Assembly (NCBI GenBank): GCA_016710095.1
Contig: JADJLL010000007.1
Location: 41,122 to 105,121, forward strand
Origin: Candidatus Eiseniibacteriota bacterium
GTDB lineage: Bacteria > Eisenbacteria > RBG-16-71-46
DNA length: 64,000 nucleotides
Reading direction: 5' to 3'
Made by a program: the position numbers and the translations under genes
Shown here: in pieces, positions 1 through 64,000 of the stretch
Numbering within the stretch: position 1 is the first letter of the stretch
How the letters are laid out: the number at the start of each line of letters is the position of its first letter
Notes under the pieces: generated by a model
What the model was told of the DNA's origin: nothing
Seen by the model: the letters and a program-made list of their open reading frames with translations, nothing else
Databases searched by the model: none

Positions 1-150
1 CCGGTCACGGCCGCCCGGGGCGGGCGGCGGGGGGAGCGGCACCCCCAAGGCCCCCCCCCGCAAAACCCACCCGCAGACACCCGCAACGGCCCCACGGCCG
101 GGCGGGCGGCCGGGCCCCGGGGGCGGGGGGCGCCGAAGGTCCCCGTTGAC
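1..150. repeat. GC-homopolymer-rich low-complexity stretch at window edge (runs of G and C), probably assembly/contig-end artefact
   Basis: Visible runs such as gggggg, ccccccccc, gggcgggcgg. No protein-like ORF, only Pro/Gly/Arg-rich translations. Same character as the 38.1-39.9 kb block. Confidence 0.4.
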
Positions 151-224
151 CCGCCGACGGCCGTGCGCCGCTGGCTTCGACCCGGTCCGCCCCTTCGCCG
201 TGCCAAGCCACCTCACCGCCGGGA

Positions 225-2286
225 ATGCCGTTCATGCGCGAAGAAGACCTCCTCCGATTCCGTTGGGTCGCCGATCCCCAGGTTTCGCCCGGCGGCGCCC
301 GCATCGCGTTCACGCAGGTTCACGTGGACACCGAAGCCGACGAGTACCGCACGAACCTGTGGCTGGCCGAAGTGCCGGCTGCCGGTGCTGCCGAGGACGC
401 TCCCGCACCCGCGCGGCAGTTCACGTGGGCGGGCCGCGACTCGCAGCCGCGCTGGTCGCCCGACGGCGCGACGCTCGCGTTCGTGCGCAAGCCGAACGCG
501 GACGACGCCGCGCAGATCTGCCTGCTGCCCGCGAACGGCGGTGAAGCGCGTGTGCTGACGACGCTCAAGGGTGGCGGGTCCAACCCTTGCTGGTCGCCCG
601 ACGGCACGCGCATCGCGTTCCTGTCCGGGCACAACCCGGCGATCGACACGCCCGAGTAAGAAGCCGAAGCACGAGCCTGCGCGCGTCGTGACGCGCCCGG
701 AGTTCCGTTGGAACGGCGAAGGCTTCACGGATTGGGACCACCTCGACCACGTGTGGGTCGTGGACGTCGCGAGCGGCGAGGCGCGGCAGCTGACGTGCGG
801 CACGCGCTTCAAGGAAGGCGACCTTTCGTGGTCGCCCGACGGCAAGCAGGTGCTGTTCGCGAGCGACCGCCGCGAGCAGCCGTGGTTCGGCGATCCGGCC
901 GAGGACAACGGTCTGTACGCGGTCGCGGCCGATCTCGCCGCGCCGTCCGACGGCGCCGCATTCACGCTCGTCGCGGACATCGAAGGCCCGATCGCCGGTT
1001 TCACGCCGGGGCCCGGGGGCAAGTGGCTCGCATGGGGCGGCGTGCGCCCGAAGCCCATTCGTTCGTACGACCAGAACGACGTGCTGCTGTTCGAGGGCGC
1101 GTGGCCCTTGTCGAAGCCGCGCGTGCTCACGGCGGAAAAGGACCTCGCGGTCGGTGAGACGACGTCGGGCGACATGCATCCGCCGCGCGGCGGTGGCGCG
1201 CTGCCGCTCGCGTTCACGGCGGACGGCGGCATCGTCTTCGGCTACGCGTGGCAGGGTTCGACGCGCGTCGCGCGGCTGGACCTGGGCAGCGGGGAGGTGG
1301 ACGACTTCACGCCGCCCGACTGCGACGTGTACGCGGGCACGCTGTCGGCCAACGGCCGCACGCTCGCGCTCGCGATGGGCTCGACCGGATCGCCGGGCGA
1401 CCTCTGGGTGTTCGACGTGGCGAGCGGCGAGGGCGCGTGCCTGCACACGCCGAACGCCGACCTGCTCGAGGAAGCCGGGCTCGGTGAGGTCGAGGAGATC
1501 TGGTACGACAGCTTCGACGGCAAGCGTATCCAGGGCTGGATCGTGAAGCCTCCGGGCTTCGACTCCGCGCGCAAGTATCCGCTCGTGCTGCAGATTCACG
1601 GCGGTCCGCACGTGCCGTACGGCGTCGCGTTCTTCCACGAGTTCCGCGTGCTCGCCGCGGCGGGCTACATCGTGCTGTACACGAACCCGCGCGGCTCGAC
1701 GTCGTACGGGCAGGAGTTCGGCAACTGCATCCAGTACGCGTACCCGGGCGACGACTACCACGACCTCATGGCGGGCGTGGACTTCGTGCTCGCGCGCGGG
1801 TACGTGGACGAGAAGCGCATGGGCGTCACCGGCGGCAGCGGCGGCGGCCTGCTCACGAACTGGATCGTCACGCGCAACGACCGCTTCGCGGCCGCGATCA
1901 CGCAGCGCTGCGTTTCGGATTGGGCGGGGATGTACTTCTCGTGCGATTTCGCGATGTACAACGACTCGTGGTTCAAGAGCACGCCGTGGCGTGACCGCGC
2001 GCACTACGAGTCGAAGTCGCCCGTGTGGGACCTCGACAAGGTGAACACGCCGCTGATGGTGCTCCACAGCGAAGAGGACTGGCGCACGCCGATCGCGCAG
2101 GGCGAGGCGATGTTCCGCGGCCTGCTCGCGCAGAAGAAGCCCACGGTGATGGTGCGGTTCCCGGGCGAGAGCCACGAGCTGTCGCGGAGTGGGGCGCCGA
2201 GCCGGCGCGTGCAGAACCAGCAGCACATCCGCCGATGGTTCGACCACTGGCTGCAGGGCAAGCCGGCGCCGGAGTACGGGCTCTAG
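225..2286 (+). CDS. S9 family serine peptidase (acylaminoacyl-peptidase/prolyl-oligopeptidase-like; N-terminal TolB-like beta-propeller + alpha/beta-hydrolase), interrupted by an apparent +1 frameshift near nt 657
   Basis: ORFs 225..659 (repeated WSPDG beta-propeller blades) and 571..2286 (WSPDGK blades, GGSGGG nucleophile elbow, C-terminal hydrolase) are one protein in two frames. Removing a single T at ~657 gives ...IDTPEKKPKHEPARVVTRPEFRWNGEGF, which is contiguous and protein-like. The third codon position is strongly G/C in both parts. Confidence 0.8.
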
Positions 2287-2306
2287 GGCGCGGCGCGGAA
2301 AAGCGA

Positions 2307-2346
2307 AACGGCCGGTCGGGAGTCCCGACCGGCCGTTCGACTTTTC
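2307..2346. terminator. bidirectional rho-independent terminator between convergent genes
   Basis: 14-bp perfect stem AACGGCCGGTCGGG-AGT-CCCGACCGGCCGTT followed by CGACTTTTCG on + and an A-run on the 5' side (T-run for the minus-strand gene). Confidence 0.5.
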
Positions 2347-2357
2347 GCGGATGACGC

Positions 2358-3254
2358 TTACTTCGACTTCAGCTTGACCACCGCGGCCATGCAGAGCGTC
2401 GCGCCGTTCGACTTCACGTCGGACAGCTTCAGCTTGACCGTGCCGCCCTTCGTGTACAGCACGAGCGGAATCGCGTCGTTCTCGGTGTCCTTCGCGAGGA
2501 CTTCGCCGTCACCGTCGGTGATGGTGATGTCGATGTCGTTCGCCTGGCTGTCGGCGGCGCCGACGAAGGCGTACGGACGGTCCTCGAGATCGATGCCACC
2601 CTGCGTCAGCGTCTCGCCTTCCTTCATGATCGAGCCGATCACGCAGATCTCGTTGTCGCCGTCGTGGAACGCGGCCCAACCGAGCTTGTCGTTGATCTTC
2701 TCGCACATGCCGAGCAGACGCTCCCACGCGGCCTTCAGGTTCTTGGCCGGGACGTCGTAGCCGCCCTTGCGGAGCAGGGCGTAGGCGACGAACGAGCCGC
2801 GCGCCTTGCCGTCGACGAGCTTCATGACGACCTTGAACTTGCCGTCTTCCTTCGGGGTGAACACGACGACCGGGTTGGAATCCTTGGCGTCGTCCTTGGC
2901 GACGACGTCACCGTCGGCGTCGAGGAGGTACAGGTCCATGTCCTGCACGTCGTCGTCACCGCCGCCGATGAAGGCGTACTCGGTGCCGCCGGTGAGCGGA
3001 ATCGTGGCCGCGCCGACCTGCTTGCCTTCCTCGAGATAGGCGCCGATGAAGCAGGAGCTCTGATCGTCGAGGCCGTACTGGGTCTTGTCCGTGACCTTAC
3101 GGACGCTTTCCATCACGCGGCTCATGGCCTGGTCGAGGTACTTGCCCGGCACCCAATCCTTGGCGGAGGCGGGGGCGGCGGCGACCACGGTGGCGAGAGC
3201 GAGGGCAGCGACGACGAACAGACGGGTGAAATGGGGCTTTGAGCTGTGGAACAC
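2358..3254 (-). CDS. secreted hypothetical protein made of two tandem ~125-aa homologous domains
   Basis: GTG start preceded by AGGAGG (7-nt spacer). Signal peptide MFHSSKPHFTRLFVVAALALATVVAAAPASA. Internal duplication (CFIGAYLEEGKQ...DGDVVAKDD... vs CVIGSIMKEGET...DGEVLAKDT...). High GC3 frame. No recognisable catalytic motif. Confidence 0.6.
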   Translation of the reverse strand: MFHSSKPHFTRLFVVAALALATVVAAAPASAKDWVPGKYLDQAMSRVMESVRKVTDKTQYGLDDQSSCFIGAYLEEGKQVGAATIPLTGGTEYAFIGGGDDDVQDMDLYLLDADGDVVAKDDAKDSNPVVVFTPKEDGKFKVVMKLVDGKARGSFVAYALLRKGGYDVPAKNLKAAWERLLGMCEKINDKLGWAAFHDGDNEICVIGSIMKEGETLTQGGIDLEDRPYAFVGAADSQANDIDITITDGDGEVLAKDTENDAIPLVLYTKGGTVKLKLSDVKSNGATLCMAAVVKLKSK

Positions 3255-3583
3255 GAAGCTTCCTCCTGAGCGGATCGGCGTCCGGATCCATGGCTCGTGG
3301 GGAGCCCTGGCGGCTGGAGACGACGCATGAACGAGTGTCCGGCTGACTTTCCGAGCCCCCGGAGAGCGGAGCAGGGCACGGTGACTGGCCGGTGCACGAG
3401 CGCGGATACGCCCGCAGCGCATCTTTTCTTCCCTGAAACGTCGCCTGCGGCACGACGGTCGGCGGGCAGTGTAGTCAGAAATCGGCAGGGGTCGCACGAG
3501 GATTCATGACGTTTTTCGAACTTTGTGCGGCAAGCCGGCCGGCGCGTGCGCTCGCGAGAGGCCGTCGGCGCTGCGCCATATCA

Positions 3584-3628
3584 CCCGAAAACACGGCGCC
3601 CGCGTCCCGAGTTCCGGGGCGCGGGCGC
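3584..3628 (-). terminator. rho-independent terminator ending the apbE-rnf-kor operon
   Basis: GC-rich hairpin (GCGCCCGCG...CGCGGGCGC). On the minus strand it is followed by CGTGTTTTCGGG, immediately downstream of the korB stop. Confidence 0.5.
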
Positions 3629-3643
3629 GTGTCGAAGGCGTGG

Positions 3644-4477
3644 CTACTCGGTCGGCAGGTCCTGCTTGAGCACGGCGTCCGGCGGCGTCCATTCCTCTTC
3701 GGAAGCCGCACCGGCGGTGGCCGAGACCTCTTCCAGCGGGCGCTTGTAGATGACGCCGAGGGCGAAGCGGCCGTCGCGCACCGCGTTGATCGCGGCGCCG
3801 AGATCGGTCTTGTCGTACTCGACCGGCAGCTCGTAGCTGCGCTGCAGCAGCAGGTCCGAGTAGTTGCGCGGCTGGTACGTCACGCAGCCCGCGAGCACGT
3901 GCACGAACGAGAAGCCGGGATACTCGATCGCCTGCTTCATCATGTCGCGCATGTGCGGCATGTTGCCCGCGTGCGTGCGCGCCACGAAGCCGCAGCCCGC
4001 GCTCAGCACGAGCAGCACGGGATTGAGCGGCTGTTCGTCGCCGCCCGCGAGACCGCGGCTGCGCTTGGACTCGAGTTCGGTCGTGGGCGAAGCCTGGCCC
4101 TTCGTGAGGCCGTAGATGCCGTTGTCCATCACGATGTACGTGATGTTGATGTCGCGGCGGATGGCGTGCGGCAGGTGGCCGAGACCGATCGAGAAGCCGT
4201 CGCCGTCACCGCCGACCACGACGGTCGTCAGTTCGGGGCGCGCGGTCTTGAGCCCGCTGGCGATCGGCAGCGCGCGGCCGTGAATCGTGTTGAACGAGTA
4301 CGCCTTCACGTAGCCGGGCAGGCGGCTCGAGCAGCCGATGCCGGAGATGACCGCGAGCTTCTCGGGCGCGACGTTGAGATCGGAGAGCGCCTGGGTGAGT
4401 CCCTTGAGCACGCCGAAGTCGCCGCACCCCGAGCACCACACGGGCAGGAGTTCGGTCCGCAGATCCTTGGGCTTCAT
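3644..4477 (-). CDS. korB: 2-oxoglutarate:ferredoxin oxidoreductase beta subunit (TPP-binding)
   Basis: KorB/PorB-family TPP-binding hallmarks (CSGCGDFG, GIGCSSR, GGDGDGFSIG). AAAGGAGCGA RBS. Start ATG is adjacent to the korA stop. Confidence 0.9.
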   Translation of the reverse strand: MKPKDLRTELLPVWCSGCGDFGVLKGLTQALSDLNVAPEKLAVISGIGCSSRLPGYVKAYSFNTIHGRALPIASGLKTARPELTTVVVGGDGDGFSIGLGHLPHAIRRDINITYIVMDNGIYGLTKGQASPTTELESKRSRGLAGGDEQPLNPVLLVLSAGCGFVARTHAGNMPHMRDMMKQAIEYPGFSFVHVLAGCVTYQPRNYSDLLLQRSYELPVEYDKTDLGAAINAVRDGRFALGVIYKRPLEEVSATAGAASEEEWTPPDAVLKQDLPTE

Positions 4478-6241
4478 CTATCGCTCCTTTCGGGTCGCGG
4501 AGAGGCCGAGCATCTCGTCCAGCTCGCGCATGGACATCGGCAGGCCGCCGCTGCGCGCGAAGCTGCGCACGCCGTTCATGTCGGTGAGGCTCGAGAGGTA
4601 GCGGTGGAACTGGCCCTGGTAGCTGAGTTCGACCGTGGTGGTCTCGTCCAGGCCCTTGCGCCATTCCGTGAACGCTTCGAGCGGGAACGGATGCAGGATC
4701 TCGGGCATGAACACCCGGTACTCGGGATGCGTCTCGATCCACTCGCTGAGCATGCCGAAGCTGCTGCCCCAGGCGATGATGCCCTTGGCCGCCTTCGGGT
4801 CGCCGAACGTGCGCACCCAGCCGCGCGTGTCGGCCGCGATGGACTCGAGCTTGCGGAAGCGCTTCTCGCTCATGCGCTGGTGCACGCCGGGGTCGGCGCT
4901 CGGATTGCCGTCTTCGGTGTGCTCGATGCCGGCGGCGAGGTACGTGCCGCCCGGCGTGCCGGGCACGCGGAACGCGTTCACGGGCTGGTCCTCGGACAGC
5001 TGGAAGCGGGCCGGGGCGTCCTCGGGCGTCCAGCGCCAGCGCCGCGGCTTGTCGCGCCGGTCGGTGACGCCGTCGCGGATCTGGCGGCGCTGCGCGACGT
5101 ACGCGTCCGACAGCACGAGCACGGGCAGCTGGTAGTTCTCCGCCAGCTCGAACGCGCGGAACATGACGTCACGCGCGTGCACGACGTCGAACACGCCGAG
5201 CACGGCGCGCGGGAAGTCGCCGTGGCCGCCGTAGATCGCGTGGTAGAGGTCGGACTGCTCGGTGCGGCTCGGCATGCCCGTGGCCGGGCCGGCGCGCTGG
5301 CAGTCCACGATGACCGTCGGGATCTCGGCCATGCTGGAGAGGCCCATCATCTCGGTCATGAGCGACAGTCCCGGGCCGCTCGTCGCGGTCATGGACGGCA
5401 CGCCGCCGAAGCTGGCGCCGACGACCATGCCGAGCGCCGAGATCTCGTCCTCGGCCTGGATGACGCGGCCGCCCACGGCGGGCAGTTCGTCGATGAGCGT
5501 CTCCATGACCTCGGACGACGGCGTGATCGGGTAGCCCGCGAAGAACTCGAGCCCGGCCGACATGGCGCCGCGCGCGACGGCTTCGTTGCCCGTCTCGACG
5601 ACGAGCGGCACGCCGTGGCCCTTGAGCTGGAGCAGCTGCGGCACGTTCGGCGCTTCGTACGCCTTGCGGAACGTCGGCATGTTGCGCTCGACGAGCGCGG
5701 GCTTGTGCGAGAAGCGTTCGGCGAGCGCCTGCTGGGCGAGCGACTCGGGCCAGCCGAGCGCGCGGCAGACGAGCGCGAGCGCCATCATGTTCTTCGGCTC
5801 GCCGGCCACTTCGACGTCGCCGTCCCAAGTCGCGAACGGATGACGGAAGGCCGGCTTCTTCATCGTGCCGAGCCAGTCGGGAAGCGCGCCCGGGTCCTTC
5901 TCTTCGAGGATCAGCTGGCTTTCGTCGTGCAGGTGGAGCGAGCCCTTGAAGCGCTTGAGGTCGGAGGCGCGGAAGCACACGAGCACGTCCGTGTCTTCGC
6001 CTTCGTAGCAGATCTCGCGATCGCCGATGCGCAGCACGACGGCGGACTCGCCGCCGCGGATCTGCGGACCGTACGACTGCACGAGGATGCCGTAGAGGCC
6101 CTGGTGCGCGGCCATCTTGAGCAGGAGGTCGCCGATGAGGGCGACGCCGTCACCGCCGCTGCCGGCGATCGCGATGACGAGTGATCGCAGGGGTGTGGCT
6201 GTCGCCGAGGAGGCGGGCATCGCTTCGGTGCGCGTTTCCAT
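4478..6241 (-). CDS. korA: 2-oxoglutarate:ferredoxin oxidoreductase alpha subunit with fused N-terminal gamma domain
   Basis: N-terminal gamma-type domain (IAIAGSGGDGVALIGDLL) fused to a KorA/PorA-type alpha domain (GYPITPSSEV...). Start is 3 nt after the rnfB stop (TGAACCATGG). Confidence 0.9.
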   Translation of the reverse strand: METRTEAMPASSATATPLRSLVIAIAGSGGDGVALIGDLLLKMAAHQGLYGILVQSYGPQIRGGESAVVLRIGDREICYEGEDTDVLVCFRASDLKRFKGSLHLHDESQLILEEKDPGALPDWLGTMKKPAFRHPFATWDGDVEVAGEPKNMMALALVCRALGWPESLAQQALAERFSHKPALVERNMPTFRKAYEAPNVPQLLQLKGHGVPLVVETGNEAVARGAMSAGLEFFAGYPITPSSEVMETLIDELPAVGGRVIQAEDEISALGMVVGASFGGVPSMTATSGPGLSLMTEMMGLSSMAEIPTVIVDCQRAGPATGMPSRTEQSDLYHAIYGGHGDFPRAVLGVFDVVHARDVMFRAFELAENYQLPVLVLSDAYVAQRRQIRDGVTDRRDKPRRWRWTPEDAPARFQLSEDQPVNAFRVPGTPGGTYLAAGIEHTEDGNPSADPGVHQRMSEKRFRKLESIAADTRGWVRTFGDPKAAKGIIAWGSSFGMLSEWIETHPEYRVFMPEILHPFPLEAFTEWRKGLDETTTVELSYQGQFHRYLSSLTDMNGVRSFARSGGLPMSMRELDEMLGLSATRKER

Positions 6242-6244
6242 GGT

Positions 6245-7121
6245 TCAAGCTCCAGTCGGTTCGGCGATTTCGACCAGCTCCGGCTCGGGCGACTGCCCGA
6301 CCTTGTGCATGATCGTACTGGGACAGATGTCGGTGCAGGCCTCGCCGCAAGACGGACCGTAGGCGATGCACACCTCGTGGTCGATGAGGATCGTACGGCC
6401 GTCCCACGTGATGGCGTTGGCCGGGCACTTCGAGACGCACTTGCGGCACGTCGTGCAGCCCACCATGCAGGTGGAGCGCACCACGGACGACTTGTCCACC
6501 GCCTTGCACGAGAGCTCGATGCGCCGGGCCCGCGGGTAGAGGCGGAAGAGGTCCTTCGGGCACACCGCCACGCACACCGCGCAGCCGGTGCACTTGTCGG
6601 TGTTCACCTGCGCGATGCCGCCCGTGCCGATGAACAGCGCGTCGAACGGGCACGCGCGCACGCAGTCGCCGAGTCCGAGACAGCCGTTCTTGCACGCACG
6701 CGGGCCGCCGAAGATGAGCGCGGCCGCGCTGCAGGTCGGAATGCCGGCGTAGAGCGCTTCGTCGCGCGCGAACGCCGAGGTGCCGTGGCAGGTCATCACC
6801 ACGACGCGGTCCTCGACCCAGCCCGCGTCCTTGCCGGCCAGTTCGGCGACGGCGCGCGCGACCGGACTCGCGGCCGGGAATGCACAGGCTGGGGGAGACG
6901 TCGGCGCGTTCGACGACGGCTTCGGCGTACGCCGTGCAGCCGGCGAAGCCGCACGCGCCGCAGTTGGCCGACGGCAGCCGGTCGCGCACGCGGTCCACGA
7001 GCGGGTTGCCCGCGACCTTGAAGCGTTCCGCGGCCGCGCCGAGCGCGATGCCGAAGACGGCGCCGAGGCCGCTGAAGACGCCCAGTCCGTAGAGCGCGGT
7101 GTGCAGGGATTCGGAAGTCAT
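6245..7121 (-). CDS. rnfB: Rnf complex subunit B (Fe-S, polyferredoxin-like), with apparent 1-nt frameshift near 6870-6876
   Basis: The N-terminus (MTSESLHTALYGLGVFSGLGAVFGIALGAAAERFKV...NCGACGFAGCTAYAEAV...CIPG) is in one frame. The ferredoxin part (…ARAVAELAGKDAGWVEDRVVVMTCHGTSA...CLGLGDCVRACPFDA...CTGCAVCVAVCP...) is in the -1 frame. Removing one C in GGCCGC restores a canonical RnfB. Confidence 0.8.
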
Positions 7122-7128
7122 GGGCGCC

Positions 7129-7995
7129 TCACCGGAAGAAGTCGAGGCCGGAGAAGCCCATGAACGCGAGCGCGAACAGTCCGGCGAGCGCGAACGCGAT
7201 GGGCAGGCCTTCGAATGCCTTGGGCACGCGCGCGAGTTCCATCTTCTCGCGGGCGCACGACATCAGGAACAGCGCGAGCGCGAAGCCGAGTCCGGAGCCG
7301 AGCGCGAGCACCAGCGCTTCGATCGCCGAGACCTTGCCCTGCGCGTTCAGGAGCGGCACGGCGAGAATGATGCAGTTCGTCGTGATGAGCATGAGGTACA
7401 CGCCGAAGCTCTTGTGGAGCGCCGGGTGCGTCTTGCGCAGCATCGTGTCGAGGAACTGCACGACCGCGGCGACCGTCCCGATGAACACGAGCACCTGCAG
7501 GAAGCCCAGGTGCAGCGGCTGCAGCGCGAACGTGTCCACGGCCCAGGACGTCATCGCGGTGAAGATCATGACCGCCGTGAACGTGACGCCCATGCCGACC
7601 GCGGCGTCGCGCTTCTTGGAGACGCCGAAGAAGATGCAGAGCCCGAGGTAGCGCGTGAACACGAAGTTGTTGATGAGCGCCGACGACAGGAACAGCGTGA
7701 CGAGCGTCGCCCACGCCGTGGGGAAGACGTCGCGCGAAATCGGCGGGTCCACGACCTCGAGCTTATAGCGCTCGGTCGCGTGCAGCGCCTGCGTCGCGGT
7801 GAGCGTCACCACGCGGCCCTCGGCCTTCACGCCTTCGAGCGCCATGGGCGCGTCGGGCGCGGCGGCTTCGGCGAAGCGGAAGTTGGCGGTCGTCGCGCCC
7901 GCGGGATCGAACGGCCCGCGGAACGTGACGCGCACCTGGTTCGGCGTGCGGATCGTGACGGACTCGATCGTGTTGCCGCCGTCGGCGGCCTGCAC
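7129..7995 (-). CDS. rnfA: Rnf complex subunit A with unusual ~95-aa N-terminal extension (possible true start at 8107 via another frameshift)
   Basis: The canonical RnfA core (…LFLSSALINNFVFTRYLGLCIFFGVSKK...) is preceded in-frame by a protein-like, high-GC3 domain (TIESVTIRTPNQVRVTFRGPFDP...KLEVVDPPI). An ATG at 8107 overlaps the rnfE stop and encodes a signal-anchor-like MAERRFPSVRTALLTALAPLALVAALLLGAAAAW in the +1 frame. Confidence 0.8.
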   Translation of the reverse strand: MQAADGGNTIESVTIRTPNQVRVTFRGPFDPAGATTANFRFAEAAAPDAPMALEGVKAEGRVVTLTATQALHATERYKLEVVDPPISRDVFPTAWATLVTLFLSSALINNFVFTRYLGLCIFFGVSKKRDAAVGMGVTFTAVMIFTAMTSWAVDTFALQPLHLGFLQVLVFIGTVAAVVQFLDTMLRKTHPALHKSFGVYLMLITTNCIILAVPLLNAQGKVSAIEALVLALGSGLGFALALFLMSCAREKMELARVPKAFEGLPIAFALAGLFALAFMGFSGLDFFR

Positions 7996-8099
7996 GGATC
8001 CGGCGCCACGCAGCAGCCGCGCCGAGCAGCAGCGCCGCGACGAGCGCCAGCGGGGCGAGCGCGGTGAGCAGCGCCGTGCGGACGGAAGGGAATCGCCGC

Positions 8100-8750
8100 T
8101 CAGCCATGGTGACCTCCGGCGGCGGGCTTCGCGGTGCCGCCCGTCAGCTTGCGTTCGAGCGCGTTGAAGAACGCCATGAGCAGCGCGATGGAGAAGAAGC
8201 CGCCCGCGGGGAGCGCGAAGAAGAGCAGCGGCTTGGTCTTGAAGAGCACGATCCCGAAGAACGAGCCCGAGCCCAGCACTTCGCGCAACGCGCCGATGAC
8301 CATGAGCGCGATCATGAAGCCGAGGCCCATGCCGACGGCGTCCCAGAACGAGGGCACCAGCGGCTGGCGCGACGCGAACACTTCGAGGCGCGAGATGATG
8401 ATCGCGAACGCCACGATGAGCTTGATGTAGAGCCCGACCTGCGCGTACAGCGACGGCGTGAACGCCGCGAGCGTCATGTCGATCGCGCTCACCCAGACGG
8501 CGATGATGATCGTGTAGACCGGGATGCGCACGCGCGGATGAATGACGCCGCGCGCGATCGCGACGGTCAGGCTGGAGAGCACCTGCACCGCGAGCACGGC
8601 GACGCCGAGGATGAAGCCGTTCGCCACGGTCGTCGTGACCGCGACGGCGGGGCAGAGGCTGAGCGCCAGGCGGAACACGGGGTTCTCGCTGACGATGCCG
8701 TTGAAGAGCAGCTGCAGGGCGCCCGGGGGGCGCTCGGTGGTCTCGCTCAT
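8100..8750 (-). CDS. rnfE: Rnf complex subunit E
   Basis: MSETTERPPGALQLLFNGIVSENPVFRLALSLCPAVAVTT... is an RnfE/NqrD-family membrane protein. Its ATG overlaps the rnfG stop (ATGA). Confidence 0.85.
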   Translation of the reverse strand: MSETTERPPGALQLLFNGIVSENPVFRLALSLCPAVAVTTTVANGFILGVAVLAVQVLSSLTVAIARGVIHPRVRIPVYTIIIAVWVSAIDMTLAAFTPSLYAQVGLYIKLIVAFAIIISRLEVFASRQPLVPSFWDAVGMGLGFMIALMVIGALREVLGSGSFFGIVLFKTKPLLFFALPAGGFFSIALLMAFFNALERKLTGGTAKPAAGGHHG

Positions 8751-9667
8751 CGCGAAGCTCCTTCGCCTTCGAGCTGCGGCGCGAGCAGCGCCCAGCGGCG
8801 GCGGAAGTGATCCACGGTTCCCTTGACGCCGCGCGTCAGCGCGCGGCTCGAGATCGTGGCGCCGGTGACGGCGTAGATGGGCTTCGTGCGTTCGCGGTCC
8901 ATCAGCGTGCGCCATTCGGCCGGCGCTTCGCCGCCCGTGGACGAGGCGAACGCCGACAGCGCCGCGTGCCAGTCTTCCGGCATCGGGTCGCGCGTCACGC
9001 CGAGCGCCGCGATCTCGTCCGGCGTGCGGCCGGAGAACTGCGCGCGGAACACGGGGGTCGCGATCTCGGCGCCGAGGCCGGGATCTTCTTCGTGCTCGAG
9101 CACGCGCACGCCCTTCACCGCGAGCGACGAGTCGAGCGCCACGAAGAAGCGGATGCGGTTCTTGTAGCCGCGCGACTCACCCTCGAGCACGAAGCCCGCG
9201 AGCGCGCCGCCCTGTTTGGCGACGAACAGCCGCCCGAGCTCCTCGAGCCCGGCGGGCTCGGCCGTGTTCGCCGACTCCGCCGACTCCGCGGCGCCGGAGG
9301 CGGAGGCGACGGCCCCCGCCGTGGAAGCATGCAGGCTGCCGTCGAGCCCGAACACGAACTCGCGCGTCGGCGCGGACTCGTTGCCGTACTCCTTCGCGAG
9401 GTAGCGCACCTCGCGCTTCGGCGCGTCGAGGTACTGCCGCACTTCGGTCACCTCGGCGCCTTCGCCGAACGCGAGCATGCCGCTCACCGCGCTACGCTCG
9501 CCCGCGAGCCGGGCTTCGCGCTGGTAGCGCTCCGTGCCGACGTACACGCCGCCGAGCACGATCGCGCTCACCGCGCAGACGAGTACGAGGTTCATGGCGA
9601 TGCCGGCGATGACCTTGGGATCGGCTTTCGGACGCGGGGCGCCGTCGATGTGGACGAGGTCGCTCAT
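8747..9667 (-). CDS. rnfG: Rnf complex subunit G (FMN-binding)
   Basis: N-terminal TM anchor then an FMN-binding domain (…YAVTGATISSRALTRGVKG, the covalent-FMN Thr/Ser motif). ATGA overlap with the rnfD stop. Confidence 0.85.
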   Translation of the reverse strand: MSDLVHIDGAPRPKADPKVIAGIAMNLVLVCAVSAIVLGGVYVGTERYQREARLAGERSAVSGMLAFGEGAEVTEVRQYLDAPKREVRYLAKEYGNESAPTREFVFGLDGSLHASTAGAVASASGAAESAESANTAEPAGLEELGRLFVAKQGGALAGFVLEGESRGYKNRIRFFVALDSSLAVKGVRVLEHEEDPGLGAEIATPVFRAQFSGRTPDEIAALGVTRDPMPEDWHAALSAFASSTGGEAPAEWRTLMDRERTKPIYAVTGATISSRALTRGVKGTVDHFRRRWALLAPQLEGEGASR

Positions 9668-10647
9668 GACGGGCTCCCGGCGATGGCGGTGCGCTTCGGC
9701 CGGAACCACAGGTCGAGCGCGGGCGCCATGGCATTGGCGATCAGGATGGCGTAGCAGATGCCTTCGGGATATCCGCCGTACACGCGGATCATGCCGGTGA
9801 GCAGGCCGATCATCAGTCCGAACGCGATCTGCGCGCGCGTCGTGCTCGGCGAGGTCACGTAGTCGGTCGCCATGTAGAACGCGCCGATCCAGAAACCGCC
9901 GCTCATGAGGTGCAGCATCGGCACGCCGGTGTGCAGCGTCGAGAGTGCGACGCCCGCGAGCACGCTGAGCGGAATCGCGAGCGTGATGATGCGGCGGGCG
10001 AGCAGCGCGGCGCCGCCGATCGCGACGAGCAGGAGCGAGACTTCGCCGATCGAGCCCGGGCGGAAGCCGAGCGCGAGCGCGTTCCACAGCCCGACGGGGC
10101 TGGAGACGAGCTTCACCGCGGCTTCGAAGCCCTGCTCCTTGAGCACGGCGAGCGGCGTGGCGGTCGTGACCGCGTCGAGCGGCACCCCGAACCACGGCCG
10201 CGGCGTCGCCCAGCCCGAAGTCATGTTGAGCGGGAACGTCGCCATGAGGAACGCGCGGCCGAGCAGCGCCGGGTTGAAGAGATTGAAGCCGAGCCCGCCG
10301 AAGATCATCTTGCCGAGCCCGATCGCGAACATGGAGCCGAGGAAGGCCTGCCACGCCGGAAGGTTGGGATTGACGGTCAGCGCGAGCAGCAGCCCCGTGC
10401 ACACCGCGCTGCCGTCCATGAGCGTCGGACGGCGGCCGAGCGCCTTCTGCGAGACGAACTCGGTGAGCACCGCGCCCGCGATGGACGCGAGGATCACGAA
10501 CGCCGCGTTGATGCCGAACACGAACACGCCCCAGAGCGCGGCCGGCGCGAGCGAGCCGTTGACCCACCACATGATCTTCGAGGTGGATTCCTCGGTGTGC
10601 AGGTGCGGGCCGGGCGAGAGGACGAAGGTCGGATGGGTCTCGCTCAT
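9664..10647 (-). CDS. rnfD: Rnf complex subunit D
   Basis: MSETHPTFVLSPGPHLHTEES...GFNLFNPALLGRAFL...ATGATISS-type NqrB/RnfD membrane protein. ATGA overlap with the rnfC stop. Confidence 0.9.
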   Translation of the reverse strand: MSETHPTFVLSPGPHLHTEESTSKIMWWVNGSLAPAALWGVFVFGINAAFVILASIAGAVLTEFVSQKALGRRPTLMDGSAVCTGLLLALTVNPNLPAWQAFLGSMFAIGLGKMIFGGLGFNLFNPALLGRAFLMATFPLNMTSGWATPRPWFGVPLDAVTTATPLAVLKEQGFEAAVKLVSSPVGLWNALALGFRPGSIGEVSLLLVAIGGAALLARRIITLAIPLSVLAGVALSTLHTGVPMLHLMSGGFWIGAFYMATDYVTSPSTTRAQIAFGLMIGLLTGMIRVYGGYPEGICYAILIANAMAPALDLWFRPKRTAIAGSPS

Positions 10648-12003
10648 GACGCGCTCCTCGTGGCGGCGGCGCGCCGAAGCGCCGACTTCGCGACCTGCAT
10701 GAACTGCACGAGCGGGCGCGAGGACGGACAGACGTAGCTGCAGCAGCCGCACTCGTAGCAGTCGAGCGCGCCGTGCGGTTCGCAGTCGAGCGTGCGCCCG
10801 ACTTCGACGCGCACGGAAACCTGGTCGGGTTCGAGTCCGAGCGGGCAGGCGTCGAGGCAGCGGCCGCAACGGATGCATGCTCCGAAACCGTCCTCGAGCG
10901 GACCGCGGCCGGTGAGCATCACGAGCCCGTTCATGCCCTTGATGAGCGGCACGTCGAGGCGCGGGAGCGATCGGCCCATCATCGGACCGCCCGCGACCAT
11001 GCGGTGCGTCTCGGGCTTGATGCCGCCGCAGAACTCGACGATGTCGGCGAGCGAGGCGCCGAGCGGCGCGCGCACGTTGCGCGGCTGCACGATGCCGGGA
11101 CCCGTCACGGTGAGGATGCGGTCGAGCAGCGGCTTGCGATACCGCAGCGCGTCGTACACGGCCTGCGCGGTCGCGACGTTCTGCACGAGCACGCCGACGG
11201 CCGAAGGCAGCTGCCGTGCGGGAACGGTGCGGCCGGAGACCGCGAACACGAGCTGCTTCTCGGCGCCCTGCGGATACCGCGCGACGCACGGCACGACCTC
11301 GACCGGGATCGAACGGTCGGTCAGCGCCGCGGCCGCCTTGCCGATCGCTTCGATCGCGTCGGGCTTGTCCGATTCGACGCCGATGAGCACCTTCTTCGCT
11401 CCGGCGATCTTCGCGATCAGCACCGAGCCTTCGACGATCTCGGTCGGGTACGCGAGCATCACGCGGTAGTCCGACGTGAGGTACGGCTCGCACTCGGCGC
11501 CGTTCATGACGAGCAGGTCGACCTTGGCCGCACGCGCGAACTCGAGCTTGCGCCAGGTGGGGAAGGCCGCGCCGCCCAGCCCGACGATGCCGGCCTCACG
11601 CACGCGCGAGAGCGATTCCTCGAGCGGCAGGTTGCGCCACTCGGGATCCTCGGGGAACTCCAGCTCGGGGCCGGCGTCGACGTTCGCGCCGATTGCGAGC
11701 GACATGGCGATCGCCATGGTCGGGTGCGGGCGCTTGTCCACGGGCTTGATCTTGCCGCTGATGGGAGCGTGCAGCGGCACGCCCGTCTTGCCGCCCTCGG
11801 CGATCTTCTGGCCGCGGCGCACCATCTCGCCCTTCTTCACGCACGGCTCGGCCGGCTCGCCGAGGTGCTGCAGCAGCGGAAGCACCACCTCGGAAGGCGT
11901 GGGGAGATCCTCGATCTCACGGGAGGCGGTGGCCTCCTTGTGCGGACCGGGATGGATCCCGCCTCGCCCGAAGGTGTGCAGGGAACTCGTCGCAGTGGTC
12001 ATC
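10644..12003 (-). CDS. rnfC: Rnf complex subunit C (NADH/flavin-binding, 2x[4Fe-4S])
   Basis: RnfC hallmarks: GGIHP, LVMNGAECEPYLTSD, C-terminal CIRCGRCLDACP...CYECGCCSYVCPS. ATG is 5 nt after the apbE stop. Confidence 0.9.
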
Positions 12004-12007
12004 GCGG

Positions 12008-13033
12008 TCACCCGATGTAGTGGGTGGCCAGGCGATTCGCGATCGCGCCTTCGCCGGCGGGGCCGGTGAGGAAGGCGAGCGAGGAGCCCTCGTCCGAATC
12101 CGTTCCGGTACGCGCCAGCACGCTCGCGCTCAAGCGCGGGTTGGCCGGGCGTCCGAGCTTCGCATCGAGCAGGTGGCCGACGCGCACTCCGTCGAGCGTG
12201 GTCCACTGTTCGTAGTTGCCGCTGGTCGCGACCGCCGAGTCGCGCAGGTGGAACACGTGATCCACCTCGCCGCTCGTCGGATGAAGCACGCCGACCGCCC
12301 AACCGTCGGAGTCGTCCGACGGGCGGCCGATGCCGTACACGTTGCGGCCCACATCGACGAGGCCCGACTCGATGCCCTCGGCGCGCATGGCGGCGACCGC
12401 GCGGTCGAGCGCCCAGCCCTTGCCGATCGCGCCCAGGTCGAGCGCGGCGCCGTGCGTCGTGAGCGCGACCGTGCTCGCGGCCCGGTCGATCTTCAGGTGG
12501 CGGACGCCGGTGAGCGCGAGCGCGTCCTTCAGTTCGCGGTCCGTCGGCAGGTGCGAGCGGCCCGAACGATAGAACCCGTAGAGCCGCATGAGCGGCAGCA
12601 CGGTCGGATCCACGACGCCGTTCGAGGCGATCGCGCCGGCCTGCGCGCGTTCGAGCACTTCGATCAGGTCGTCGCTCACGCGGACGGCGCCTTCACCGGC
12701 GGCCGCGTTCACGCGGGACAGTTCGCTGTCCGCGCGGTGGACACTCATCTGGGCGTCCACGGTCGCGATGGCCGACCAGGCGCGAGCGATGGCGCGGTCC
12801 GCGACGCGGGCGTCGGGATGCTGGGCGACGAGGCGCACCCAGGTGCCGAGCGCGGCGCGGGAGGACTCGATGCGCTCGTTCGAGCGCGAGAACTGGCGGG
12901 ACAGATAAGGAGCAGTCAGGCCCGCGCCGGCCAGGAGGCCGAGGCTCAGGAGGAAACGCCGGCGGCTCAACGTTCCGGTGGGCGTGTCCTTGGGCAGCAG
13001 GGTGAGCGCACGAGCAGTCTTCTTCGCATGCAT
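12008..13033 (-). CDS. apbE: FAD:protein FMN transferase (ApbE family), Tat-signal lipoprotein-like
   Basis: RRRFLLSLGLLAGAG twin-arginine signal. ApbE-family body (…GAIGKGWALDRA…). Typical partner of RnfG/RnfD flavinylation. GGGAGGA RBS. Confidence 0.85.
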   Translation of the reverse strand: MHAKKTARALTLLPKDTPTGTLSRRRFLLSLGLLAGAGLTAPYLSRQFSRSNERIESSRAALGTWVRLVAQHPDARVADRAIARAWSAIATVDAQMSVHRADSELSRVNAAAGEGAVRVSDDLIEVLERAQAGAIASNGVVDPTVLPLMRLYGFYRSGRSHLPTDRELKDALALTGVRHLKIDRAASTVALTTHGAALDLGAIGKGWALDRAVAAMRAEGIESGLVDVGRNVYGIGRPSDDSDGWAVGVLHPTSGEVDHVFHLRDSAVATSGNYEQWTTLDGVRVGHLLDAKLGRPANPRLSASVLARTGTDSDEGSSLAFLTGPAGEGAIANRLATHYIG

Positions 13034-13190
13034 GACGCGATTCGTCCTCCCAACAGTGAACGAGTTCCTGCTTCCGTGAATTGTCTGTCGGAGTAAATCC
13101 CAAGCATAGGTTATGCAAGGGATTCAGGAGTGCCCGGCGATTCCGCCGGTTGGGAGTGGAAAACGCCGACCCTCAAGAGGAGAGAACGCG

Positions 13191-13400
13191 ATGGGCAAGC
13201 TGCCCGAATTCTATGTCGATCAAGACCTTTGCACGGAATGTGGCGACTGCATCAAGGCAGTGCCGCAGGCATTTCGGAAGGTCGAGGATGAGGAAGTCGC
13301 CGAGGTCCACACGTGGGAGCTCGAAGACACTTTCATGCCACGAGTTCAGCAAATCATGACAGATTGTCCGGGACGGGCGATCCTCTGGCGTAAGAAGTAG
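13191..13400 (+). CDS. small single-cluster ferredoxin
   Basis: 69 aa, MGKLPEFYVDQDLCTECGDCIKAVPQAF...TDCPGRAI (CxxCxxC...CP pattern). GAGGAGAG RBS. Heads the por operon and is divergent from the apbE-rnf operon. Confidence 0.65.
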   Translation: MGKLPEFYVDQDLCTECGDCIKAVPQAFRKVEDEEVAEVHTWELEDTFMPRVQQIMTDCPGRAILWRKK

Positions 13401-13407
13401 GCCGGCC

Positions 13408-14388
13408 ATGAGAACTCTCGACCCTCGCCAGATCTTCGAGCAGTCCGCGCTCGAAGTTCGTGGGGATGGGAAGGCGGGCGGTGGTTTGGTTCTGGCTTTC
13501 CAGAGCCTCGCCGCCTTGTTCTCTTCTCTTCCCAACATGCATGTCCAGGAGTGGCCGTTCTTCAGCTCCGCTCGTCGCGGCGCGAACATCCGCTCCTTCC
13601 TGCGCGTCAGCGCCAAGCCGATCGACGTGGGCTGCGAAGTGACGCGCCCCGTGATCTCGCTGCTGATGGACGAAGTGACGGGCAAGACCGTCGACTTCGC
13701 CGGCGGCGTTCCGCACGGTGGCACCTTCGTCCTCAACACGCGCCGTACGCCCGAGGAGTGCGCCAAGCACTTCCATCTGTCGGGACGCGTGATGACCGTG
13801 CCCGGTGACGACATCGGCACCCGCTACCTCAAGCACCCGATCGGCAACGTGTCGGCGTACGTCGCCATGACCGAAGCGATCGGTGGCCTCGAGTTCGAAA
13901 CCGTGGTCGGGACGTTCCTCGGCCAGCTCAAGAAGCGCCGCATTCCCGAGGTGCTGCTCGAGCGCAATCGCGAAGCGCTGCACGCCACCAAGGAGTCCAT
14001 CCAGGTCGGCGTGTTCGACGAAGCGCGGCCCGGCGATCACGCCACGACCGTCTTCACCGGTTACGGCGAGCTGCCGATCGGCGCGCAGACGCGCCTGCGT
14101 CTGTCGCAGACGAACCACACCGCCGCGTTCGCGCGCAGCGGCTTCCGTCTGCTGTTCAACGATCCGAACAAGTCGTGCACGGGCTGCTCGCACTGCATCA
14201 CGAACTGCCCCGAAGGCATCATCCGCTTCCAGCCGGACGAGGAACGCGGTGTGCTGGTGACGGGCGCGGACGTGAGCGCGTTCTGCAAGCTGTGCGGCGA
14301 GTGCATCGCCGTGTGCCCCGAGAAGCTCTTCACCGAGGGCAAGTACGAGGAAGTCTGGGACGAAACCGTGACGGAGGCCCGCTCATGA
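13408..14388 (+). CDS. porG: 2-oxoacid:ferredoxin oxidoreductase fused gamma-delta subunit (PorG + 2x[4Fe-4S] PorD)
   Basis: N-terminal gamma domain (…GDGKAGGGLVLAFQSLA…), C-terminal delta ferredoxin (CTGCSHCITNCP…CKLCGECIAVCP). ATGA overlap with the next gene. Confidence 0.85.
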   Translation: MRTLDPRQIFEQSALEVRGDGKAGGGLVLAFQSLAALFSSLPNMHVQEWPFFSSARRGANIRSFLRVSAKPIDVGCEVTRPVISLLMDEVTGKTVDFAGGVPHGGTFVLNTRRTPEECAKHFHLSGRVMTVPGDDIGTRYLKHPIGNVSAYVAMTEAIGGLEFETVVGTFLGQLKKRRIPEVLLERNREALHATKESIQVGVFDEARPGDHATTVFTGYGELPIGAQTRLRLSQTNHTAAFARSGFRLLFNDPNKSCTGCSHCITNCPEGIIRFQPDEERGVLVTGADVSAFCKLCGECIAVCPEKLFTEGKYEEVWDETVTEARS

Positions 14389-15716
14389 GCACGATCGGCA
14401 TCGAACACGGGCCGACGACGCACGTCGCGACACCGGGCGGGGAGCGGTACGACATCCTCAACCTCGAGCGCGTGAAGCAGGCCCACATCCCGTTTTATCC
14501 GAACCAGGAAGACGTGACGGCCGACGGCAACACCGCGGCGGCCATCGCCACGCTGCAGATGTGGCGCGCCCTCATCTATCCCGGCTTCCCGATCACGCCC
14601 TCGACCAAGTGGATCGAGACCGTGGCGGCGAAGGTCGGAGCCCAGAAGGGCACCAAGAAGCGCGTGAAGCTGCTCGAAGCCGAGCACGCGGTCGCCGACT
14701 ACATGGTCGGCGCCGGCGCGGCCTGCCGGGATCTCATCTTCTCGACGGCCACCAGCTCGGTCGGGCTCGATCACATGACCGAGACGACGCGCTCGCTGGG
14801 CGCTTCGGGCCTCGGAAACGTCATGATCATCAACGTCTACCGCGCGACGGCGAACTTCCCGCTCTGCATCGAGGGCGATCCGTCCGACGCGATGGCGCAC
14901 CGTGACGACGGCTTCATCCAGATCTGCGCGCGCGGCAAGCAGCAGATCTACGACACCGTGATCCAGGCGCCGTGCCTCGGCATGCACCCCGAGGTCATGA
15001 CGCCCACGATGCCGGGCTACTACGGCATCAAGGACAGCCACCGGAACTCGCGCTTCACCGTCGAGTCCGACGGCGCGATCCACGAGTTCCAGGACCGTTG
15101 GCTGCAGCCCTGCCATCTGCCGGGCACGATCAACGGCGACACCGCGATGGGCAACTGCGTCACGTCGCGGCATTTCCAGGGCTTCAAGATCAACCAGAAG
15201 CGCCGCATCGAACGCGTGCTCGACATCCTTCCGCAGATCGGGGCGGACTTCGAGAAGACGTTCGGCCGTCCGGGTCTCCGTTTCTTCGACGAGACCGCGT
15301 GGCCCGAAGCCGGTCCGGTGGACATCGCCGTCGTCGGCATGGGGCCGGATTACGGCACGTTCGAATCCGTGCGCGAGGCGTGGGCGAAGAAGAACAACGT
15401 GAGTGTCTCGGGGCTCGCCCTGCGGCTGCTCAATCCGTTCCCGCGCGACGCGTACCGCGAGAAGCTGCAGCGCGCGAAGGTCGTGCTGGTCGTGAACCAG
15501 GCGCATCACTCCGGCCGCGGTCACCTCACGCTCGACGTCGCCGATGCGCTGGCGGGCATCGAGCCGCAGCCGCGGATCGTCAGCGCGTTCGCCGGTATGG
15601 GCGGTGCGGACGTCTCCGAGGCGACCTGGGAAGCGATGCTGGACGAAGCGAAGGACGCGCTCACGACGGCGCCGCGCCAGCCCTACATGGTCTTCCACGA
15701 AGGAGCGCGGCTATGA
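14385..15716 (+). CDS. porA: 2-oxoacid (pyruvate/2-oxoisovalerate):ferredoxin oxidoreductase alpha subunit
   Basis: …GNTAAAIATLQMWRALIYPGFPITPSTKWIE… is a PorA/VorA family member. ATGA overlap with porB. Confidence 0.85.
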   Translation: MSTIGIEHGPTTHVATPGGERYDILNLERVKQAHIPFYPNQEDVTADGNTAAAIATLQMWRALIYPGFPITPSTKWIETVAAKVGAQKGTKKRVKLLEAEHAVADYMVGAGAACRDLIFSTATSSVGLDHMTETTRSLGASGLGNVMIINVYRATANFPLCIEGDPSDAMAHRDDGFIQICARGKQQIYDTVIQAPCLGMHPEVMTPTMPGYYGIKDSHRNSRFTVESDGAIHEFQDRWLQPCHLPGTINGDTAMGNCVTSRHFQGFKINQKRRIERVLDILPQIGADFEKTFGRPGLRFFDETAWPEAGPVDIAVVGMGPDYGTFESVREAWAKKNNVSVSGLALRLLNPFPRDAYREKLQRAKVVLVVNQAHHSGRGHLTLDVADALAGIEPQPRIVSAFAGMGGADVSEATWEAMLDEAKDALTTAPRQPYMVFHEGARL

Positions 15717-16723
15717 GCAGCTTCAAGGAAATCGCACTCAAGGACAGCTGTTTCCGGGCCGGCTCCACGCTGTGCCCCGGCTGCATGGAGTCGGTCGCGT
15801 TCCAGAACATCGGACGCGTCACCGACAACGGCGTGAAGACGATCTTCACGATCGGCACGTCGTGCGCCGAAGTGTCCACGCTGGCGTTCCCGAACGTCGT
15901 GGCGTGGGGACGTGGCGACGACTCGTCGGACGACTTCGGCAAGAGCTTCTCGATCCTGCACAACGTGTTCGAGTCGGCGCCCACGCTCGCGGAAGCGACG
16001 CGTGACGTGGCCGACGCGCTCATGGACTGCGGCGCTCTCGATCGCAAGGTGCAGATCATCAGCACCGGCGGCGACGGCGGCGCGTTCTCGATCGGCCTGC
16101 GCACGCTGCTGCACACGATTCATCGCCGCGCTCGCGTCACGATCGTCATTCTCGTGAACGAGATCTTCGCGAACACGGGCTTCCAGTACAGCCCGGCCAC
16201 CATGCCGTACGCGGACACGAGCACCACGCCCGCCGAAGGCGCCCCCGGCAACATGAACCCGCCGCTCGACTACATCCATCTCGCCATCGCGGCGGGAGCG
16301 GGCATGGTCGCGCAGCTGTCGCCGGCGCACGGCAAGATGTTCGTGAAGGCCATCGAGCGGTCGCTGGAAGTCGAGGGGACGGCGGTGATCTTCGTGCCGG
16401 CGCCCTGCATCAGCGGCTGGAAGTTCGAAGACGGGCAGACCGTCGAGCTCGCGCTTCTCGGCGCCCGCAGCGGCGTGTTCCCGGCCTTCACGTGGGAGCG
16501 TGGCAAGGGTGGTTCGGTGAAGGATTGCTCGATCGAGGCTTCGGAGCGCCCGGACGTCGTGGACTTCCTCGCGATGCAGCGGCGTTTCGCGCACCTCGTG
16601 CAGCGCGACAAGGTGACCGGCGAAGTGAAGCCGAAGCCGGGCCGCGAGCAGGACATCGAGAACCTGAAGGGCTGGGTGCAGGGCAACGTCGAGCGCATGT
16701 ACTCGCTCGCGAACCTCAAGTAG
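15713..16723 (+). CDS. porB: 2-oxoacid:ferredoxin oxidoreductase beta subunit (TPP-binding)
   Basis: CPGCMESVAFQNIGR…TGGDGGAFSIGLRTLLH (TPP and [4Fe-4S] motifs). GAAGGAG RBS. Confidence 0.85.
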   Translation: MSSFKEIALKDSCFRAGSTLCPGCMESVAFQNIGRVTDNGVKTIFTIGTSCAEVSTLAFPNVVAWGRGDDSSDDFGKSFSILHNVFESAPTLAEATRDVADALMDCGALDRKVQIISTGGDGGAFSIGLRTLLHTIHRRARVTIVILVNEIFANTGFQYSPATMPYADTSTTPAEGAPGNMNPPLDYIHLAIAAGAGMVAQLSPAHGKMFVKAIERSLEVEGTAVIFVPAPCISGWKFEDGQTVELALLGARSGVFPAFTWERGKGGSVKDCSIEASERPDVVDFLAMQRRFAHLVQRDKVTGEVKPKPGREQDIENLKGWVQGNVERMYSLANLK

Positions 16724-16746
16724 CCGCGCTTCAGCGAAGACACGAC

Positions 16747-16790
16747 GGGCGCCGGGGCTTCGAGCTCCGGCGCCCGTTCGCTTTCCTGTT
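16747..16790 (+). terminator. rho-independent terminator after porB
   Basis: GGGCGCCGG-loop-CCGGCGCCC 9-bp stem followed by GTTCGCTTTCCTGTTCG. Confidence 0.5.
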
Positions 16791-16823
16791 CGCGACGGTG
16801 GCGTGCGGCTAGTATCGCGCGCC

Positions 16824-18935
16824 ATGAATCCGTGCACGCGCTTCCACGCTCCGTACCGCACGTTCGCGCTCGCGCTGCTCACCGCGGCGGCGTTCGGGTG
16901 CGGACCCGCGCGCCCGAAGGCGCAGCCCTCCGCGGGAGTCGCGGTGCTGCCCGAGCCGTACGCGCATTCGCTCGCGGCGCTCGGTGTCCCGGGCTTCCGT
17001 CGCGCTTTCCAGGCGGGGCACGGCAGCCAGCTGGGCGCGGGCGACGCGGCATTCGCCTGGGCACTCGACGGCGCCGACGCGGCCACGACCTCGCCCGTCT
17101 ACTTCGAGTCCGACGGCGTGCCGATCGCGCACTGGTGGATCACGACGGCGTCGGACTCCGCGCACTTCGAGGCCGCCGTGAGCCCCGTGCCCGGGGCCAC
17201 CGACACGCTGCTCGTCGCGAGCGTGCGCGTGACGGTCGTCGCGCGAGGCGGTGGGGCGGCGCGCTCCGGCTTGCGCCTGCACGTGCTCAACGAGCTGGCC
17301 GGTCCGCACTACCGGCCGTGGGACGCGATTCCCGCGCCCGGCGCCGCGTGGACCTGGAGCAGTGGCCGCGCGACGCGCGACGGGCTCGTGCTCGGCGGGC
17401 TGGCCGACACGAAGTCGTGGCGCGTAGGCGGGGCGGACGGTGACGCGAGACTCTCCGCGACGGCCGCGGCCGGGGGCGCGGCGCTCGAATGCTGGCTCGT
17501 CGACCGGCCCGTGTCGGAATCCGAAGCCGCACGCATCACGAAGCGCCTGCGCCACGACGAGCACGTCGCGCGCACGCGCGGACTGTGGCGCGACTGGCTC
17601 GCGCGCGGCGCGACGTTCGAGACGCCGGACACGCTCGTCAACCAGGCGTGGCGCGCCGCGCTCGTGACCCTGCTGCAGGGACAGGAGCGATCGGCGGGCG
17701 GCTGGGTGCCGATCGGCAATCCGTTCCAGTACCGCGACACCTGGCTGCGCGACGGCGCGCGTGTCGTGCGCGCGCTCGCGCTCGCCGGGCAGACGCAGCT
17801 CGCGCGGGAAGACGCGCTGTCGTTCGTGCGTTACCAGCTGCCGAGTGGCGCGCTGCTCTCGCAGTCGGGCCAGCTCGACGGCGCGGGCGAGGGACTCTGG
17901 GCGTTCGAGCAGGCGGCGTCGCTGCCCCCGGATGCCGCGTGGTCGAAGCGCTTCCTGCCCGTGGCGCTGCGCACCGGCGAGTGGCTGCGCCGGCAGCGCG
18001 CGCAGTCCTTGGCGCTCGCCGCCAAGATGCGGGTGGACTGGCCGGGACTGTTGCCGTTCGGCGATCCGCGCGATGGCGAACTCGTGTGCGCGCCGCTCGT
18101 GGGCAACGACGCGTGGGCGATCGCGGGGCAGTTCGCGCTCGCCTCGCTCGCGGCGCGCGCCGGTGACGCGGGCGCCGCGGACGCCGCGCGTGCGGAGGGC
18201 GAGTCGCATCGCGCGGCGTTCGCCGCCGCGCTCGCGCGCGAAGCGCACGCCGACGTTCCTCCCTCGTGGGGCGAGGGCGGCCGCGACTGGGGCAACTGCT
18301 ACGTGGGCTTCCCGGCCCGCGTGCTCGAACCGAAGTCCGCGAGGCTCGCCGCGCTCGCACAGCGGCTGTGGGCGCGCTCGGGACTGCACATGGTGTCCTA
18401 CGGTCCCGCCGATTCCCTGCACACGTACCTCGGCACCGACCTCGCGGTCTGGGCGCTGCTCGCCGATCGCCCGGCCGACGCGCGCGCTTCGCTCGCCGAC
18501 CTGCTCGCGCACTCGAACTCGACGCTCGGTCAGGCGGAGATCGTGTCGCGCTCGGGCCGCGGCTTCGGCAACAACCTGCCGCCGCACGGCACCGCGGCCG
18601 CGCAGCTGGTCGAACTGCTGCGCGACATGATCGTGCTCGACGTGCGCGACACGCTCGACGTGGGCGCCTGCGCCGACGCCGCGTGGTGGGCGGGCACGCA
18701 CCTGCGCCGCGCCCCGACGCGTTTCGGGCTGCTCGAACTTTCGCTCACCCGGCCCGCGGCCGACCGCTTCGAGGCGCGCTGGTCGGCGCCCGGCGCGCCC
18801 GTGCGCGTGCGCGTGCCCGACGGCTTCGCGCTCGTGCGCGCCGAGGGCGGCGCCGCCGATCCGGCCGACGCGCGCTGGGTGTCGTGCCCGGCGGCGGCGG
18901 GAAGCGTGACGCTGCACGTGAAGGAGGCGCCGTGA
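16824..18935 (+). CDS. glycoside hydrolase family 15-like / six-hairpin glycosidase-like lipoprotein
   Basis: Signal peptide with lipobox (LLTAAAFGCG). Conserved WLRDGA (GH15/glucoamylase/trehalase-like W-x-R-D motif) and large all-alpha body. Annotation by motif only. Confidence 0.5.
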   Translation: MNPCTRFHAPYRTFALALLTAAAFGCGPARPKAQPSAGVAVLPEPYAHSLAALGVPGFRRAFQAGHGSQLGAGDAAFAWALDGADAATTSPVYFESDGVPIAHWWITTASDSAHFEAAVSPVPGATDTLLVASVRVTVVARGGGAARSGLRLHVLNELAGPHYRPWDAIPAPGAAWTWSSGRATRDGLVLGGLADTKSWRVGGADGDARLSATAAAGGAALECWLVDRPVSESEAARITKRLRHDEHVARTRGLWRDWLARGATFETPDTLVNQAWRAALVTLLQGQERSAGGWVPIGNPFQYRDTWLRDGARVVRALALAGQTQLAREDALSFVRYQLPSGALLSQSGQLDGAGEGLWAFEQAASLPPDAAWSKRFLPVALRTGEWLRRQRAQSLALAAKMRVDWPGLLPFGDPRDGELVCAPLVGNDAWAIAGQFALASLAARAGDAGAADAARAEGESHRAAFAAALAREAHADVPPSWGEGGRDWGNCYVGFPARVLEPKSARLAALAQRLWARSGLHMVSYGPADSLHTYLGTDLAVWALLADRPADARASLADLLAHSNSTLGQAEIVSRSGRGFGNNLPPHGTAAAQLVELLRDMIVLDVRDTLDVGACADAAWWAGTHLRRAPTRFGLLELSLTRPAADRFEARWSAPGAPVRVRVPDGFALVRAEGGAADPADARWVSCPAAAGSVTLHVKEAP

Positions 18936-19609
18936 GCAAGCGGAGAACGCAGGCGCCGCAGGCGCCGAAGAGCGCCGCTTCCGAACGCCGATCGCGCCCG
19001 GCGAACACACCGCTGATCGCGGGAGCCGCCGTGGTGGCGCTCGCGGCGGCGGGACTGTGGTTCGCCTACTTCGGAAAGACACGAGCTTCCGGCACTCCGC
19101 ACGTGAGCGTGCGCGCCGACGGACTGACGACGCAGCAGATGCTCGACAGCGTGCGCACGCATTTCGAGGCGCATCAGTGGGACGCCGCGCTCGCCTGGGC
19201 GCACGCGAGCAACGTGTCCGAGCCGGGCAACGCGCGGCTGCTGCTCAACGAAGCGCTCGCGTGGCACAACTACGCGCAGGACGCGACGCAGCGCTGGCCG
19301 GGGCGCTCGGCGACGCGCACGAGCCTCGATCGCATCGAGCTCGAGAAGCACGCGTTCGCACTGCTCGATTCCGCCGAAGCCGTCGCGGGCTCCGACGAAG
19401 AGTGGGCGAACATCCGGCGCTGGCGCGGCACGCAGTACGAGGTGCTCGGATCGCCGCTCGACGCCGTGCAGGCCTACGAGGAGGCGCTCGCGCGGTTCCC
19501 CGGCCATCGCGCGACCATCGAGCGCTTCGGCTGGTTGCAGCGCCTGATCGTGCGCCCGTCCGATCCGAAGAGCGTCACGGCGGAAGACGCCGCGCCGCGC
19601 CCCCGTTGA
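18932..19609 (+). CDS. membrane-anchored hypothetical protein (single N-terminal TM)
   Basis: GTG start with perfect GAAGGAGG RBS and GTGA overlap with the preceding stop. TM helix LIAGAAVVALAAAGLWFAYF. No recognisable domain. Confidence 0.5.
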   Translation: MSKRRTQAPQAPKSAASERRSRPANTPLIAGAAVVALAAAGLWFAYFGKTRASGTPHVSVRADGLTTQQMLDSVRTHFEAHQWDAALAWAHASNVSEPGNARLLLNEALAWHNYAQDATQRWPGRSATRTSLDRIELEKHAFALLDSAEAVAGSDEEWANIRRWRGTQYEVLGSPLDAVQAYEEALARFPGHRATIERFGWLQRLIVRPSDPKSVTAEDAAPRPR

Positions 19610-22157
19610 AGGAAGCGCGGCGCGAAGCGTACGTCGTGATGCGGGAACGCCAGTCGAGGCGGACCATGCGCTGCGTGCGCGTTCCCATACCGGACGTCAG
19701 CCGCACGAAGTAGAGTCCGGCGCGCGCGCGGGTGCCGTCCGCGAGACGGCCGTCCCAGCGCCACGAATGGCGCCCGGCGGAGAACTCGCCCGAGGTCTGC
19801 GCAATGCGCCGGCCGCTCGCGTCGAGCACCTCGACACGCGCGGATCCGGCCTGCGGCAGCGAGAACGTGAGCAGCGCGGAGCCGCCCGAAGGATTCGGCG
19901 TCGGACGCGCCAGCGCGAACGCGAGCACACCGTCCTCGACGGCGTCCGTGCTCGGGTCGCGCACGGTCACCGCAGTGACGAGCGTGTCGCTCGAGGCGTT
20001 GCCGGCCGCGTCGCGCGCGGTGATGCGCACGAAGCCGTCCTGCGTCGCGGGCGGCTGCACCGTCCACGAGTACGAGCCGGTGTTCGCGAGGCCGTGCGCG
20101 ATGCCGTACCACGGACCGCTCGTGCCGCTCGTCGAGAAGTCGATGTCCACCGAGTCCACGCCCGCGTTGTCCGTCGCGGACCACTGGATCGTGGCGGGCG
20201 AGCCCATGTCCCAGGTCTCGCCACCGGTCGGGAGCAGGAGATCCACCGTCGGCGCGGTGACGTCCACGAAGTGGGCGGCGAACGTACGCGCGCTCACGAG
20301 CGTCAGCGCGAGCGGATTGCCCGCCGTCGTCGTGTCGCCGGTCCAGCCGTCGAAGGCCCAGCCCGGCGAGGGCGTCGCGGTGACCGTGACGGACGCGCCG
20401 TACGCGTACTGCGCGAGATCGGGCGACTTCGAGACGCTGCCCGTGCCCGTGTGCGAAACGGTGAGGGAGAGCAGGTCGGCGGCGAAGCTCGCCGCGATCG
20501 TGTGCGCGGCGACGACGTTGTTGAACGTGTAGCCCGTGACCGCGCCCACGGAAACTCCGTCGACGAGGACGTCGTTCACGTGCGCGCCCGTCTGCGGCGT
20601 GATCGTGAACGCCTGCGAAGAGGCCTGGTTCACGGCGACGGCGCCCGAGGGCGCGATCGTGCCGAGTGCGCCGGCGCTCGCCGTGATCGTCCACGTGATC
20701 GGCGTGAACGACGCCGCGATCGTGTGGTTCGCGTTGATCGCGCTGAAGGTGTAGCTCGTGGGCGTGCCGACCGACACGCCGTCCACGAGCACCGTCGCGA
20801 CCTTGTAGTTCGCGGACGGCGTGATCGTGAACGTGCGGCTCGTGCCCTCGGCCTGCAGCAGCGTGCCGCTCGGCGTGATCGTGCCGTTGGCGCCCGCGCT
20901 GGCGACGATGCTCCAGCGGTCGATCGTGAAGTTCGCGGCGCTGGTGCCCGTGCCGGTGTTGAAGGCGGCGTCGCGCGCGTTCACGCGCATGCGCAGCGTC
21001 GTGCCCGGCGCGTTCGGGATGGCCCAGTTGTACGTGCCCGTGTTCGCGATGCCCGTGGCGATCGTGTTGGTGTAGTTGACGCCGCCGTCGGTCGAATAGG
21101 CGATGTCCACCGACACGACGCCGACGGCGTCGGTCGCGGTCCAAGTGATCGCGTGCGTGGAGCCAGCCTTCCAGACTTCGCCACCGTTGGGCGAGGTGAT
21201 CGTGACGCTCGGCGGCGTGACGTCGCCGGGCACGACGACGCCGCGGCGCGTGGCCCACTGCGCGGCGTTCAGGAAGATCGCACTGTCGGCCTTGGCTCCC
21301 GCGAGTTCGGTCCATCCGGTGTACACCGTGTTGCCCGGCGTCGCCGTACCGTCGTCCACGGGCGAACTGTCGCCCACGTACACGACGCGGCCGTTGCCGT
21401 ACACCGAATGCGCGACCATCGCGTTGCTCGTGCTGCCCTGCGGCATGCCCAGCATCCAGACGTCCGCGGTCACGGTGGGATTGATCGCCGGGTAGAGCGT
21501 GAAGGTGGTGCCGTTGTGGAAGGCGATGCCGGTCGCGTTGCCCCACGGTCCCGTGATGATCGAATCCCCCGGAGCCGTGTTCACGTTCGTGCTGGTCTGC
21601 ACGATGTTGTTGTTCGTTTCACCGAACACCTGCGAACGGATGCCCCAGAGCTTCTGGGCGTCGAGCAGGTTCGTGATCTGCGGGGAGTCGAAACCGTCGT
21701 TGTTCCGGTCGGACTGTCCGTGATCCACGATCAGGATCAGGCCGCCGCCGTCCCGCACGAAGTTGAAGATCGCGATGGACTCCGCGGCCGTGAACTTGAT
21801 GTTCGGCTCGGGCACGACGAACAGGTCGTAGTTCGAAAGGTCGTACTGGTTCGACGCGTTCTGGTAGGTGATCCCGTTCGGCGACGCGAGCGTATGCACC
21901 GTGTAGCCACGCTTCACGAGCGCGACACCGAAGGCCGAGATGCCGCCGGTCCAATAGGACTCGGGAGTCGTGGCGGTGATGCCCGACTGGGCCGGGCTGG
22001 GCACCGGGAACGTGTCGTCGATGATCCAGTCGGCGTTGCCGGCCTGCTCGGCCTTGGTGTTGTCGAACAACGCCTTCTTCTGGGCGGACGCCGGTGCGAC
22101 GAAGAGCGCCAGGGCGAGAAGCGCGAGCGCGAGAGGTTTGAGCATGGTGTCTTTCAT
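19575..22157 (-). CDS. large secreted multi-Ig-domain surface protein with C-terminal T9SS/FlgD-Ig-type sorting domain
   Basis: Signal peptide (MKDTMLKPLALALLALALFVAPASA). Repeated Ig-like modules (VTPPSVTITSPNGGEVW…, VTAPTVDLLLPTGGETW…). C-terminal ~80 aa resembles T9SS type-A CTD (…GLYFVRLTSGMGTRTQRMVRLD). Confidence 0.7.
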   Translation of the reverse strand: MKDTMLKPLALALLALALFVAPASAQKKALFDNTKAEQAGNADWIIDDTFPVPSPAQSGITATTPESYWTGGISAFGVALVKRGYTVHTLASPNGITYQNASNQYDLSNYDLFVVPEPNIKFTAAESIAIFNFVRDGGGLILIVDHGQSDRNNDGFDSPQITNLLDAQKLWGIRSQVFGETNNNIVQTSTNVNTAPGDSIITGPWGNATGIAFHNGTTFTLYPAINPTVTADVWMLGMPQGSTSNAMVAHSVYGNGRVVYVGDSSPVDDGTATPGNTVYTGWTELAGAKADSAIFLNAAQWATRRGVVVPGDVTPPSVTITSPNGGEVWKAGSTHAITWTATDAVGVVSVDIAYSTDGGVNYTNTIATGIANTGTYNWAIPNAPGTTLRMRVNARDAAFNTGTGTSAANFTIDRWSIVASAGANGTITPSGTLLQAEGTSRTFTITPSANYKVATVLVDGVSVGTPTSYTFSAINANHTIAASFTPITWTITASAGALGTIAPSGAVAVNQASSQAFTITPQTGAHVNDVLVDGVSVGAVTGYTFNNVVAAHTIAASFAADLLSLTVSHTGTGSVSKSPDLAQYAYGASVTVTATPSPGWAFDGWTGDTTTAGNPLALTLVSARTFAAHFVDVTAPTVDLLLPTGGETWDMGSPATIQWSATDNAGVDSVDIDFSTSGTSGPWYGIAHGLANTGSYSWTVQPPATQDGFVRITARDAAGNASSDTLVTAVTVRDPSTDAVEDGVLAFALARPTPNPSGGSALLTFSLPQAGSARVEVLDASGRRIAQTSGEFSAGRHSWRWDGRLADGTRARAGLYFVRLTSGMGTRTQRMVRLDWRSRITTYASRRASFNGGAARRLPP

Positions 22158-22295
22158 CGATGGGGCGATGGGCGCTGCGGGGGCAAAGTGTCCCCTCAAT
22201 AGTAGAGGGGCGCGCCTTGCCGAAACAAACGAAACACCGCCGCGACGCCGGGCAATTTGCCCCGGAGGCGCGGCGGCGGTGCGTTCTGCAAAACT

Positions 22296-22778
22296 TCAGT
22301 GCTGGTGTGGCTCCGCGTGGTCGTGCCCGTGAGGCGTCATCCAGGCCAGATGGCCCTCGAGCATGTGCAGCCCGACGACGCGTGCGAGCACGTCCGCGGG
22401 CATGAGCACGACGGGCACCGACCGCTTCTCCACTCGTCCGTCGCGCAGGAACGCGAGTTGGGTTTCGCCGGCGGTCTTCCAGCCGGCCCTGCCGGCGAAC
22501 CAGTCCTCCGGCGTGGTTCCGTCGATCCGGTCGAGGACGTCACCGGGCTTCAGCCCCGCGCGGTCGGCCGCGCCCCCCGGCAGGATGGTGGCGATCGTCA
22601 TCACGCCGGTCGCCGAGTCGCGATCCACTTCCACGCCGAGCCACGGGCGCGTCTTCATGAGTTCGAAGCGGAGCAGGCACTGGTCGACCGGCAGCGGGCA
22701 GCGCGGCTGCTCCGCGCGGGCGGGCGCGGCGAACAGGGTGATGCAGAGCAGCGCGGCGAGCGGGACGAGACGGCGCAT
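22296..22778 (-). CDS. secreted PDZ-domain protein with His-rich C-terminus
   Basis: Signal peptide, PDZ core (LGVEVDRDSATGVMTIATILPGGAADRAGLKPGDVLDRIDG), C-terminal HGHDHAEPHQH. GGAGGAA RBS. Confidence 0.65.
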   Translation of the reverse strand: MRRLVPLAALLCITLFAAPARAEQPRCPLPVDQCLLRFELMKTRPWLGVEVDRDSATGVMTIATILPGGAADRAGLKPGDVLDRIDGTTPEDWFAGRAGWKTAGETQLAFLRDGRVEKRSVPVVLMPADVLARVVGLHMLEGHLAWMTPHGHDHAEPHQH

Positions 22779-22989
22779 GGCATTCCTCCGGGATTCCGAC
22801 GTGCAACGCGTGACGCGGGAAAGTCTCGGATGCGGACGCCGCGGCTGCAGTACGAGGCGACGAACGCGGTGTGCCGTCCTCGCGTGCCGCGCAAGTGCCG
22901 GTAAACGGGTGGGAGGACGTGCCGCGCGGCAAGCACGAGGCCCGCGGGCGTGACGCCCACGGGCCTCGGTGTCGCGAAAGGCGCGGCGG

Positions 22990-24894
22990 TTACTTCTTCT
23001 TCTGCGCCGCCAGGATGCGCTCCATCTCGTCCATCGTCGCGTTCATCTCGGCCATCGCCGCGCGGAACGGAGCCGACGTGGTCATGTCCACGCCCGCGTC
23101 CTTGAGGAGGTCGATCGGGAACTTCGACGAGCCCGACGACAGCATGCGCAGGTAGGCGTCGCGGTGCGGCATGGGCTTGTTCGCGCCCTTCGCCATGTCC
23201 TCGTAGATGCCGTTGGCGATCGCCGACGAAGCGATGATGCTCGTGGCGTACTGGTACACGTAGAAGTTGCGGAAGAAGTGCGGAATGTAGGCCCACTCGA
23301 CTCCGTAGAGGTCGTCGACCTTGCAGACGCCCGCGTCGTGTCCGTAGTACTTGCGCACGAGTCCGAGGTACAGCTCGCTCATCGCGCGGCCGCTCAGCGC
23401 TTCGCCCTTCTCGGCCTTCTCGTGGATCGCGAGCTCGAACTCCGCGAACAGCGTCTGGCGGAACATGGTCGTGCGCAGGCCCTCGAGATGCGTGCTCAGC
23501 AGGAAGAGCCGCGTCTTCGGGTCCTTGGTCGTCGCGAGCATCCGGTGCAGGAGCAGGTTCTCGTTGAGCGTCGAGGCGACTTCGGCCACGAACGTCGCGT
23601 AGTCGTGCGTCGGGTAAGGCTGGGCCTTGTCGGCGAAGTACGTGTGCATCGAGTGGCCGGACTCGTGCGCGACGGTCGAGACCTCGTCGTACATGCCGGT
23701 GAAGTTCTGGAGCTGGTACGGGTGCACGCCGTACACGCCGGTGCTGTAGGCGCCCGAGCGCTTGCCGGGCGTCGGAATCCAGTCGACCCAGCCGTTGCGG
23801 AAGCCGTCGCCGAGCACGGTCACGTATTCCTTGCCGAGCGGCGCGACGGCTTCGAGCACGAGCGCCTGCGCCTGGTCGGGCGTGTAGCGCAGGTCGACTT
23901 CCTCGACGACGGACGCATACAGGTCCTCGTAGCGCAGGTCGCCCAGGCCCATCATGCGCTGGCGCAGCTTGAGGTAGCGGTGCAGCGTCGGCAGGTTGTC
24001 GTTCACATCCTTCACGAGCTGGTGGTAGACCGTCGTGGGGATGTTGTCGCCGAAGAGCGACGCCTCGAGGCACGAGCTGAACTTGTGCACGTCGCGGTTG
24101 AACAGGTGCGTCTGCACGGCCGCGTCGAGCGCGGCGCCGTAGGTGTTCTGCCATTCCTTGTGCGCCGTGAAGAACGCGCGGAACACGAGGTCGCGGTCCT
24201 CGCGCTTGGGCAGCTGGCGATACTGCGTGTAGGCGGCGGCGTCGAGCTTCACTTCCTTGCCGTCGCTCAGCTTCACGGTGGGCCACTTCATCTCGGCGTT
24301 CGCGAACACGCCGCGGATGTTGCCGCCGGCGCCCGCGAGCCGGCCGGCACGCGCGGCGACCGCTTCCTCGGCGGCGCTCAGCGTGTGCGGGGCGTAGCGC
24401 AGCAGGTCTTCGAGTCCGGCCTTGTAAGGAGCGAGCTTCGGTTCGGCGGCGAGGAAGCCCCGCACCTTGTCCGGGCCGACCGCGAGAATCTCGGGGCGCA
24501 TGAACGACGCCGCGGTCGAGAAGTCGACGTACAGGTTCTCGGCGAGCTGGTTCATCTCCTGCGCCTGGCTGTCACGCGTGTCTTCGTCGGAGCGCATGCT
24601 CGAGTAGACGTAGAGCTTCGTCAGCGCGAGATCGAGTTCGCTGCGCAACTGGAGCGCGGCGTAGAAGGTCGCGGCGGATTCGCCGAGGCGTCCCTTGTAG
24701 GCGTCGATCTCGTGCACGCGCTTGCCGAGTGCGGCGTGCTCCGTGTGCCACGCGGCGTCGCTCACGAACAGGTCGGAGGTCTTCCACTTGAGATTCGCGG
24801 GCACTTCCGAGCGTTCGACCGCGTGCGCGGCGGTGACCGTCATGCCGAGCAGCAGGAACGTGAAGAGTGTGTTGAGAAGAATGAAGCGGCTCAT
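22990..24894 (-). CDS. pepF: M3 family oligoendopeptidase F, secreted
   Basis: HESGHSMH zinc-binding HEXXH motif in an M3B-like ~600-aa body. N-terminal signal peptide. Confidence 0.85.
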   Translation of the reverse strand: MSRFILLNTLFTFLLLGMTVTAAHAVERSEVPANLKWKTSDLFVSDAAWHTEHAALGKRVHEIDAYKGRLGESAATFYAALQLRSELDLALTKLYVYSSMRSDEDTRDSQAQEMNQLAENLYVDFSTAASFMRPEILAVGPDKVRGFLAAEPKLAPYKAGLEDLLRYAPHTLSAAEEAVAARAGRLAGAGGNIRGVFANAEMKWPTVKLSDGKEVKLDAAAYTQYRQLPKREDRDLVFRAFFTAHKEWQNTYGAALDAAVQTHLFNRDVHKFSSCLEASLFGDNIPTTVYHQLVKDVNDNLPTLHRYLKLRQRMMGLGDLRYEDLYASVVEEVDLRYTPDQAQALVLEAVAPLGKEYVTVLGDGFRNGWVDWIPTPGKRSGAYSTGVYGVHPYQLQNFTGMYDEVSTVAHESGHSMHTYFADKAQPYPTHDYATFVAEVASTLNENLLLHRMLATTKDPKTRLFLLSTHLEGLRTTMFRQTLFAEFELAIHEKAEKGEALSGRAMSELYLGLVRKYYGHDAGVCKVDDLYGVEWAYIPHFFRNFYVYQYATSIIASSAIANGIYEDMAKGANKPMPHRDAYLRMLSSGSSKFPIDLLKDAGVDMTTSAPFRAAMAEMNATMDEMERILAAQKKK

Positions 24895-25065
24895 GTCGCA
24901 ACCTCGACGAAGAGGAGTGAAGTGAAGTGACGTGCTGCCGGCGCGCGCGTCGCACGAAACGTGTCGCGAGCGCGCGCATGCTAGCAGCGTCGCGCTTCGT
25001 TCGCCGCGCGGAGTGCGGTGCCATGGGTGCTCGCGTGACGAGCGCGGCGTGAAAGGGCGCGAGCG

Positions 25066-25081
25066 TGGAACACCTTATGCT
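25066..25081 (+). promoter_or_regulatory. candidate sigma-54 (-24/-12) promoter upstream of the cytochrome/two-component operon
   Basis: TGGAAC-N5-TTATGCT, with GG and GC spaced as in the TGGCAC-N5-TTGCW consensus. Lies ~45 nt upstream of the cytochrome c start. Sequence-pattern only. Confidence 0.25.
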
Positions 25082-25124
25082 GCACTTGTGGCGACGAAGT
25101 GTGTTGGGAGAAAGGGGGATCTGG

Positions 25125-25841
25125 ATGATCCCGAATGCTTCACGTCACGCCTCACGTGTTCGCCGCACAGGTCACGCTGGACTCCTCATTCTCGTGACCG
25201 CCGTCATGACGATGGCAAGCGCCGCAGGCCGCGCCGAAGGTACGCGCGCGATTCCCCTCAAACTGCCTGCTGGCATCGTTTACGACAAGGTTTCCGGTCC
25301 CGACAGCGCCGTCGTCTTCCGTCACACGACTCATGTGGACTACGAAAACGGCCGCTGCACCGGTTGTCACCCCAAGCTCTATCACCTCCTGAATCCCACG
25401 CGCCGCATCGAGCACGCCGAAATGAACCGCGGCGGATCGTGCGGCGCTTGTCATGACGGAACACACGCCTTTGACGTTCGCTCCAAAGCGTCATGCGGTG
25501 CCTGTCACGTTGGCAGAAAGAGCGAGTCGATCCTGAACGCGGAAAGCGAGGCGATGCGCAGCTCGGCGTCGTTCCGCGGACCCGATCCCTACACATACCC
25601 CGCCGGGCGCACGTCGCCGGGGCCCGTCACGTTCAAGCACACCACGCACACGGGCGCCTCGATGAAGTGCAACACCTGCCACTCGCGGCTCTTCGAGATG
25701 AAGGCCCGCCCTCCGTTCGAGGACGAGTGGATGCACGGCAAGGCGAAGTGCGGCGCATGCCACGACGGCAAGGCGAGCTTCGGAGTCGACGACCAGAAGC
25801 TCTGCGGCAAGTGCCATGCGGAAGGAAGGGCGAAGCCATGA
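25125..25841 (+). CDS. periplasmic hexaheme c-type cytochrome
   Basis: Sec signal peptide. Six CXXCH motifs (CTGCH, CGACH x3, CNTCH, CGKCH) in 238 aa. AAAGGGGGA RBS. Confidence 0.8.
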   Translation: MIPNASRHASRVRRTGHAGLLILVTAVMTMASAAGRAEGTRAIPLKLPAGIVYDKVSGPDSAVVFRHTTHVDYENGRCTGCHPKLYHLLNPTRRIEHAEMNRGGSCGACHDGTHAFDVRSKASCGACHVGRKSESILNAESEAMRSSASFRGPDPYTYPAGRTSPGPVTFKHTTHTGASMKCNTCHSRLFEMKARPPFEDEWMHGKAKCGACHDGKASFGVDDQKLCGKCHAEGRAKP

Positions 25842-26581
25842 GCCACGCGCTGTTGCTCGACACCACGCTGTGCACCGGATGCGGCGCGTGCACGGCGGCC
25901 TGCAAGGAACAGAACGCGCTGCCCGTGGACATCGAGGATCGGAACACCGCCTACACGTGGTGCACGGTCGAGAAGCGCGGGAACACGTTCGTCCGCCGGA
26001 TGTGCATGCACTGCGAGTCGCCGACGTGCGCGTCGGTGTGCCCGGTCGGCGCCATGACGAAGAGTCCCGAAGGCCCGGTGCTGTACGACCCCAAGAAGTG
26101 CATCGGCTGCCGCTACTGCATCCAGGCGTGTCCGTTCGACGTGCCGAAGTACCAGTGGGACCGGAACGTTCCCGTCGTGGCCAAGTGCATCATGTGCCAG
26201 CCACGTCTCGCGAAGGGCGAGCCGACGGCGTGCGCCGCCGTGTGCCCGACCGGCGCGACGAAGTTCGGCCATCGTGACGACCTCGTCCGCGAGGCCAAGG
26301 AACGCATCGCCGCGACGCCGGGCCGGTACGTGGACCACATCTATGGACTGCACGAGGCCGGTGGAACGTCGGTGCTCATGTTGTCCGCGGTGCCGTTCGG
26401 CCAGCTCGGCCTGCGCACGAACCTGCCCGACGAACCGCTCGGCCAGCTCACGTGGCGCGTGCTGAGCCGTGTGCCCGACATCGTCCTGATGGGCGGCACG
26501 CTGCTCTACGGCGTCTACTGGATCACGAAGCGCCGGGATCACGTGCGGCGCATCGAGGGCGGGGAGGGGCACGAGTCATGA
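25838..26581 (+). CDS. NrfC/HybA/PsrB-like 4x[4Fe-4S] ferredoxin subunit with C-terminal membrane anchor
   Basis: Four ferredoxin-type Cys clusters (CTGCGACTAAC, CMHCESPTCASVCP, CIGCRYCIQACP, CIMCQ…CAAVCP). C-terminal TM (IVLMGGTLLYGVYWI). ATGA overlap with the cytochrome stop. No obvious Tat signal. Confidence 0.8.
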   Translation: MSHALLLDTTLCTGCGACTAACKEQNALPVDIEDRNTAYTWCTVEKRGNTFVRRMCMHCESPTCASVCPVGAMTKSPEGPVLYDPKKCIGCRYCIQACPFDVPKYQWDRNVPVVAKCIMCQPRLAKGEPTACAAVCPTGATKFGHRDDLVREAKERIAATPGRYVDHIYGLHEAGGTSVLMLSAVPFGQLGLRTNLPDEPLGQLTWRVLSRVPDIVLMGGTLLYGVYWITKRRDHVRRIEGGEGHES

Positions 26582-27735
26582 CGACGATGGAACTGCCGCG
26601 TCCGCGCGGCGTGCGGTTCGGCGCCTGGACGGCGATCTTCGGATTGCTCGTGATCGCGTTCCTCTACGCGACCGTCATGCGCTTCTACAAAGGTCTCGGC
26701 GCCACGACGAACCTCTCGGACGCGTTCCCGTGGGGCATCTGGATCGGGTTCGACATCCTCTGCGGTGTCGGTCTCGCGGCCGGCGCGTTCACGCTCATGG
26801 CCACCGTGCACCTGTTCCACATCGAGAAGTTCAAGCCGATCGTGCGCCCGACGCTGCTGACGGGCTACCTCGGCTACCTGCTCGTATGCGTGGGACTGAT
26901 GTACGACCTCGGGCAGCCGTGGCGCATCTGGCACGCGATCATCTACTGGAACGAACACAGCGTGATGTTCGAGGTCGCGTGGTGCGTGATGCTCTACACC
27001 ACGGTGCTGACGCTCGAGTTCTCGCACATCGTGTTCGAGCGGCTGAACTGGAAGTGGGCGCTGAACATCATGCATGCGCTCAACACGCCGCTCGTGATCC
27101 TGGGCTGCCTGCTCTCCACGCTGCACCAGTCGTCCCTCGGCACGATGTACCTGATCGTCCCCGAGAAGCTGCACGCCCTCTGGTACACGCCGGCGCTGCC
27201 GCTGCTCTTCTACATCTCGGCGATCGGGGCGGGACTCGGGATGGTCATCCTCGAGTCGCATCTGTCCGGGCGGGCCCTGGGGCACGAACTCGAAATGGAC
27301 CTGCTCGAGCCGCTCGGCCGCGTGATGATCGTGGTGCTCGCGATCTTCGGCGTCCTGCGCCTCGACCTCATGTGGCACTCGGGCGCGCTGAAGATGGTGT
27401 TCCAGCCCATGTACGAGAGCCGGATGTTCCTCGCCGAGTTCGGCATCGGCGTGCTGGCCCCGATCTTCCTGCTGGCGTGGCCGCGCGTGCGGCGTTCGCC
27501 GGTGGGGCTCGTGATCGGCGCGACGTGCGCGGTCCTCGGCTTCATGCTGTACCGGTTGAACGTGAGCATCACGGGCATCGAACGCGCGAGCGGCACGCAC
27601 TACGTGCCGTCGTGGATGGAGATGGCCGTTTCGGTCGGCCTCATGGCGATCGGCGTGGCGCTGTTCGGGCTCGCCGTGCGCTACCTGCCGATCTTCCCGG
27701 CGAGCAAGCACGGCTCGCACGCTCACCGGGCGTGA
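26578..27735 (+). CDS. NrfD/PsrC/HybB-like polytopic membrane quinone-interacting subunit
   Basis: ~8-9 predicted TM helices with NrfD-family topology. ATGA overlap with the upstream FeS gene. Confidence 0.85.
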   Translation: MTTMELPRPRGVRFGAWTAIFGLLVIAFLYATVMRFYKGLGATTNLSDAFPWGIWIGFDILCGVGLAAGAFTLMATVHLFHIEKFKPIVRPTLLTGYLGYLLVCVGLMYDLGQPWRIWHAIIYWNEHSVMFEVAWCVMLYTTVLTLEFSHIVFERLNWKWALNIMHALNTPLVILGCLLSTLHQSSLGTMYLIVPEKLHALWYTPALPLLFYISAIGAGLGMVILESHLSGRALGHELEMDLLEPLGRVMIVVLAIFGVLRLDLMWHSGALKMVFQPMYESRMFLAEFGIGVLAPIFLLAWPRVRRSPVGLVIGATCAVLGFMLYRLNVSITGIERASGTHYVPSWMEMAVSVGLMAIGVALFGLAVRYLPIFPASKHGSHAHRA

Positions 27736-27744
27736 GGTGAAGTG

Positions 27745-29655
27745 ATGAAACTGCGGATCGGCGTCCTGACCGTACTGGGAGTCGCGGCCGTCACGGCCGG
27801 GAGCATCGGCATGATGTCCGGCCTGGTGCTCAAGGCGCATCGTGACGCGCAGATCGCCCAGCTCACTCAGGGCGCCGATCAGCTGAGCGAGACGATCGTG
27901 AGCAGCACGTTCTGGGACATGCTCGAGAACCACCGTCCCGCGCTGCACCGCGAGATGATCACGATCGGGAAGCAGAAGGGCATCGAGAAGGTCCGGCTGT
28001 TCAACCGGACCGGCAAGATCATGTTCTCCTCGAGCGAGGGCGAGATCGGGCACTCGCTCGACAAGAAGTACGAGGCCTGCATCGCGTGTCACGCCGCCGA
28101 CCAGCCGATCACGCGGCCGCCGACGAAGGCGCGCGCGCGCATCTACCGCGCGGCGGACGGGCACCGGGTGCTGGGCATGATCCGCCCGATCCACAACGAG
28201 ACGCGCTGCTGGAACTCGGGCTGCCACGCGCACTCGCGCGAGGAGAACGTGCTCGGCGTGCTCGACGTGAACCTGTCGCTCGCCGAGACCGACGCGCGCA
28301 TCGCAGCCGACCAGCGCCGCATGATCCTGCTCGCCGTGCTCATCATGGCGACGATCAGCACGGTCCTGTTGTGGTTCGGCGAGCGGCTCGTGCTGCGGCC
28401 CGTGCGCGAACTGATCGCCGGTACGCGCCGCGTCGCCGCGGGCGACCTGCACACGATGCTGCCCGCCGCCTCGAGCACCGAACTGGGCGACCTCGCGCGC
28501 GCGTTCAACGAGATGACGAGCAAGCTCTCCGACGCGCAGCGCCAGCTCACGCAGGCGGACAAGCTCGCCTCGGTCGGCCGGCTCGCCGCCGGCGTGGCGC
28601 ACGAGATCAACAACCCGCTCACCGGCGTGCTGACGTACGCCTCGTTCCTGCAGAAGCGTCTCGCCGACCGTCCCGAGGTGAAGGAAGACCTCGAGGTGAT
28701 CGTGCGCGAGACGAAGCGCTGTCGCGACATCGTGCGCGGGCTGCTCGACTTCTCGCGCCAGTCGCCGCCGCAGCACAAGCCGACCGACCTCAACGAGATC
28801 GTGCGCCGCGCCGTGGCCGTCGTGATGAACCAGCTCATGCTGCGCCGCGTCGCGCTCGACTTCCATCTCGCCGACGGGCTCGAAGCCGTGCCGGCGGACG
28901 GCAACCAGATCCAGCAGGTCGTCGTGAATCTCGTGATGAACGCCGCCGACGCGATCGGCGAGGGCGGCGGCACGATCGCCGTGCGCACCGCGGCCGTCGA
29001 ACTGCCCGCGCGTGGGAACTCGATCATCCGCCTGGCGCGCTGCCCGCACGGATGCGACGTCCTCGATCCCACGGTGCGCATCGGCGCGCACCCGGCGATC
29101 AAGGTGATCCGCCGCACGGGCGACCGCGACGACGTCGTGCACATGGATCCCGTGTACGGCCGCGCGAACCACCACGCGAGCGGCCCGCTCGAACGCGACA
29201 AGCTCGCGACGTACGCCTGCCCGCGCTGCCGCGCGAAGCTCGACGGCCCCGCGCGCTGCGGCGACTGCGGCGCGCCGACCTTCGCGGTCGTCTCGCCCGA
29301 GCTCGGCCGCATCGAGTGGTGCACGCGCAAGGGCTGCCACTGGACGCGCTGCGAGACGCTCGACGCGTCGGGCCCGCTACGCATGGTCGAGCTGGAAGTG
29401 CGCGACAGCGGCAAGGGCATCGCGCCGGAGGATCTCGATCACCTGTTCGAGCCGTTCTTCACGACCAAGGGCAACCGCGGTCTGGGGCTGGGGCTCGCGG
29501 TGACCTACGGCATCGTCGAGCGCCACGGCGGCACGATCGTGGTGTCGAGCGAGTTGGGGAACGGCGCGACGTTCCTCGTGCGCCTGCCGCTCCTGCGCGC
29601 GGGGCAGAACGCCGCGATCGTCACGGAGTCCGTCCGGACGGGAGGTGTCTCGTGA
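27745..29655 (+). CDS. sensor histidine kinase with periplasmic c-type-heme sensor domain and a Cys-rich (Zn-ribbon-like) insertion inside the HATPase domain
   Basis: TM1…~160-aa periplasmic domain with CIACH (CXXCH) and CWNSGCH (CX4CH)…TM2, then HAMP and HisKA (H box AHEINNPL). HATPase N-box NLVMNAADA, then a ~140-aa insert containing CPHGC, CPRC, CGDC and CTRKGCHWTRC, then the G1/G2 boxes (DSGKGI…GLGLGLAV). Confidence 0.85.
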   Translation: MKLRIGVLTVLGVAAVTAGSIGMMSGLVLKAHRDAQIAQLTQGADQLSETIVSSTFWDMLENHRPALHREMITIGKQKGIEKVRLFNRTGKIMFSSSEGEIGHSLDKKYEACIACHAADQPITRPPTKARARIYRAADGHRVLGMIRPIHNETRCWNSGCHAHSREENVLGVLDVNLSLAETDARIAADQRRMILLAVLIMATISTVLLWFGERLVLRPVRELIAGTRRVAAGDLHTMLPAASSTELGDLARAFNEMTSKLSDAQRQLTQADKLASVGRLAAGVAHEINNPLTGVLTYASFLQKRLADRPEVKEDLEVIVRETKRCRDIVRGLLDFSRQSPPQHKPTDLNEIVRRAVAVVMNQLMLRRVALDFHLADGLEAVPADGNQIQQVVVNLVMNAADAIGEGGGTIAVRTAAVELPARGNSIIRLARCPHGCDVLDPTVRIGAHPAIKVIRRTGDRDDVVHMDPVYGRANHHASGPLERDKLATYACPRCRAKLDGPARCGDCGAPTFAVVSPELGRIEWCTRKGCHWTRCETLDASGPLRMVELEVRDSGKGIAPEDLDHLFEPFFTTKGNRGLGLGLAVTYGIVERHGGTIVVSSELGNGATFLVRLPLLRAGQNAAIVTESVRTGGVS

Positions 29656-30050
29656 GCCGAGCCTGGGACGTGCTGGTGGTGGACGACGAAGCCGTCGTGC
29701 GCGGCGGCGTGAAGCTCGTGCTCGAGCCCGAAGGACTGGCCGTCGCGCAGGCCGCGACCGTCGCCGAGGCGCTCGCGAGCGACGCCCTGAACGAATGCCG
29801 CTTGCTGCTCTGCGACCTGATGCTGCAGGGCGAGAGCGGACTCGAGGTCGTGAGCGAGGCGCGCCGCCGCCGGCCCGCGCTGCCCATCGTGCTCATGACC
29901 GGCTATGCCACCGACGACAACGCCGCCCTCGGCGCGCAGTCCGGTGCGACCGATTTCCTCGCGAAGCCTTTCGATGATGTCGAGCTGTTGGACCAGGTAC
30001 GGCGTGTCCTCGGGGATGCCCATGCCGACGAGAAGGAGGGATCGTCATGA
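29652..30050 (+). CDS. single-domain CheY-like response regulator
   Basis: GTGA overlap with the kinase stop. VLVVDDE…D-L-M-L receiver with conserved Asp (LLLCDLMLQG) and Lys (FLAKPF). Confidence 0.75.
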   Translation: MSRAWDVLVVDDEAVVRGGVKLVLEPEGLAVAQAATVAEALASDALNECRLLLCDLMLQGESGLEVVSEARRRRPALPIVLMTGYATDDNAALGAQSGATDFLAKPFDDVELLDQVRRVLGDAHADEKEGSS

Positions 30051-30102
30051 CCGCGCTTCTGGTGGTCGTGCTGTGTGTGTTGTTCCTGGGATCGAACTCG
30101 GC

Positions 30103-31194
30103 GTGCGCGCCGTGAACAAGAACCTCGAAGCCGCCCGCGTGCGGCGCGAGCGTGAAGCCGTGCTCAAGGCGCCCGTGAAGCTGGACATCGCGACCGAGAC
30201 GCCCAGCCTGCAGCGCGCCGAAGTGCCGAACGCGAAGGCCCGCATCCTCGCCGTGGACGACGAGGCGATCGTGCTCGACTCGTTCCGCAAGATCCTCGTG
30301 CTCGCCGGCTTCAGCGTGGACACCGTGAACACCGGTCCCGAGGCGCTCGCGCTCGTGCGCCAGCGCGACTACGACTTCCTGTTCACCGATCTCAAGATGC
30401 CGGTCATGGAAGGCACCGAGGTCGTGAAGGCCGTGAAGCACCTGCGTCCGGACGTGGACGTCGCCGTGATCACCGGCTTCGCCACGATCGAGACCGCCGT
30501 CGAAACGATGATGCACGGCGCGGTGGACTACGTGCAGAAGCCGTTCACGGAAGAAGAGCTCGTCGCGTTCGCGAACCGCATGTACGTGCGCCGTCAGGCG
30601 CGCATCGAGTCGCAGTCGAAGCCGGCCGTGCGCGTGGTCGCGCCCGAGCTGGTGGACATCATGGCGTCGCGTGAGTACGTCGTGCCCGGCGGCATGTTCG
30701 TGGCGACCGGCCACACGTGGGCGCGCATCGAGGACACCGGCGAAGTGTGCGTCGGCATCGACGACTTCGCGCGCAAGGCGATCGGCAAGGTCGAGCGCGT
30801 CGAGCTGCCCGCGCCCGGCACGAGCGTGAAGCGCGGCGAGGTGCTGTTCGTGGTGCGCCGCAAGGATGAGCACGTGCGCTTCCGTTCGCCCGTGAGCGGC
30901 ACGGTGACGGCGGTGAACGGCGACGTGAAGAAGGACGCCCGCGCGATGCTGGAGAGCCCGTACGAGCACGGTTGGACGTGCATGCTGCACCCGACCGACC
31001 TGACGCTCGACCTGGCAAACCTGCGCATCGGCAAGACCGTCGTGAGCTGGTACCAGGACGAGGTGACCGCGCTGCGCAAGGCGAACTCGGAAGCGACCGA
31101 CGGCGTGGTCCGCTGGTCGGCGCTCGAGGAGCGCTTCATGGGCGCCGGCGACGCCCCGCGCGAAACCACGACGGAGATCGTCGAAGTCGGGTAG
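30103..31194 (+). CDS. response regulator: receiver domain fused to a glycine-cleavage-system H-protein-like (lipoyl-carrier-fold) domain
   Basis: REC (ARILAVDDE…FLFTDLKMP…VQKPF) followed by a clear GcvH-like region (HTWARIEDTGEVCVGIDDFARKAIGKVERVELPAPGTSVKRGEVLFVV…SPVSGTVTAVNGDV). The lipoyl-Lys of the ESVKA motif is not conserved in register (VVRRKDEH). Start chosen at in-frame GTG 30103; 30112 is also possible. Confidence 0.75.
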   Translation: MRAVNKNLEAARVRREREAVLKAPVKLDIATETPSLQRAEVPNAKARILAVDDEAIVLDSFRKILVLAGFSVDTVNTGPEALALVRQRDYDFLFTDLKMPVMEGTEVVKAVKHLRPDVDVAVITGFATIETAVETMMHGAVDYVQKPFTEEELVAFANRMYVRRQARIESQSKPAVRVVAPELVDIMASREYVVPGGMFVATGHTWARIEDTGEVCVGIDDFARKAIGKVERVELPAPGTSVKRGEVLFVVRRKDEHVRFRSPVSGTVTAVNGDVKKDARAMLESPYEHGWTCMLHPTDLTLDLANLRIGKTVVSWYQDEVTALRKANSEATDGVVRWSALEERFMGAGDAPRETTTEIVEVG

Positions 31195-31228
31195 AGGACG
31201 GGTGGTGGGGAGCTGCACGCAACAAGAC

Positions 31229-31258
31229 GGGCGGCGCGTTCGAAAGAGCGCGCCGCCC
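31229..31258. terminator. bidirectional rho-independent terminator between convergent genes
   Basis: Perfect 10-bp stem GGGCGGCGCG-TTCGAAAGAG-CGCGCCGCCC. Confidence 0.55.
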
Positions 31259-31282
31259 GATGCGTTGTCGTCGAAGTGAGGT

Positions 31283-32229
31283 CTAGCGGTAGCCGGTCTT
31301 CAGTCGTCCCCACGTCGTGGTGCGCGCGGGAACGGGCCGGCCGGGGCCGGGGCCGTAGGCGCCGATCTGTCCGCCGGAGTTGCTGTACTCGTAGAAGATC
31401 GAGGCGGGGGAAAGACGGAAGTCGTTGCCGAAGGCGTCCTGGAAGAACGGGTCGAAGCCGGCGATGTGCGCTCCCATGGTCGAGCAGGTCAGTCCATTCC
31501 CTCCGCTCGACCAGATATCGCAGTAGTCCCAACTCGGGTAGCTCAGGCATCCATACCAGACCCCCACGCTTGCGATGGCGCCGTTTTGCGCAAGTCCCCG
31601 CTGCCGAAACACTCATCGCATTCGTGGCATTCCGAACCATCAGGCGCGCGATCGCATGCGGTCCGCCGCTTGCGGAGAGTCCTTGGTCCGCGTCCGCGAG
31701 TTCGCAGTCCAGAATATTGCCGCCGTGTTGCGAGTCGATACAGATCTGCGACGCGGAGATGCTGGACTCGAGGACGCTGCCGCTTCCCACCAGAACGAGC
31801 CCCTTGCGCGGTCCATGAACTGAGAGCTTCCGCAGGGAGGCGGCCCCGCTGCCTTCCATTCGAATTTGTCCCCATTCGCCGAAGCCAGAAGTCCAGAACC
31901 GAATGCTGTCGGCGACCGATCCGTCGGCGACGAGCGAGCCGAACACACTGAGCTCGGAGAGGTTCGGGAACTCCCCACCATGCAGCGTGTCGTGATCGGC
32001 TTGAAGTAGACCAGCACGCCCGGCTCGATCGTGAGCGTGGCGCCGGGGTTGACCACCACGTCGCCTTGCACGAAGTACATGGGACCGGGGTAGGCGTAGG
32101 TCAGCGTGCGATTGCCGTTGATGAAGCCGTAGAGCTTGTTGCTGTTCGGGTCGACGGCGGCGTTCGCCACGCTCGAACAGAGCACGAACAGGAGCAGTGC
32201 AGCACCGAGTCGGGGTAGCCAGTTCCGCA
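31283..32229 (-). CDS. secreted right-handed beta-helix (pectate-lyase-fold-like) protein ending in TTTWGRLKTGYR, disrupted by at least two frameshifts (~32000 and ~31615)
   Basis: N-terminal signal peptide (MRNWLPRLGAALLLFVLCSSVANA) in one frame. Beta-helix repeats (…GSVLESSISASQICIDSQHGGNILDC…) in a second frame. C-terminal ~110 aa in a third frame ending …ARTTTWGRLKTGYR. Confidence 0.45.
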
Positions 32230-32336
32230 TGGGAATACTCCAAAGGCGAGAGGTGGCGGGGGAAATCACGCGCAGACTATCGATCGCCGTGGCCGTCCGC
32301 ACCGGGCCAGAAGTAGGCCGCGCAGCGCTGAGAAGT

Positions 32337-32425
32337 TGGTGCCGGAGGCGGGGGTCGAACCCGCACACGATTTTGGTCGTACCGGATTTTGAGTCCGGCG
32401 CGTCTGCCAGTTCCGCCACTCCGGC
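32337..32425 (-). tRNA. tRNA-Leu (anticodon CAA)
   Basis: 89-nt cloverleaf GCCGGAGTGGCGGAACTGGCAGACGCGCCGGACTCAAAATCCGG…long variable arm…GGGTTCGACCCCCGCCTCCGGCACCA. Anticodon loop CT-CAA-AA. CCA encoded. Confidence 0.9.
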
Positions 32426-32683
32426 ACAAAGGAGGGGCGACAAGCTATCGCGGCGCGGGAGCGGGCGTCAAAATCCGGGATCTCGCCGAAACCGCACCGC
32501 GATGAGCTCGCACCCAAACTCCGATTGCCACCACCAAACACGCGCGAGCCCGGCCCCCGAACTTCCCGTGTGTGTCCGAACACTTTCCCTTTCGCGGAGT
32601 GACCCGACGGTGCTAGGTTCCCGCCGAGCGAATCCGTCTCAACGTTTTTCAGAGGCACCGCACACCGCCGGAGGAGACCCATC

Positions 32684-33388
32684 ATGAAGCGTTCGGCTAC
32701 CCGTCTTCACGCGCTGCTCGCCACGTTCGTGGTGACCATCGCGATCGCGAGCTCCGCCCACGCGGCGCTTCGCGCGCCTCAGGTGTCCATTCTCGGCGGT
32801 GGCCTTCAGGGCTACCTCAACTCCGCCGACGGCGGCATCAACGTCGGCACCGATCAGGATGCCACGACTTCCTGGACGCACACGTCGTCCAACACCACCG
32901 GCTACACGATCCTGCTCGAGTCCTCTGGCGGCGCGAACAACAACGCGCTGGCGATCTACAACAGCACGGCTGGCGTGCCGACGATGAACATTCTCATCTC
33001 GGGCCCGATCGGCGAGTACGGCTTCTCGACCGCGACGTTCAAGCCGGGGAACCAGCTCACGGTGAACCGCTACGACGAGAACGGCGCCTTCCTGAGCACG
33101 TCGACGTTCAACGGCGTCGACCCGAATGGCTTCAGCTTCGCGCTCCTCACCGCGAGCGGTAACTTCTACACGCAGGACGCGCGCAATCCGGGCGGCAAGG
33201 CCCAGGCGGTCTCGTTCAAGGGCACTGGCGGCAACACGGGCGTCTGGTTCCTCTGCTTCGAGGACTCGCAGGTTCAGGGCGGTGGCTCGGACGAGGACTT
33301 CGACGACGCCGTCATTGCGATGGAGTCGGTCAACACGACGCCCGTCAGCACGACGACGTGGGGCCAGCTCAAGACCCGCATGCGGTAA
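32684..33388 (+). CDS. secreted protein with DUF4114-like C-terminal region, ending in TTTWGQLKTRMR
   Basis: Signal peptide. C-terminal WFLCFEDSQVQGGGSDEDFDDAVI resembles the conserved DUF4114 core. Terminal …STTTWGQLKTRMR matches the C-terminus of the divergent beta-helix gene. Confidence 0.65.
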   Translation: MKRSATRLHALLATFVVTIAIASSAHAALRAPQVSILGGGLQGYLNSADGGINVGTDQDATTSWTHTSSNTTGYTILLESSGGANNNALAIYNSTAGVPTMNILISGPIGEYGFSTATFKPGNQLTVNRYDENGAFLSTSTFNGVDPNGFSFALLTASGNFYTQDARNPGGKAQAVSFKGTGGNTGVWFLCFEDSQVQGGGSDEDFDDAVIAMESVNTTPVSTTTWGQLKTRMR

Positions 33389-33693
33389 CTGCGCAGATCA
33401 GCAGAACGCAGTTTCGAGGGGCGGCGCTCACGCGAGTGTCGCCCCTCTTCTTTGTTGCCGCGGTTCATGGCGTCCAGCCGGCGTCGACGCTTGCGGGCAC
33501 CGGCGCCCGGTGTGTCGTGCGGGCGGAGCATGCCCGGTCCCGTACACGCCATCCGGGCGCTCCTGTCCCGGGCCGTACATTCCGCTGGCGCTCGAGTGTG
33601 GTTTTCCACCATCTTGCGCGCGGCACAGGGAGTGCACGGGGAAGCTCTCGAGTTCCCCCGTTCCGACAAGTCCCCACCCTGGAGGTCGCACCG

Positions 33694-34269
33694 ATGAAGA
33701 AGTTCCTCTCGGTTCTCTTGCTGATGCTCGTCTCGTTCGGAATCCTCGCGCCGTCGCTCGCCGACGCCGCCCGCGTGAAGGTCGTGCGCAAGGGCCGCCA
33801 CCACCGCACGGTCGTGGTCGTGCACCGCGGGCACCCGATCCGCCGCGCGATGCACCCGGTTGTCTTCCGCCGCCCCAGCGTCGTCGTCCGCGTCGCGCCT
33901 GTGCGCTTCCTGCCGCTCGTCGTGTGGGCGCCCGTCGTGATCGCCACGCGTCCCGCGGGCGACGCCATGGTCTGGCAGGACGCCGAGACGCTCTTCGAGG
34001 AAGAAGAGTGGGCCGAGACCGTCTTCAACTCCGACCAGCGCGGCACGAAGCTCTACCTCGAAGTCGTGAAGGGGAAGGTCCAGTTCGACTTCGCCGAGGT
34101 CGTCTTCGAGAACGGTGACTGCCAGGTCGTGGACTTCGCCGAGAAGCCGCACGGCGAGGGTTTCTACTCGCTGCTCGACTTCGCCGACGGCCGCAAGGTG
34201 GACCACGTGCGCCTCATCGCTCGCTCGAAGGCCGAGGAGTCGCGCGTCGCGCTGATCCTGCAGAAGTAG
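33694..34269 (+). CDS. secreted hypothetical protein (DUF2541-like architecture, low confidence)
   Basis: GGAGG RBS at -8. Signal peptide MKKFLSVLLLMLVSFGILAPSLADA. No recognisable motif. Confidence 0.55.
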   Translation: MKKFLSVLLLMLVSFGILAPSLADAARVKVVRKGRHHRTVVVVHRGHPIRRAMHPVVFRRPSVVVRVAPVRFLPLVVWAPVVIATRPAGDAMVWQDAETLFEEEEWAETVFNSDQRGTKLYLEVVKGKVQFDFAEVVFENGDCQVVDFAEKPHGEGFYSLLDFADGRKVDHVRLIARSKAEESRVALILQK

Positions 34270-34344
34270 CCCGGACGAAACGCGAATCGGCGGCGCCGCG
34301 CACGAAGCGCGACGCCGCCGTTCGACTTCCGGGCGGACGCCCGG

Positions 34345-34905
34345 TCACTTGCGCGCGGCGATCACCACGGCGTCGAGTTCGGTGATGCGAAGCCGGCCGC
34401 TGAGCGAATCCCCGCTCGCGGGACCGTGCAGCGACGTCGTCACGCACATGCGCATGGCCTTGTCCGTGAAGAGCGCGGCGACGCGCGGATCGCTGCCGAG
34501 CGTCGACTGCACGGTGTCCGACTGCCCGGCGGTGAACTGCAGCACCTGCACGAGCACCGGCGTGGTCGTGCGCGGATCGGTCGCCGAATCGCTGAGGTAG
34601 ACGCGCAGCGTGTCCACTCCGCTGCCGCGCGACGCGTCGGCGATCGTCGTGAGCGTCAGCTCGACGTTCTCGACCTCGACGACGTCGTTCATGCTCGAGA
34701 GCATGTTGACGGTCTTGTCCGCGACGAGCGGCTGCTCGCCGGTCTGGATGCCGCCAGGAATCACCGGCACCGGGCCGAACGAGATGTCCGTCGTCGCCGG
34801 ATCGAGATAGCTGGCGATATCCACGCTCAGCATGAGCGAGCGGTCGCCGCAGCCGGCGAGTGCGATCGCGAGGAGCGCCAGGAAGAAGAGTCTGCGGGAC
34901 GTCAT
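34345..34905 (-). CDS. hypothetical lipoprotein
   Basis: AGGAG RBS. Lipobox LAGC (MTSRRLFFLALLAIALAGC). Start lies 11 nt downstream of the OMP stop (same strand). Confidence 0.65.
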   Translation of the reverse strand: MTSRRLFFLALLAIALAGCGDRSLMLSVDIASYLDPATTDISFGPVPVIPGGIQTGEQPLVADKTVNMLSSMNDVVEVENVELTLTTIADASRGSGVDTLRVYLSDSATDPRTTTPVLVQVLQFTAGQSDTVQSTLGSDPRVAALFTDKAMRMCVTTSLHGPASGDSLSGRLRITELDAVVIAARK

Positions 34906-34915
34906 CGGACGGCTC

Positions 34916-36256
34916 CTAGTGGTAGAGCGCGAACCCGGCGCCGAGTTCGGTGGCGCGTTCGTGCGTGAGGTTGCGGGAGTGGGTGGCGACCGCGGCGTCG
35001 AGGCCGAAGCGGCCGAGGCGCAGGCCGATGCCACCGGAAGTCTGGGTCTGGTTCTGCAGGTCGCGCGCGACGCCCGCCCGCAGCGCGAGGTGGCCCAGCC
35101 AGCGCTCGACACCCGCGCAGCTCGTCGTGCGTCCGAGCGCATCGCGCGTGGCGGCCCCGGCGAAGAGGAAGCCGGCGAGGCGCGTCGTCACGGTGATCTG
35201 TCCGGTCGCGGGGATCGTGCTCGTGAAGGGCACACCGTCGGCGACCGTGGTCTCGACGAGATCGCCCGTGAGCGTGTCCCGCGCGACGATCCGCTCGCGC
35301 ACCTTCCACCGCAGTTGCGTCGCGAGGTCGTTGGCGGCGAGACCGATCTCGGTGCGGCCGGCGACGATCACGAGTCCGGCGTCCAGTCCGTGCCCGAAGC
35401 CGCCCTGCTGCGGCGTGGCCGTGCGCAGGCGCGCGCGGTAGTCCACGTCCACGGCGTCGTCGCCGAACAGCGTGTCGGCGGTCGTGAAGCCGGCGGCGCT
35501 CTGCGCGTCGGCGTAGGCCAGGCCACGAATGAGCCGCGCGCGCACGCCGGCGTAGAGACCGGTGCGCGACTGGCGCGGATCGGGAGAGGAGCGCCACAGC
35601 GGCTGCGACCAACCGAGCAGGCCCTGCGCGGCGACCTGGCCGATCGCGTCGTCCGTCACTTCGTAGCGCGTCGTCGGCTGGAACGGCTCGGCGTCGATGA
35701 GCGCGCTCTGCAGCGGCGAGTTGAGCGCGAGCGAGTTCTCCGCGTGCACGAGCGGGCTCACGCCGACGAACATCCGGCGGTAGCCGATCGCGAGCACGGG
35801 CAGGCGGGCGACGACGGCGTACTCGTCCGCGTCGCGCGGCAGGACCTTGCCGACGTCGCCGAGATTGACGGCGAGCGAGTTGCGGCCGATCGAAACGCCG
35901 ATGTCGCCGGACGGCGCGGTCGGCGCGTCGAGCGACCAGTTCCACGGCACGTTCATGAGCAGGTTCGCCAGCTCGAACGCGTTGAAGTCGGGATCCTCGG
36001 GATCGAGCACCGGCGGATCCTGGAGCACGGGAATGACGCCGATCGGCAGCGAGATCGCGCGGCAGCCGTGCGCGGGGCGGGGCACGGAGTGGTACGCGAC
36101 GTTGACGCCGTCGGCGCCGGGGCCGCAGCCGGGAACGGGCGCGCCGCCCATGCCCAGCCGGCGTGCGCTCATGACCTGGGCGTGCGCGGGCGCGAACGAG
36201 GCCGCACACGTCGAGAGCAGTGCTGCGAGGAAGATCGCCTTCGGAAGCCGCTTCAT
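34916..36256 (-). CDS. putative outer-membrane beta-barrel protein (hypothetical)
   Basis: Signal peptide MKRLPKAIFLAALLSTCAASFAPAHA. Alternating amphipathic beta-strand composition. Terminal …GAGFALYH. Confidence 0.55.
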   Translation of the reverse strand: MKRLPKAIFLAALLSTCAASFAPAHAQVMSARRLGMGGAPVPGCGPGADGVNVAYHSVPRPAHGCRAISLPIGVIPVLQDPPVLDPEDPDFNAFELANLLMNVPWNWSLDAPTAPSGDIGVSIGRNSLAVNLGDVGKVLPRDADEYAVVARLPVLAIGYRRMFVGVSPLVHAENSLALNSPLQSALIDAEPFQPTTRYEVTDDAIGQVAAQGLLGWSQPLWRSSPDPRQSRTGLYAGVRARLIRGLAYADAQSAAGFTTADTLFGDDAVDVDYRARLRTATPQQGGFGHGLDAGLVIVAGRTEIGLAANDLATQLRWKVRERIVARDTLTGDLVETTVADGVPFTSTIPATGQITVTTRLAGFLFAGAATRDALGRTTSCAGVERWLGHLALRAGVARDLQNQTQTSGGIGLRLGRFGLDAAVATHSRNLTHERATELGAGFALYH

Positions 36257-36539
36257 GTGCCACCCCTCGGTGAGCGGAGTGCGCCGCGGCGATGATCCCG
36301 TGGCGATCCGCTCCGCCCGTGACGGGGGAGCGCCTCCGCGCGCCGTTCGTCTCGCAAGGTCGGAGCCAGCGGGGCGCGTTTCGGCCGTTCGTCCGCGCTT
36401 CGCGGGCGCCGTACCCCGCGTGCGGCGCGAAGGCGGGCGCGGGCATGCCAACCGGGGGCGCAGGGCGCTTTCGCAACCCTCGAACTCGCTCGCATTTCGT
36501 GTAGCATGCCCGCGGTTCGAACCGACCCTTGGAGGCGTC

Positions 36540-38129
36540 ATGGATTCGCGAATCATCGAGGCGGCGCGCACCGCCTTCCGCTCGAATGGCTCCACGCTCA
36601 CCCTCGGCGCGCTCGTGCATGCCGGAGAATGCAATGCCGAGCCGCTCGCCGCATTGCCGCTCGCCATGGCGAACCGCCACGGGCTGATCGCCGGCGCGAC
36701 CGGAACGGGCAAGACCAAGACGCTCCAGCTGCTCGCCGAGCAGTTCTCCGCGGCGGGCGTCCCGGTCTTCCTCGCCGACCTGAAGGGCGACCTCTCGGGG
36801 CTCTCCATGCCCGGCGAGGCGAGCGAGCGCGTGAACCAGCGCGCGAAGGACACGGGCTACTCGTGGAAGGCGGGCGGCTGCCCGGTCGAGTACCTGAGCC
36901 TCACCGGCAAAGGCGGCGCCCAGCTGCGCGCGACGGTGTCGTCGTTCGGTCCGCTGCTGCTCTCGCGCGTGCTCGGGCTCAACGACACGCAGACGAGCGT
37001 GCTCTCGATGGTGTTCAAGTACGCCGACGACCAGAAGCTCGCGCTGCTCGACCTGGCGGACCTGCGCGCGGTGCTTCAGTACCTGAGCGGTGACGGCGCC
37101 GAGGAACTCGCGAACTACGGCGGCATGAGCAAGGCGAGCGTCGGCGTGCTGCTGCGCGAGATGGTCGAGCTGGAACAGCAGGGCGCGGGCGCGTTCTTCG
37201 GCAATCCCGAGTTCGACCTCGACGACCTGCTCGCGGTGAAGGACGGCAAGGGGCTCGTGAGCGTGCTCCAGCTGCGCGACGTGCAGGACAAGCCCGGGCT
37301 CTTCTCGACGTTCATGATGTGGATGCTCGCGCGGCTCTACCACGAACTGCCCGAAGTCGGCGATGTGGACAAGCCCAAGCTCGTCTTCTTCTTCGACGAA
37401 GCGCACCTGCTGTTCGACGACGCGAGCAAGGAGTTCCTCGACCAGGTCGAGCAGGTCGTGCGGCTCATTCGCTCGAAGGGCGTCGGCGTGTGGTTCGTCA
37501 CGCAGAGCCCGAAGGACGTGCCGGCCGACATCCTCGGCCAGCTCGGCAACCGCGTGCAGCACGCGCTGCGCGCGTTCACGCCGGACGACGAGAAGGCGCT
37601 GCGCGCCGCCGCGCGTACGTTCCCGAAGACCGACTTCTACGACGTCGAGGAGATCCTCACCACGCTCGGCATCGGCGAGGCGTTCGTCACGGTGCTCGCG
37701 CCCAACGGCGCGCCGACCCCGCCGTTCGCCGTGCGCATGATTCCGCCGGCGTCTCGCATGGGTCCGCTCAGCGAAGGTGAGCTGGTGAGCGCGCTCGCTG
37801 CATCCGAGCAGGTGCGCGAGTACGCGGTGGCCGAGGATCGCGACAGCGCTCGCGAAGCGCTCGCGCGGCGCATGGCCGGTGACTCGGCGGCCGCGGCCCC
37901 GGTGGCACCTGCCGCTCCCGTGCAGCCGTCCGGAGTGCCGCCCGTGGCCGAACAGCAGCCCGATCCGGGCGCGCGCGCGGCCGAAACGGTGGCGGGCGCG
38001 GCAGCCATGGTCGGCGCGGCGCTCAACTCGCCCGTCGGCCGTCAGGTGGCGCGCACACTCGTAAGCACAGTGACGCGCGGTCTGCTCGGAGCGCTTCTGG
38101 GTTCACCGCCACGGCGCCGACGCCGATAG
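36540..38129 (+). CDS. DUF853-family P-loop NTPase (YjgR/HerA-FtsK-clade helicase-like ATPase) with Pro/Ala-rich C-terminal tail
   Basis: Walker A GATGTGKT, Walker B VFFFDEAH, overall YjgR-like organisation. GGAGG RBS. ~110-aa low-complexity tail (…AAAPVAPAAPVQPSGVPPVAEQQPDP…) ending just before the poly-G block. Confidence 0.8.
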   Translation: MDSRIIEAARTAFRSNGSTLTLGALVHAGECNAEPLAALPLAMANRHGLIAGATGTGKTKTLQLLAEQFSAAGVPVFLADLKGDLSGLSMPGEASERVNQRAKDTGYSWKAGGCPVEYLSLTGKGGAQLRATVSSFGPLLLSRVLGLNDTQTSVLSMVFKYADDQKLALLDLADLRAVLQYLSGDGAEELANYGGMSKASVGVLLREMVELEQQGAGAFFGNPEFDLDDLLAVKDGKGLVSVLQLRDVQDKPGLFSTFMMWMLARLYHELPEVGDVDKPKLVFFFDEAHLLFDDASKEFLDQVEQVVRLIRSKGVGVWFVTQSPKDVPADILGQLGNRVQHALRAFTPDDEKALRAAARTFPKTDFYDVEEILTTLGIGEAFVTVLAPNGAPTPPFAVRMIPPASRMGPLSEGELVSALAASEQVREYAVAEDRDSAREALARRMAGDSAAAAPVAPAAPVQPSGVPPVAEQQPDPGARAAETVAGAAAMVGAALNSPVGRQVARTLVSTVTRGLLGALLGSPPRRRRR

Positions 38130-38139
38130 AAGAGAGCAC

Positions 38140-39950
38140 GAGCGGTGTGGGGCGGTCGGGGCGCCCGCGCCCGGGGCGCACCCGGGGCGGGGGCACGCGC
38201 CGCCCCCGCCGACGACGGCCGCCCGCGGCGACGCGGACCAAAGCCACGCGCGGCGCCCCCCGGGGGCCGGCCCGCCGGCAACCCGCGCGCGGCCGCCCGG
38301 GGGGGGGGAGGGGGGGGGTTCGGCGCCCGACGTCCCGGGGGGGGCCCGCCCGACTTCCGGCCGGGGGGAACCCGCGCCGTTCGGGTCGCGGGGCCAGACA
38401 CGGCCGCGACCGCGCACCGGGGGGGGGGGCCGGGGCGGGCAGGGGGGCCGGGCCGTTCCCCGGGCCTCAAGCAAGGGGATGTTGTTGTTCAGCGAGCGGG
38501 GTTGGGGACACCCGCCCGCACCCGCCTCGCGCCCGCGGGGGGCAGGTTTCCGGGGCTTCCGGAGGGCGGGGGGCTGGGCGCGGGGGGTTGCCCCGCCCCG
38601 CGCCAGCCCGCGGGGGAGACGGGGGGCCTTCGGCGCCGCCCGGGCCGCCGGCGCCGGGGCGCACGCGCACGGGGGGGGCCGGGCGGGGGGGGGGTTGGCG
38701 AAGTCTGGGGGGGGCCCGGGCCCCGGGGGTTCACCGTCGGGGGGGGGGGTTCGCACAGACGTTGGGGCTAGCCCCGGGGGGGCGGGCACTGCCACCCACA
38801 CCGCCGCGAAGAAAAAGCGTTCGCCCGCACGCCCACCGGATTCGAAACGGGAGGGGAGGGGACGTTGCTCGGGGGGGCGCCCGGGGAAGCCTTCAGGCCT
38901 TCGGGGGGGCGCCCTACGACCCCCGCGTTGCCCGGGCGCACCGAGTCGCCGGGGCGCCACGACGCCGGATCGGGGGGGCGCCCGGGCCCGGCCCCGGGGG
39001 GGGCTCGGCGGGGGGCCGCCCGGCAGGGGGCGGGGCGACCTGAGCGCGTACTACCCCCGTTCGCGCTGGGTGGGAAACGCGGCGACCGCGCCCCGGGGGG
39101 GGGGGGGGGGCCAGGGGGGCCCCCCGGGGGGGGGGGAAGGGGTGGTCGGCGGGGCGCCCCGCAGCCTGGGCTGGGGGGGAGGGGGGGACGGGGAGCGATT
39201 TCGGGGAGGAGCCCGACGCGGGGAGGGATTTCGCCCGCACGCCGCAACTGTCGCCACCGGCGGAGGGGGCTGGGGCGGGGGCCCCCGCCCGGGGAGCAGA
39301 AGCGCAACCACCCCACGCCCGCACCCGAACACGACGCCCCCCCGGGCGGGCCGCCCCCCAGGGCCCTTCCAGGCTGACGACGGCCCGCTTCAAAAGCGCC
39401 GCGGACGGGGACAACACGAGCCCGCCGGGGGCGTACTACCCCGCCGACAAGACGGTCGATCGGGAGCGGGGGGGGGGCGTCCCGGACCCCGGGCCGGGGC
39501 GGGGGACCAACCCCCCGAGGAAAAAGACTGACCAGCCGAAGACGGCCTTCGAACGTCACCGCGAAGTCGATGGCGGGGCGAAGACGGCACGGGGGGGGGG
39601 ATTTGGGGGCCTGACGCCAGCGCGGGGGGGGGATGATCACGCGCCGGGGGGTTGTTGGTTGAACAGCTGGGGGGGGGGCGGGGGGGGGGGGGACCAGGGG
39701 CGGGGGGGGGAGAAGCTCCGGGGGAAGCCCGGGTACTGGGGGCAACGGGGAGGGGGAGGACGCTGGGGGGGGGGGCAGGGGAGGGGGAACGGGAAGGGAA
39801 ACTGGGGACGCCTCGGGGCCCGAGGGGGAGGGGGGGGCCGGGGACGCGCCCGACCCGGGGGGGGAGGGGGGGGCGCCGGGCCGGAAATCCGCTTCCGCCG
39901 AGTCTCTTCGGCCGGCGCGAGTTGACGATGCCGCCGTTGCTGGTGTAGAA
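38140..39950. repeat. 1.8-kb G-homopolymer-rich low-complexity block (G runs of 7-15 nt, strong G-over-C skew on + strand), most likely assembly/base-calling artefact
   Basis: Dozens of runs like gggggggggg interspersed with short normal-looking fragments. All six frames give only G/P/R-rich translations. No counterpart elsewhere except nt 1-150. Confidence 0.6.
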
Positions 39951-39975
39951 ACACCCGGCCCGAAACGACTTCGGT

Positions 39976-40051
39976 GGGGCTGTAGCTCAGCTGGGAGAGC
40001 GCTTGACTGGCAGTCAAGAGGTCGACGGTTCGATCCCGTTCAGCTCCACCA
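39976..40051 (+). tRNA. tRNA-Ala (anticodon GGC)
   Basis: GGGGCTGTAGCTCAGCTGGGAGAGCGCTTGACTGGCAGTCAAGAGGTCGACGGTTCGATCCCGTTCAGCTCCACCA. G3:U70 alanine identity pair. Anticodon loop CT-GGC-AG. Confidence 0.9.
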
Positions 40052-40170
40052 TTTGAAATACCGCGCGCCCCGGGACCTCGTGTCCCGGGTTTCGCGCACC
40101 GGCCGGAACCCCGGGAGTCCATCCCACCAGGGGCGGGGATCCCCGCACCGGCCCGACAGGAGGTCTCGCC

Positions 40171-40680
40171 ATGATGGTCGTCGTGCTGATCCTGCTGGCC
40201 GTCGCTTCGCGCCTCTTGCCGCACGCCCCGAACTTCGCGCCGGTGGCCGCGCTCGGCCTCTTCGCCGGCTCGGTGTACTCGCGCCGCGCGGGCTGGCTGG
40301 TTCCCTTCGCCGCCCTTCTGCTGAGCGATCTCGTGCTCGGGTTCTACCACCCGATGAGCATGTTCTGGAACTACCTCGGCTTCGCCGCCTGCCTGCTGCT
40401 CGGCAGCGGCATGATCGGCTCGCGCCGCACGGTCGTCCGCCTCGGCGGCGCCACGCTCGCCAGCTCGGTCGCCTTCTTCACGCTGTCGAACTTCGGCATG
40501 TGGGCGAGCGGCTACTACCCGCGCACGCTCGCCGGCCTGGCCGAGTGCTACGCGGCCGCGCTGCCGTTCTTCCGCAACACCTTCGCGAGCGACGTGGTCT
40601 ACACGGTCGCGCTGTTCGGCGGCTACGCGCTCCTGTCGCGGCTCGCGCCGCGCCGCGAAGGCGCCTCGGCCCGCGCGTAA
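40171..40680 (+). CDS. small polytopic membrane protein (DUF6580/ECF-S-component-like, hypothetical)
   Basis: GGAGG RBS. 4-5 predicted TM helices. Confidence 0.5.
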   Translation: MMVVVLILLAVASRLLPHAPNFAPVAALGLFAGSVYSRRAGWLVPFAALLLSDLVLGFYHPMSMFWNYLGFAACLLLGSGMIGSRRTVVRLGGATLASSVAFFTLSNFGMWASGYYPRTLAGLAECYAAALPFFRNTFASDVVYTVALFGGYALLSRLAPRREGASARA

Positions 40681-40759
40681 CGCGACGCCCGACGTACGAA
40701 CGCCCGCTTCCGGTTTTCCGGAAGCGGGCGTTTTCTTTGCAGGCAGGGCCGCCGGAGCG

Positions 40760-41377
40760 TCAAAGCACCGTGCGGTTCGAGCTCTTCACGACCGGCTCGG
40801 ACGGCTCCGGTTCCGGCGCGGGCTCGGCGCACAACGAGTCGATCGCCGCGCGCGTCGCGCTCGAGAGCCACTCGATCTCGCCCGCCTGCTTCGCCGCCAC
40901 GCGGCCCGAGCGATCGATCACGTAGGTGTACGGGATGCTCGGGCAGGGCAGACCCGCCGCGAGGTCCTTGCGCAGGTCGAGCAGCACCGGCAGCCGGAGC
41001 CGCATGCGCCCCACGTAACGCGAGACGCTCGGGAACGGATCGAAGCACACGAGCGCGACCTCGACCGCTCCGGGCGGCAGCGACCGTCGCAGCGAGTCGA
41101 GCGTCGTCGCCTGCGGGCCGGAGTGCCGCATCCACGGCGCCCAGTATTCGACGATCAGCACGCGCTGCCCCGGGACGAGCCGGCGCACGCCGACGGGCAC
41201 CATCGGCAGGGAAGCGTCGAAGGCCGCCGCCGGGCGATCCGCGGCGGGGGTGAGCGCGAGCGGTGTGGGTGTGGCGCCGGTGCGCTGCACGGTGAACAGC
41301 TCCGCCTTCCAGACGAGCGTGCCGAGCACTGCGAGCGCGGCGAGTCCGAGCAGGAGCGTGCGGACGCGCGGGGTCAT
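40760..41377 (-). CDS. TlpA/redoxin-like thioredoxin-fold protein lacking the CXXC motif, translationally coupled to cstA
   Basis: Signal-anchor MTPRVRTLLLGLAALAVLGTLVW. Thioredoxin-fold region with WAPWMRHS at the position of the redoxin WCxxC. GGGAG RBS. ATGA overlap with the cstA stop. Confidence 0.55.
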   Translation of the reverse strand: MTPRVRTLLLGLAALAVLGTLVWKAELFTVQRTGATPTPLALTPAADRPAAAFDASLPMVPVGVRRLVPGQRVLIVEYWAPWMRHSGPQATTLDSLRRSLPPGAVEVALVCFDPFPSVSRYVGRMRLRLPVLLDLRKDLAAGLPCPSIPYTYVIDRSGRVAAKQAGEIEWLSSATRAAIDSLCAEPAPEPEPSEPVVKSSNRTVL

Positions 41378-43223
41378 CGTGCGGCTCCCGCGTCGAGCGC
41401 GCCGGAAGGCTGCGCCTCGCCACGGACGTGCGACCACCAGTGCCGCGCGCAGTCGCCGACGATCACGACCATGAGCGCCATCACGACGAGCGTGACGACG
41501 CACTGGATGCGCGCGGGCGTGGGCGCGGCGGCGAACGCCGACCACAGGTCCGGCGCGCCGGCGGCGAGCGGGCCGCGCAGGTAGTTGAGCGACAGGTTGA
41601 GCCAGCCCGCGACGAGAGTGTTCGCGCACATGAACGCGAGCGGCACGAGCGTCGCCCATGTGTAGCGCGCGCGACCGTGGTTCACCATCCACGACGTCGC
41701 GATCGCGAGCGCGATGGCCGCGAGCAGCTGGTTCGCCACGCCGAGCAGCGGCCACACGGTGGTCACCGTGCCCGTCCACACGAAGTAGCCCCACGCGCAC
41801 ACCGACAGCGCGCTGAACACCGCCGCGGGCGCGAAGCCCGTCCAACCGCGAAGCTTCGGGAACGCCATGCTGCCGACCTCCTGGAACATGTAGCGCGTGA
41901 CTCGCGTGCCCGTGTCGATCAGCGTCATGACGAACATGGCTTCGAACATGATGACGAAGTGGTACCAGAAGCTCATGAGCCCGCCCAGCGCGGGCAGCTT
42001 CGAGAAGATCTGCGCCATGCCGACCGCGAGCGACACGGCGCCGCCGGGCCGTCCGGTGATGTTCTCGCCGACCTGCGCCGAGAGCGCCTGCAGGTGCACG
42101 GGCGTCAGGCCGAGCTTGGCGAACACTTCGGGCTTCGTGTTGATCGCGAAATAGTCGGCGGGCTCGAGCGAGCACGCGGCGACGAGCGCGATGATGCCGA
42201 CGAAGCCCTCGAGCAGCATGGCGCCGTACGCGACCGGGAGCATGTCGCGCTCGCGTTCGACCATCTTGGGCGTCGTGCCGGATGCGATGAGGGAGTGGAA
42301 GCCGGAGATCGCGCCGCACATGATCGTGATGAAGACGAACGGGAACATCGGTCCGGGAATCACGGGGCCGCCGCCGTGCACGAACGGCGTGAACGCCGGC
42401 ATGCGCAGCTAGGGTTCACGAGCAGCACGCCGGCGGCGAGCACGAGCATCGCGCCGATCTTGAGGAAGCTCGACAGGTAGTCGCGCGGGCAGAGCAGCAG
42501 CCACACGGGTAGCACCGACGCGATGAAGCCGTACGCCATGAGCGCGATCGTGAGCTGGCGGTCGGAGAACATGAGGAACGGCCGCAGCGCCGAGTCGTGC
42601 ACCCACGCGCCGCCCGCGACGGCGAGCACGAGCGCCACGACGCCGAACGTCGTCGCGGTCTTCACCGCGCCGGGCCGGATGCGGTACGTGAAGAGTCCCA
42701 TCACGAGCGCGATCGGTATCGTGCAGCCGATCGAGAACACGCCCCACGCGCTGTCGCGCAGCGAACTCACGACCACGAGCGCCATCGCGGCGAGCGCGAC
42801 CACCATCACGAACACGATCGCGATACTCGTCGCCGCGCCGGTGAGCGGGCTCACCTGCTCGCGCGCGATGTTCGCGAGCGAGCGCCCGCCGCTGCGCACG
42901 CTCGCCGTGAGGATGACGAAGTCGTGCACGCCGCCCGCGATCACCGAACCGAGCAGCAGCCACAGGAAGCCGGGCGCCCATCCGAACTGCGCGGCGAGCA
43001 CGGGGCCGAGCAGCGGACCGGCGCCGGAGATCGCGGCGAAGTGATGGCCGAAGAGCACCCAGCGTTTCGTGGGCACGTAGTCGTGGCCGTCGCGCGAGGT
43101 GTGCGCGGGCGTCGCGCGCAGGTCGTCGAGCGTGGCGACGCGGGCGGCGAGGAACACGCCGTAGGTGCGATAGGCGATGACCGCGATGAGCGCGGCGCAC
43201 GCGACCAGGTAGAGCGCGGGCAA
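41374..43223 (-). CDS. cstA: carbon starvation protein A (peptide/pyruvate transporter family), with apparent 1-nt deletion frameshift near 42411-42416
   Basis: N-terminal ORF (…GHHFAAISGAGPLLGPVLAAQFGWAPGFLWL…) and C-terminal ORF (MPAFTPFVHGGGPVIPGPMFPFVFITIMCGAISGFHSLIASGTTPKM…) are contiguous CstA sequence in two frames. Inserting one base after CCT restores …VNP-x-LRMPAF…. TTG start. Confidence 0.8.
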
Positions 43224-43302
43224 GGGATGGATCCTCCGGCGTCCGTGAGGTGCGAGGCGAGCGGCCGGAGTCTACGCAGGCGGACCTGTGCGCGCCATGA
43301 AA

Positions 43303-43334
43303 GAAGCGCCGGGCTCGTGGGAGCCCGGCGCTTC
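43303..43334 (-). terminator. candidate rho-independent terminator after the gspE-like gene
   Basis: 14-bp stem GAAGCGCCGGGCTC-GTGG-GAGCCCGGCGCTTC, followed on the minus strand by TTTCATGG (weak T tract). Confidence 0.4.
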
Positions 43335-43351
43335 GGTGCGCGTTCGGGGAA

Positions 43352-45307
43352 TCAGGACGCCTTGCGGACGTTCGGTGGCACCGGCATGAGCTTGGAATCG
43401 GACTTCCGCGCCGGTGGCTGGTGCGCGAGGTGATCCGCGCCGCAGGCCGGGCAGTGCTTCCACTCGGGCCGCATCCGCTTCTGGCACTTCTCGCAGTGCT
43501 CGCCGATGAAGCTGCCGCACGCGGTGCAGTACTCGAAGTCCTGCGACACGACGTGCGTGCAATGCGGGCAAACCTTCACGTGCTGCTCGGCGAGGTACAC
43601 GACGCGCGTGATCTCGTCGACGGTGGTCTGTCCCGTGAACGCCTTGTCGAGGCCGTCCTGGCCGATCGGGGTCATGCCTTCCTCGATCGCGACGCGACGG
43701 ATCTCGCTGTCGGACGCGTTGCTCGTGATGAGGCGGCGGACGTTGTCGCTCACCTCGAGCAGTTCGAAGATGCCCGTACGCCCGGCGTAGCCCGAGCCGT
43801 CGCACGAGGGGCAGCCCGCGCCGCGCCACAGCTCGATCGGCTCGTCGTCGGCCGGCGCCGATGCGCTGAGCCGGGCGATGGCCGCGGAGTCGCCGGCGTA
43901 GGACTCCTTGCACTTGGGGCAGAGCGTGCGCACGAGCCGCATGCTCACGACGCCGACGAGCGAGGTCGCGACCATGAACGGTTCGAGGCCGAGGTCGATG
44001 AGGCGCGTGACGGCGCCGGCGGCGTCGTTCGTGTGCACCGTGCTCAGCACGAGATGTCCGGTGACGGACGCGCGGAACGCGATCTGCGCCGTCTCCTTGT
44101 CGCGGATCTCACCGATCATGATGATGTCGGGATCCTGGCGAAGGATGGCGCGCAGCGCGCCGGCGAACGTCTTCTTCGCCTTCTCGTCCACGTGCACCTG
44201 GTTGATGCCCGGGATCTGGTACTCGACCGGGTCCTCGACCGTGGTGATGTTGCGCGTCACGTGCTGCAGGTGGCGCAGCGCCGCGTAGAGCAGGGTGGAC
44301 TTGCCCGAGCCGGTCGGACCGGTCACGAGGATGATGCCCTGCGGGCGCGACAGGAACTTCTTGAGCCGCTTGAGATCGCGCTCCGTGAAGCCGATCGAGT
44401 CGAGTTCGACGCGTGCGCGCGACTGGTCCACGACGCGCATGACGACCTTCTCGCCGTTCGTGATGGGCAGCGTCGAGACGCGCATGTCCACGCGACGTCC
44501 GCCGATCTCGGCGACGAGCCGTCCGTCCTGCGGCTGGCGCTTCTCGGCGATGTCGAGGTTCGCGAGCACCTTGATGCGCGAGACGATCGCGCCCTGCGTC
44601 CACTTCGGCAGGCGCTGCTCTTCGCGCAGCAGGCCGTCCACGCGCAGGCGCACGATGAGATCGTTGTTCTGCGGCTCGATGTGGATGTCGCTCGCGCGTG
44701 CTTCGACGGCGCGGTGCAGCAGCCAGTTCGTGAGGCGCACGATGGGGCGGCCTTCGGCCTCCTTCATCAGCTCGTCGATCGCCTGGCGTTCCTCGGTGTC
44801 GTCGACGGCGCTCACGACGATGTCGTCTTCGTTCGAGATGATGCTCTGGATCACCTCGTTCACCGACGTGTCGATGTGGTAGTAGCGCTCGATCGCTTCG
44901 AGGATCTGCGACTGCGCCGCGAGCACCGGCTTGATGAACATGCCGGTGTGGAAGCGCAGGTCCTCGATGCCGTTCACGTTGAGCGGGTCGGCCATGGCCA
45001 CGACCAGCGTGCGCTTGGACTCGATGTCCACCGGGATCGCGAGGTACTTCCGCGCCTGCTCTTCCTTGATGAGCTGGAGCGCGCGCTCGTCCGGGGCGGT
45101 CTCGTCGAAGTTCACGACCGGCAGCCCGAGCTGGCGGTGCAGCCAGTTCACGAGCACGTGCTCGTCCAGCAGTCCGAGGCGCACGAGCGTCGCGCCGAGC
45201 AGCTGACCGGTGCGCTTCTGCTCGGAGACGGCGCGTTCGAGGTCTTCCGGAGAGACGAGCTTGTTCTCGACGAGGAGGTCGCCGAGACGACGGTGCGTGG
45301 TGGCCAT
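43352..45307 (-). CDS. GspE/PilB/MshE-family secretion ATPase with N-terminal MshEN-like c-di-GMP-binding domain and C-terminal Cys-rich zinc-ribbon extension; orphan (no cognate T2SS/T4P genes nearby)
   Basis: Tandem MshEN-like motifs (RLGDLLVENKLVSPEDLERAVSEQ / LLGATLVRLGLLDEHVLVNWLHRQ). Walker A GPTGSGKST. Asp box and His box of T2SS-E ATPases. Tetracysteine CPKC…CPSC. Extra C-terminal CPHCTHV…CTACG…CEKC…CPACG. Confidence 0.85.
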   Translation of the reverse strand: MATTHRRLGDLLVENKLVSPEDLERAVSEQKRTGQLLGATLVRLGLLDEHVLVNWLHRQLGLPVVNFDETAPDERALQLIKEEQARKYLAIPVDIESKRTLVVAMADPLNVNGIEDLRFHTGMFIKPVLAAQSQILEAIERYYHIDTSVNEVIQSIISNEDDIVVSAVDDTEERQAIDELMKEAEGRPIVRLTNWLLHRAVEARASDIHIEPQNNDLIVRLRVDGLLREEQRLPKWTQGAIVSRIKVLANLDIAEKRQPQDGRLVAEIGGRRVDMRVSTLPITNGEKVVMRVVDQSRARVELDSIGFTERDLKRLKKFLSRPQGIILVTGPTGSGKSTLLYAALRHLQHVTRNITTVEDPVEYQIPGINQVHVDEKAKKTFAGALRAILRQDPDIIMIGEIRDKETAQIAFRASVTGHLVLSTVHTNDAAGAVTRLIDLGLEPFMVATSLVGVVSMRLVRTLCPKCKESYAGDSAAIARLSASAPADDEPIELWRGAGCPSCDGSGYAGRTGIFELLEVSDNVRRLITSNASDSEIRRVAIEEGMTPIGQDGLDKAFTGQTTVDEITRVVYLAEQHVKVCPHCTHVVSQDFEYCTACGSFIGEHCEKCQKRMRPEWKHCPACGADHLAHQPPARKSDSKLMPVPPNVRKAS

Positions 45308-45387
45308 CCTTGGTTCTCCACAATGGGGGGAAGGAGTCCTGCGCCCGTTATCGGCCCGGCCTCCGGGGCCATTGAGCGTTGATTGCC

Positions 45388-47373
45388 ATGGGAATGGCTT
45401 CGCATGGCGTCGTGGCGCGCGCGCGTGCTAGCGTGCCCGCCGTGACTTCCGACACTTCTCCCGGCGCCCCGACGGGGCCGCGCCCCTCGACCGAACATTC
45501 ACTGCCTCGCATCTCCGCCCAGTCGCTGCTCGGCCCGGAGGGCGTGAGCGGGACCGCTCATTTCCACGACCTGCTGCGCTCGGCGACCCGCCAGTGCCGC
45601 AAGCTCGTGGACTGCGAGCAGGTCCGTCTCTGGGTTGCCCGCCGTGGCGGCCGCCGGCTCGTGGCGCGCGACTTTCCCGAGGAAAATCCGGGAGCGCAGC
45701 CCCAGGAGCACCGCCTGCCCCGTGGCGAAGGTGTCGCGGGATGGGTGATGACGCACCAGCGCACGCTGCGTCTCGGCGCGGGCGACGTCCTGCCGGACGA
45801 CGTGAAGGGCGCGCGCACGCCGTTCCGCAGCGCGCTCGTGATTCCGCTGCTGCGCCGCGGCGAGCCGTTCGGCGCGATCGAGTGCCTCGACAAGCGCGGC
45901 GGTGATTTCACCGACGCCGATTTCGACCGGCTCGAAGTGGCCGCCGAGAGCGTCGCGTTCGCGCTCGACTACGCGCTGCTGTACCAGGAGATCGAACGGC
46001 GCGCGCTCGAGAAGGAAGTGCTGCTCGACATCACGCGCGCGCTCGCGTCGCCCTTCGATCTCGAGGAAGTGATCGAGGAGATCTTCAAGTCGCTGCGCCA
46101 GGTCGTGGACTACGACGCGGCCGCGATCTACCTCGTGCAGCGCGGCACCGGCGTGCTCGAGATGGTGAGCGAGCACGGCTACCCGACGGGCTCGGAGCAC
46201 GCGTTCGAGCTGCAGATGGGGCAGGGCATCGTCGGCTGGGTCGCGAAGACGGGCGAGAGCGTGATCGTGCCCGACGTGAGCACGGACAAGCGCTACGTCG
46301 CCGCGCGGCCGCAGACGCGCAGCGAGATCGCGACGCCGCTCATGCTGCAGGGCCGCGTGTTCGGCGTGTTCAACCTCGAGAGCGAGCACGTGGACGCGTA
46401 CCACGAAGGCCACCTCGAGATGCTCGCCGCGTTCGCGGCGCAGGCCGCCGTCGCGGTCGAGCGCGCGCGTTCGGCGCGTGACCTCATGGAGCGCCGCCGG
46501 CTCGAGAAGGAACTCGCCATCGCGCGCGAGATCCAGAAGTCGTTCCTGCCCGCGGGCGCGCCGATCATTCCCGGCTTCGACCTCGCCGGCACGTCCATCA
46601 CGCACGACGAGGTGGGCGGCGACTACTTCGACTTCATTCCCGTGTCCGAAACGCGGCTCGGTCTCGCCGTGGCGGACGTGTCGGGCAAGGGCATTCCCGC
46701 GGCGCTGCTCATGGCCGGTTTCCGCATGAGCCTGCTCGCCGAGATCCGCAACGAGTTCGCGATCCGCGCCGTCATGCGCAAGGCGAACAGCCTGCTGCAC
46801 GAGAGCACCGAGCGGGACAAGTTCGTCACCGCCTTCTACGGCGTGCTCGACTGGCGGAACAGCATCCTCATCTTCAGCAACGCGGGGCACAATCCGCCGC
46901 TGGTCATGCACCGCGACGGCACCACCGAGCACCTGCTCGACGGTGGCCTCGCGCTCGGCGTGCTGCCGGATTCGAGCTACGAGGAGCGCCCGATCGCGCT
47001 GCGCGAGGGCGACGTGCTCGTGTTCTACACGGACGGCGTCTCCGAGGCCGAGAACGAGCACGGCGAGCAGTTCGGGGAGGAGCGCCTCGAGCAGGTCGCG
47101 CGCGAGAACGCCGACCGGCCCGCCGCCGACCTCCTGGCCGCCATCGTGGACGCCGTGGTCGTGTGGACGGGGGAGCGCGGTCCGAGCGACGACCTCACCC
47201 TGATCGTCGTCCGGAAGACCGGCCCGACCCCTGAGGGCGGCCGGCTGGCGGCATGCCCCCGGCCCGGTGACGCCGTCGCGGCACCGCACTCCGCGCGGCA
47301 TCGGAACTCCAACTCGAAGTTCAAGCATTACTTGAAGCGCGTCATTCTTGACCGCTCCAAACGCGTTCGATAG
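45388..47373 (+). CDS. GAF-GAF-PP2C (SpoIIE/RsbU-type) serine/threonine phosphatase
   Basis: Two GAF-like regions (…GVAGWVMTHQRTLRL…, …GIVGWVAKTGESVIVPDVSTD…), then a PP2C domain (…GGDYFDFIP…ADVSGKGIPAALLM…FYTDGVSEA…). Start ambiguous (TTG 45379, ATG 45388 or 45394). Confidence 0.8.
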   Translation: MGMASHGVVARARASVPAVTSDTSPGAPTGPRPSTEHSLPRISAQSLLGPEGVSGTAHFHDLLRSATRQCRKLVDCEQVRLWVARRGGRRLVARDFPEENPGAQPQEHRLPRGEGVAGWVMTHQRTLRLGAGDVLPDDVKGARTPFRSALVIPLLRRGEPFGAIECLDKRGGDFTDADFDRLEVAAESVAFALDYALLYQEIERRALEKEVLLDITRALASPFDLEEVIEEIFKSLRQVVDYDAAAIYLVQRGTGVLEMVSEHGYPTGSEHAFELQMGQGIVGWVAKTGESVIVPDVSTDKRYVAARPQTRSEIATPLMLQGRVFGVFNLESEHVDAYHEGHLEMLAAFAAQAAVAVERARSARDLMERRRLEKELAIAREIQKSFLPAGAPIIPGFDLAGTSITHDEVGGDYFDFIPVSETRLGLAVADVSGKGIPAALLMAGFRMSLLAEIRNEFAIRAVMRKANSLLHESTERDKFVTAFYGVLDWRNSILIFSNAGHNPPLVMHRDGTTEHLLDGGLALGVLPDSSYEERPIALREGDVLVFYTDGVSEAENEHGEQFGEERLEQVARENADRPAADLLAAIVDAVVVWTGERGPSDDLTLIVVRKTGPTPEGGRLAACPRPGDAVAAPHSARHRNSNSKFKHYLKRVILDRSKRVR

Positions 47374-47512
47374 TCTGCGGCCCGTCTTTTCAGCCGCTTC
47401 GGCCGCCCCGGTGTGTTCCGCCGGCCCCTCCTCGAGGGCCCGCGAGTGCTCGTTCGTCCCGGTCCCGGCCGCCGCATTCCAGTCCCGTTGCCGCAAGTTC
47501 GGAGGCCTGTCC

Positions 47513-48568
47513 ATGAGCGCTGTCCCCAAGGTCGGACGCATCCTGTCCGGCATGCGTCCCACCGGTCGCCTCCACCTGGGCAACTACGTGGGCGCGCTCG
47601 AGAACTGGGTGCGGCTCCAGGACGAGGGCTGGACGAACTATCACATGGTCGCCGACTGGCACATGCTGACGACCGGCTACGAGCACACGAAGGATCTCCA
47701 GCAGCACACCTGGGACATGGTGCTCGACTGGCTGGCCGCGGGACTCGACCCGGCCAAGAGCGTGATCTTCGTGCAGTCCGCGGTGAAGGAGCACGCCGAG
47801 CTGCACCTGCTCTTCAGCATGCTGGTGAACAAGGGCCGCCTCGAGCGCATCCCGACGCTCAAGGAGCAGATCCGCGACCTCGGCATGGACGAGCAGACGA
47901 TCTCGTACGGCCACCTCGGCTACTCCGTGCTGCAGGCCGCCGACATCCTGCTCTACCGCCCGACGCACGTGCCGGTCGGTGACGACCAGGTGCCGCACGT
48001 CGAGATCACGCGCGAGATCGCGCGCCGGTTCAACTTCCTTTACTGCCCGGAAGACGCGCCCGTGTTCCCCGAGCCCGAGGCCGCGGTCACCGCGTTCGGG
48101 CGCCTGCGCGGCCTCGACGGCAAGCGCATGAGCAAGTCGGTCGGCAACACGATCATGCTCGCGGAGGATCCGGCGGAGATCGAGCAGAAGGTGCGGCAGG
48201 CGTACACGGATCCCAAGAAGATGCGCAAGGACGATCCGGGCCGCCCCGAAGCCGACGAAAGCGATGGACACCCGGGCTGCGTCGTGTGGGAGTATCACCG
48301 CAAGTTCAACGCCTCCGAGGCGGACGCCATCGCGGTCGAATGCCGCGCGGGCCGGCTCGGATGCGTCGCCGACAAGAAGCGCCTCTCCGCGGTCATGGCC
48401 GAAGTGCTGGGGCCGATCCGCGAGCGCCGCGAAAAGTGGGCCGCCGATCCCGACGCGGTGCGCGACGTGCTGTCCGACGGCACGAAGCGCGCGCGCGAAA
48501 CGGCGCGCGAAACCATGGACCTGGTCCGGAGTGCGATGGGCGTGAAGTCCATCGTGGAGCCCGAGTGA
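47513..48568 (+). CDS. trpS: tryptophan--tRNA ligase
   Basis: Class I motifs HLGNY and KMSKS. GGAGG RBS. Confidence 0.9.
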   Translation: MSAVPKVGRILSGMRPTGRLHLGNYVGALENWVRLQDEGWTNYHMVADWHMLTTGYEHTKDLQQHTWDMVLDWLAAGLDPAKSVIFVQSAVKEHAELHLLFSMLVNKGRLERIPTLKEQIRDLGMDEQTISYGHLGYSVLQAADILLYRPTHVPVGDDQVPHVEITREIARRFNFLYCPEDAPVFPEPEAAVTAFGRLRGLDGKRMSKSVGNTIMLAEDPAEIEQKVRQAYTDPKKMRKDDPGRPEADESDGHPGCVVWEYHRKFNASEADAIAVECRAGRLGCVADKKRLSAVMAEVLGPIRERREKWAADPDAVRDVLSDGTKRARETARETMDLVRSAMGVKSIVEPE

Positions 48569-49557
48569 GCGACACGCACGACGAACTCGACGCGGCCGGC
48601 GTGATCGGCACCGAACCCGAGTCGGCTTACGAGCCGACGGACGGGGAGGGCGTCGTCGTGGCCGAGGCCGAAGCACCGGGGTCCGTGGAGCGGCGAGCCG
48701 CGAGATTGCCGGACGCCGCAGGCGCCGGAGCCGCCGGCGGACGCGCGTCGAGCCCCGCCGCGCGTCAGCGCGAAGGCGACGCGCTCGTGCGCGCGCCGCG
48801 CGCCAGCGTGAACATCAAGCTCGAGCGCTTCGAAGGCCCGCTCGACCTGTTGCTTCACCTGATCAAGCGCGACGAAGTCGACATCCACGACATCCCGATT
48901 GCGCACATCACTCAGCAGTACCTCGAGTACATCGAGCTCATGCGCCAGCTCGACCTCGACGTGGCCGGCGAGTTCATCGTCATGGCCGCGACGCTGATGC
49001 GCATCAAGGCAAAGATGCTGCTCCCCGTCCCGAAGGTGGACGAGGAAGAGGACGAAGGCGATCCGCGCGACGAGCTCGTCCAGCGCCTGATCGAATACCG
49101 TCTCTACAAGGAAGCGTCCGAAACGCTGAAGTCGCAGGAAGCGGTGCGCCGGTCCATCTTCGAGCGCGGCATGGTGCCGACCGAGGACGACGCGGGCCCG
49201 CTGCCGCTGGCGCCGGCGACGCTCTTCGACCTCATCGACGCGCTCAACCGCGTCATGGCGCGCAAGCCGGAGCGCGTCGTCTACGAAGTGCGGACCGAGC
49301 TGTTCGACATCGAGGACAAGATGTCGCTCATCTACCGGACCGTCTGCGAAGGCGGCCGCCTGCACTTCTCGTCGATCATGAGCCAGGCACGAGCCCGCAT
49401 GGAAGTCGTGGTCTCGTTCATGGCGCTCCTCGAACTCGTGAAGCTCGGCCAGGTGATCGTCATCCAGGACGAGAACTTCGCCGACATCCTCATCATGCCG
49501 AAGCAGCCGGAAGGGAACGACACCGATGCCTCCGTCGAACCTGCGATCGGCGGTTGA
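48565..49557 (+). CDS. scpA: segregation and condensation protein A (kleisin), possibly with ~80-aa low-complexity N-terminal extension
   Basis: Conserved ScpA N-terminus …VNIKLERFEGPLDLLLHLIKRDEVDIHDIPIAHI…. GTG at 48565 has a GGAG RBS and GTGA overlap with trpS. Alternative internal GTG at 48808 would give a canonical-length protein. Confidence 0.8.
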   Translation: MSDTHDELDAAGVIGTEPESAYEPTDGEGVVVAEAEAPGSVERRAARLPDAAGAGAAGGRASSPAARQREGDALVRAPRASVNIKLERFEGPLDLLLHLIKRDEVDIHDIPIAHITQQYLEYIELMRQLDLDVAGEFIVMAATLMRIKAKMLLPVPKVDEEEDEGDPRDELVQRLIEYRLYKEASETLKSQEAVRRSIFERGMVPTEDDAGPLPLAPATLFDLIDALNRVMARKPERVVYEVRTELFDIEDKMSLIYRTVCEGGRLHFSSIMSQARARMEVVVSFMALLELVKLGQVIVIQDENFADILIMPKQPEGNDTDASVEPAIGG

Positions 49558-50686
49558 AGCGCTGCTGTTCTCGTCGGACCAGCCGGTGACGCTGGTCCTC
49601 CTGAGTGACGCGCTCGAATCGCCCGCCGAAGATGTGACCGCCGCCCTGCAGTCGCTGGGCGAGGAATATTCGTCGCGCTCCGCGGGAGTCGAGCTGCGCG
49701 AGATGGCCGGCGGCTGGGTGTTCACGACGGCGCCCGAGCAGAACGAGTGGGTCACGCGCATGCTGCGCGGCAAGCGCAAGATGCGCCTCTCGCGCGCCGC
49801 GCTCGAGACCATGGCGATCATCGCGTACAAGCAGCCGGTCACGAAGAGCGAGGTCGAGGCGATCCGTGGCGTCGACGCGAGCGGTGTGCTCGCGACGCTG
49901 CTCGAGCGCAACCTCGTCACGATCAAGGGCCGCTCGACCGTCGTCGGCCGCCCGCTGCTCTACGGCACCACCGACGAGTTCCTGAACTACTTCGGCCTGC
50001 GTGACCTGTCCGAGCTGCCGCGTCCGGAGGAACTCCGTGCGCTGGTCGCCGCGCGCGAGCCCGAGCAGATGGAAATGATGGAGCTCGATCCCACGAGCGG
50101 CATGCCGCTCGCGCTGCCCGAAGGCGCCGAAGGCGTCGCTGCCGCGGCCGTCGCTGGCGAGCCCGACGCGCAGGCGCTGCTGGACGCGCCGGCCGAGGGC
50201 GCCGAGGCCTCCGCGGAAGAAGACGTCGAGGAGCTCGAGGCCGCGTCGGAAGACGAGGACGAGTTCGAAGACGACGATGACGACGACGAGTACGACGACG
50301 ACGAAGACGGCGACGACGACGAGGAAGAAGAGGAAGAAGAAGCACAGCTCTCGGACGAAGAGGCCGACGAGCGCTTCTCCATCGAAGACGCCGACGCCGC
50401 CATCGCCGCGGCCAACGCCGCGCGCGGCGAAGCCGTGCTCGCGATGGCGACGGACATGGACTCGGCTCGCGCCGACTTCGCCGGTCCCGGCGACGACGAA
50501 GACGACGACGACGAGGACTCGGACGACGACGAACTCGAAGATGACGACGAGTTCGAAGGCGACGACGACGACGACGAGTTCGACGATTCGTACGACGATG
50601 ACGACGACGAAGAAGACGACGACGAGGATGAGGACGAAGACGACGATCGTCCCCACGCCTCGCTGACCGATCCCGAGGGCGTTTGA
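49526..50686 (+). CDS. scpB: segregation and condensation protein B with ~200-aa poly-Asp/Glu C-terminal tail
   Basis: ScpB winged-helix N-terminus (MPPSNLRSAVEALLFSSDQPVTL…), then a D/E-rich low-complexity tail (…DDDDDDEYDDDEDGDDDEEEEEEE…). Overlaps the scpA 3' end by 32 nt. Confidence 0.8.
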   Translation: MPPSNLRSAVEALLFSSDQPVTLVLLSDALESPAEDVTAALQSLGEEYSSRSAGVELREMAGGWVFTTAPEQNEWVTRMLRGKRKMRLSRAALETMAIIAYKQPVTKSEVEAIRGVDASGVLATLLERNLVTIKGRSTVVGRPLLYGTTDEFLNYFGLRDLSELPRPEELRALVAAREPEQMEMMELDPTSGMPLALPEGAEGVAAAAVAGEPDAQALLDAPAEGAEASAEEDVEELEAASEDEDEFEDDDDDDEYDDDEDGDDDEEEEEEEAQLSDEEADERFSIEDADAAIAAANAARGEAVLAMATDMDSARADFAGPGDDEDDDDEDSDDDELEDDDEFEGDDDDDEFDDSYDDDDDEEDDDEDEDEDDDRPHASLTDPEGV

Positions 50687-50711
50687 GCGGCAGCACGCCG
50701 CTCGCCGCCGC

Positions 50712-51221
50712 GTGACGCGCATGACCCGGACAGCGGATCACTGGATCCGCACGCTGGCCTTGCAGCCGCATCCCGAAGGGGGATGCTTCCGCGAGACGTG
50801 GCGCAGCCCCGAGCGCGCGGAAGCGGTGGGGCTGCCGGAGCGTTTCGCCGGACCGCGCTCGCTCGGCACGTCCATCTTCTACCTGCTGCGTTCGGGCGAG
50901 CGTTCGCGCCTGCACCGGCTGCTCGCCGACGAGGTGTGGCACTTCCACGACGGCGGCGGGCTGCGCCTGCACGTCCTGGCGCCCGGCGACGTCTACAGCG
51001 AGCTGAAGCTCGGGCTGGACGTCGAGGCGGGGGAGCTGCCGCAGGTGGTGGTGCCGAACGGCTGCTGGTTCGCGGCCGAGACGGCGCCGGGCGTCGAGTA
51101 CGCGCTGGTGGGATGCGCGGTCGCGCCGGGTTTCGAGTACGGTGATTTCGAATTGGGCGACCGCGAGATGCTGCTCGCCGCCCATCCGCGGCACCAGGAA
51201 TTGGTGCTGCGCTTCACGTGA
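50712..51221 (+). CDS. cupin-fold protein (DUF985-like)
   Basis: Small cupin barrel with conserved HPEGG…H pattern. Annotation by motif only. Confidence 0.55.
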   Translation: MTRMTRTADHWIRTLALQPHPEGGCFRETWRSPERAEAVGLPERFAGPRSLGTSIFYLLRSGERSRLHRLLADEVWHFHDGGGLRLHVLAPGDVYSELKLGLDVEAGELPQVVVPNGCWFAAETAPGVEYALVGCAVAPGFEYGDFELGDREMLLAAHPRHQELVLRFT

Positions 51222-51235
51222 GGCGGGAGAGCGAC

Positions 51236-53467
51236 ATGTCCATCCGTTTGAACAAGCTCATGGCGAATCGCGGTGTCGGTGCGCGACGCAAGTGTGACCT
51301 CCTGATCCAGGAAGGACACGTGCGCGTGAACGGCCGCTTGGTGACCGAGCCCGGCACCACGGTCGAGGAACAGCGCGACCGCGTCGAAGTCAACGGACGG
51401 CCGCTCCCCGGCAAGCAGAAGCTTGGTTACTGGGTGATCAACAAGCCCGTCGGCGTGATCACCACGCTCGACGATCCGCATGGCCGGCCGACCATCGTGT
51501 CGTTCCTGCCGCGTGGCGTGCGGCTGTTCCCGGTCGGGCGTCTCGACGCCGACACGAGCGGCCTGCTGCTGCTCACGAACGACGGCGATCTCGCGCACAA
51601 GCTCATGCATCCGCGCTACGGCGTGAAGAAGTTCTATCGCGTGCGGCTCGATCGCGAGCCCACGAAGGGCCAGCTCGCGAAGCTCGAGCACGGTGTCGAG
51701 TTCGAGCCCGGTGTGGTGAGCGCGCCCGCGCGAGCGAGCCGCATCGATCCCGGTTTCGACGCGATCATGATCGAGGTCGTCATTCACGAAGGCCGCTTCC
51801 GGCAGGTGCGCCGCATGTGCGAAGCCGTCGGGATGCGCGTGATCGGCCTGCACCGCACGGGCTACGGTCCGATCCGTCTCGGGCCCCTTTCGCGCGGCAT
51901 GTTCCGCGAACTGTCCGAGGAAGAAGTCGAGCGCCTGAAGAAGGCGTGCTCGCGTCCGGCGAACCGCGCGGGGTTCGGAGGTGGTGTCGCCGCCGAAGGT
52001 GGCAAGCCCGGCCGCGGCAAGACCGCGGCGTTCGGCGCGCCGCCGGCGAAGCCTCGTCCGCAGGAGGCGCGTCGCGAGATGGCGCCCAGCGAGCCCGAGG
52101 ACGACGACGAGGAGGAGTTCGAGGAAACCTGGATCGCCGGCGGGGGATTCAATCCCGCCGAGGACGACGGGCCGGACGAGGGTGACGCGGCGGAAGCCGT
52201 GTGGCCCGCGCGTGCGGGTGGCCGTCGTGGCGATGCCGGTTTCGCGGCCGACGACGCCCCGAAGAGCGCGAAGGGCGCGAAGGCGCCGAAGGCGCCGAAG
52301 GCGACCAAGTTGCCTTCGCGTGCGGTCGCACCGTCGCGCGCCGTGACGGCGCCGATGAAGCCGCGCGATCGCTCGACCCGTGCCGACGGCGCCATGCCGT
52401 GGCACTCCGACGAGTACCGCCGTGGGCCTGCGGCCCCGTCGAGGGGCGCGGCCGCGGCCGAGCCTGCCGGCGCGGGCAAGGGCCGTCGCGCGCAGAAGCG
52501 CGAGGCCGAGCAGCGCCGCGTGGATCGCGAAGCGGCTCCGCCGGAGTCGCGCGATCGTGCGCGCGCGCTCGAGCGCGTGCGCCTGAAGGGCCAGCGCAAG
52601 TTCGATCGCAAGGAAGGCCGCGAGCGTTCGACGCCGGTCGACGGACCGATCCGTCGCTTCGGCGATCGTCCGGTGCCGGGCCGGTTCAAGCCGCGCGGAG
52701 AAGATCGTCCGGCGCGCACGGGCGGCAGCAACCGTCCCGCGCGCCCGACGGGCGCCGATCGTCCGGTGCGCGCTTCGGTCGGCCGTCCCACGGGACCGCG
52801 CGCGAGCGCGTTCGGTACGCGTGGGGGCGAGGGCCGCGATTTCGGCCAGCGCCGTCCCGAGACTCCGCCGCGTCGCGGGTTCCCGCCGCGTGGTGGTGAC
52901 GATGCGCCGCGCCGTGGCGGCTTCGCGCCGCGCGCCGGCGGTGACGCTCCTCCGCGCCGTGGCGGTTTCGCGCCGCGCGCCGGCGGTGACGCTCCTCCGC
53001 GCCGTGGCGGCTTCGCGCCGCGCGCCGGCGGTGACGCTCCTCCGCGCCGTGGCGGCTTCGCGCCGCGCGCCGGCGGTGACGCTCCTCCGCGCCGTGGCGG
53101 CTTCGCGCCGCGTGGGGACGACGGTCCGCCGCGTCGTGGCGGGACCGTCGGTCGTCCGGCCGGGCGCCCGGCGGCCGGTCGTCCGGCCGGTCCGCGTGGC
53201 ACCACGTCCGCTCCGCGTGGCCGCTTCGGCGCCGTACCCGCACGCCGGGAGGGACCGCCCTCGCGCGGTCCTCGTGCCGGTGGGGACAGCCCGCGTCGTG
53301 GCTCGTTCGGCGCTCCCGATCGTGCCGATCGTGGCGCTGCACCGCGGGGCAAATCCCCCCGTGGCGGCCGTCCGGTTGGGGGCCGTGACGCAGGCAGGCC
53401 CGCGCGTGACGCGGGACCGCGCCCGCGCGCCGGTCGCGACAGCGGTCCGGGGCGTCGTCGCAACTGA
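51236..53467 (+). CDS. rluB: 23S rRNA pseudouridine synthase (RluB/RsuA family: S4 + PseudoU_synth) with ~500-aa disordered Arg/Gly/Pro-rich C-terminal tail containing 15-aa tandem repeats
   Basis: S4 domain (IRLNKLMANRGVGARRKCDLLIQEGHVRVNG). Catalytic GRLDADTSGLLLLTNDG. Tail with PPRRGGFAPRAGGDA x4-5. Confidence 0.8.
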   Translation: MSIRLNKLMANRGVGARRKCDLLIQEGHVRVNGRLVTEPGTTVEEQRDRVEVNGRPLPGKQKLGYWVINKPVGVITTLDDPHGRPTIVSFLPRGVRLFPVGRLDADTSGLLLLTNDGDLAHKLMHPRYGVKKFYRVRLDREPTKGQLAKLEHGVEFEPGVVSAPARASRIDPGFDAIMIEVVIHEGRFRQVRRMCEAVGMRVIGLHRTGYGPIRLGPLSRGMFRELSEEEVERLKKACSRPANRAGFGGGVAAEGGKPGRGKTAAFGAPPAKPRPQEARREMAPSEPEDDDEEEFEETWIAGGGFNPAEDDGPDEGDAAEAVWPARAGGRRGDAGFAADDAPKSAKGAKAPKAPKATKLPSRAVAPSRAVTAPMKPRDRSTRADGAMPWHSDEYRRGPAAPSRGAAAAEPAGAGKGRRAQKREAEQRRVDREAAPPESRDRARALERVRLKGQRKFDRKEGRERSTPVDGPIRRFGDRPVPGRFKPRGEDRPARTGGSNRPARPTGADRPVRASVGRPTGPRASAFGTRGGEGRDFGQRRPETPPRRGFPPRGGDDAPRRGGFAPRAGGDAPPRRGGFAPRAGGDAPPRRGGFAPRAGGDAPPRRGGFAPRAGGDAPPRRGGFAPRGDDGPPRRGGTVGRPAGRPAAGRPAGPRGTTSAPRGRFGAVPARREGPPSRGPRAGGDSPRRGSFGAPDRADRGAAPRGKSPRGGRPVGGRDAGRPARDAGPRPRAGRDSGPGRRRN
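52906..53110 (+). repeat. 45-bp in-frame tandem repeat (~4.4 copies) inside rluB tail
   Basis: ccgcgccgtggcggcttcgcgccgcgcgccggcggtgacgctcct repeated head-to-tail. Encodes PRRGGFAPRAGGDAP. Confidence 0.7.
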
Positions 53468-53743
53468 AACAATGATTGAGGTTGTGGGTTCTCCCGCAAC
53501 CATCGCGCGAACTCCGCGGCGGGCTTCGGCCCGCCGCCCATTCGCGGAACGATTCGTGCGGTAGATCTCATTCGAGTGATACCCACCGGCGGTGCGCACG
53601 ACGTGCCCGTCCTTGATTCCCCTCGCAGGCCTTCCGAGCTCGGACGCTCCCGGCCCATTGCGAGACCCGTGCGCCTCGACCTGTTGAAGAACGCGGAGAA
53701 ACCGGGAACGGCACCGCCCCCTGTCGGGGTAGTGACATCCGTC

Positions 53744-54238
53744 ATGTACGTCCCCGGTGAAGCGAGGGTGGTGCCCTCACCGCGCCGGGCGGGAAACTCC
53801 TGGCGACGCGCGGTGCTGGTGCTGCTGGCCGCGTGCTCGCTGCTCGGGCAGGGCGAACGCTTCCGGGTGGATCCTCGTTTCCGTAGTCCCAGCGCGACGT
53901 TGCTCGCGTACTGGGAGGCGCTGCGTCAGGGCGACGGAGACGGCGCCTACGAGTGTTTCGTCGAAGGCCGCCACGAGCTGCCGATGCCCGGAGCGCTGTG
54001 GTTCCTCCCGCCGACGGACGACCTGTGGCTGGCCGGATTCCGGTCGCTGCCGGTCACCTCGGGCCGTGTCATGGTGACGTACGAGGTGCATTACCGGCCC
54101 AGGGGCTCCGGCGAGGAGCGGATGTTCAAGACGGGTAGCGAGCTCGTTCGCTCGCACGGCGAGTGGCGGATTTCGCAGCCGCTCGGCGAGGTCAGCATGC
54201 CCGAGTGGAAAGGCGTCCCCGGACCGATTGACACGTGA
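53744..54238 (+). CDS. secreted hypothetical protein (NTF2/SnoaL-like fold suspected); start uncertain
   Basis: Signal peptide-like WRRAVLVLLAACSLLGQG. ORF extends upstream to 53576 with no clear RBS. Confidence 0.4.
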   Translation: MYVPGEARVVPSPRRAGNSWRRAVLVLLAACSLLGQGERFRVDPRFRSPSATLLAYWEALRQGDGDGAYECFVEGRHELPMPGALWFLPPTDDLWLAGFRSLPVTSGRVMVTYEVHYRPRGSGEERMFKTGSELVRSHGEWRISQPLGEVSMPEWKGVPGPIDT

Positions 54239-54336
54239 CGAGCCGCACTCCTAACCTGCCGCGCACGAAATCCAAGCCTGCGCGGCAAGCGGGACGGCAT
54301 TTCGATCACACATCCGGAGCCCACACGAGGAACTGC

Positions 54337-55458
54337 ATGACGCGCTTGTTCGCCCGTGTTTTCGCGGTCGCCGCTGTCGCCGCCGTGCTCGCGTCACCCG
54401 CGAGCGCCACCAAGTACGCCGGCGAGTTCATGAAGATCCCGGTCGGCGCGCGCGCCGTGGGCATGGGCAGCGCGTTCACCGCGGTCGCCGACGACGCCAC
54501 CTCGCCGTACTGGAACCCCGCGGGCATGGTGTACCTGCCGTATCGCGAGGCGTTCCTCCAGCACGCCGAGCAGTTCGGCTCGCTCGTCAATCACGACTTC
54601 GGCGGCGTCGTCATGCCGCTCAAGACCACCGAGGATCACCGCGCCGCGATCGGCGTCGCGCTCACCTGGGTGGGCGTCACCGACATTCCGATCACGCCGC
54701 GGCCGGGTGGTCTCGCGCCGGGGCAGTGGCTCGACTACGGCACGGACAACGATCCGAGCACGCCCGACGCGGACGGCACGCAGGGCAACGGCAAGTGGGA
54801 CCGCGGCGAGCGCCTGCTGCTGAGCGCCGAGGACCTCTACATGGCGAGCAGCACCGACCTCGCGCTGCAGGTCTCGTACGCCCAGCAGCGCGGACGGCAC
54901 TGGGCGTTCGGCGGCACGGTGAAGTTCGTCCGCCAGAGCATTCCCGACTCGGTGTTCGCCGAGCACGCGACCAGTTTCGGCGCGGGCCTCGACGCCGGCG
55001 CGATCTACATGGTCAACGATGCCGTCACGCTCTCGGCCGTCATGCACGACCTCACGACCACGTACATCAGCTGGAACAGCGGCGTGCGCGAGTTCGTCGC
55101 GCCGACGATGGTGACCGGCTCGAGCTTCAACTTCTCGCCCGCGCCCAACCAGGCGCTGACGTGGGCGGTGGATCTCGGCTGGAACTTCGAAGGGCGGAAG
55201 TTCGACAGCCAGGTCAAGATGGGCCCGGTCACCGCGGACCTGCACACCGGTCTCGAGTACTGGTATCGCAGCACGCTCGCGCTGCGCAGCGGGCTTTCCG
55301 GCAAGGACCTCACGTTCGGCGCCGGCGTGCGCTACCGCCATTTCGGCGTGGACTACGCTGCGTCGCTCAACCGGTTCTTCGCGGCGGACGACCCGAACTT
55401 CCCGGACGACAAGAACCTCGACGCGACCCATCTCGCATCGGCGTCGTTCAGCTGGTGA
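54337..55458 (+). CDS. FadL/PorV-like outer-membrane beta-barrel protein
   Basis: Signal peptide, then KIPVGARAVGMGSAFTAVADDATSPYWNPAGM (the N-terminal signature of FadL/PorV/UPF0164-type barrels). C-terminal aromatic residue (…SFSW). GAGGAA RBS. Confidence 0.6.
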   Translation: MTRLFARVFAVAAVAAVLASPASATKYAGEFMKIPVGARAVGMGSAFTAVADDATSPYWNPAGMVYLPYREAFLQHAEQFGSLVNHDFGGVVMPLKTTEDHRAAIGVALTWVGVTDIPITPRPGGLAPGQWLDYGTDNDPSTPDADGTQGNGKWDRGERLLLSAEDLYMASSTDLALQVSYAQQRGRHWAFGGTVKFVRQSIPDSVFAEHATSFGAGLDAGAIYMVNDAVTLSAVMHDLTTTYISWNSGVREFVAPTMVTGSSFNFSPAPNQALTWAVDLGWNFEGRKFDSQVKMGPVTADLHTGLEYWYRSTLALRSGLSGKDLTFGAGVRYRHFGVDYAASLNRFFAADDPNFPDDKNLDATHLASASFSW

Positions 55459-55608
55459 GTTGACCGCTTACTCGACGCGCCCGCGAGCCACCCGCTCGCG
55501 GGCGTTCTCGTTTCGGGGCTTCGCCTTGACCGCGCTTCGCGCCAGTCATTAGTGTGCGAGCGCGTGTTTCAGCGGCTTTCCGAACGATCTCAGGGAGAGT
55601 GGTTCGCG

Positions 55609-56865
55609 ATGCGAAACGTGATGGCGTTGATCCTGTCCGGCGGCGGAGGAGAGCGCCTCGGCGTACTCTCGGCCGAGCGCGCGGTGAGTGCCTTGCCGTT
55701 CGGCGGCAAGTATCGCGTCATCGATTTCTCGCTGAGCAACTGCTGCCATTCGGGCATCGGCCAGGTCGGCGTGCTCGCGCAGCATGCGCCGGCTTCGCTC
55801 AACGATCACATCGGCGCGGGACGCCCGTGGGACCTCGACCGCCGCCAGGGCGGCGTCGTCATCCTGCAGCCGTACCAGACGCGCTCTCACGCGGGCTGGT
55901 ACCGCGGAACGGCCGACGCGATCACGCAGAACTGGAGCTACCTCGAGGAGCGCCGTCCCGAGCGAGTGCTCGTGCTGTCGGGCGATCACGTCTATCGCAT
56001 GGACTATCGCGCGCTGTTCCTGGCGCACGAGCAGCGCGGCGCGGCGGTGACGCTCGCCGTGCACGCGGGTGCCGTCCGACCAGACGCGGCGCTTCGGCAT
56101 GGTGACCATGGACCGCGGCGGCCGCGTGCGCACGCTCGAGGAGAAGCCCGAGCGCAGCGCCGCCACGCACGCCTCGATGGGCATCTACGTGTTCGAGTTC
56201 GAAGTGCTCGGCGAAATGCTGCGCACGCGCCCGGTGGATCTCGTGCTCGACGTGCTGCGTCCGCTCGTGGACGCGGGCGAGCGCGTGTACGCGCACGAGT
56301 TCAACGGCTTCTGGGAAGACGTCGGCACCGTGGCGTCGTACTACCGCGCGAGCATGGAACTCGTGCAGCCCGAGCCGCGCTTCCAGCTGCACGACGTTCG
56401 CTGGCCGATCCTCACGCGCGACGAAGAGCGTCCCGCGGCGATCGTCTCGGGCAACGCGCAGATCGAGGACAGCCTGATCGCGAACGGCTGCCGTATCGAT
56501 GGGCAAGTGCAGCGCTCGATCCTGTTCCCGGGCGTCTCGGTCGGACGCGGCGCCACGATCACCGACGCCGTCGTCATGGCGGACACCGTGATCGAGCCGG
56601 ACGCGCGCATCGACCGCGCGCTGCTCGACAAGTACGTGCGTGTGGGAGAGGGCGCGATCGTCGGCGACGGCGAGGAGCGCGGCCCGAGCGAACTGTCGTG
56701 GCTCTCGAACCTCGTGCTCGTGGGCAAGGACGCGTGGATCCCGCCGGGCGGCCGCGTGATGCGCCCCGCGCAACTGGGCGTCGGCGGACGTTACGAAGAC
56801 TTCGTGGACGGTGTCGTGCCTTCGGGCACGCTGGTCGGGAACCGCCGTTGGTTCGAGGAGCTGCG

Positions 56866-56869
<4 letters not shown>
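55609..56869 (+). CDS. glgC: glucose-1-phosphate adenylyltransferase paralog 1, with apparent 1-nt insertion frameshift in a G-run near 56065-56069
   Basis: N-terminal ORF (ALILSGGGGERLGVLSAERAVSALPFGGKYRVIDF…) and ORF 56069..56869 (…RRFGMVTMDRGGRVRTLEEKP…left-handed beta-helix C-terminus) are one GlgC in two frames. Removing one G from GCGGGT gives …TLAVHAVPSDQTRRFG…. Confidence 0.75.
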
Positions 56870-58143
<1,274 letters not shown>

Positions 58144-58219
58144 CGTCCGCACCTCGCCGCAAACGAATCGGCCGGCGCTCCTGAAGGGGAGCGCCGGCCG
58201 AAGTGCTTTCGGTCGAACG

Positions 58220-59908
58220 TCAGACGGGCAGCTTGAGCCGCTGGCCCGAGCGCACGTTGTTCGAGCGCAGGCCATTCGCACGCTTGAGCGCGCTCACCGT
58301 GATGCCGTGCTGCGCCGCGATCTCGGAGAGCGTCTCGCCCTTGCGCACGGTGTGCGTGGTGCGAGCCTTCGAGCCGCGGGAGACGGTGGAGCTGCTCTGC
58401 TTGGTGCGTTCGGCGACCGTCGACTTCTTCATGCCGGGCGCGCGCATCGTGGCGATCTGCGCGCTGTCGGCCGCCGCGGTTTCCGCGTCGAGCCGGCGGA
58501 CCGAGAGACGCTGGCCGGGCTTGAGCACGTCGGACTCGAGCGAGTTCTGCGCGCGCACGTCGTCGGGCGACAGGCCGTAGGTCTGCGAGATGCTCAGCAC
58601 CGTGTCGCCGGGCTTCACGACGTGGCTGATCGCCACCTGCGAGCTGTTGCCCTGGATCTTCGCGGGCAGGCCGATGCGGCGCGACGGCACGTAGTCGGTC
58701 GAGGCGCGAGGATCGGTGCCCGGCTGCACGAGTTCGGGTGTCGAAACGCTCGCGCGCGCAGCGGGGATCGTGACGAGCATGCCGCGCTTGAGCGGCTTCT
58801 TCTTCGTGATGCCGTTGACGCGCGCGAGTTCCTTCGCGTTCACGCCGTACTCCTTGGCGATCGTGCGGAGCGTCTCGTTGCGGCGCACACGGTGGCGCAC
58901 GGTGACGTCGGCCTGCGGCAGCTGCTGGCCGGACTGCATCGCCGCCATGATGATCTCGGACTTGCCCTCGGGCACGCGCAGCGTGGTCACGCCGTCGTTC
59001 CCGCGCACGGCCAGGTTGCGCACGGCGGGGTTGAGCTGCTTCAGCTCTTCCACGGTGCAGCCCGCGAGACGCGCGATCGCGCGCAGGTCCACGGAACCCT
59101 TGAGCGCGATTTCGTCGAAGCGCAGCGGGTCGTCGAGCTCGATCTCGGAGAAGCCGTAGCGCACCGGGTCGCGCGTGATGGCGAGCGCGGCCATGAACTG
59201 CGGCACGTAGTCCTCGGTCTGCTGCGGCAGCTTGAGGTCCCAGTAGTTCGTCGTGCCCTGCTTCTTGATCGCGCGCAGCACGGTGCCTTCGCCGGCGTTG
59301 TAGGACGCCAGCGCGAGCGGCCAGTCGCCGAAGATGCCGTAGAGGTGCTTGAGGTAGCGCGCGGCGGCGACGGTCGCCTTCTCGGGATCCTTGCGCTCGT
59401 CCACCCACTGATTGACGTTGAGGCCGAAGAGCTTGGAGGTGGCCTTCATGAACTGCCACGGGCCCACGGCGGACGCGTACGACTGCGCGTTCACGTTGAA
59501 GCCGCTCTCCACGAACACGAGGTGCACGAGGTCGGGCGGAAGCCCTTCCTTCTGCAGCACGGTGCGGAACAGCTCCATGTACTTGCCCGAGCGCTTCAGC
59601 CAGCGCTCGAAGGTGCTGCGGCCGGCGCCCGTGAAGAACTCGATGTAACGGAGCACGTCCGAGTTCATCTGGAGCGGGATGTCGTCGATCGCGGCCTGGT
59701 TGAGGAGCGCGGCGTCCGCGGAGGTCTCGGCGACTTCCTCGGCGGGCTCGACTTCGGGCACCAGCGTTTCACGCGCGGCGACGGAGTCGCGCGCGGAGGC
59801 ATTCGGCGAAAGGGGGGAGACGTCGGCAGCCCAGAGGCTTCCCGGCAGGCAACCCGCTACGATCACGGCGAGCGTGAAAAATCGCCGGAGGGTCTTGCGG
59901 TCGGTCAT
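58220..59908 (-). CDS. mltD: membrane-bound lytic murein transglycosylase D-like (SLT domain + multiple LysM repeats) lipoprotein
   Basis: Lipobox VAGC. SLT catalytic region (…VESGFNVNAQSYASAVGPWQFM…). At least three LysM repeats (…HRVRRNETLRTIAKEYGV…, …HVVKPGDTVLSISQTYGL…, …HTVRKGETLSEIAAQHGI…). Confidence 0.85.
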   Translation of the reverse strand: MTDRKTLRRFFTLAVIVAGCLPGSLWAADVSPLSPNASARDSVAARETLVPEVEPAEEVAETSADAALLNQAAIDDIPLQMNSDVLRYIEFFTGAGRSTFERWLKRSGKYMELFRTVLQKEGLPPDLVHLVFVESGFNVNAQSYASAVGPWQFMKATSKLFGLNVNQWVDERKDPEKATVAAARYLKHLYGIFGDWPLALASYNAGEGTVLRAIKKQGTTNYWDLKLPQQTEDYVPQFMAALAITRDPVRYGFSEIELDDPLRFDEIALKGSVDLRAIARLAGCTVEELKQLNPAVRNLAVRGNDGVTTLRVPEGKSEIIMAAMQSGQQLPQADVTVRHRVRRNETLRTIAKEYGVNAKELARVNGITKKKPLKRGMLVTIPAARASVSTPELVQPGTDPRASTDYVPSRRIGLPAKIQGNSSQVAISHVVKPGDTVLSISQTYGLSPDDVRAQNSLESDVLKPGQRLSVRRLDAETAAADSAQIATMRAPGMKKSTVAERTKQSSSTVSRGSKARTTHTVRKGETLSEIAAQHGITVSALKRANGLRSNNVRSGQRLKLPV

Positions 59909-60106
59909 GGTCGGGTCTCCGTAGGCAGATCCATCCGCGTCACGGTGGAAGAAAGCTGATGCAAGCTAGCCCGGTCGGCATGCAACTCGCAATGCAGGCT
60001 TTCGTCAACTTGCAACGCGGCGAACGTCTCTTTCGAGTGCCCGCAACGACATCCGGCGGAGACAGGCAAGTCATCGGCAAGGCACATGCCACAACTGAAG
60101 CCTCCG

Positions 60107-60135
60107 TTGACACTTGCGAAGGGCTTGGATAGCTT
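60107..60135 (+). promoter_or_regulatory. candidate sigma-70 promoter for the PEGA-domain gene
   Basis: TTGACA - 17 nt - TAGCTT, ~60 nt upstream of the ATG at 60199. Embedded in a region with repeated CTTGCRA half-sites. Confidence 0.3.
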
Positions 60136-60198
60136 GCGACCTCATCTCGCGAACCATGGCCAGCTTCTGTCGGCCAATGATGGGGAGGGAGCCCCTCG

Positions 60199-63100
60199 AT
60201 GACCCCGGTGAACCTCGTCGCCCCCAGGTGGGCGGTTTCCGGCCGTACCCACGGCGAAGTCCTGACCGCTGGCGTCTCCACGTCCGGTCTGGAGATCGTT
60301 CTTCTGGGTGTGCCGCAGGGCTTCACCCCGGCGGAGGTCGAGGGTTGGCTGCACGATCTTTCCGGTGTGGCGGTCGAAACGTCCCGGACGGACACCCGCG
60401 AGCGACCCATTCCCGCGGTGCTCCACCACGCCCTGACCGGCCTGCTGTTCTCGCAGGCGGAACTCTGGGGCCGCGCTGCCGCGAGCCCGTGCTCGGCCGC
60501 CTTCGTGGACGGCCCCGAAGGCGTCGCGTTCGGCTGGGTGGGAGATGGCGTCGTCACCGTCCTCGTCGAGGGTATTCCGACCGAGCCCCGCTGGGTGCTC
60601 GTGCGCGACGAGAACGGCAACGAGGCTCACGCGACCGTGTTCGCACCCGGGCAGCACGTGGTGGTGACGCTGGACTACTGGCCGCACGGTGAAGACGGCT
60701 CGCAGGCGCCGGCCTCGATCGAGGCGGTGTGCGCGCCCGAGGCCGTGGCCGGCGAATCGTACGTGCCCGCGCTCGACGCCGCCGTCGAAGCCGAGCAGGC
60801 CGCCGCACTCGCGGCGTTCACGGAAGTCGAGCCCGAGGCGATCCTGCCTCCGGTCGTCGAAGCCGCCGCGCCCGAAGTGCCGTCGCCGGTGCAGCAGCCC
60901 GTCGCCGAACTGCCCGTGCATCTCGTGCAGCAGGACCGGCCGGGTCTTCGCGCACCGATCGAATCCCAGGAAGTCACCGAGACGCTCACGCACGACGAAG
61001 TGCTCGAGGCCGCCGCGATGCAGGTGATGGCCGAAGCCGAGCATGCGAGCACGATCGAAACGCCCGTCGTCGCCGAGGCGCCGCACGCGCTCGAGAGCAC
61101 GCCGGCTTCGACCGACGCGACGGAAGAGACGTCCGCGCCGATCGTCGCGCAGGAGCCGCAGGTCGAAGAGGCCGCCGAGCCCGAGGCTCCGCGCGGCGCG
61201 CATCCCGTCGGACGCTGGCTTTCGCGCATGCTCGGATTCGGCCGGACCGCCGCGCCCTCGCATCGCGCGCCCGCGGCCGAGGATTCCGAGGCGACGCCGC
61301 TCTCGACGTACGACTCGATCCTCTCGGACGCCGTGCCCGCCTTGGAAGAGCCGGAGCAGACCCACCTCGAGCTTTCGCACGACGTCGTCGAACTGCCGTC
61401 CGTCGCGCACCTGCCGCTCGTCGATCCGTCGACGCTCCAGGGCTCGAGCGAGACCTACGGCTACGACGCCGGCGACGAAGCGCTGCAGCACTTCGAAGCG
61501 CATGCGCCGCAGGCTGAGCCATCGGTCGCGACGCCGCAGCCGTCGCAGGCGCCGCAGGCGCTCCTCTCCGAAGTCCACGTGATCGAGTACACCGAAGCCG
61601 AGCCGGTCGCGTTCGTCGCGCCGGTCGAAGACGTGCAGCCCGCGCCCGTGGAAGTGGCGCCGGAAATCGCCGTCGCTCCGTCCGTCGAACCCGCCGCGCC
61701 CGTGTCGCCGACGTCGTTCGGGCTCGCGCCCGCGGGGCTCGCCGACGTGCTCGGCGCCGCGTTCGCCCTGCCCGCGCCGGAGCCGGAGCCCGAACCCGAG
61801 CCGCTCGAGCCGACGTTCACGAACGACGACCTGCTGCGCGCGCTGTCCGAGTCGCCGCTCGCTTCGCGCATCACGCGCGCGGAAGTGCGCGAGGACGCGC
61901 CTGCGGAGCCGTCCGCCGAACTCGCGATCGATCGCGAGCCCGTCGGCGCCGCGCCGGACTTCGCGATCGCGCCGCTGCCCGGCACGACGCCGCATGTCGT
62001 CACGCCGACGCCGCTGCCGAGTGCGCCGCCCGTGATGCACGTCGAGCTGAAGCCGTACACGCCTTCGACGGAAGAGGCCGCCGAACTGCCGCAGCCGCCG
62101 ATGCTGCGCACGCCCGAGGCGCCGCCCGTGCTGCACGTGCACGTGCCCGCCGCGGCCGCGCCGCCGATGTTGCAGCTGTCGCGCCCCGGCGATGCGCCGA
62201 CCGCGCCGCCCGTGCTGCGCGTCGAGCCGCAGCCGGTCCCGCCTTCGGTCATCGTTCCCACGCCTCCGGTTTCGCCCGTCGCACCGGCCGCCGCGTACGC
62301 GCCCGTCGCGAACGCGGAGCCCGCCGCGCCTGTGGCCGAGGCGTCCGAGACGCTCGAAGCGCCCGCGGCGCCGCCGCGCATCCAGTGGCCGCAGTTCGAA
62401 GACCGCGCGCTCGAGTCGCGCCCGTGGTATCGCCGCCGCCCCGTGCTCGCCGCCATCGTCGTCGCGCTGTTCGGCGCGGGCTGGCTGCTCGGCACGCTCG
62501 CCACGCCGCACGGCGACGAACCCGGTCCGTTCTCGCGTGCGCTGCGCGCGGTCGGCCTCGGTGGAGCGCGCTTCGACGTGAGCGTCGACAGCTCGCCTCC
62601 CGGCGCGTGGATCGCGGTGGACGGCAAGGACGTCGCCAAGCGTACGCCGGCGAAGCTCGAACTCAAGCCCGGCAAGCACGAGCTCACGCTCACGCTGCCC
62701 GATCTCGGCTCGGCGAAGTTCCCGGTGCAGGGTGAGAACGGCGCGAAGGTGACGCTTTCGCCGACGCTCGCCGGCGCGCTCGAAGTCGTGCCCGCCGATC
62801 CCAACGTGCCGATCACCGTCGGCCTCGACGGCCGCTCGCAGGGCTACGCGCCGATCACGATCGAGAAGCTCGCGCCGGGGCTGCACGAGGTGCAGTTCAG
62901 CGGACCGGGCATGGCGCCGTGGGCGCAGAACATCCAGGTCGGCGTCGGCAAGACCGTGCAGCTGGTCGCGCGGCCGATGAGCGCGCCGGGCACCGGCGTG
63001 CTGCAGGTCCAGGCGACGATCAACGACGACGAGGGCGCTTCGCCGCTTTCCGGCGCGCAGGTGTTCGTGGACGGCGCTTCGCGTGGCGTGACGCCGGTGT

Positions 63101-63582
63101 CGCTCGAACTGCCGCGCGGACCGCACAGCGTGAAGGTCGTCTATCGCAACGAGATCGCCGCGATCCAGGTGATCGACCTGCCGGGCGGCAACCAGCGCTT
63201 CGCGTCGTTCGACTTCGGCCTCGCGACGCCGGCGCCGCAGGTGAGCATCGTCGGCACGTCGCGCGTGATGTCGGCGACGCAGACGAACATGGTCTCGGCC
63301 GCGTTCTCGGGGCTCGGCTCGCGCGACCTGCGCGAGGCGTGGCTGCACGTGCGCTCCGCCGAAGGGCTGTGGCGGCGCTACCCGATGACGCCGGTGACGA
63401 GCCCGGGCGTGACGATGATGGCCGCCGTGTTCCCGCAGGGTGTGTACGACGCGACCGGCCGCACGATCTGGTACGTGAGCGCGACCGCGGTGCAGGGTGA
63501 CGAGTACTTCTCGGAGATGCAGCCCGCGTGGCAGCAGGGCGCGAAGGGCGCTCCGGCCGGCGCGACGCGCGCGACGCCTTAG
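60199..63582 (+). CDS. 1127-aa bitopic protein: N-terminal cytoplasmic domain + ~550-aa Pro/Ala/Glu-rich linker + TM + three C-terminal PEGA domains
   Basis: GGGAGGGAG RBS. TM WYRRRPVLAAIVVALFGAGWLLGTLA at ~aa 745. PEGA-type repeats (…PPGAWIAVDGKDVAKRTPAKLELKPGKHELTLT…, …VPITVGLDGRSQGYAPITIEKLAPGLHEVQFS…, …AQVFVDGASRGVTPVSLELPRGPHSVKVV…). Confidence 0.75.
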   Translation: MTPVNLVAPRWAVSGRTHGEVLTAGVSTSGLEIVLLGVPQGFTPAEVEGWLHDLSGVAVETSRTDTRERPIPAVLHHALTGLLFSQAELWGRAAASPCSAAFVDGPEGVAFGWVGDGVVTVLVEGIPTEPRWVLVRDENGNEAHATVFAPGQHVVVTLDYWPHGEDGSQAPASIEAVCAPEAVAGESYVPALDAAVEAEQAAALAAFTEVEPEAILPPVVEAAAPEVPSPVQQPVAELPVHLVQQDRPGLRAPIESQEVTETLTHDEVLEAAAMQVMAEAEHASTIETPVVAEAPHALESTPASTDATEETSAPIVAQEPQVEEAAEPEAPRGAHPVGRWLSRMLGFGRTAAPSHRAPAAEDSEATPLSTYDSILSDAVPALEEPEQTHLELSHDVVELPSVAHLPLVDPSTLQGSSETYGYDAGDEALQHFEAHAPQAEPSVATPQPSQAPQALLSEVHVIEYTEAEPVAFVAPVEDVQPAPVEVAPEIAVAPSVEPAAPVSPTSFGLAPAGLADVLGAAFALPAPEPEPEPEPLEPTFTNDDLLRALSESPLASRITRAEVREDAPAEPSAELAIDREPVGAAPDFAIAPLPGTTPHVVTPTPLPSAPPVMHVELKPYTPSTEEAAELPQPPMLRTPEAPPVLHVHVPAAAAPPMLQLSRPGDAPTAPPVLRVEPQPVPPSVIVPTPPVSPVAPAAAYAPVANAEPAAPVAEASETLEAPAAPPRIQWPQFEDRALESRPWYRRRPVLAAIVVALFGAGWLLGTLATPHGDEPGPFSRALRAVGLGGARFDVSVDSSPPGAWIAVDGKDVAKRTPAKLELKPGKHELTLTLPDLGSAKFPVQGENGAKVTLSPTLAGALEVVPADPNVPITVGLDGRSQGYAPITIEKLAPGLHEVQFSGPGMAPWAQNIQVGVGKTVQLVARPMSAPGTGVLQVQATINDDEGASPLSGAQVFVDGASRGVTPVSLELPRGPHSVKVVYRNEIAAIQVIDLPGGNQRFASFDFGLATPAPQVSIVGTSRVMSATQTNMVSAAFSGLGSRDLREAWLHVRSAEGLWRRYPMTPVTSPGVTMMAAVFPQGVYDATGRTIWYVSATAVQGDEYFSEMQPAWQQGAKGAPAGATRATP

Positions 63583-63601
63583 CGAGGCGCATACGAAGTG
63601 T

Positions 63602-63641
63602 GCGGCCCCGTCCATTCCGTGGACGGGGCCGCTTCGTTTCG
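63602..63641 (+). terminator. rho-independent terminator after the PEGA-domain gene
   Basis: 12-bp stem GCGGCCCCGTCC-ATTCCGT-GGACGGGGCCGC followed by TTCGTTTCG. Confidence 0.5.
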
Positions 63642-63708
63642 CGCGGCGCAAGTCGCGTGCATGCCGCGCGGCGGGCGTGGCACGCGCGCTGCGTGAGCGG
63701 CGTGCATG

Positions 63709-64000
63709 AGCGCAAGACACGCGGTCGCATTCCTCGTGGCGTTCGCACTCGGGCTCGCGATCGGCGCGCACGGCGCCGGGGCGCGCACGGCGCGGATGGG
63801 GCACACGGCGCGCACGGGGCACACGGCGCCGGAGGCGCCGTCCTGTGGATATTGTCGTGCGCGTGCGTCACGGGCGTGCTCGCGGCGTTCGCGCGGCCGC
63901 GCACCGGAGCGGCGCTCGCGCTGCTGTGCGCGTGCGCGGTGGGCGCGGCACGCGGTGGCGCGCACGCGGCGCGCTTCGCCACGACGGTCGCCGCCACGCC
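63709..64000 (+). CDS. 5' fragment of a polytopic membrane protein (ComEC-N-terminal-like?), runs off window; possibly frameshifted
   Basis: MSARHAVAFLVAFALGLAIGAHGAG… then hydrophobic helices in the +1 frame (…ILSCACVTGVLAAFA…, …AALALLCACAVGAA…). Too short to classify. Confidence 0.25.

Follow-up and report, generated by a model that had tools for sequence, protein, structure and literature searches.

Frame breaks in conserved genes of a Candidatus Eisenbacteria contig: probable indel errors of the consensus

Programmed frameshift genes, such as prfB (+1), dnaX (-1), and those of the IS3 transposases, have conserved slippery sites and stimulators that are kept across orthologues. Decaying genomes, such as those of Mycobacterium leprae and recently host-restricted symbionts, present nonsense mutations, raised dN/dS, deletions, IS expansion, and breaks that are common to relatives. 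In addition, many purported bacterial pseudogenes are assembly artifacts, which depend on the platform, the assembler, and the coverage (Cooley & Wright 2024, PMC11017572), and metagenome-assembled genomes (MAGs) obtained with nanopore reads show frameshift pseudogenes in excess, an effect that is stronger when coverage is low (Cusco et al. 2021, PMC8103633).

Here, we analyzed a stretch of 64,000 nucleotides (the window) from the genome of an uncultured Candidatus Eisenbacteria bacterium. The window resembles spurious, assembly-error pseudogenes (PMC11017572, PMC8103633) in that small indels split conserved genes and are private to one assembly, and in that the defect is indel-specific, with normal substitutions, and can be mended by a frameshift-aware comparison with orthologues. 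It differs from the usual spurious pseudogenes in that its indels lie outside homopolymers, two of them are dinucleotide deletions, and a kilobase-scale corrupted stretch occurs besides the sporadic indels. As in decaying genomes, several genes are frameshifted within tens of kilobases, yet nonsense mutations, raised dN/dS, IS expansion, and breaks common to relatives are all missing. As in programmed frameshift genes, one protein is spread over two frames, but with neither a motif nor conservation.

Frame breaks in seven conserved genes

The original prediction held that six genes (S9 peptidase, rnfB, rnfA, a beta-helix gene, cstA, and glgC-1) are each split across frames by single-nucleotide indels. 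Pfam matches to the separate halves and alignments confirmed the six splits at or near the predicted positions. More specifically, alignment to close relatives (Candidatus Eisenbacteria MAGs with 85–94% DNA identity) revealed eight firm break events in seven genes, the seventh being a REC/GCV_H gene broken at 30092; a further break at 47229 is possible. Five of the eight are 1-nt indels (6864, 30092, 32003, 42411, and 56062), two are 2-nt deletions (658 and 8013), and the remaining one (~31590, in the beta-helix gene) is a net loss of ~314 nt. The single-nucleotide description thus holds for 4 of the 7 events originally listed and fails for 658 and 8013 (2 nt each) and for ~31590 (net -314 nt). 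The splits are not due to chance: the coordinates on the Pfam profiles are contiguous, and the E-values lie between 1e-11 (the 83-aa FeS domain of rnfB) and 1e-104 (cstA). A comparison with orthologous loci, as had been proposed, uncovered a single intact ORF in every relative at genes where the window shows two or three frames. Once the minimal indel was mended, cstA, glgC-1, rnfB, rnfA, the S9 peptidase gene, and the REC/GCV_H gene each encoded a full-length protein that matches its orthologues exactly in length and aligns with them collinearly.

The S9 prolyl-oligopeptidase-family gene (225..2286, + strand) carries a 2-nt deletion at ~658 that converts GAGTACAAGAAG into GAGT--AAGAAG and thereby creates a TAA. 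Its PD40/DPPIV_N domains were found by Pfam in 150-656 and its Peptidase_S9 domain in 559-2283. The gene is a single ORF of ~700 codons in L001, L002, and L003, and the 2 nt lost at 658 are present in five relatives.

Two further breaks fall in an Rnf operon of the rnfCDGEAB type, in which all six subunit families occur in one cluster (RnfC, RnfD, RnfG with FMN_bind, RnfE, RnfA with Rnf-Nqr, and RnfB with FeS and Fer4), with ApbE upstream; RnfE was assigned by its position and its sequence similarity to RnfA. In rnfB (6245..7121, - strand), an additional coding-strand C at 6864 puts the Fer4 domains (frame of 6245-7117) out of register with the FeS domain (PF04060, frame of 7121-6872). This base is absent from eight relatives, and rnfB is a single ORF in L001 and L002. 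The rnfA gene (7129..8107, - strand) has an N-terminal extension composed of a signal peptide and an Ig-like (Big_5-like) region, and Pfam returned an Rnf-Nqr match plus a weak Big_5 match. A 2-nt deletion at ~8013 cuts the signal peptide off from the remainder, and in all five relatives compared the gene is one ORF, reading M..ERR..ALAPLALVAALLLGAP..VQAADGGN...

The REC and GCV_H-like response regulator gene with an N-terminal TM helix (30047..31194, + strand) bears a 1-nt deletion at ~30092, a break that the first reading of the sequence had missed. It shifts the first 15 codons (MTALLVVVLCVLFLG) into a different frame, so that the two parts lie in frames 30047 and 30049; the L052 orthologue (MTALLVVVLCVLFLGIELAVRAVNK...) is one ORF. 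We also considered 29652-30050 and the next ORF as a single split NtrC-like gene. This candidate was rejected, as the receiver domain is complete in each, making them separate genes, and the true break lies at 30092, inside the second one.

Downstream of a tRNA-Leu, the gene for a secreted beta-helix protein (31283..32230, - strand) contains two events, a 1-nt deletion at ~32003 and the net loss of ~314 nt at ~31590. Ten homologues each match frames -1, -3, and -1 in turn, residues ~215-317 being left without a match, and ~104 residues are absent relative to all 10. DNA alignment to L057 revealed one G missing in the window, and in its central region the L057 gene exceeds that of the window by 314 nt. 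This large loss could be a genuine deletion, and it sits in a tRNA-adjoining variable island. The beta-helix gene of L052 was rejected as an orthologue; since the locus is a variable island, the two genes are not homologous.

In the carbon starvation protein A gene, cstA (41374..43223, - strand), a 1-nt deletion at ~42411 changes CCT AAG to CCTAG. Positions 2-274 of the CstA Pfam profile match in the frame of 42360-43271(-) and positions 273-560 in that of 41374-42408(-); the gene is intact in L053 (616 aa) and L052 (620 aa). The glucose-1-phosphate adenylyltransferase gene, glgC-1 (55609..56869, + strand), has an inserted base that had been placed inside a GGG run. DNA alignment to L055 and L056 located it elsewhere, as a C at 56062, outside the run, that turns GTG-ACG into GTGCACG. 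The NTP_transferase profile is matched from 2 to 140 in the frame of 55552 and from 135 to 242 in 56051-56869 (Pfam). With one base removed, glgC-1 encodes 419 aa, which is the family length and that of more than 100 homologues, and the repaired protein is 97% identical to P0121/P0122 over its full coverage.

Corrupted stretches

The original prediction also warned that other ORF boundaries might be wrong, and this proved justified by the break at 30092, the possible one at 47229, and a corrupted stretch at 38126..39914 (+ strand). The latter is the remnant of a gene for a 660-690-aa membrane protein. It has 80% GC and 36 G-runs of at least 6 nt, the longest of 16 nt, and its commonest substitution is C-to-G. 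A tblastn search with the relatives' 660-aa protein against 38-40 kb gave no match, and the collinear remnant emerged only when the nucleotide sequences were aligned leniently, reversed and shuffled sequences serving as controls. Under these settings, the stretch is collinear with and ~58% identical to the membrane-protein gene of L053 and L052, with full-length alignment scores of 173 and 148 bits, respectively, vs 44-52 bits for the controls; the L053 gene occupies 3188-5176. At the same site, the same-species contig L054 (97.6% identical; ENA assembly ERZ23795167) has a normal gene start, MKARLAAWVAPVGAAMLAL. No known mutational process produces a poly-G wreck of this kind.

A second junk-like patch lies at the window edge (1..127), where we found C9 and G6 runs, in a segment too short for a significance test. 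Collinearity with L001 begins only at 128.

Selection, substitutions, and the origin of the breaks

None of the same genes is frameshifted in L001-L005, L052, L053, L055, or L056, and none of the eight firm events occurs in those relatives whose sequence spans the sites (L001-L008, L052, L053, L055, and L056), which places all of the events on the window lineage. Downstream of the breaks in the S9 peptidase gene, rnfB, rnfA, cstA, and glgC-1, dN/dS amounts to 0.055-0.19, compared with 0.05-0.19 in intact neighbors. Such low values at a dS of ~0.2-0.37 indicate that both halves have been under purifying selection throughout. There were no nonsense substitutions in any gene, as opposed to 8 frameshifts, nor was there an excess of private substitutions (94 N / 290 S in the window vs 81 N / 257 S in the L001 lineage). 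The defect is indel-specific, and substitution levels are normal. The one same-species contig found, L054, is short, and its span lies outside all small indel sites. An exact-protein look-up of OFOR alpha, RnfE, and REC found no exact same-species copies on record, and JGI metagenomes yielded no hit to an exact 29-mer beside the cstA site.

The original prediction attributed the breaks to indel error in the consensus or assembly, and our data back this explanation: the breaks are private and spread across unrelated genes with no motif in common, dN/dS is low, nonsense mutations are missing, and a corrupted stretch lies on the same contig. The breaks, their nature, their absence from relatives, the missing decay signature, and the 1.8-kb corruption were observed directly; for their cause, we infer that an indel-prone consensus or assembly, locally of very low quality, very probably produced both the breaks and the corrupted stretch, the genes being intact in the organism. 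One observation speaks against technical error, as indels outside homopolymers of at least 4 nt and two 2-nt deletions are atypical of long-read or 454/Ion homopolymer errors. More specifically, homopolymers of this length were found at none of the firm indel sites, where the longest run within 5 nt is 2-3.

This placement outside homopolymers would suit genuine, very recent pseudogenization by inactivating indels, such as could arise in a population that is deficient in mismatch repair or has passed through a bottleneck. So would the one large deletion, since loss within a variable island flanked by a tRNA gene is typical of real decay. We nevertheless consider such a history unlikely, since selection is not relaxed downstream of any tested break, nonsense mutations number 0 against 8 frameshifts with a normal substitution load, and two subunits are hit in an otherwise perfectly conserved rnfCDGEAB operon. 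In addition, decay leaves the 1.8-kb poly-G wreck without a biological explanation, and L054 shows the normal start of the gene there. If the small indels were real, a possibility to which we give slightly less weight still, the inactivating frameshifts in Rnf subunits, CstA, GlgC, an S9 peptidase, and others would have been acquired in far less time than it took the nearest sampled strain to diverge by 2-3%. They would then point to a lineage just entering genome decay, as a mutator or after a bottleneck, or, alternatively, to an unknown tolerance of frameshifts.

A chimeric consensus, in which the assembler joined strain variants with natural indel polymorphisms, or collapsed bubbles, and so made frame breaks that no individual genome carries, would likewise be an artifact, though one of strain mixing instead of read error, and it seems improbable to us. 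Every relative is a MAG, so the window evidently stems from a metagenome, and it diverges abruptly from the same-species L054 left of 34481, a hint of strain-level mosaicism. Natural indel polymorphisms in coding DNA come in multiples of 3, however, and stitching gives no +1, -1, or -2 change within otherwise identical codon contexts; it also leaves the poly-G stretch unexplained.

Programmed recoding, be it ribosomal frameshifting or transcriptional slippage that expresses the split genes as full-length proteins, can be dismissed almost entirely: in every gene the two halves are open and conserved, but a slippery heptamer, homopolymer, or shared motif is absent at every site, the shifts are mixed in sign and size (+1, -1, -2), and no relative retains them, all orthologues being single-frame, whereas known programmed frameshifts are conserved among orthologues.

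Under the preferred reading of consensus error, the assembled genome would retain uncorrected small indels at about 1 per 6-8 kb of coding sequence and would include at least one stretch of very low quality. The apparent pseudogenes (S9 peptidase, rnfB, rnfA, REC/GCV_H, beta-helix, cstA, and glgC-1) would then be products of sequencing or assembly. We infer a long-read platform, with a low-depth or unpolished long-read assembly, or a long-read gap fill, as the most plausible source of error. As the breaks are almost certainly sequencing or assembly mistakes, they constitute a data-quality problem and no discovery, and neither pseudogenes nor recoding should be claimed from them. Until the contig is polished, gene calls, completeness estimates, and metabolic inferences drawn from it are unreliable, including whether the organism has a functional Rnf complex, makes glycogen, and takes up peptides. 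Besides the wrongly split genes, the 660-aa membrane-protein gene is missing from the contig. The assembly, if public, would make pseudogenes seem more numerous than they are and introduce truncated proteins into databases.

Doubtful and rejected sites

Frameshifts were also suspected at 3314, 3352, and 3438, where L001 and L002 both differ from the window. These were rejected because a PPC-domain gene, with its conserved start and signal peptide, begins only downstream of the sites, which are therefore in non-coding DNA.

The possible 1-nt deletion at ~47229 in the GAF-SpoIIE phosphatase gene (45544..47373, + strand) is based on L053 only; the difference is not polarized, so natural variation may account for it. 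It lies two codons before the native stop and makes the ORF overrun into the next gene, by ~46 codons, and the longest homopolymer within 5 nt of it is 4. In the RluB-like gene, a possible frame switch at ~52860 falls in a repeat-rich tail, where all frames stay open because of a 45-nt tandem repeat.

Frame breaks in the window

Frames in the window (GC content ~70%) were mapped from GC3 and codon usage by Viterbi segmentation, and the resulting ORFs were scanned against Pfam. The resulting map comprises an S9 peptidase, a PPC-domain protein, 2-oxoacid:ferredoxin oxidoreductase (OFOR) subunits, the rnfCDGEAB operon with apbE ahead of it, a second OFOR cluster, cytochrome c7/Fer4/NrfD genes, a histidine kinase and two receiver proteins, a beta-helix protein adjoining tRNA-Leu, a HerA-like ATPase, DUF6580, cstA, a T2SS/T4P ATPase, GAF-SpoIIE, an aminoacyl-tRNA synthetase, scpAB, and two glgC paralogues, among others. 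A search with the OFOR alpha subunit against species-representative genomes assigned the window to Candidatus Eisenbacteria, and contigs of related members served as comparison DNA. L001 and L002 are collinear with positions 128-16276 and 128-8962, respectively (91% DNA identity), and L003-L005 are 80-85% identical to the window. Further relatives (L052-L057) were obtained through protein searches and then exact look-ups: L052 (85%) and L053 (90%) around HerA and cstA, L055 (86%) and L056 (94%) around glgC, and L057 for the beta-helix gene.

The original prediction that six genes are split over frames was borne out for each of them by Pfam halves, relatives' ORFs, or homologue alignments. More specifically, CstA profile positions 2-274 and 273-560 lie in different frames, as do NTP_transferase positions 2-140 and 135-242 of glgC-1 and the N-terminal FeS and Fer4 domains of rnfB. 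When relatives' ORFs for the S9 peptidase, rnfB, cstA, and glgC-1 were used as tblastn queries, each matched two adjacent window frames. All five relatives join a signal peptide and an Ig-like domain to RnfA within one ORF; the window's signal peptide, MAERRFPSVRTALLTALAPLALVAALLLGA, is out of frame with LLRGAGSVQAADGGN... For the beta-helix protein, 10 of 10 homologues match frames -1, -3, and -1.

The description of these events as single-nucleotide changes holds for four of seven: an extra C at 6864 (rnfB), an extra C at 56062 (glgC-1, GTGACG to GTGCACG), and the loss of 1 nt at 32003 (beta-helix gene) and at 42411 (cstA, CCT AAG to CCTAG). Two nucleotides were lost at 658 (S9 peptidase, GAGTACAAG to GAGT--AAG) and at 8013 (rnfA), and at ~31590 the window is 314 nt shorter than L057, with ~104 residues of the beta-helix protein missing relative to all homologues. 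The glgC-1 break had been placed inside a GGG run; the extra C sits outside it, and none of the seven events lies in a homopolymer of at least 4 nt. This lack of homopolymer association is atypical of classic long-read errors.

We also found an additional firm break at 30092, where a 1-nt deletion in the response-regulator gene REC/GCV_H (30047-31194, plus strand) cuts the N-terminal TM helix MTALLVVVLCVLFLG off from the remainder of the protein. A further break is possible at 47229, just ahead of the GAF-SpoIIE stop, as judged from one relative. Indels at 3314, 3352, and 3438 were rejected as frameshifts, all being upstream of a start codon, and the neighbouring receiver genes proved to be two separate genes rather than one split gene.

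A corrupted stretch beside the HerA-like gene

The 1.8 kb of the window that separate the HerA-like gene from tRNA-Ala (38126-39914) have 80% GC, a strong G skew, and 36 G-runs of at least 6 nt, the longest being 16. At this position, relatives carry an intact membrane-protein gene of 660-690 aa. In a lenient nucleotide alignment, the stretch proved to be a copy collinear with that gene over its full length, with an identity of only ~58% and scores of 173 and 148 bits versus 44-52 for reversed or block-shuffled controls; C-to-G is the most frequent substitution. The short-read contig L054 matches window positions 34481-38130 at 97.6% identity with zero gaps, so the two represent the same species. 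In L054, the HerA stop runs directly into a normal membrane-protein gene start, MKARLAAWVAPVGAAMLAL, where the window sequence is garbage. Positions 1-127 resemble this stretch, being rich in homopolymers (C9, G6); collinearity with L001, which has ordinary coding sequence there, begins only at 128. Positions 1-127 are possibly a second low-quality patch running past the window edge.

Sequence agreement between the window and L054 (1-258) breaks off abruptly to the left of 34481, a sign of a strain-level difference or of a junction. Within 34270-36495, L054 shares with the window two minus-strand genes of unassigned function (34345-34905 and 34916-36256) that L052 and L053 lack.

Assembly error versus gene decay

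Comparison with orthologous loci found the relatives covering the broken genes to be without frame breaks in all cases, i.e., eight firm events on the window's lineage versus none in the same genes of those relatives, and intact window genes gave one-frame matches everywhere. We consider genuine recent pseudogenisation quite improbable: downstream of the tested breaks, dN/dS is 0.055-0.19 (dS, 0.2-0.37), the same as in intact neighbours (0.05-0.19), and no gene carries a nonsense substitution. Repaired glgC-1 encodes exactly 419 aa, as in >100 homologues, with 97% identity to the best. With L003 as the outgroup for polarising private substitutions, the window has 94 non-synonymous and 290 synonymous changes, comparable to the L001 lineage (81 and 257); the defect is confined to indels. 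Programmed recoding is excluded, since no shared sequence motif was found among the break sites and the shifts vary in both sign and size.

Collectively, the asymmetry, the lack of a decay signature, the indel-specific defect, the lack of a motif, and the corrupted stretch, which is the strongest of the five lines, point to an artefact and support the original reading of an indel-prone assembly. Uncorrected indels would be scattered sporadically through the consensus, at about one per 6-8 kb of coding sequence, alongside patches of very poor quality. This reading is consistent with reports that many purported bacterial pseudogenes are artefacts varying with assembler, platform, and coverage (PMC11017572) and that nanopore MAGs show an excess of frameshift pseudogenes, above all at low coverage (PMC8103633). 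The frame breaks are very probably not a biological feature, and every ORF boundary in the contig calls for caution.

The tRNA-Leu island and other genes

Downstream of tRNA-Leu(CAA) (32337-32425) lies a variable island (31189-32336) that hosts the ~316-aa beta-helix gene in the window and unrelated genes in L052 (5152-8036). The 420-aa homologue in L057 is 95% identical to the window at the N terminus, nearly 100% at the C terminus, and ~50% in the centre, which suggests a secreted protein family with conserved termini and a hypervariable centre. Given this variability and the island setting, the ~314-nt loss could be a genuine deletion.

RnfA of this Eisenbacteria clade (7129-8107, minus strand; 8098-9114 in L001; equivalents in L002-L005) has an unusual architecture, in which a ~100-aa Ig-like domain (weak Big_5 match) is fused to the Rnf-Nqr membrane core behind a conserved signal peptide or TM helix at the N terminus. 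Upstream of the PPC-domain gene, ~390 nt of non-coding sequence (3256-3645) is conserved in L001 and L002 except for small indels; it had no Rfam match at gathering thresholds and may represent a long leader or a regulatory RNA. In the histidine kinase (27742-29655, plus strand), ~200 residues separate the HisKA and HATPase_c matches, the latter starting at profile position 36. This spacer looks like a real insertion, since the L052 orthologue is almost equally long (638 versus 637 aa).

The RluB-like pseudouridine synthase ORF (51218-53467, 749 aa) has a long C-terminal tail with a 45-nt tandem repeat (52895-53142; 4.8 copies, 97% identical) and a frame switch at ~52860, past which the coding frame is ambiguous. 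The adjacent glgC paralogues (55609-58143, plus strand) encode 419 aa (glgC-1, repaired) and 425 aa (glgC-2), and conservation of the pair in L055 suggests a two-subunit ADP-glucose pyrophosphorylase.

Follow-up and report, generated by a model that had tools for sequence, protein, structure and literature searches.

We find that an island joining an Rnf complex, two 2-oxoacid:ferredoxin oxidoreductases (OFORs) and a small ferredoxin is real and phylum-conserved in Candidatus Eisenbacteria. The energy-conversion theme is already known, and the island is a lineage-specific variant of it. On balance, we favour the reading that it is a ferredoxin-cycling energy module, standard in these bacteria, with two divergent units served by one control region and electrons passing from the OFORs via ferredoxin and Rnf to NAD+.

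Organization of the island

In the window, that is, the whole 64-kb stretch of DNA analyzed, all 13 genes were found where the first-pass annotation had placed them (GC3 frame plot, Pfam, NCBIfam), and its gene map and divergent layout hold, the gene identities standing at the family level. The minus strand carries apbE-rnfCDGEAB and a two-subunit KorAB-type OFOR, with gaps of 0-7 nt or overlaps, and the plus strand carries a gene for a 69-aa [4Fe-4S] ferredoxin, followed by a second OFOR (gamma-delta, alpha and beta subunits).

3587..3628, minus strand: terminator-like GC-rich hairpin, then GUGUUUUC, directly past the stop of the korB-like gene
3644..4477, minus strand: OFOR beta ("korB"), 277 aa, TPP-binding (Pfam TPP_enzyme_C, 1.4e-28; PFO_beta_C)
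4478..6241, minus strand: OFOR fused gamma and alpha ("korA"), 587 aa (Pfam POR, 29-196; POR_N, 225-455)
6245..7121, minus strand: rnfB, membrane-anchored polyferredoxin, split (FeS domain PF04060 and Fer4 domains in different frames)
7129..8107, minus strand: rnfA with a signal peptide and an Ig-like N-terminal domain, split (Pfam Rnf-Nqr, 1.2e-48; weak Big_5)
8100..8750, minus strand: rnfE, 216 aa (Pfam Rnf-Nqr, 4.5e-50; NCBIfam RsxE subfamily, 202 vs 184)
8747..9667, minus strand: rnfG, 306 aa, enlarged, FMN-attachment motif present (Pfam FMN_bind)
9664..10647, minus strand: rnfD, 327 aa (Pfam NQR2_RnfD_RnfE, 8e-100; NCBIfam rnfD, 277.7 vs 207)
10644..12002, minus strand: rnfC, 452 aa, NADH/FMN/Fe-S subunit (Pfam RnfC_N, Complex1_51K, SLBB, Fer4)
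12008..13033, minus strand: apbE, FAD:protein FMN transferase with a Tat-like signal, RRRFLLSLGLLAGAG (Pfam ApbE, 7.6e-64)
13034..13190, no strand: divergent intergenic (promoter) region of 157 nt between apbE and fdx
13096..13124, no strand: conserved imperfect 29-bp palindrome AATCCCAAGCATAGGTTATGCAAGGGATT, core GCAT-N5-ATGC at 13104-13116
13134..13159, plus strand: block CCGGCGATTCCGCCGG-TTGGGAGTGG, which precedes the ribosome-binding site of fdx and is conserved among the nearest relatives
13191..13400, plus strand: fdx, 69-aa single-cluster ferredoxin, CxxCxxC...CP (Pfam Fer4_13, Fer4_15)
13408..14388, plus strand: second OFOR, fused gamma and delta, 326 aa (Pfam POR and a 2x Fer4 dicluster)
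14385..15716, plus strand: second OFOR, alpha, 443 aa (Pfam POR_N, PFOR_II)
15713..16723, plus strand: second OFOR, beta, 336 aa (Pfam TPP_enzyme_C)
16744..16786, plus strand: terminator-like hairpin with a 17-bp stem, then UUCGCUUUCC, past the second-OFOR beta gene

The genes are packed as in operons, as had been proposed. ATGA overlaps join rnfC/D, rnfD/G, rnfG/E, gamma-delta/alpha and alpha/beta, and rnfE and rnfA overlap by 8 nt; the remaining gaps on the minus strand are 5 nt (apbE/rnfC), 7 nt (rnfA/rnfB), 3 nt (rnfB/korA) and 0 nt (korA/korB). Among related loci the median gap between rnfB and korA is about 8 nt, and 46 of 50 loci have at most 30 nt there. One strong hairpin closes each divergent unit, after korB and after the plus-strand beta gene; both are GC-rich and have a T-rich tract behind them. 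The fold of 3575-3643 on the minus strand reaches -42.1 kcal/mol (z -4.69; none of 200 shuffles as stable), and that of 16724-16800 on the plus strand, -47.6 kcal/mol (z -4.90). The korB-side hairpin was not listed by a simple consensus scan, since it is followed by fewer than five T in eight positions. As no promoter consensus was recognized (no sigma-70 consensus was found in 13034..13190), we infer co-transcription and the transcription starts from spacing only.

The Rnf complex

ApbE and all six Rnf subunits are encoded (Pfam, NCBIfam). RnfC, with its start codon checked, scores 461.5 against the NCBIfam rnfC cut-off of 246. RnfA, RnfD and RnfG have their closest solved relatives among the ferredoxin:NAD+ oxidoreductases of Clostridium tetanomorphum and Acetobacterium woodii (7zc6, 9eri): RnfD matches these with 214.7 and 199.8 bits vs 166.1 for the A. 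vinelandii enzyme, and RnfA, with 172.7 and 170 vs 164.1. The DAVTTATPL of RnfD is of the same motif type as in RnfD of both species, and the TGATISS of RnfG aligns with the same motif of 7zc6_G and 9eri_G. RnfG is about 100 aa longer than the solved chains (189-237 aa), and because of these insertions it stays under the NCBIfam rnfG cut-off (76.6 vs 102).

A new feature is that RnfA bears, besides a signal peptide, an Ig-like domain on the outside; neither is present in any solved Rnf structure. Residues 48-128 form an all-beta domain in the AF2 model (pLDDT 82-91), which Foldseek matches to S-layer Ig-like domains with rmsd 1.5-1.7 A. The alignment of the RnfA core begins at residue 2 of the solved RnfA chains, and hence the 134-aa extension is absent from those chains. 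The RnfA relatives are 295-341 aa long, and both RnfA cysteines are unchanged in all 18 aligned relatives. The first-pass annotation mentioned neither the extended RnfA and RnfG nor the two frame breaks described next.

Frame breaks in rnfA and rnfB

Two genes of the Rnf operon are interrupted in the window. Compared with two relatives, contig L001 (99.3% identical) and genome L003 (91% identical), rnfB has one extra G at about 6863 (the GC3-HMM puts the break at 6863/6864), and rnfA has a 2-nt deletion at 8017/8018. The rnfA ORF as it stands spans 7129-7995 and starts with GTG, while a 99%-identical relative (P0001) is unbroken at 326 aa. In rnfB, the FeS domain (PF04060) lies in the frame of ATG 7121 and the Fer4 domains lie in the frame ending at 6245; with the extra G removed, RnfB has 291 aa, as does the unbroken protein of another relative (L002), and passes the RnfB equivalog NF005503 (292.5 vs 252).

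If the breaks were real, the Rnf of the strain in the window would be defective. One could suppose that the operon is truly decaying there and the island is a relic, as two uncompensated indels fall within 1.2 kb and are seen against both relatives. We consider this highly improbable: past the breaks the codon-position GC signal continues, the proteins, once frame-corrected, share 93-95% identity with those of L003, and the genes of the 99.3%-identical contig are unbroken. Five genes are broken across the window, namely those for an S9 peptidase (~658), RnfB (6863), RnfA (8017), CstA (~42.4 kb) and an NTP-transferase (~56.07 kb); since three of them are unrelated to Rnf, assembly indels are probable. 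Low-complexity poly-G sequence at 38.1-39.9 kb likewise points to the quality of the assembly. Thus, the frame breaks are most likely assembly errors, not biology.

The two OFORs and the ferredoxin

By Pfam, the set of catalytic domains is complete in both OFORs. The "korA" product has a YPITPSS motif in its translation and no delta (ferredoxin) domain; its best solved relative is the Magnetococcus 2-oxoglutarate enzyme (6n2n_A, 3.3e-88, full length), and it falls just under the cut-off of the generic 2-oxoacid subfamily OAFO_sf (468 vs 482.75). The "korB" product exceeds the cut-off of the PorB_KorB subfamily (265.5 vs 261.9) and reaches none of the NCBIfam equivalog cut-offs. With KorA matching a generic subfamily only, the specificity for 2-oxoglutarate that the name "kor" had implied is not borne out.

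The fdx gene has AGGAG 7 nt upstream, and its relatives are conserved from the same ATG. The second OFOR represents a family specific to the clade, and its profile scores lie far under every named-enzyme cut-off. The best equivalog of its alpha subunit is PorA_Arch (134.5 vs 550) and the best PDB match is 9bt4_B (4.9e-18), whereas each of its best 120 database relatives is at least 70% identical; those named by NCBI are all Eisenbacteria-type MAG proteins called "hypothetical protein". The beta subunit scores 130 vs 405 for PorB, with PDB matches to 9bt4_C (3.7e-27) and oxalate oxidoreductase 5c4i_C (1.7e-24). The gamma-delta subunit comes to 79.6 vs 81.1 for PorC_KorC and weakly matches the delta subunit of oxalate oxidoreductase, a fusion of the same type. 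The earlier assignment of "por" to pyruvate is not upheld by these PorA and PorB scores.

Conservation of the island

The full arrangement is kept in about 40 species-level genomes, down to approximately 50-60% protein identity, and the order PorB-PorA-PorGD-Fdx <> ApbE-RnfCDGEAB-KorA-KorB is seen in essentially every Eisenbacteria locus that is long enough. The linkage of Rnf with KorAB, previously described as uncommon, is thus the rule within the phylum. It also has precedents outside: published rTCA clusters with kor genes have rnf genes among them (PMC6315080), and MAGs of Sulfuritalea and Sterolibacterium (Rhodocyclales) have an analogous, independently arranged cluster of an OFOR, a YfhL ferredoxin and apbE-rnfCDGEAB, which favours a functional link over accidental adjacency. 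The link is not obligatory, as four Eisenbacteria loci (L016, L017, L019, L020) have no OFOR after rnfB and L051 has a distant one only.

A conserved palindrome in the intergenic region

The palindrome core GCATAGGTTATGC (13104-13116) is almost exactly centred in the 157-nt intergenic region. Across the phylum the site has the form (T)TGCAT-N5-ATGCA(A), with TTGCAT-N5-ATGCAA variants, and its core is invariant while the rest of the intergenic alignment has diverged. Of 37 Eisenbacteria intergenic regions, 25 contain the site, vs a background of 0.021 per kb (1.18 Mb), which is an approximately 175-fold enrichment; it occurs once in the whole window, and a search of the loci for the extended form gave no further occurrence. 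Taken by itself the 5-nt arm is at chance level, and it is the conservation across relatives that places the palindrome beyond chance. These counts support the suggestion that it is a shared control element. The site is therefore probably an operator, on which a candidate dimeric DNA-binding protein would probably switch both units together; no obvious transcription-factor gene is linked to the island.

Alternatively, the palindrome could act in RNA, as a 5'-UTR hairpin or a riboswitch of the fdx-OFOR transcript, since it can form a hairpin on either strand and since the block conserved behind it in close relatives has a 6-bp stem. However, the arms are invariant and the five central bases vary, the GCAT/ATGC core would provide just four base pairs, and no covariation is seen at the flanking positions (A.A in the window, A.G in L005, T-A in L006). 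The hairpins of the block downstream (13134..13159) are no more stable across the phylum than shuffles (mean z -0.7), and the intergenic region matches no Rfam family. A role in RNA is hence unlikely.

Predicted electron flow and its direction

In the module that we favour, ApbE would mature RnfG and RnfD of a complete Clostridium/Acetobacterium-type Rnf (RnfCDGEAB), encoded together with a translationally packed two-subunit OFOR without a ferredoxin domain, and the divergent unit would add the 69-aa [4Fe-4S] ferredoxin and the clade-specific OFOR that carries such a domain. Both OFORs would oxidatively decarboxylate 2-oxoacids (candidate substrates being 2-oxoglutarate, pyruvate and amino-acid-derived oxoacids) to acyl-CoA, reducing the small ferredoxin; RnfB would accept its electrons, and Rnf would pass them to NAD+ at RnfC with export of Na+ or H+. 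Low-potential electrons would thereby yield NADH and an ion-motive force. This mechanism is the most likely one, its direction being tentative; the chain would be reversible in principle. A literature search for expression, biochemical or physiological data on any Eisenbacterium found none.

If the chain ran in reverse, an ion gradient would drive NADH-dependent reduction of ferredoxin via Rnf, and the OFORs would serve as 2-oxoglutarate and pyruvate synthases in CO2 assimilation (rTCA, roTCA or anaplerosis). The nitrogen-fixation-associated Rnf (8ahx) is reversible, and the solved protein nearest to KorA, 6n2n of Magnetococcus marinus, is an rTCA 2-oxoglutarate synthase, although likeness to it fixes neither substrate nor direction. 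The kor-containing rTCA clusters of tubeworm symbionts and Thioflavicoccus also have rnf genes within them (PMC6315080, PMC11636981). Against this, RnfD and RnfA are nearer to the enzymes of clostridia and acetogens, which run forward, than to that of A. vinelandii, and the 64-kb window contains no rTCA marker such as ATP-citrate lyase or fumarate reductase; the neighbours of the island are peptidases (S9, M3), CstA, surface proteins and housekeeping genes. The peptidases and the CstA transporter rather hint at peptide or amino-acid catabolism. We therefore regard the reverse mode as not very likely, and the proposed role in a TCA or reverse-TCA step is not confirmed by this neighbourhood.

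The tight spacing of rnfB and korA might also mean that the delta-less KorAB-type OFOR uses RnfB as its ferredoxin domain, so that an OFOR-Rnf supercomplex would pass electrons from 2-oxoacids to NAD+ without free ferredoxin, and Fdx would serve the second OFOR only. Such docking would agree with the lack of a Fer4 delta domain in KorAB, with its presence in the second OFOR, which adjoins fdx, and with the approximately four Fer4-type cysteine motifs and the N-terminal FeS domain of RnfB. It is, however, purely inferential and very unlikely: two-subunit OFORs of Sulfolobus, Hydrogenobacter and Magnetococcus use soluble ferredoxins, the Rhodocyclales OFOR lies upstream of apbE, apart from rnfB and with its own YfhL ferredoxin, and some Eisenbacteria have no OFOR after rnfB.

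Comparison with known systems

Among solved structures, the best sequence matches to the Rnf of the island are those of C. tetanomorphum and A. woodii (7zc6, 9eri), with which it shares the six subunits, the order rnfCDGEAB, the FMN-attachment motifs of RnfG and RnfD (TGAT, TTAT) and a long polyferredoxin-type RnfB. It differs from them in the longer RnfG and in an operon led by apbE and trailed by an OFOR, and from every solved RnfA and NqrE, in the signal peptide and the extracytoplasmic Ig-like domain of about 90 aa (Big_5 / S-layer type).

KorAB has the layout of the two-subunit OFORs of M. marinus (6n2n) and Sulfolobus tokodaii (5b46, 5b48), with a gamma-alpha fusion, a separate beta and no delta; unlike these, its genes are packed straight behind rnfB, and it scores under the OAFO_sf cut-off and far under all equivalogs. 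The second OFOR resembles oxalate oxidoreductase (5c4i) in having domains I, II, III, V and VI split into gamma-delta, alpha and beta, the small subunit of 5c4i also being a gamma-delta fusion. Its similarity to both PFOR/VOR (9bt4) and oxalate oxidoreductase is remote (E 1e-18 to 1e-27), and its scores amount to between a quarter and a third of the equivalog cut-offs; it forms a tightly conserved Eisenbacteria family of its own.

Clustering of rnf with kor is shared with the rTCA clusters of the Riftia/Escarpia symbionts and Thioflavicoccus mobilis, which embed rnf, flx-hdr and pnt genes and for which a supply of ferredoxin has been proposed (PMC6315080). Those clusters contain four-subunit korABCD, ATP-citrate lyase and other rTCA genes and have the order rnfABCDGE, whereas the island in the window has no rTCA genes, operon-like packing and a two-subunit OFOR. 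In the Sulfuritalea and Sterolibacterium clusters (L061, L064, L065, L066, L077, L079) the OFOR precedes the rnf genes, whereas in Eisenbacteria it follows them, and its identity is as low as 28% for alpha and 43% for beta; the ferredoxin is of the 2x[4Fe-4S] YfhL type, the second OFOR is absent, and the RnfA extension has no signal peptide. Nevertheless, these clusters share with the island the same Rnf subtype, an N-terminally extended RnfA, and an adjoining two-subunit OFOR and ferredoxin.

Gene composition of the island

At about 70% G+C, the window yields raw ORF lists dominated by spurious frames, and therefore the genes were called from third-position GC (GC3) and then checked against Pfam and NCBIfam. 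The first-pass annotation had described the island as two divergent units, with tight ATGA couplings and a single terminator in the minus-strand one, and this gene map proved to be correct by GC3, Pfam and NCBIfam.

Genes of the island (window coordinates, strand, gene and supporting match; OFOR, 2-oxoacid:ferredoxin oxidoreductase)
12008-13033, minus: apbE (ApbE Pfam domain, 7.6e-64)
10644-12002, minus: rnfC (Pfam, NCBIfam)
9664-10647, minus: rnfD (Pfam, NCBIfam)
8747-9667, minus: rnfG, 306 aa (Pfam, PDB match)
8100-8750, minus: rnfE (Pfam, NCBIfam RsxE subfamily)
7129-8107, minus: rnfA (Pfam, PDB match)
6245-7121, minus: rnfB (Pfam, and NCBIfam once frame-corrected)
4478-6241, minus: fused gamma-alpha subunit of an OFOR, 'korA', 587 aa (POR and POR_N)
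3644-4477, minus: beta subunit of the same OFOR, 'korB', 277 aa (TPP_enzyme_C)
13191-13400, plus: fdx, single-cluster ferredoxin, 69 aa (Pfam)
13408-14388, plus: gamma-delta subunit of the second OFOR (Pfam)
14385-15716, plus: alpha subunit of the second OFOR (Pfam)
15713-16723, plus: beta subunit of the second OFOR (Pfam)

Adjacent genes are joined by ATGA overlaps, one 8-nt overlap or gaps of 0-7 nt. At the end of each unit, a T-rich tract comes after a GC hairpin of very high stability (z about -4.7 and -4.9); the hairpin of the minus-strand unit is located at 3587-3628. A scan of 2300-17500 for sigma-70 promoters yielded no site. Directly after the second OFOR there is a 710-aa ORF (16803-18935, plus strand) with a good codon-position signal and no Pfam match.

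Frame breaks

Two of the Rnf genes, rnfA and rnfB, are interrupted in the window, a point that the first-pass annotation had not noted. An extra G at about 6863 splits rnfB between the N-terminal FeS domain and the Fer4 domains, while a 2-nt deletion at 8017/8018 leaves the rnfA ORF without its signal peptide, which sits in the other frame, starting from the ATG at 8107. Both indels show up in comparisons with L001, a metagenome contig of 99.3% identity, and with L003, a genome of 91% identity, and the GC3 hidden-Markov segmentation placed breaks at exactly the same positions in both genes. Three more genes are broken.

Other broken genes (window coordinates, gene)
658: S9 peptidase, frame break
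42360-42402: CstA, frame break
56064-56069: NTP-transferase/GlmU-like (nucleotidyl-transferase) gene, frame break

The coordinates of the Pfam profiles run seamlessly across each of the five breaks, and protein identity downstream of the breaks stays at 93-95%. Since five genes, three of them unrelated, are broken over 64 kb, the close relatives are intact and identity persists past the breaks, the comparisons point to assembly indels and not to decay of rnf. Programmed or otherwise biological frameshifts are unlikely, as the three unrelated genes carry the same defect. Elsewhere in the window, just upstream of tRNA-Ala (39976-40051), a low-complexity stretch of about 1.8 kb (38100-39950) has no credible ORF; its G+C content is roughly 80%, with G in strong excess over C and poly-G runs of up to about 17 nt. 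It is possibly a spacer of low complexity or else an artefact of the assembly. One more region of about 2.1 kb (52182-54320, 75% G+C) was assigned no coding frame by the GC3 model.

The Rnf subunits and the extension of RnfA

The island has genes for the complete set of six Rnf subunits (C, D, G, E, A and B) side by side, each with its Pfam domain. The NCBIfam scores exceed the cut-offs for RnfC (461 vs. 246), RnfD (278 vs. 207), RnfE (RsxE subfamily, 202 vs. 184) and, over the full length of the equivalog model with the extra G removed, RnfB (292.5 vs. 252). RnfA (206 vs. 229) and RnfG (77 vs. 102) fall under the cut-offs because of their extensions, and both match solved RnfA and RnfG chains. 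The FMN-attachment motifs align with those of the solved Rnf complexes of Clostridium tetanomorphum (7zc6) and Acetobacterium woodii (9eri), AVTGATISS of RnfG with AITGATITS of 7zc6_G, and DAVTTATPL of RnfD with DGVTTATPL of 7zc6_D; the flavin transferase ApbE of the island has a Tat-like signal. Two RnfA cysteines, C158 and C246 (numbered as in P0001, an intact 99% identical relative of 326 aa), are invariant in an alignment of 18 sequences; in the solved Rnf and Nqr structures, this conserved pair binds the Fe-S centre inside the membrane. Thus, the sequence-based assignment of the island genes to the ion-translocating ferredoxin:NAD+ oxidoreductase Rnf is solid.

At 306 aa, RnfG of the island exceeds the solved RnfG chains (189-237 aa) by about 100 aa, and its extra sequence is located roughly at residues 45-140 and 220-258, around the conserved FMN-binding core. 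The RnfA proteins of this clade consist of a signal peptide, a domain of about 90 aa and the RnfA core, the extension corresponding to 7594-8107 on the minus strand. The core starts aligning at residue 2 of every solved RnfA, and by this alignment the extension is structurally unprecedented: none of the solved Rnf and Nqr structures has an Ig-like extension of RnfA. In the AlphaFold2 model, residues 48-128 form an all-beta domain (pLDDT 82-91); its Foldseek matches are Ig-like domains of two S-layer proteins, Sap and SbsC (rmsd 1.5-1.7 Å over about 82 residues). Relatives of the extended RnfA are 295-341 aa long. The extension is also present in MAGs of Desulfobacterales, Syntrophus and Desulfarculales, with signal or lipoprotein leaders (of the lipobox type in Desulfobacterales), and, leaderless, in MAGs of Rhodocyclales (Sterolibacterium, Sulfuritalea). 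The domain is of the Big_5/S-layer type, its variants being covered by the RnfA relatives P0001-P0120 and the loci L058-L082.

Substrates of the two oxidoreductases

'KorAB' is a two-subunit, delta-less OFOR, with POR and POR_N in one chain, TPP_enzyme_C in the other, and no Fer4 domain found by Pfam in either. The first-pass annotation had named this enzyme kor, linking it to 2-oxoglutarate, and the second OFOR por, and neither label is supported by the equivalog scores. The scores against the 2-oxoglutarate synthase models were 209 vs. a cut-off of 579 for the alpha subunit and 162 vs. 364 for the beta subunit; no equivalog cut-off was reached, and both chains matched only generic subfamily models. 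The closest solved relative of 'KorA' is the 2-oxoglutarate oxidoreductase (OGOR) of Magnetococcus marinus (6n2n; 3.3e-88, 300 bits), the broad-specificity enzymes of Sulfolobus scoring 152-182 bits; the literature searched contained nothing usable on the specificity residues of the Magnetococcus enzyme. The second OFOR belongs by Pfam to the OFOR superfamily and does not qualify as PorABCD, scoring 134.5 vs. 550 with PorA_Arch, 130 vs. 405 with PorB and 67 vs. 270 with PorC, with best PDB E-values of 1e-18 to 1e-27. Its relatives form a tight Eisenbacteria family (at least 70% identity among the top 120 database hits) named 'hypothetical protein' at NCBI, and its gamma-delta fusion recalls the layout of oxalate oxidoreductase. 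Thus, NCBIfam equivalogs and PDB neighbours yielded no substrate for either enzyme.

Conservation of the island

An alignment of RnfA relatives was used to scan a genome collection, giving 80 loci against which the 13 proteins of the window were run by tblastn. The closest loci are almost all from Candidatus Eisenbacteria; beyond about 55% identity they are mostly Rhodocyclales and Desulfobacterota MAGs. The order PorB-PorA-PorGD-Fdx <> ApbE-RnfC-D-G-E-A-B-KorA-KorB is found in nearly every long-enough Eisenbacteria locus, down to about 50-60% identity, and in the closest relatives the two upstream flanking genes (a PPC-domain protein and an S9 peptidase) are syntenic as well. The extrapolated distance from rnfB to korA is about 8 nt at the median and at most 30 nt in 46 of 50 loci; co-transcription of rnf with the OFOR would be the simplest reading of this arrangement. 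Four loci (L016, L017, L019, L020) have no OFOR after rnfB and one (L051) only a distant one, while all five keep fdx, the second OFOR and apbE-rnf, a pattern suggesting that the rnf-OFOR fusion has been lost or replaced in some lineages.

In Sulfuritalea and Sterolibacterium MAGs (L061, 1734-4945; also L064, L065, L066, L077 and L079) a two-subunit OFOR (OAFO_sf, 640 bits) and the 2x[4Fe-4S] ferredoxin YfhL lie directly upstream of apbE-rnfCDGEAB. As this module is arranged independently of the Eisenbacteria island, it supports, by analogy, a functional link between OFOR, ferredoxin and Rnf.

The intergenic palindrome

By itself, the palindrome GCATA-N3-TATGC, which had been proposed as a shared operator, is at chance level. 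In the window it is part of a 29-bp imperfect palindrome (13096-13124) centred in the 157-nt spacer (13034-13190), and in an alignment of nine related intergenic regions GCATAG.T.ATGC.AGG is invariant in diverged surroundings. The phylum-wide site is (T/A)(T/A)GCAT-N5-ATGC(A/G)A, and its central pentamer comes in at least five versions. Of the 37 intergenic regions between fdx and apbE, which add up to 6.8 kb, 25 contain GCAT-N5-ATGC, compared to 25 occurrences in 1.18 Mb elsewhere (0.021 per kb); the motif occurs only once in the 64-kb window, and the extended form was seen nowhere else in the loci scanned. With conserved half-sites, a variable centre and a fixed place in orthologous promoters, the palindrome is a predicted operator, which bears out the earlier proposal at the level of sequence.

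Two alternatives were considered: the palindrome could be the site of a dimeric DNA-binding protein, or it could form a hairpin in RNA. As its arms are invariant around a variable centre and its flanks show no covariation, the former fits better, and the RNA hairpin was rejected as unlikely on the same observations. Rfam covariance models gave only chance-level matches for the divergent intergenic region (E 0.96 and 2.2, both inside the fdx coding sequence), and the region 3' of the palindrome, a candidate for a conserved 5'-UTR hairpin, folds no better than shuffled sequences (26 loci, mean z -0.7; 3 loci below -1.5); both results agree with a DNA operator.

The block CCGGCGATTCCGCCGG-TTGGGAGTGG (13134-13159, plus strand), which lies after the palindrome and before the fdx ribosome-binding site, hardly varies among the eight closest relatives but is not conserved beyond them; it may be a 5'-UTR or promoter element specific to this clade. 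A literature search by titles matched TTGCAT-N5-ATGCAA to no published operator; the nearest case known to us among these titles is that of Vibrio AphA, where the half-sites are in the opposite arrangement.

Direction of the electron flow

The island genes encode what would be a whole ferredoxin cycle: two OFORs, a small ferredoxin, a ferredoxin:NAD+ ion pump and a maturation factor, all presumably under the shared control site. In the forward direction, the OFORs would reduce ferredoxin while oxidising oxoacids, and Rnf would pass the electrons to NAD+, yielding NADH and an ion gradient. If the system instead ran in reverse, the OFORs would act as synthases, for which there are published gene-cluster precedents (PMC6315080), the clustering of rnf with kor having been reported in the same study. 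We favour the forward direction, from oxoacid to NADH, for three reasons: Rnf belongs to the clostridial/acetogen type, the surrounding genes include many peptidases and a CstA transporter, and no CO2-fixation gene is nearby; the reverse mode seems unlikely. In the roughly 45 ORFs scanned with Pfam across the 64-kb window, no marker of the reductive TCA cycle was found: neither ATP-citrate lyase and fumarate reductase, which had been suggested as a check, nor citryl-CoA enzymes.

Further along the window (25811-31194, plus strand), the genes for a Fer4_11 iron-sulfur protein and an NrfD-type membrane subunit precede those for a HAMP histidine kinase, a receiver standing alone and a second receiver, which is fused to a GCV_H-like lipoyl/biotinyl-type domain; by its domains, the Fer4_11-NrfD pair looks like a quinone-interacting redox module.

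Discussion

Members of the uncultured phylum Candidatus Eisenbacteria are often found in soil, groundwater and sludge, and to our knowledge the energy metabolism of the phylum has hardly been described; the literature searched contained only passing mentions of its Rnf and OFORs. The island is one of the most conserved multi-gene features of the phylum, and suggests that low-potential ferredoxin from 2-oxoacid oxidation is central to the bioenergetics of the lineage. What is new is the phylum-wide, operon-tight joining of rnfCDGEAB to a two-subunit OFOR, with a divergent ferredoxin and a clade-specific OFOR left 'hypothetical' by annotation pipelines, as well as the conserved candidate operator and the extensions of RnfA and RnfG; no description of these features was found in the literature searched. 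The motif provides a defined handle for finding the regulator and its regulon.

One could go further and propose a distinct Rnf subtype, defined by an extracytoplasmic Ig-like RnfA and an enlarged RnfG, in Eisenbacteria and, by the RnfA extension, also in some Desulfobacterota and Rhodocyclales; in Eisenbacteria it would be hard-wired to a delta-less OFOR docking on RnfB, forming an ion-pumping 2-oxoacid:NAD+ supercomplex co-regulated via a dedicated operator with an OFOR of a new substrate class. Taken as a whole, we consider this proposal quite improbable.

The coupling of Rnf to ferredoxin-reducing OFORs is textbook physiology in anaerobes. Nothing in the island overturns this biochemistry; rather, the Rnf/OFOR theme now reaches a new phylum and comes with new structural accessories, one of them being an Ig-like domain on the outside of RnfA for which the solved structures offer no explanation.

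Follow-up and report, generated by a model that had tools for sequence, protein, structure and literature searches.

Does the rnfA gene in the window (the whole 64-kb stretch of DNA analysed here) encode an ordinary subunit of the Rnf ion pump, or a longer protein whose reading frame is broken in the available sequence? In the reviews and structures examined, RnfA is depicted as nothing more than a set of six helices (~190 aa). A sequence-only reading of this DNA had instead proposed that an additional N-terminal domain of ~95 aa with an Ig-like character precedes the RnfA core, that a signal-anchor helix is encoded immediately upstream in a shifted frame, and that a single indel would fuse these parts into one polypeptide.

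The rnfA gene belongs to a tightly packed Candidatus Eisenbacteria apbE-rnfCDGEAB-korAB cluster that occupies positions 13033–3644 on the minus strand. The cluster is of the Rnf type, as it encodes RnfC and RnfB, the latter with FeS and Fer4 domains (Pfam), rather than NqrA and NqrF. It contains the following features.

12008–13033, minus strand: apbE, which heads the cluster and encodes FAD:protein FMN transferase
10644–12002, minus strand: rnfC, intact, 452 aa (RnfC 462 bits, above the cut-off)
9664–10647, minus strand: rnfD, intact, 327 aa (RnfD 278 bits, above the cut-off)
8747–9667, minus strand: rnfG, enlarged, 306 aa (canonical ~190), with a TIGR01947 match
8100–8750, minus strand: rnfE, intact, 216 aa
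8018–8107, minus strand: 5′ piece of rnfA, consisting of the start and the first 30 codons (MAERRFPSVRTALLTALAPLALVAALLLGA), which covers the n-region and the greater part of the h-region; identical to residues 1–30 of the homologue P0001
8017–8018, minus strand: frameshift site, at which codon 31 (Pro, CCG) is destroyed, located by DNA alignment with the contigs L001 and L002 and by in silico repair
7987–8016, minus strand: end of the h-region and c-region (LLRGAGSVQA), with predicted cleavage at VQA↓AD after codon 7989–7987, from the −3/−1 rule only
7720–7971, minus strand: Ig-like (Big_5 or SbsA-type) β-sandwich, repaired residues ~47–130, from Pfam, AlphaFold, Foldseek and a PDB profile comparison
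7144–7701, minus strand: RnfA core with six transmembrane helices (Pfam Rnf-Nqr, E = 1.2e-48, and PDB RnfA chains)
7129–7131, minus strand: rnfA stop codon TGA
6245–7121, minus strand: rnfB, frameshifted, with the FeS domain and the Fer4 domains in different frames
6241–4478 and 4477–3644, minus strand: korA and korB (2-oxoacid:ferredoxin oxidoreductase), directly 3′ of rnfB

Overlaps of 4–8 bp link each gene to the next between rnfC and rnfA. The ATG at 8107 overlaps the rnfE stop codon (8100–8102) by 8 bp, as had been read from the sequence. Overlaps had been described throughout the rnf operon, and this description holds from rnfC to rnfA but fails at rnfB, whose start at 7121 does not reach the rnfA stop at 7129. 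The placement of korA and korB 3′ of rnfB recurs in two public loci (L002 and L083), and a relative with 66% RnfA identity shares the neighbourhood of the window. The public loci that match the window best are almost all from Candidatus Eisenbacteria MAGs.

As sequenced, rnfA is divided between two reading frames. A 288-aa ORF (7995 to 7129, minus strand) contains the Pfam Rnf-Nqr domain, confined to aa 99–284, and the ~98 aa at its start match the Ig-like Big_5 family weakly. The frame of the ATG at 8107, which is preceded by a Shine–Dalgarno sequence (GGAGGT) 7 nt upstream, encodes MAERRFPSVRTALLTALAPLALVAALLLGA and is offset by one base from the 288-aa ORF. Beyond this segment, the 8107 frame yields Arg-rich nonsense and ends at a stop codon at 7763. 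A seven-state GC3-based Viterbi frame plot switches frames at 8017/8018 and 8117/8118 and assigns 8018–8117 to a separate frame. Because these switches were found free of annotation, the coding signal in both rnfA pieces is real, far beyond chance.

When the DNA is aligned with the contigs of P0001 (L001) and of a second homologue, P0002 (L002), exactly 2 bp are absent from the window (GGCGCG--GCTGCTG versus GGCGCGCCGCTGCTG). The missing bases are CC in the gene orientation and are located between 8018 and 8017, within the hydrophobic region of the signal peptide. The lesion lies just outside, and slightly upstream of, the 7980–8010 interval that the sequence-only reading had suggested for re-sequencing. 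Restoration of CC in silico generates a 326-aa protein that differs from P0001 only at Pro66, which is replaced by Gln in P0001. A single indel is indeed sufficient to fuse the hydrophobic helix, the Ig-like domain and the RnfA core, and the loss of 2 bp shifts the frame just as the gain of 1 bp would. A hand-repaired fusion exhibits 98% identity to P0001 (326 aa) with 100% query coverage. At the DNA level, L001 and the window differ by 2 indel events and 14 substitutions in 2,464 columns of the pairwise alignment. The comparison with orthologues called for by the sequence-only reading revealed that the extension is present and the frame is intact in relatives that are 98%, 91% (L003) and 87% identical. 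A scan of JGI metagenomes gave no match to either allele of the frameshift site. In the window sequence, the 2-bp deletion uncouples the true start (the ATG at 8107 with its Shine–Dalgarno sequence and rnfE overlap) from the remainder of the gene, and the GTG codon at 7995–7993 that heads the 288-aa ORF corresponds to Val39 of the intact protein.

The C-terminal part of the protein is an RnfA core. The six-helix Rnf-Nqr domain (PF02508) is matched over profile positions 2–173 of 174 at the E-value listed above, and the RnfA chains in the PDB (9eri_A, 7zc6_A and 8ahx_A) align from chain residue 2–5 with E-values of 1e-49 to 5e-47. The solved RnfA chains are all 190–191 aa long and align only to residues 135–322 of the long RnfA. 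In comparison with canonical RnfA/NqrE structures (7ZC6, 9ERI, 8AHX and 7XK3), the window protein shares a six-helix core that is 45–46% identical to the solved RnfA chains, both metal-ligand cysteines and the rnfCDGEAB gene order with apbE, whereas its ~134 extra N-terminal residues have a counterpart in no solved chain. Cys158 (YLGLC) and Cys246 (TTNC) are invariant in 59 sequences (alignment A3). The two conserved cysteines, at the breaks of helices I and IV, are ligands of the RnfA/E metal centre (PMC9588780). The TIGR01943 (rnfA) model gives 206.4 bits, below its trusted cut-off of 229.3, and is still the top family (nqrE, 143 bits). Sequence comparison indicates that the window RnfA is a divergent subfamily member. 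Public names for the long proteins are inconsistent (for example, ‘NADH-quinone reductase’ in some records and ‘Rnf-Nqr domain containing protein’ in others), which agrees with the scores of RnfA and RnfG below the NCBIfam cut-offs.

The extra domain has an Ig-like character, in line with the earlier proposal. The window domain scores 21.7 bits (E = 3.5e-4) against Big_5 (PF13205), for which the gathering score is 23.6, and 19 of 31 domain sequences match Big_5 in Pfam at E ≤ 1 (best 5e-5). The AlphaFold model of P0001, generated with 59 homologues, consists of a helix (residues 7–35), a seven-strand β-sandwich (residues 48–128; pLDDT 90–96) and six transmembrane helices. The Ig-like domain was also modelled alone (pLDDT 84). 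With this domain model as the query, Foldseek retrieved the Ig-like domains of the S-layer proteins SbsC and Sap (TM 0.73–0.80; E-values from 2e-5 for SbsC 2ra1 to 9e-4), and a profile built from 31 domains picked out Sap among the PDB sequences (E = 1.5e-4). The domain shares the seven-strand β-sandwich of the Big_5/SbsA-type domains (SbsC 2RA1 and Bacillus anthracis Sap 6HHU and 8RW9) with rmsd values of 1.4–2.1 Å. In contrast to the tandem arrays of the S-layer Big_5 proteins, it occurs just once here, in fusion with a membrane subunit of a respiratory complex, and most long-RnfA copies differ from the Pfam family in scoring at or below its gathering threshold. A search of 1.84 billion representative proteins with the domain profile returned mostly giant multi-repeat surface proteins and fragments of long RnfA. 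In alignment A3, the NFR, APD, Tyr and DPP motifs of the domain are conserved and seem to determine the fold and not to mark a functional site, and the hydrophobic N-termini are variable. The same alignment contains no conserved Cys or His in the Ig-like domain. A redox-cofactor role was ruled out on this basis, and the domain is most likely a structural module without a cofactor because conserved Cys and His residues are absent.

The repaired N-terminus comprises a basic n-region (MAERRFPSVR), a hydrophobic h-region of ~22 residues (TALLTALAPLALVAALLLGAPLL) and a c-region (RGAGSVQA↓AD). All 58 loci of the signal-peptide clade encode a hydrophobic N-terminus, and an AxA motif is found just ahead of the first strand in 45 of the 59 aligned proteins. 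The cleavage site was judged from these AxA motifs (−3/−1 rule) in an Ala-rich sequence, and residues 1–41 are probably a Sec signal peptide that is cut at VQA↓AD. The out-of-frame hydrophobic helix is therefore present as described in the sequence-only reading, but it looks cleavable and does not resemble the permanent anchor that was envisaged. A Tat signal, for which the ‘ERRF’ sequence was considered, was rejected, as relatives do not share a conserved RR pair.

The arrangement of one N-terminal helix and six core helices in the AlphaFold model would place the Ig-like domain outside the membrane, on the periplasmic side, as the topology argument made earlier for this gene requires. An N-out orientation has reportedly been assigned to RnfA. 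Four homologues (P0097, P0100, P0101 and P0118) are RnfE–RnfA fusions of ~520 aa in which exactly one linker helix leads from RnfE, which ends in the cytoplasm, to the Ig-like domain. This single linker helix supports a periplasmic location of the domain, as do the putative signal peptides of the 58 loci and the acidity of the signal-less domains described below. The inverted arrangement of RnfA and RnfE is cited in a 2025 review of RNF and NQR. Four other loci with long open upstream frames (L021, L023, L036 and L073) were considered as RnfE–RnfA fusions and rejected, as their stop-to-stop spacing is that of separate genes.

A second form of the long RnfA lacks the signal peptide. The domains encoded in the 16 signal-less proteobacterial loci have a mean net charge of −5.1 with 5.3 Lys and Arg residues, compared with +0.2 and 10.5 for the domains of the signal-peptide class; the window domain has a net charge of −2 and 9 Lys and Arg residues, counted from its sequence. 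The acidic character of the signal-less domains is that expected for signal-independent N-tail export. A 100-residue N-tail of Escherichia coli ProW is reportedly exported in a signal-independent manner. The proteobacterial long RnfA resembles such ProW-type proteins in that an ~80-aa acidic signal-less domain is followed by an N-out first helix, whereas the Eisenbacteria long RnfA, including that of the window, has a signal peptide. Export of both forms is predicted.

The long RnfA is not restricted to the window. Over 3,000 relatives were obtained with the hand-repaired fusion as the query, with lengths of 294–341 aa for almost all of the 120 top-ranking ones; the exceptions are a few truncated sequences and the four RnfE–RnfA fusions. 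More than 100 homologues of 300–326 aa share a common layout with a hydrophobic N-terminus, an Ig-like domain and an RnfA core. The form with a signal peptide was found in about 58 retrieved loci, nearly all labelled Eisenbacteria, and the signal-less acidic form was found in 16 loci of Sterolibacterium, Sulfuritalea and gammaproteobacteria. When the RnfA cores were placed in a tree by neighbour joining, the signal-peptide sequences (58), the signal-less sequences (16) and the canonical Nitrospirota sequences (three) each formed a monophyletic group. The two Ig-bearing clades pair under midpoint rooting in this tree, in which canonical RnfA is thinly sampled with three sequences, and the tree is consistent with a single acquisition of the Ig-like domain. 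These comparisons indicate that the N-terminal extension is a clade-wide feature and not a peculiarity of this gene. Literature searches retrieved no paper on an extra RnfA domain, an Ig-like extension or the Rnf of Eisenbacteria, and the 2025 RNF/NQR review does not mention an extra RnfA domain. The Rnf ion pump with a long RnfA is a widespread variant that has apparently escaped description.

The nature of the rnfA frameshift was evaluated together with the other frame breaks in the window, which contains at least three frameshifts, every one a length change in a short G/C run. In rnfB, a change from G to GG at 6863 (TCCGGTCG, aligned with TCC-GTCG) separates the FeS domain from the Fer4 domains. 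A change from GG to GGG at ~56064–56067 interrupts the leading gene of a tandem glgC pair, with the N-terminal part matching model positions 3–154 and the C-terminal part matching positions 156–365 (of 382). The GC3 coding periodicity is undecayed 3′ of each shift. An error is also favoured by the two indel events against only 14 substitutions relative to L001 and by small clusters of non-synonymous differences beside the rnfB indel and in rnfE, at sites where L001 has the same state as L002. Because at least three unconserved frameshifts of the G/C-homopolymer-length type occur within 64 kb, the rnfA lesion is most likely a homopolymer-length error of sequencing or assembly in an indel-prone consensus (probability roughly 0.7). 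Two additional candidate frameshifts were discarded. The first, at 22821–22978, is an intergenic spacer 5′ of a PDZ-domain gene, and the second, at ~52690, is the RGG-repeat tail of a pseudouridine synthase, as read from the ORF translation only.

A genuine 2-bp deletion in a strain whose rnf operon is being inactivated, with both rnfA and rnfB as pseudogenes, is the leading alternative, and we regard it as unlikely. Such inactivation would fit two broken genes in one operon with lesions only 1.15 kb apart and an ancestral state that was in frame, as indicated by the intact relatives. It would also fit the several non-synonymous changes grouped near the rnfB lesion. However, a homopolymer indel of the same kind is found in glgC, an unrelated gene 48 kb away. 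Moreover, stop codons and other signs of decay are absent, the frame-specific GC3 signal is fully retained, no damage is seen in apbE, korAB or the rest of the rnf genes, and the sequence is 99.4% identical to the intact copy in L001.

It is far less probable that the sequence is correct and that a functional signal-less RnfA, all but equivalent to the mature protein, is translated from the GTG at 7995 and exported as an N-tail. The 16 proteobacterial MAG loci, in which the gene starts at an ATG that overlaps rnfE, provide a precedent for RnfA with a signal-less Ig-like domain, and the GTG encodes Val39, only two residues ahead of the predicted cleavage site. However, no Shine–Dalgarno sequence is found 5′ of the GTG (GCCGGATCC), whereas the ATG at 8107 has GGAGGT, and ribosomes that initiate at 8107 would cross the GTG in another frame and continue to 7763. 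In addition, the charge and the Lys and Arg content of the window domain resemble those of the signal-peptide class and are unlike those of the acidic signal-less class, and the signal peptide is retained in every retrieved locus of the Eisenbacteria type. Export of a product that starts at the GTG is improbable.

A programmed +1 ribosomal frameshift that joins the two frames, both of which are open over the junction, was rejected as next to impossible because the shift is missing from all relatives, including those that are 98%, 91% and 87% identical, and because a search for a slippery or stop-codon-stimulated motif at 8018 identified none; two further unconserved frameshifts in the same window also argue against it. 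As one of several such events in the window, the rnfA frameshift, which is most likely a sequence error, is more informative on sequence quality than on biology.

The intact gene encodes a putative signal peptide, an Ig-like domain of ~85 aa that would be exported and a six-helix core whose N-terminus is predicted to face outward. The partner subunit RnfG is also enlarged. RnfG is 271–322 aa from stop to stop in all 57 measurable long-RnfA loci and 305 aa in the window, compared with 194 aa in the canonical reference (a single locus, L079) and 187 positions in the TIGR01947 model. The window’s RnfG is thus about 100 aa longer than that of a canonical Rnf complex. TIGR01947 covers only aa 127–288 of the window RnfG and yields 77 bits versus a cut-off of 102. 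The insertions are located after the transmembrane segment and linker and, by visual comparison with canonical RnfG, just ahead of the FMN-binding TGAT motif. In the Clostridium tetanomorphum structure, RnfG, which moves back and forth between RnfAE and RnfD, is a close neighbour of the helix and loop at the RnfA N-terminus (PMC9588780). An Ig-like domain at the RnfA N-terminus would accordingly sit next to the mobile, FMN-carrying RnfG. Given the RnfG enlargement and the closeness of the RnfA N-terminus to RnfG, we propose that the Ig-like domain may brace or shield the enlarged periplasmic flavin and electron-shuttle module (RnfG with ~90–100 additional aa). This role is a tentative best guess, drawn from the co-occurrence with long RnfG and one statement on a distant structure.

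For the genome, the presence of at least three conserved genes broken by homopolymer indels is a quality flag, and rnfA and rnfB would be miscalled as pseudogenes or truncated genes. For the family, the long-RnfA architecture explains the inconsistent names assigned by annotation pipelines. The architecture spans a whole candidate phylum and a group of Betaproteobacteria and Gammaproteobacteria, in which three topological solutions are represented: a signal peptide, a signal-less acidic N-tail and an RnfE–RnfA fusion. The clade with long RnfA and long RnfG thereby offers a natural system for the study of a mobile periplasmic RnfG module. It is a speculative suggestion, with the odds well against it, that the long-RnfA/long-RnfG complexes of Eisenbacteria and Sterolibacterium-like Proteobacteria form a structurally distinct Rnf subclass in which the periplasmic add-ons, namely the Ig-like domain of RnfA and the ~100 aa inserted in RnfG near the FMN site, alter electron shuttling by RnfG. 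If this were true, the add-ons might gate the swing of RnfG, shield its exposed flavin where the periplasm is oxic or serve as a docking site for a partner protein there.

Further departures from the relatives' sequences are found in rnfB and rnfE on the minus strand, and another frameshifted gene lies in a tandem glgC pair on the plus strand.

6245–7121 (−): rnfB, frameshifted by an indel at 6863
8458–8474 (−): substitution cluster in rnfE, from the comparison with contig L001
55609–56869 (+): first tandem glgC (glucose-1-phosphate adenylyltransferase), frame shift at ~56064–56067
~56860–58143: second tandem glgC, intact

The rnfB frame is shifted by one extra G, with TCCGGTCG in the window versus TCC-GTCG in two relatives, and three non-synonymous differences (T95A, S101W and Q103E) are clustered within 50 bp downstream of the indel. 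In rnfE, comparison with contig L001 (99.4% identity) shows five substitutions confined to 17 bp, which generate A93T and V98T; L001 and L002, both from intact relatives, are alike at both sites. The rnfE cluster may be a local artefact of consensus or strain mixing. The first glgC gene is split by an extra G within a G-run into halves that cover model positions 3–154 and 156–365 (model length 382).

The rnfG gene encodes an enlarged protein.

8747–9667 (−): rnfG, 306 aa

RnfG exceeds the canonical length by ~100 aa (194 aa in the canonical Nitrospirota locus L079), and its length is 271–322 aa in each of the 57 long-RnfA loci among L003–L080 for which it was measured. Insertions occur at two sites, one after the linker helix and the other immediately ahead of the FMN-binding motif.

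Two further (+) regions were delineated, the first divergent from apbE-rnf and the second assigned from its sequence only.

13113–16723 (+): ferredoxin and second 2-oxoacid:ferredoxin oxidoreductase
13113–13400 (+): small single-cluster ferredoxin
13408–14388 (+): oxidoreductase gamma-delta fusion
~14378–15716 (+): oxidoreductase alpha
~15701–16723 (+): oxidoreductase beta
51218–53467 (+): putative pseudouridine-synthase-like ORF

The divergent arrangement recurs in a distant Eisenbacteria genome (L083). The C-terminal tail of the putative pseudouridine-synthase-like ORF is very long and Arg/Gly/Pro-rich; it includes PRRGGFAPRAGGDAP repeats in tandem and misled the frame plot.

The Ig-like domain of RnfA also occurs in other architectures. 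It is present without a signal peptide (MADAKVVS...) in Sterolibacterium, Sulfuritalea and gammaproteobacterial MAGs (L056–L075), where it is strongly acidic.

L057 5947–6774: example of signal-less Ig-bearing RnfA

In natural RnfE–RnfA fusion proteins (P0097, P0100, P0101 and P0118; 520–526 aa), RnfE is followed by one hydrophobic helix and then by the Ig-like domain and RnfA core. Among public long-RnfA entries, P0123, P0133 and P0158 are also visibly frameshifted or truncated, which indicates that metagenome assemblies often get this GC-rich gene wrong.

Follow-up and report, generated by a model that had tools for sequence, protein, structure and literature searches.

A four-cluster iron-sulfur (FeS) protein, an NrfD-family membrane subunit, a PAS-like kinase with two heme motifs and a membrane-anchored protein of the H-protein fold are inherited together across many phyla. 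This FeS-NrfD-kinase-RGH cassette is widespread yet undescribed, and a literature search retrieved no paper describing it. Its composition suggests direct control of a respiratory module by a kinase. Our preferred reading, to which we assign a probability of roughly 45%, is that redox-sensing phosphorylation acts directly on the quinone module, making it a membrane electron-transfer module with its own control circuit.

In the 64,000-nt stretch of Eisenbacteria DNA analysed here (the window), the cassette consists of six genes on the forward strand in the order cytochrome, FeS protein, NrfD, histidine kinase (HK), single-domain receiver (REC) and RGH, our name for the REC-GcvH-like protein encoded by the last gene. 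The first-pass annotation of this DNA had counted seven genes. Its domain calls (cytochrome, NrfC/HybA-like FeS protein, NrfD, kinase, CheY-like, REC-GcvH) were all matched by profile searches, and the junctions were found as it had described them, with ATGA at 25838 and 26578, GTGA at 29652 and a 9-nt gap ahead of 27745. Its observation is largely real and overall partly confirmed, and its interpretation is supported in part.

Homologues of the cassette occur in at least 572 loci of species-representative genomes from more than eight phyla or classes, the hosts including Eisenbacteria, Acidobacteriota (cultured Geothrix), Binatia, Gemmatimonadota, KSB1 and Ignavibacteria. Of 53 informative loci, 52 encode the entire core of FeS protein, NrfD, heme kinase and RGH, which supports a tight conservation of the REC-GcvH and heme kinase genes with FeS-NrfD. 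The core outlives rearrangement, with the order FeS-NrfD-HK-RGH in 44 loci and HK-RGH-FeS-NrfD in six. All-against-all ORF clustering of 82 loci identified only these four genes as common neighbours. Flanking genes vary from locus to locus and no conserved catalytic subunit (NrfA, molybdopterin subunit or hydrogenase) was detected beside the cassette in the 82 loci, in agreement with the earlier statement that no catalytic partner is encoded. The HK-RGH pair is linked to two FeS-NrfD lineages, one without a twin-arginine (Tat) signal (NrfD 47-93% identical) and one with it (NrfD 33-42% identical). One locus, L010, carries HK-REC-RGH without FeS-NrfD within 9 kb and counts against direct control of the module by the kinase. 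A sister cassette has the order TM-GcvH-like protein (no REC), FeS, NrfD, heme HK and NtrC-type response regulator in all four contexts examined; its identity to the window is 51% for FeS, 53% for NrfD, 39% for HK and 34% for the GcvH-like domain.

The first gene (25125..25841), with a ribosome-binding-site-like GGGGGA just ahead of its ATG, encodes a periplasmic hexaheme cytochrome c with a signal-like N-terminal segment, six CXXCH motifs and two c7-type triheme domains (TIGR04257 at 1.3e-34; PF14522 at 8.1e-29 across two stretches; profile searches). Across loci the gene is variable, encoding 3, 5, 8 or 13 hemes or an NrfD fusion, and it is missing from the Holophagaceae and from the sister cassette. 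Of the cytochrome/FeS/NrfD redox module proposed earlier, FeS and NrfD form the core, but the cytochrome lies outside it.

The HybA/HmcB-like FeS protein (25838..26581) contains 16 cysteines spread over four [4Fe-4S] cluster motifs and keeps a C-terminal tail anchor, as in periplasmic HybA (PMC10924467). It matched Fer4_11 (2.5e-22) and, as best hits, HmcB (1.2e-71) and HybA (1.9e-60), both scoring under the equivalog cut-offs; the alignment to HmcB begins at model position 36. No Tat signal was found in the FeS proteins of the window, of ~55 related loci or of the sister cassette, and RRxFLK is present in those of six distant loci. The HybB/HmcC-like NrfD subunit (26578..27735; PF03916 2.5e-24, HmcC 1.5e-89, HybB 1.7e-87) is predicted to interact with quinone and to form 10 helices. 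Its K/R loop bias of 16 vs 7 predicts an N-in/C-in topology, and the same bias is seen in NrfD relatives paired with a Tat-signal FeS protein. Because the FeS proteins of the ~55 loci lack a Tat signal although their NrfD partner keeps the standard orientation, the location of the FeS protein, and hence the electron path, is ambiguous, which also counts against kinase control.

Stand-alone modules of tail-anchored FeS protein, HybB-like subunit and cytochrome c are already known (PMC10924467; Nhc/Hmc, PMC8076601; Cbc4, 10.1101/2025.04.14.648717). For the linkage with the kinase and the GcvH-like protein we found no literature description. Like the modules of PMC10924467, including Desulfovibrio NhcABC(D)/HmcABC (PMC8076601), the window cassette combines a four-cluster ferredoxin-like protein with a hydrophobic C-terminal tail, a cofactor-less NrfD/HybB-like subunit and a periplasmic multiheme cytochrome, with neither a catalytic subunit nor conserved flanks. 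In contrast to them, a Tat signal is missing from the FeS protein, the cytochrome, where there is one, is of the c7 type, and the heme-sensor kinase and anchored GcvH-like protein, unreported there, are always present here. HybA-HybB of Escherichia coli Hyd-2 are the best-scoring named relatives, with near full-length alignment and the same tail-anchor design, but the cassette scores under their equivalog cut-offs, has no hydrogenase genes and encodes an FeS protein without Tat signal. Cbc4 (CbcSTU) of Geobacter sulfurreducens, a putative quinol:cytochrome c oxidoreductase and proposed menaquinol-to-periplasm conduit, likewise consists of a cytochrome c, a 4x[4Fe-4S] protein and an integral membrane subunit without catalytic partner (10.1101/2025.04.14.648717). 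CbcS, however, is a membrane-anchored NapC/NirT-type tetraheme, whereas the window's cytochrome is a soluble c7-type hexaheme, and the Cbc4 paper mentions neither a linked kinase nor a GcvH-like protein.

The sensor histidine kinase (27745..29655) is composed of a TM segment, a periplasmic PAS-like sensor with two putative hemes, a second TM segment, HAMP, HisKA and HATPase_c (Pfam). As described before, its periplasmic domain carries CXXCH and CX4CH motifs (CIACH at nt 28078-28092; CWNSGCH at nt 28207-28227), and the pair is kept in 69 of 71 kinase homologues. The sensor-domain profile matched the Geobacter heme-c PAS sensor 3b42 (E = 5.5e-6), with the second heme motif aligning onto the 3b42 heme site. 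Judged from this profile match, the sensor is homologous to that of GSU0935, and the kinase is a putative heme carrier, heme attachment being deduced from the motifs. The match to 3b42 takes in the helices at the N-terminus as well as the strand that binds heme; in contrast to the Geobacter chemoreceptors GSU0582/GSU0935 (PDB 3b47/3b42; PMC3460858), the domain is here part of a histidine kinase, its counterpart of their heme site is spaced CX2-5CH in the kinase family (CX4CH in the window), and a further CXXCH lies in an inserted segment. The ATP-binding domain contains a Cys-rich insertion of ~125 aa between N-box and G1-box (28987..29364, approximate limits), which 27 of the 71 kinases share across several phyla, at an unchanging length and with the conserved motifs CPxG[CH], DPxYG, CxxC...CxxC and CxxxGC; searches against Pfam and PDB returned no significant match for it.

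The single-domain, CheY-like receiver (29652..30050; PF00072 at 2.5e-23) has the active-site residues DD, D, T and K visible in its sequence. It is missing in the Holophagaceae, and locus L070 has a soluble REC-GcvH protein in its place. RGH (30047..31194; REC 2.4e-26, GCV_H 1e-16) is frameshifted in the window: one A is missing at 30091 compared with L002, L003 and L087, the frame shifts after codon 15, and this 1-nt deletion is specific to the window. The 52-nt gap previously reported ahead of the last gene is an artefact of this deletion; the true start is ATG 30047, in an ATGA overlap with the preceding stop, and from this ancestral start an N-terminal transmembrane helix is encoded. Intact RGH of 382 aa is found in P0001 (99% identity) and L087, with the N-terminus MTALLVVVLCVLFLG, and the window copy may be inactive or unanchored.

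An AF2 model of RGH (pLDDT 85.6) places an N-terminal helix (residues 2-41) before REC and an H-protein fold, the latter superimposing on the E. coli H-protein with a TM of 0.93 and an rmsd of 1.5 A. The REC catalytic residues D71, D72, D115, T143 and K165 are invariant, and the predicted proteins contain all residues for His-to-Asp phosphotransfer. Neither REC nor RGH has a DNA-binding domain. The GcvH-like domain keeps the HxW, DDFA and PYxxGW signature regions of GcvH, but it has no lipoyl lysine, the position being variable. Its hairpin tip reads RRG-x-E in RGH and DGR in the sister family, with no invariant alternative Lys or Cys among the aligned homologues. Also unlike GcvH, RGH is membrane-anchored, fused to REC and extended by a conserved C-terminal helix, and it scores 53.5 against a gcvH cut-off of 115.85. 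The GcvH-like domain and this helix reach 74-76% mean column identity with many invariant residues. The REC-GcvH effector proposed earlier does possess both domains, but since it is anchored, and REC-less ahead of FeS-NrfD in the sister cassette, the GcvH-like protein probably works with the membrane module, as its partner or as one of its subunits, and not as a free output domain.

Under direct kinase control, FeS and NrfD would link the menaquinone pool to c-type hemes in the periplasm by electron exchange. The heme partner would be the co-encoded hexaheme c7 cytochrome in Eisenbacteria and, in lineages without the cytochrome gene, either cytochromes encoded elsewhere or the hemes of the kinase itself. 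The kinase would read the redox or ligand state of the periplasmic hemes and transfer phosphate onto the REC domain of RGH, placed between membrane anchor and GcvH-like domain; the small REC protein may serve as phosphate sink or branch. Phosphorylation would alter the contact of the GcvH-like domain with FeS-NrfD on the cytoplasmic side and so tune electron or proton flow post-translationally. As RGH is the sole response regulator of the Holophagaceae cassette, the module encoded alongside it is the target that requires the fewest assumptions. A kinase of this type would work transcriptionally in the sister cassette, via the NtrC-type activator, with a GcvH-like partner without REC.

The same parts could also be read in the opposite direction, with FeS-NrfD (and cytochrome) as sensory input connecting the menaquinone pool with the hemes of the kinase and RGH signalling to an unlinked target. 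This is of the same kind as the first-pass proposal, and we consider it possible but unlikely. The kinase always adjoins FeS-NrfD, and in the Holophagaceae and the sister cassette it is the only c-heme protein of the cassette and could therefore serve as the 'cytochrome subunit' of FeS-NrfD. However, a REC-less GcvH-like gene heading the FeS-NrfD operon of the sister cassette suits a component of a complex and not an output that diffuses freely, RGH itself is anchored in the membrane, and no conserved third-party target gene lies near the cassette in the 82 clustered loci.

Without a Tat signal, the FeS domain might be cytoplasmic, as in the known cytoplasm-facing NrfD-type complex SoeABC (PMC8076601), and the GcvH-like domain a docking carrier or acceptor, with modification or a sulfur/electron relay as for lipoate-binding proteins in sHdr-type systems. 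A lipoyl synthase gene adjoins RGH in ~26 Holophagaceae loci and lies near the cassette in L086, but the radical-SAM neighbours are of differing kinds and not conserved. The absence of a conserved lipoyl lysine and of any other invariant Lys or Cys at the hairpin tip, the K/R bias shared with Tat-partnered NrfD relatives and the HybA-like tail anchor make such a carrier quite improbable.

The sigma-54-like motif TGGAACACCTTATGCT (25066..25081, forward strand), with -24 GG / -12 GC spacing, reads TGGAAC-N5-ATGCT, a strict pattern with three matches on both strands of the 64-kb window. L003, L005 and L008 also have this putative promoter, suggested earlier, 38-59 nt ahead of their first gene, but most other loci lack it. 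Together with the NtrC-type regulator of the sister cassette, this motif would suit an ordinary transcriptional two-component system beside a respiratory operon, in which REC and RGH titrate phosphate and an unlinked sigma-54 activator is in control, yet we hold this to be very improbable, as neither the window nor the type I cassettes encode an enhancer-binding protein and the conservation of the GcvH-like domain and C-terminal helix would not be expected if RGH were nothing more than a phosphate sink.

Downstream of RGH, between convergent genes, lies a GC-rich hairpin (31228..31259) as a possible terminator. The strong terminator described before lacks a U-tract and was not called by a simple consensus terminator scan, but the 14-bp hairpin is stable (-39.3 kcal/mol, z = -5.5), and none of 200 shuffled sequences folded as well.

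The region at 25066-31258 of the window contains six genes, all in the same direction. The first encodes a hexaheme c7-type cytochrome (25125-25841, 238 aa) with six CXXCH motifs and two c7-type triheme domains (PF14522, 8.1e-29; TIGR04257, 1.3e-34). It is overlapped by the start of the gene for a four-cluster FeS protein (25838-26581, 247 aa), whose closest named relatives are HmcB (1.2e-71) and HybA (1.9e-60). An NrfD-family membrane protein (26578-27735, 385 aa; HmcC 1.5e-89, HybB 1.7e-87), a histidine kinase with HAMP, HisKA and HATPase_c domains (27745-29655, 636 aa) and a small receiver protein (REC; 29652-30050, 132 aa) follow. The last gene starts at ATG 30047, overlapping the REC stop codon, and encodes a protein with REC and GCV_H domains (RGH). 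Pfam and NCBIfam matches bore out the domain identities assigned in the first-pass annotation from the cytochrome through REC-GcvH, and its ATGA and GTGA overlaps and 9-nt gap were all correct. It had counted seven genes, but the remaining ORFs in the region are high-GC antisense or out-of-frame artefacts. The 52-nt gap that it had placed before the last gene is the artefact of a frameshift, because a deletion at 30091 hides the ATG 30047 start. One A is missing at this position (GGGAATCG to GGGATCG) compared with the metagenome contig L087 and the homologous loci L002 and L003, and this shifts the REC-GcvH frame past codon 15. RGH homologues are nearly all 382 aa long, and their N-terminus (MTALLVVVLCVLFLG...) is a transmembrane helix. 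L087 is 98.6% identical to the window across 13.2 kb with three gaps only, and its RGH gene is intact, as are those of L002 and L003; the deletion is either a genuine strain-level lesion or an assembly error. The arrangement first noted is real and was mostly well described, its two errors being the gene count and the start of the last gene.

Upstream of the cytochrome gene, TGGAACACCTTATGCT at 25066-25081 matches the sigma-54 -24/-12 spacing, and the strict sigma-54 pattern has only three matches in the 64-kb window. A sigma-54-like motif is also found 38-59 nt 5' of the first gene in three other loci (L003, L005 and L008) and is missing in most others; no enhancer-binding protein or activator is encoded in the window or cassette. 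Of the strong terminator proposed earlier, the stable hairpin stands (31228-31259, 14 bp, GC, -39.3 kcal/mol, z = -5.5, between convergent genes), but it has no U-tract and was missed by the consensus sigma-70 and terminator scan, which made no calls.

The window comes from a Candidatus Eisenbacteria genome, and the proteins of L003 are 90-97% identical to its own. Using RGH as query against one genome per GTDB species, we found relatives at no fewer than 572 loci, where public annotation calls them merely 'response regulator' or 'CheY-like'. The best 80 of these at least 572 loci belong to Eisenbacteria, Acidobacteriota (Holophagaceae including cultured Geothrix species, Vicinamibacteria, Terriglobia and Thermoanaerobaculia), Binatia, Gemmatimonadota, KSB1/Zhuqueibacterota, Ignavibacteria and Caldisericaceae. 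The RGH of Geothrix fermentans is WP_052571539.1. FeS, NrfD, kinase and RGH are all present in 52 of the 53 loci with sufficient flanks, in the order FeS-NrfD-HK-RGH (44 loci), HK-RGH-FeS-NrfD (6) or another order (2); L010 is the sole locus without FeS-NrfD. All-against-all clustering of the ORFs from 82 loci returned these four as the only common neighbour families, the next clusters being lineage-specific synteny, and the flanks of the cassette vary from locus to locus. A conserved NrfA, molybdopterin or hydrogenase neighbour was not found among the 82 loci. This check of the orthologous clusters agrees with the earlier statement that no catalytic partner is encoded, and we rejected the idea of a truncated copy that has lost its catalytic subunit.

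The suggested co-conservation of cytochrome, kinase and regulators holds for the kinase and RGH with FeS-NrfD, but the cytochrome and the small REC protein are not part of the core. The cytochrome carries six hemes in Eisenbacteria, three in Vicinamibacteria and Binatia and 5, 8 or 13 elsewhere; in L070 and L077 an additional helix fuses it to the NrfD C-terminus, and the Holophagaceae loci lack it. The small REC gene is dispensable, being likewise missing in Holophagaceae. The Gemmatimonadota MAG locus L070 departs from the window arrangement twice (7486-8223 and 10205-11749): the small REC gene gives way to one for a soluble 245-aa REC-GcvH protein, and the helix joining NrfD to its c7-type triheme domain is a transmembrane one. 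L002 and L005 belong to one Eisenbacteria MAG (JBGANH01) whose two RGH copies share 97% and 68% identity with the query, so that the cassette appears to be duplicated within this genome; L005 shows the whole cassette, and L002 starts at the REC gene, with the upstream genes outside the view.

In the AF2 model of RGH (pLDDT 85.6), a long helix at the N-terminus (residues 2-41) is followed by a canonical receiver, the H-protein domain and a C-terminal helix that is conserved. The H-protein domain superimposes on E. coli GcvH (3ab9) with a Foldseek TM of 0.93 and an rmsd of 1.5 A and matches PF01597 (1e-16), while its TIGR00527 score of 53.5 lies under the cut-off of 115.85. At the position of the lipoyl-lysine (ESVKA) the window has Asp, in a column that is variable across 18-47 homologues, and the hairpin tip reads RRG-x-E. 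RGH is an H-protein fold whose normal lipoylation is, judged from the sequence, impossible, because the lipoyl lysine is not conserved. The receiver residues D71, D72, D115, T143 and K165 are invariant, and the small REC protein has the same residues; with the kinase H-box and HATPase_c and the Asp pocket (DD, D, T, K) in both receivers, the phosphorelay residues are complete. In the Geothrix alkalitolerans locus L037, a lipoyl synthase gene (Radical_SAM and LIAS_N; 10169-11170, minus strand) directly follows RGH but is encoded on the other strand, and such a gene stands beside RGH in about 26 Holophagaceae loci. Another one is located about 3 kb from the sister cassette of L086 (4283-5155). 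Such synteny may have arisen by chance, or it may hint at a connection with lipoate metabolism.

When the GcvH-like domain was used by itself as query, a word-indexed search gave few matches, yet it pointed to a sister family (876 matches) of 220-aa proteins annotated as 'glycine cleavage system protein H'. They combine an N-terminal membrane helix, a GcvH-like domain that also lacks the lipoyl lysine and a C-terminal extension, without a REC domain. In all four contexts analyzed (L082, 8001-14262; L084, L085 and L086, 8001 to about 14280) the gene order is GcvH-like protein, FeS, NrfD, heme-sensor kinase, NtrC-type sigma-54 activator and archaemetzincin, a peptidase family. The sister FeS, NrfD, kinase and GcvH-like domain are 51%, 53%, 39% and 34% identical to those of the window. 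The window type thus carries the receiver inside the GcvH-like partner, whereas the sister type pairs a like kinase with a transcription factor. Since the anchored GcvH-like protein is found with FeS-NrfD whether a receiver is present or not, this argues for a role in the membrane module, as either partner or subunit. The GcvH-like domain, first described as a free output, is better read as a component of this module, given that a REC-less homologue shares the FeS-NrfD operon. As further partners of the sister cassette we rejected the nearby radical-SAM genes, which are of differing families, and the hydrogenase adjoining L082, which is not kept in L084-L086.

The NrfD protein is a clear family member (PF03916, 86.9 bits versus a cut-off of 25.8, residues 44-334), and it stays under the equivalog cut-offs for HybB (NF008133, 294.4 versus 450) and HmcC (NF045714, 300.9 versus 550). 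Because all NCBIfam scores of the FeS and NrfD proteins are under equivalog cut-offs, both classify as relatives and not orthologues of HybA/HybB and HmcB/HmcC, NrfD forming a related subfamily. Modules that combine a cytochrome c with a HybB-like subunit and a tail-anchored FeS protein, and that lack a catalytic subunit, have already been described (PMC10924467; NhcABCD/Hmc, PMC8076601; Geobacter Cbc4, 10.1101/2025.04.14.648717). Like the Nhc, Hmc and Cbc4 modules, the window cassette co-encodes a multiheme cytochrome, although this is not universal in the family; by analogy, it is a putative quinone:cytochrome c electron-transfer module. The composition had been called undescribed, which does not apply to the redox half. 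Our literature search returned nothing relevant on GcvH-like response regulators or this gene combination, and we found no description of an obligatory linkage between such an FeS-NrfD module and this kinase, of a membrane-anchored, lysine-less H-protein-fold partner or of a receiver inserted into one.

The kinase (HisKA 1.6e-16, HATPase_c 3.5e-22) carries the CXXCH (about residue 112) and CX4CH (about residue 155) motifs noted in the first-pass annotation, and 69 of 71 homologues keep both; the sister family has CX2CH or CX3CH at the second site. C112, C115, H116, C155, C160, H161, H163 and M59 are invariant in an alignment of 22 sensor domains. A profile of these domains matches 3b42 (GSU0935, E = 5.5e-6) and 3b47 (GSU0582, 0.011), while the single sequence scored 20.5 bits against PF21563, under the Pfam cut-off of 27. 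The sensor belongs to the Geobacter heme-c PAS-like family, whose Geobacter versions sit on chemoreceptors and not on a kinase. The GSU0935 and GSU0582 domains hold one c-type heme (PMC3460858), and the second kinase motif aligns with this heme site. Since the first CXXCH belongs to an insertion, apart from this heme site, the sensor likely binds two hemes. Between the N-box and the G1-box of the ATP-binding domain, about 125 aa containing 7-10 Cys are inserted (window about 28987-29364, kinase residues about 415-540), with the motifs CPxG[CH], DPxYG, CxxC...CxxC and CxxxGC. This Cys-rich insertion, which has a constant length in the 27 of 71 kinases that carry it and occurs in several phyla, gave no significant match in Pfam and PDB and may bind Zn or FeS.

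Anaerobes most commonly connect periplasmic redox chemistry with the quinone pool through NrfD-type modules, and to our knowledge almost nothing has been reported about the control of these modules after synthesis. The reading that we favour, with a probability of roughly 0.45, is that the heme kinase phosphorylates RGH and that the GcvH-like domain tunes FeS-NrfD. The kinase hemes would read the redox or ligand state of the periplasm, RGH would be phosphorylated at the membrane, and its GcvH-like domain would then engage FeS-NrfD differently on the cytoplasmic side, which would tune the quinone-linked transfer of electrons or protons. FeS-NrfD is the suggested target because the REC-less homologue of RGH is its operon mate and, on grounds of economy, because RGH is the sole cassette regulator in Holophagaceae and has no DNA-binding domain. 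A more far-reaching version, in which the two-component system acts directly on a respiratory complex through a lipoate-less H-fold regulatory subunit, and REC phosphorylation by the diheme kinase gates the flow of electrons or protons in a matter of seconds and with no transcriptional step, is tentative and on balance doubtful. If true, it would give the GcvH fold a new role and response regulators a new class of output, with direct control in hundreds of soil and sediment lineages. The conserved linkage of kinase and FeS-NrfD could also be read in the opposite direction, with the module as a quinone-pool antenna that feeds the kinase; beside the operon partnership of the REC-less homologue with FeS-NrfD, we consider this unlikely.

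A second alternative depends on the location of the FeS protein, which has 16 Cys in four [4Fe-4S] motifs and a hydrophobic C-terminal tail (VPDIVLMGGTLLYGVYWI) followed by KRRDHVRR. It shares the four clusters and the tail with the tail-anchored HybA/HmcB-type proteins, but their N-terminal Tat signal is absent: neither RRxFLK nor a hydrophobic N-region is found in the window protein. Likewise, about 55 FeS homologues and the sister family have no twin-arginine signal, and inspection of the FeS frame in 65 loci revealed no hidden upstream signal in the window-like class. An RRxFLK signal is present in six distant loci (L068, L069, L071, L073, L075 and L078) from KSB1, Ignavibacteria, Thermoanaerobaculia and Caldisericaceae, whose NrfD is just 33-42% identical. 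For a signal-less tail-anchored FeS protein beside a HybB-like subunit, hitchhiking on a Tat-targeted FeFe hydrogenase has been proposed (PMC10924467), but the window-like cassettes encode no such partner. A cytoplasmic FeS domain with the GcvH-like domain as the true carrier would fit this Tat-export puzzle of a tail-anchored protein with neither signal peptide nor encoded carrier partner. However, the K/R loop bias of NrfD is alike in Tat-less and Tat-bearing classes (N-in/C-in), by which we also rejected an inverted NrfD, and the FeS tail anchor is kept. The FeS domain is for these two reasons still expected to be periplasmic, and a GcvH-like carrier, in a family without the lipoyl lysine, is improbable. 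Least probable of all is a system of ordinary transcriptional control in which RGH serves as phosphate sink, although the sigma-54-like motif and the sister NtrC-type regulator might speak for it.

Among the phyla in which this widespread, uncharacterised cassette abounds are Acidobacteriota, Eisenbacteria and further little-studied lineages of soil and sediment. It ties an NrfD-type module to a heme-based sensor and an unannotated class of response regulators, puts thousands of proteins wrongly annotated as 'glycine cleavage system H' into context and offers a testable model for rapid redox feedback on electron transport, with Geothrix as cultured host.

Some features of the neighbouring DNA were also recorded. 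In the Geothrix locus L037, groEL and the FeS gene are separated by 850 bp of non-coding DNA (about 4590-5440), which holds a direct repeat of about 90 bp, with the same peptide-like string in two frames. The window segment 31265-32335, next to tRNA-Leu(caa) (32337-32425, minus strand), does not align to the 98.6% identical L087, which has a serpin gene in its place; the segment, which borders on a tRNA gene, is variable between strains. Further downstream, window 38001-40000 (GC 0.80, GC skew 0.19, AT skew 0.21) has extended runs rich in G along with short tandem repeats, such as those at 39091-39161 and 39804-39874, and is either DNA of unusual composition or low-quality assembly.
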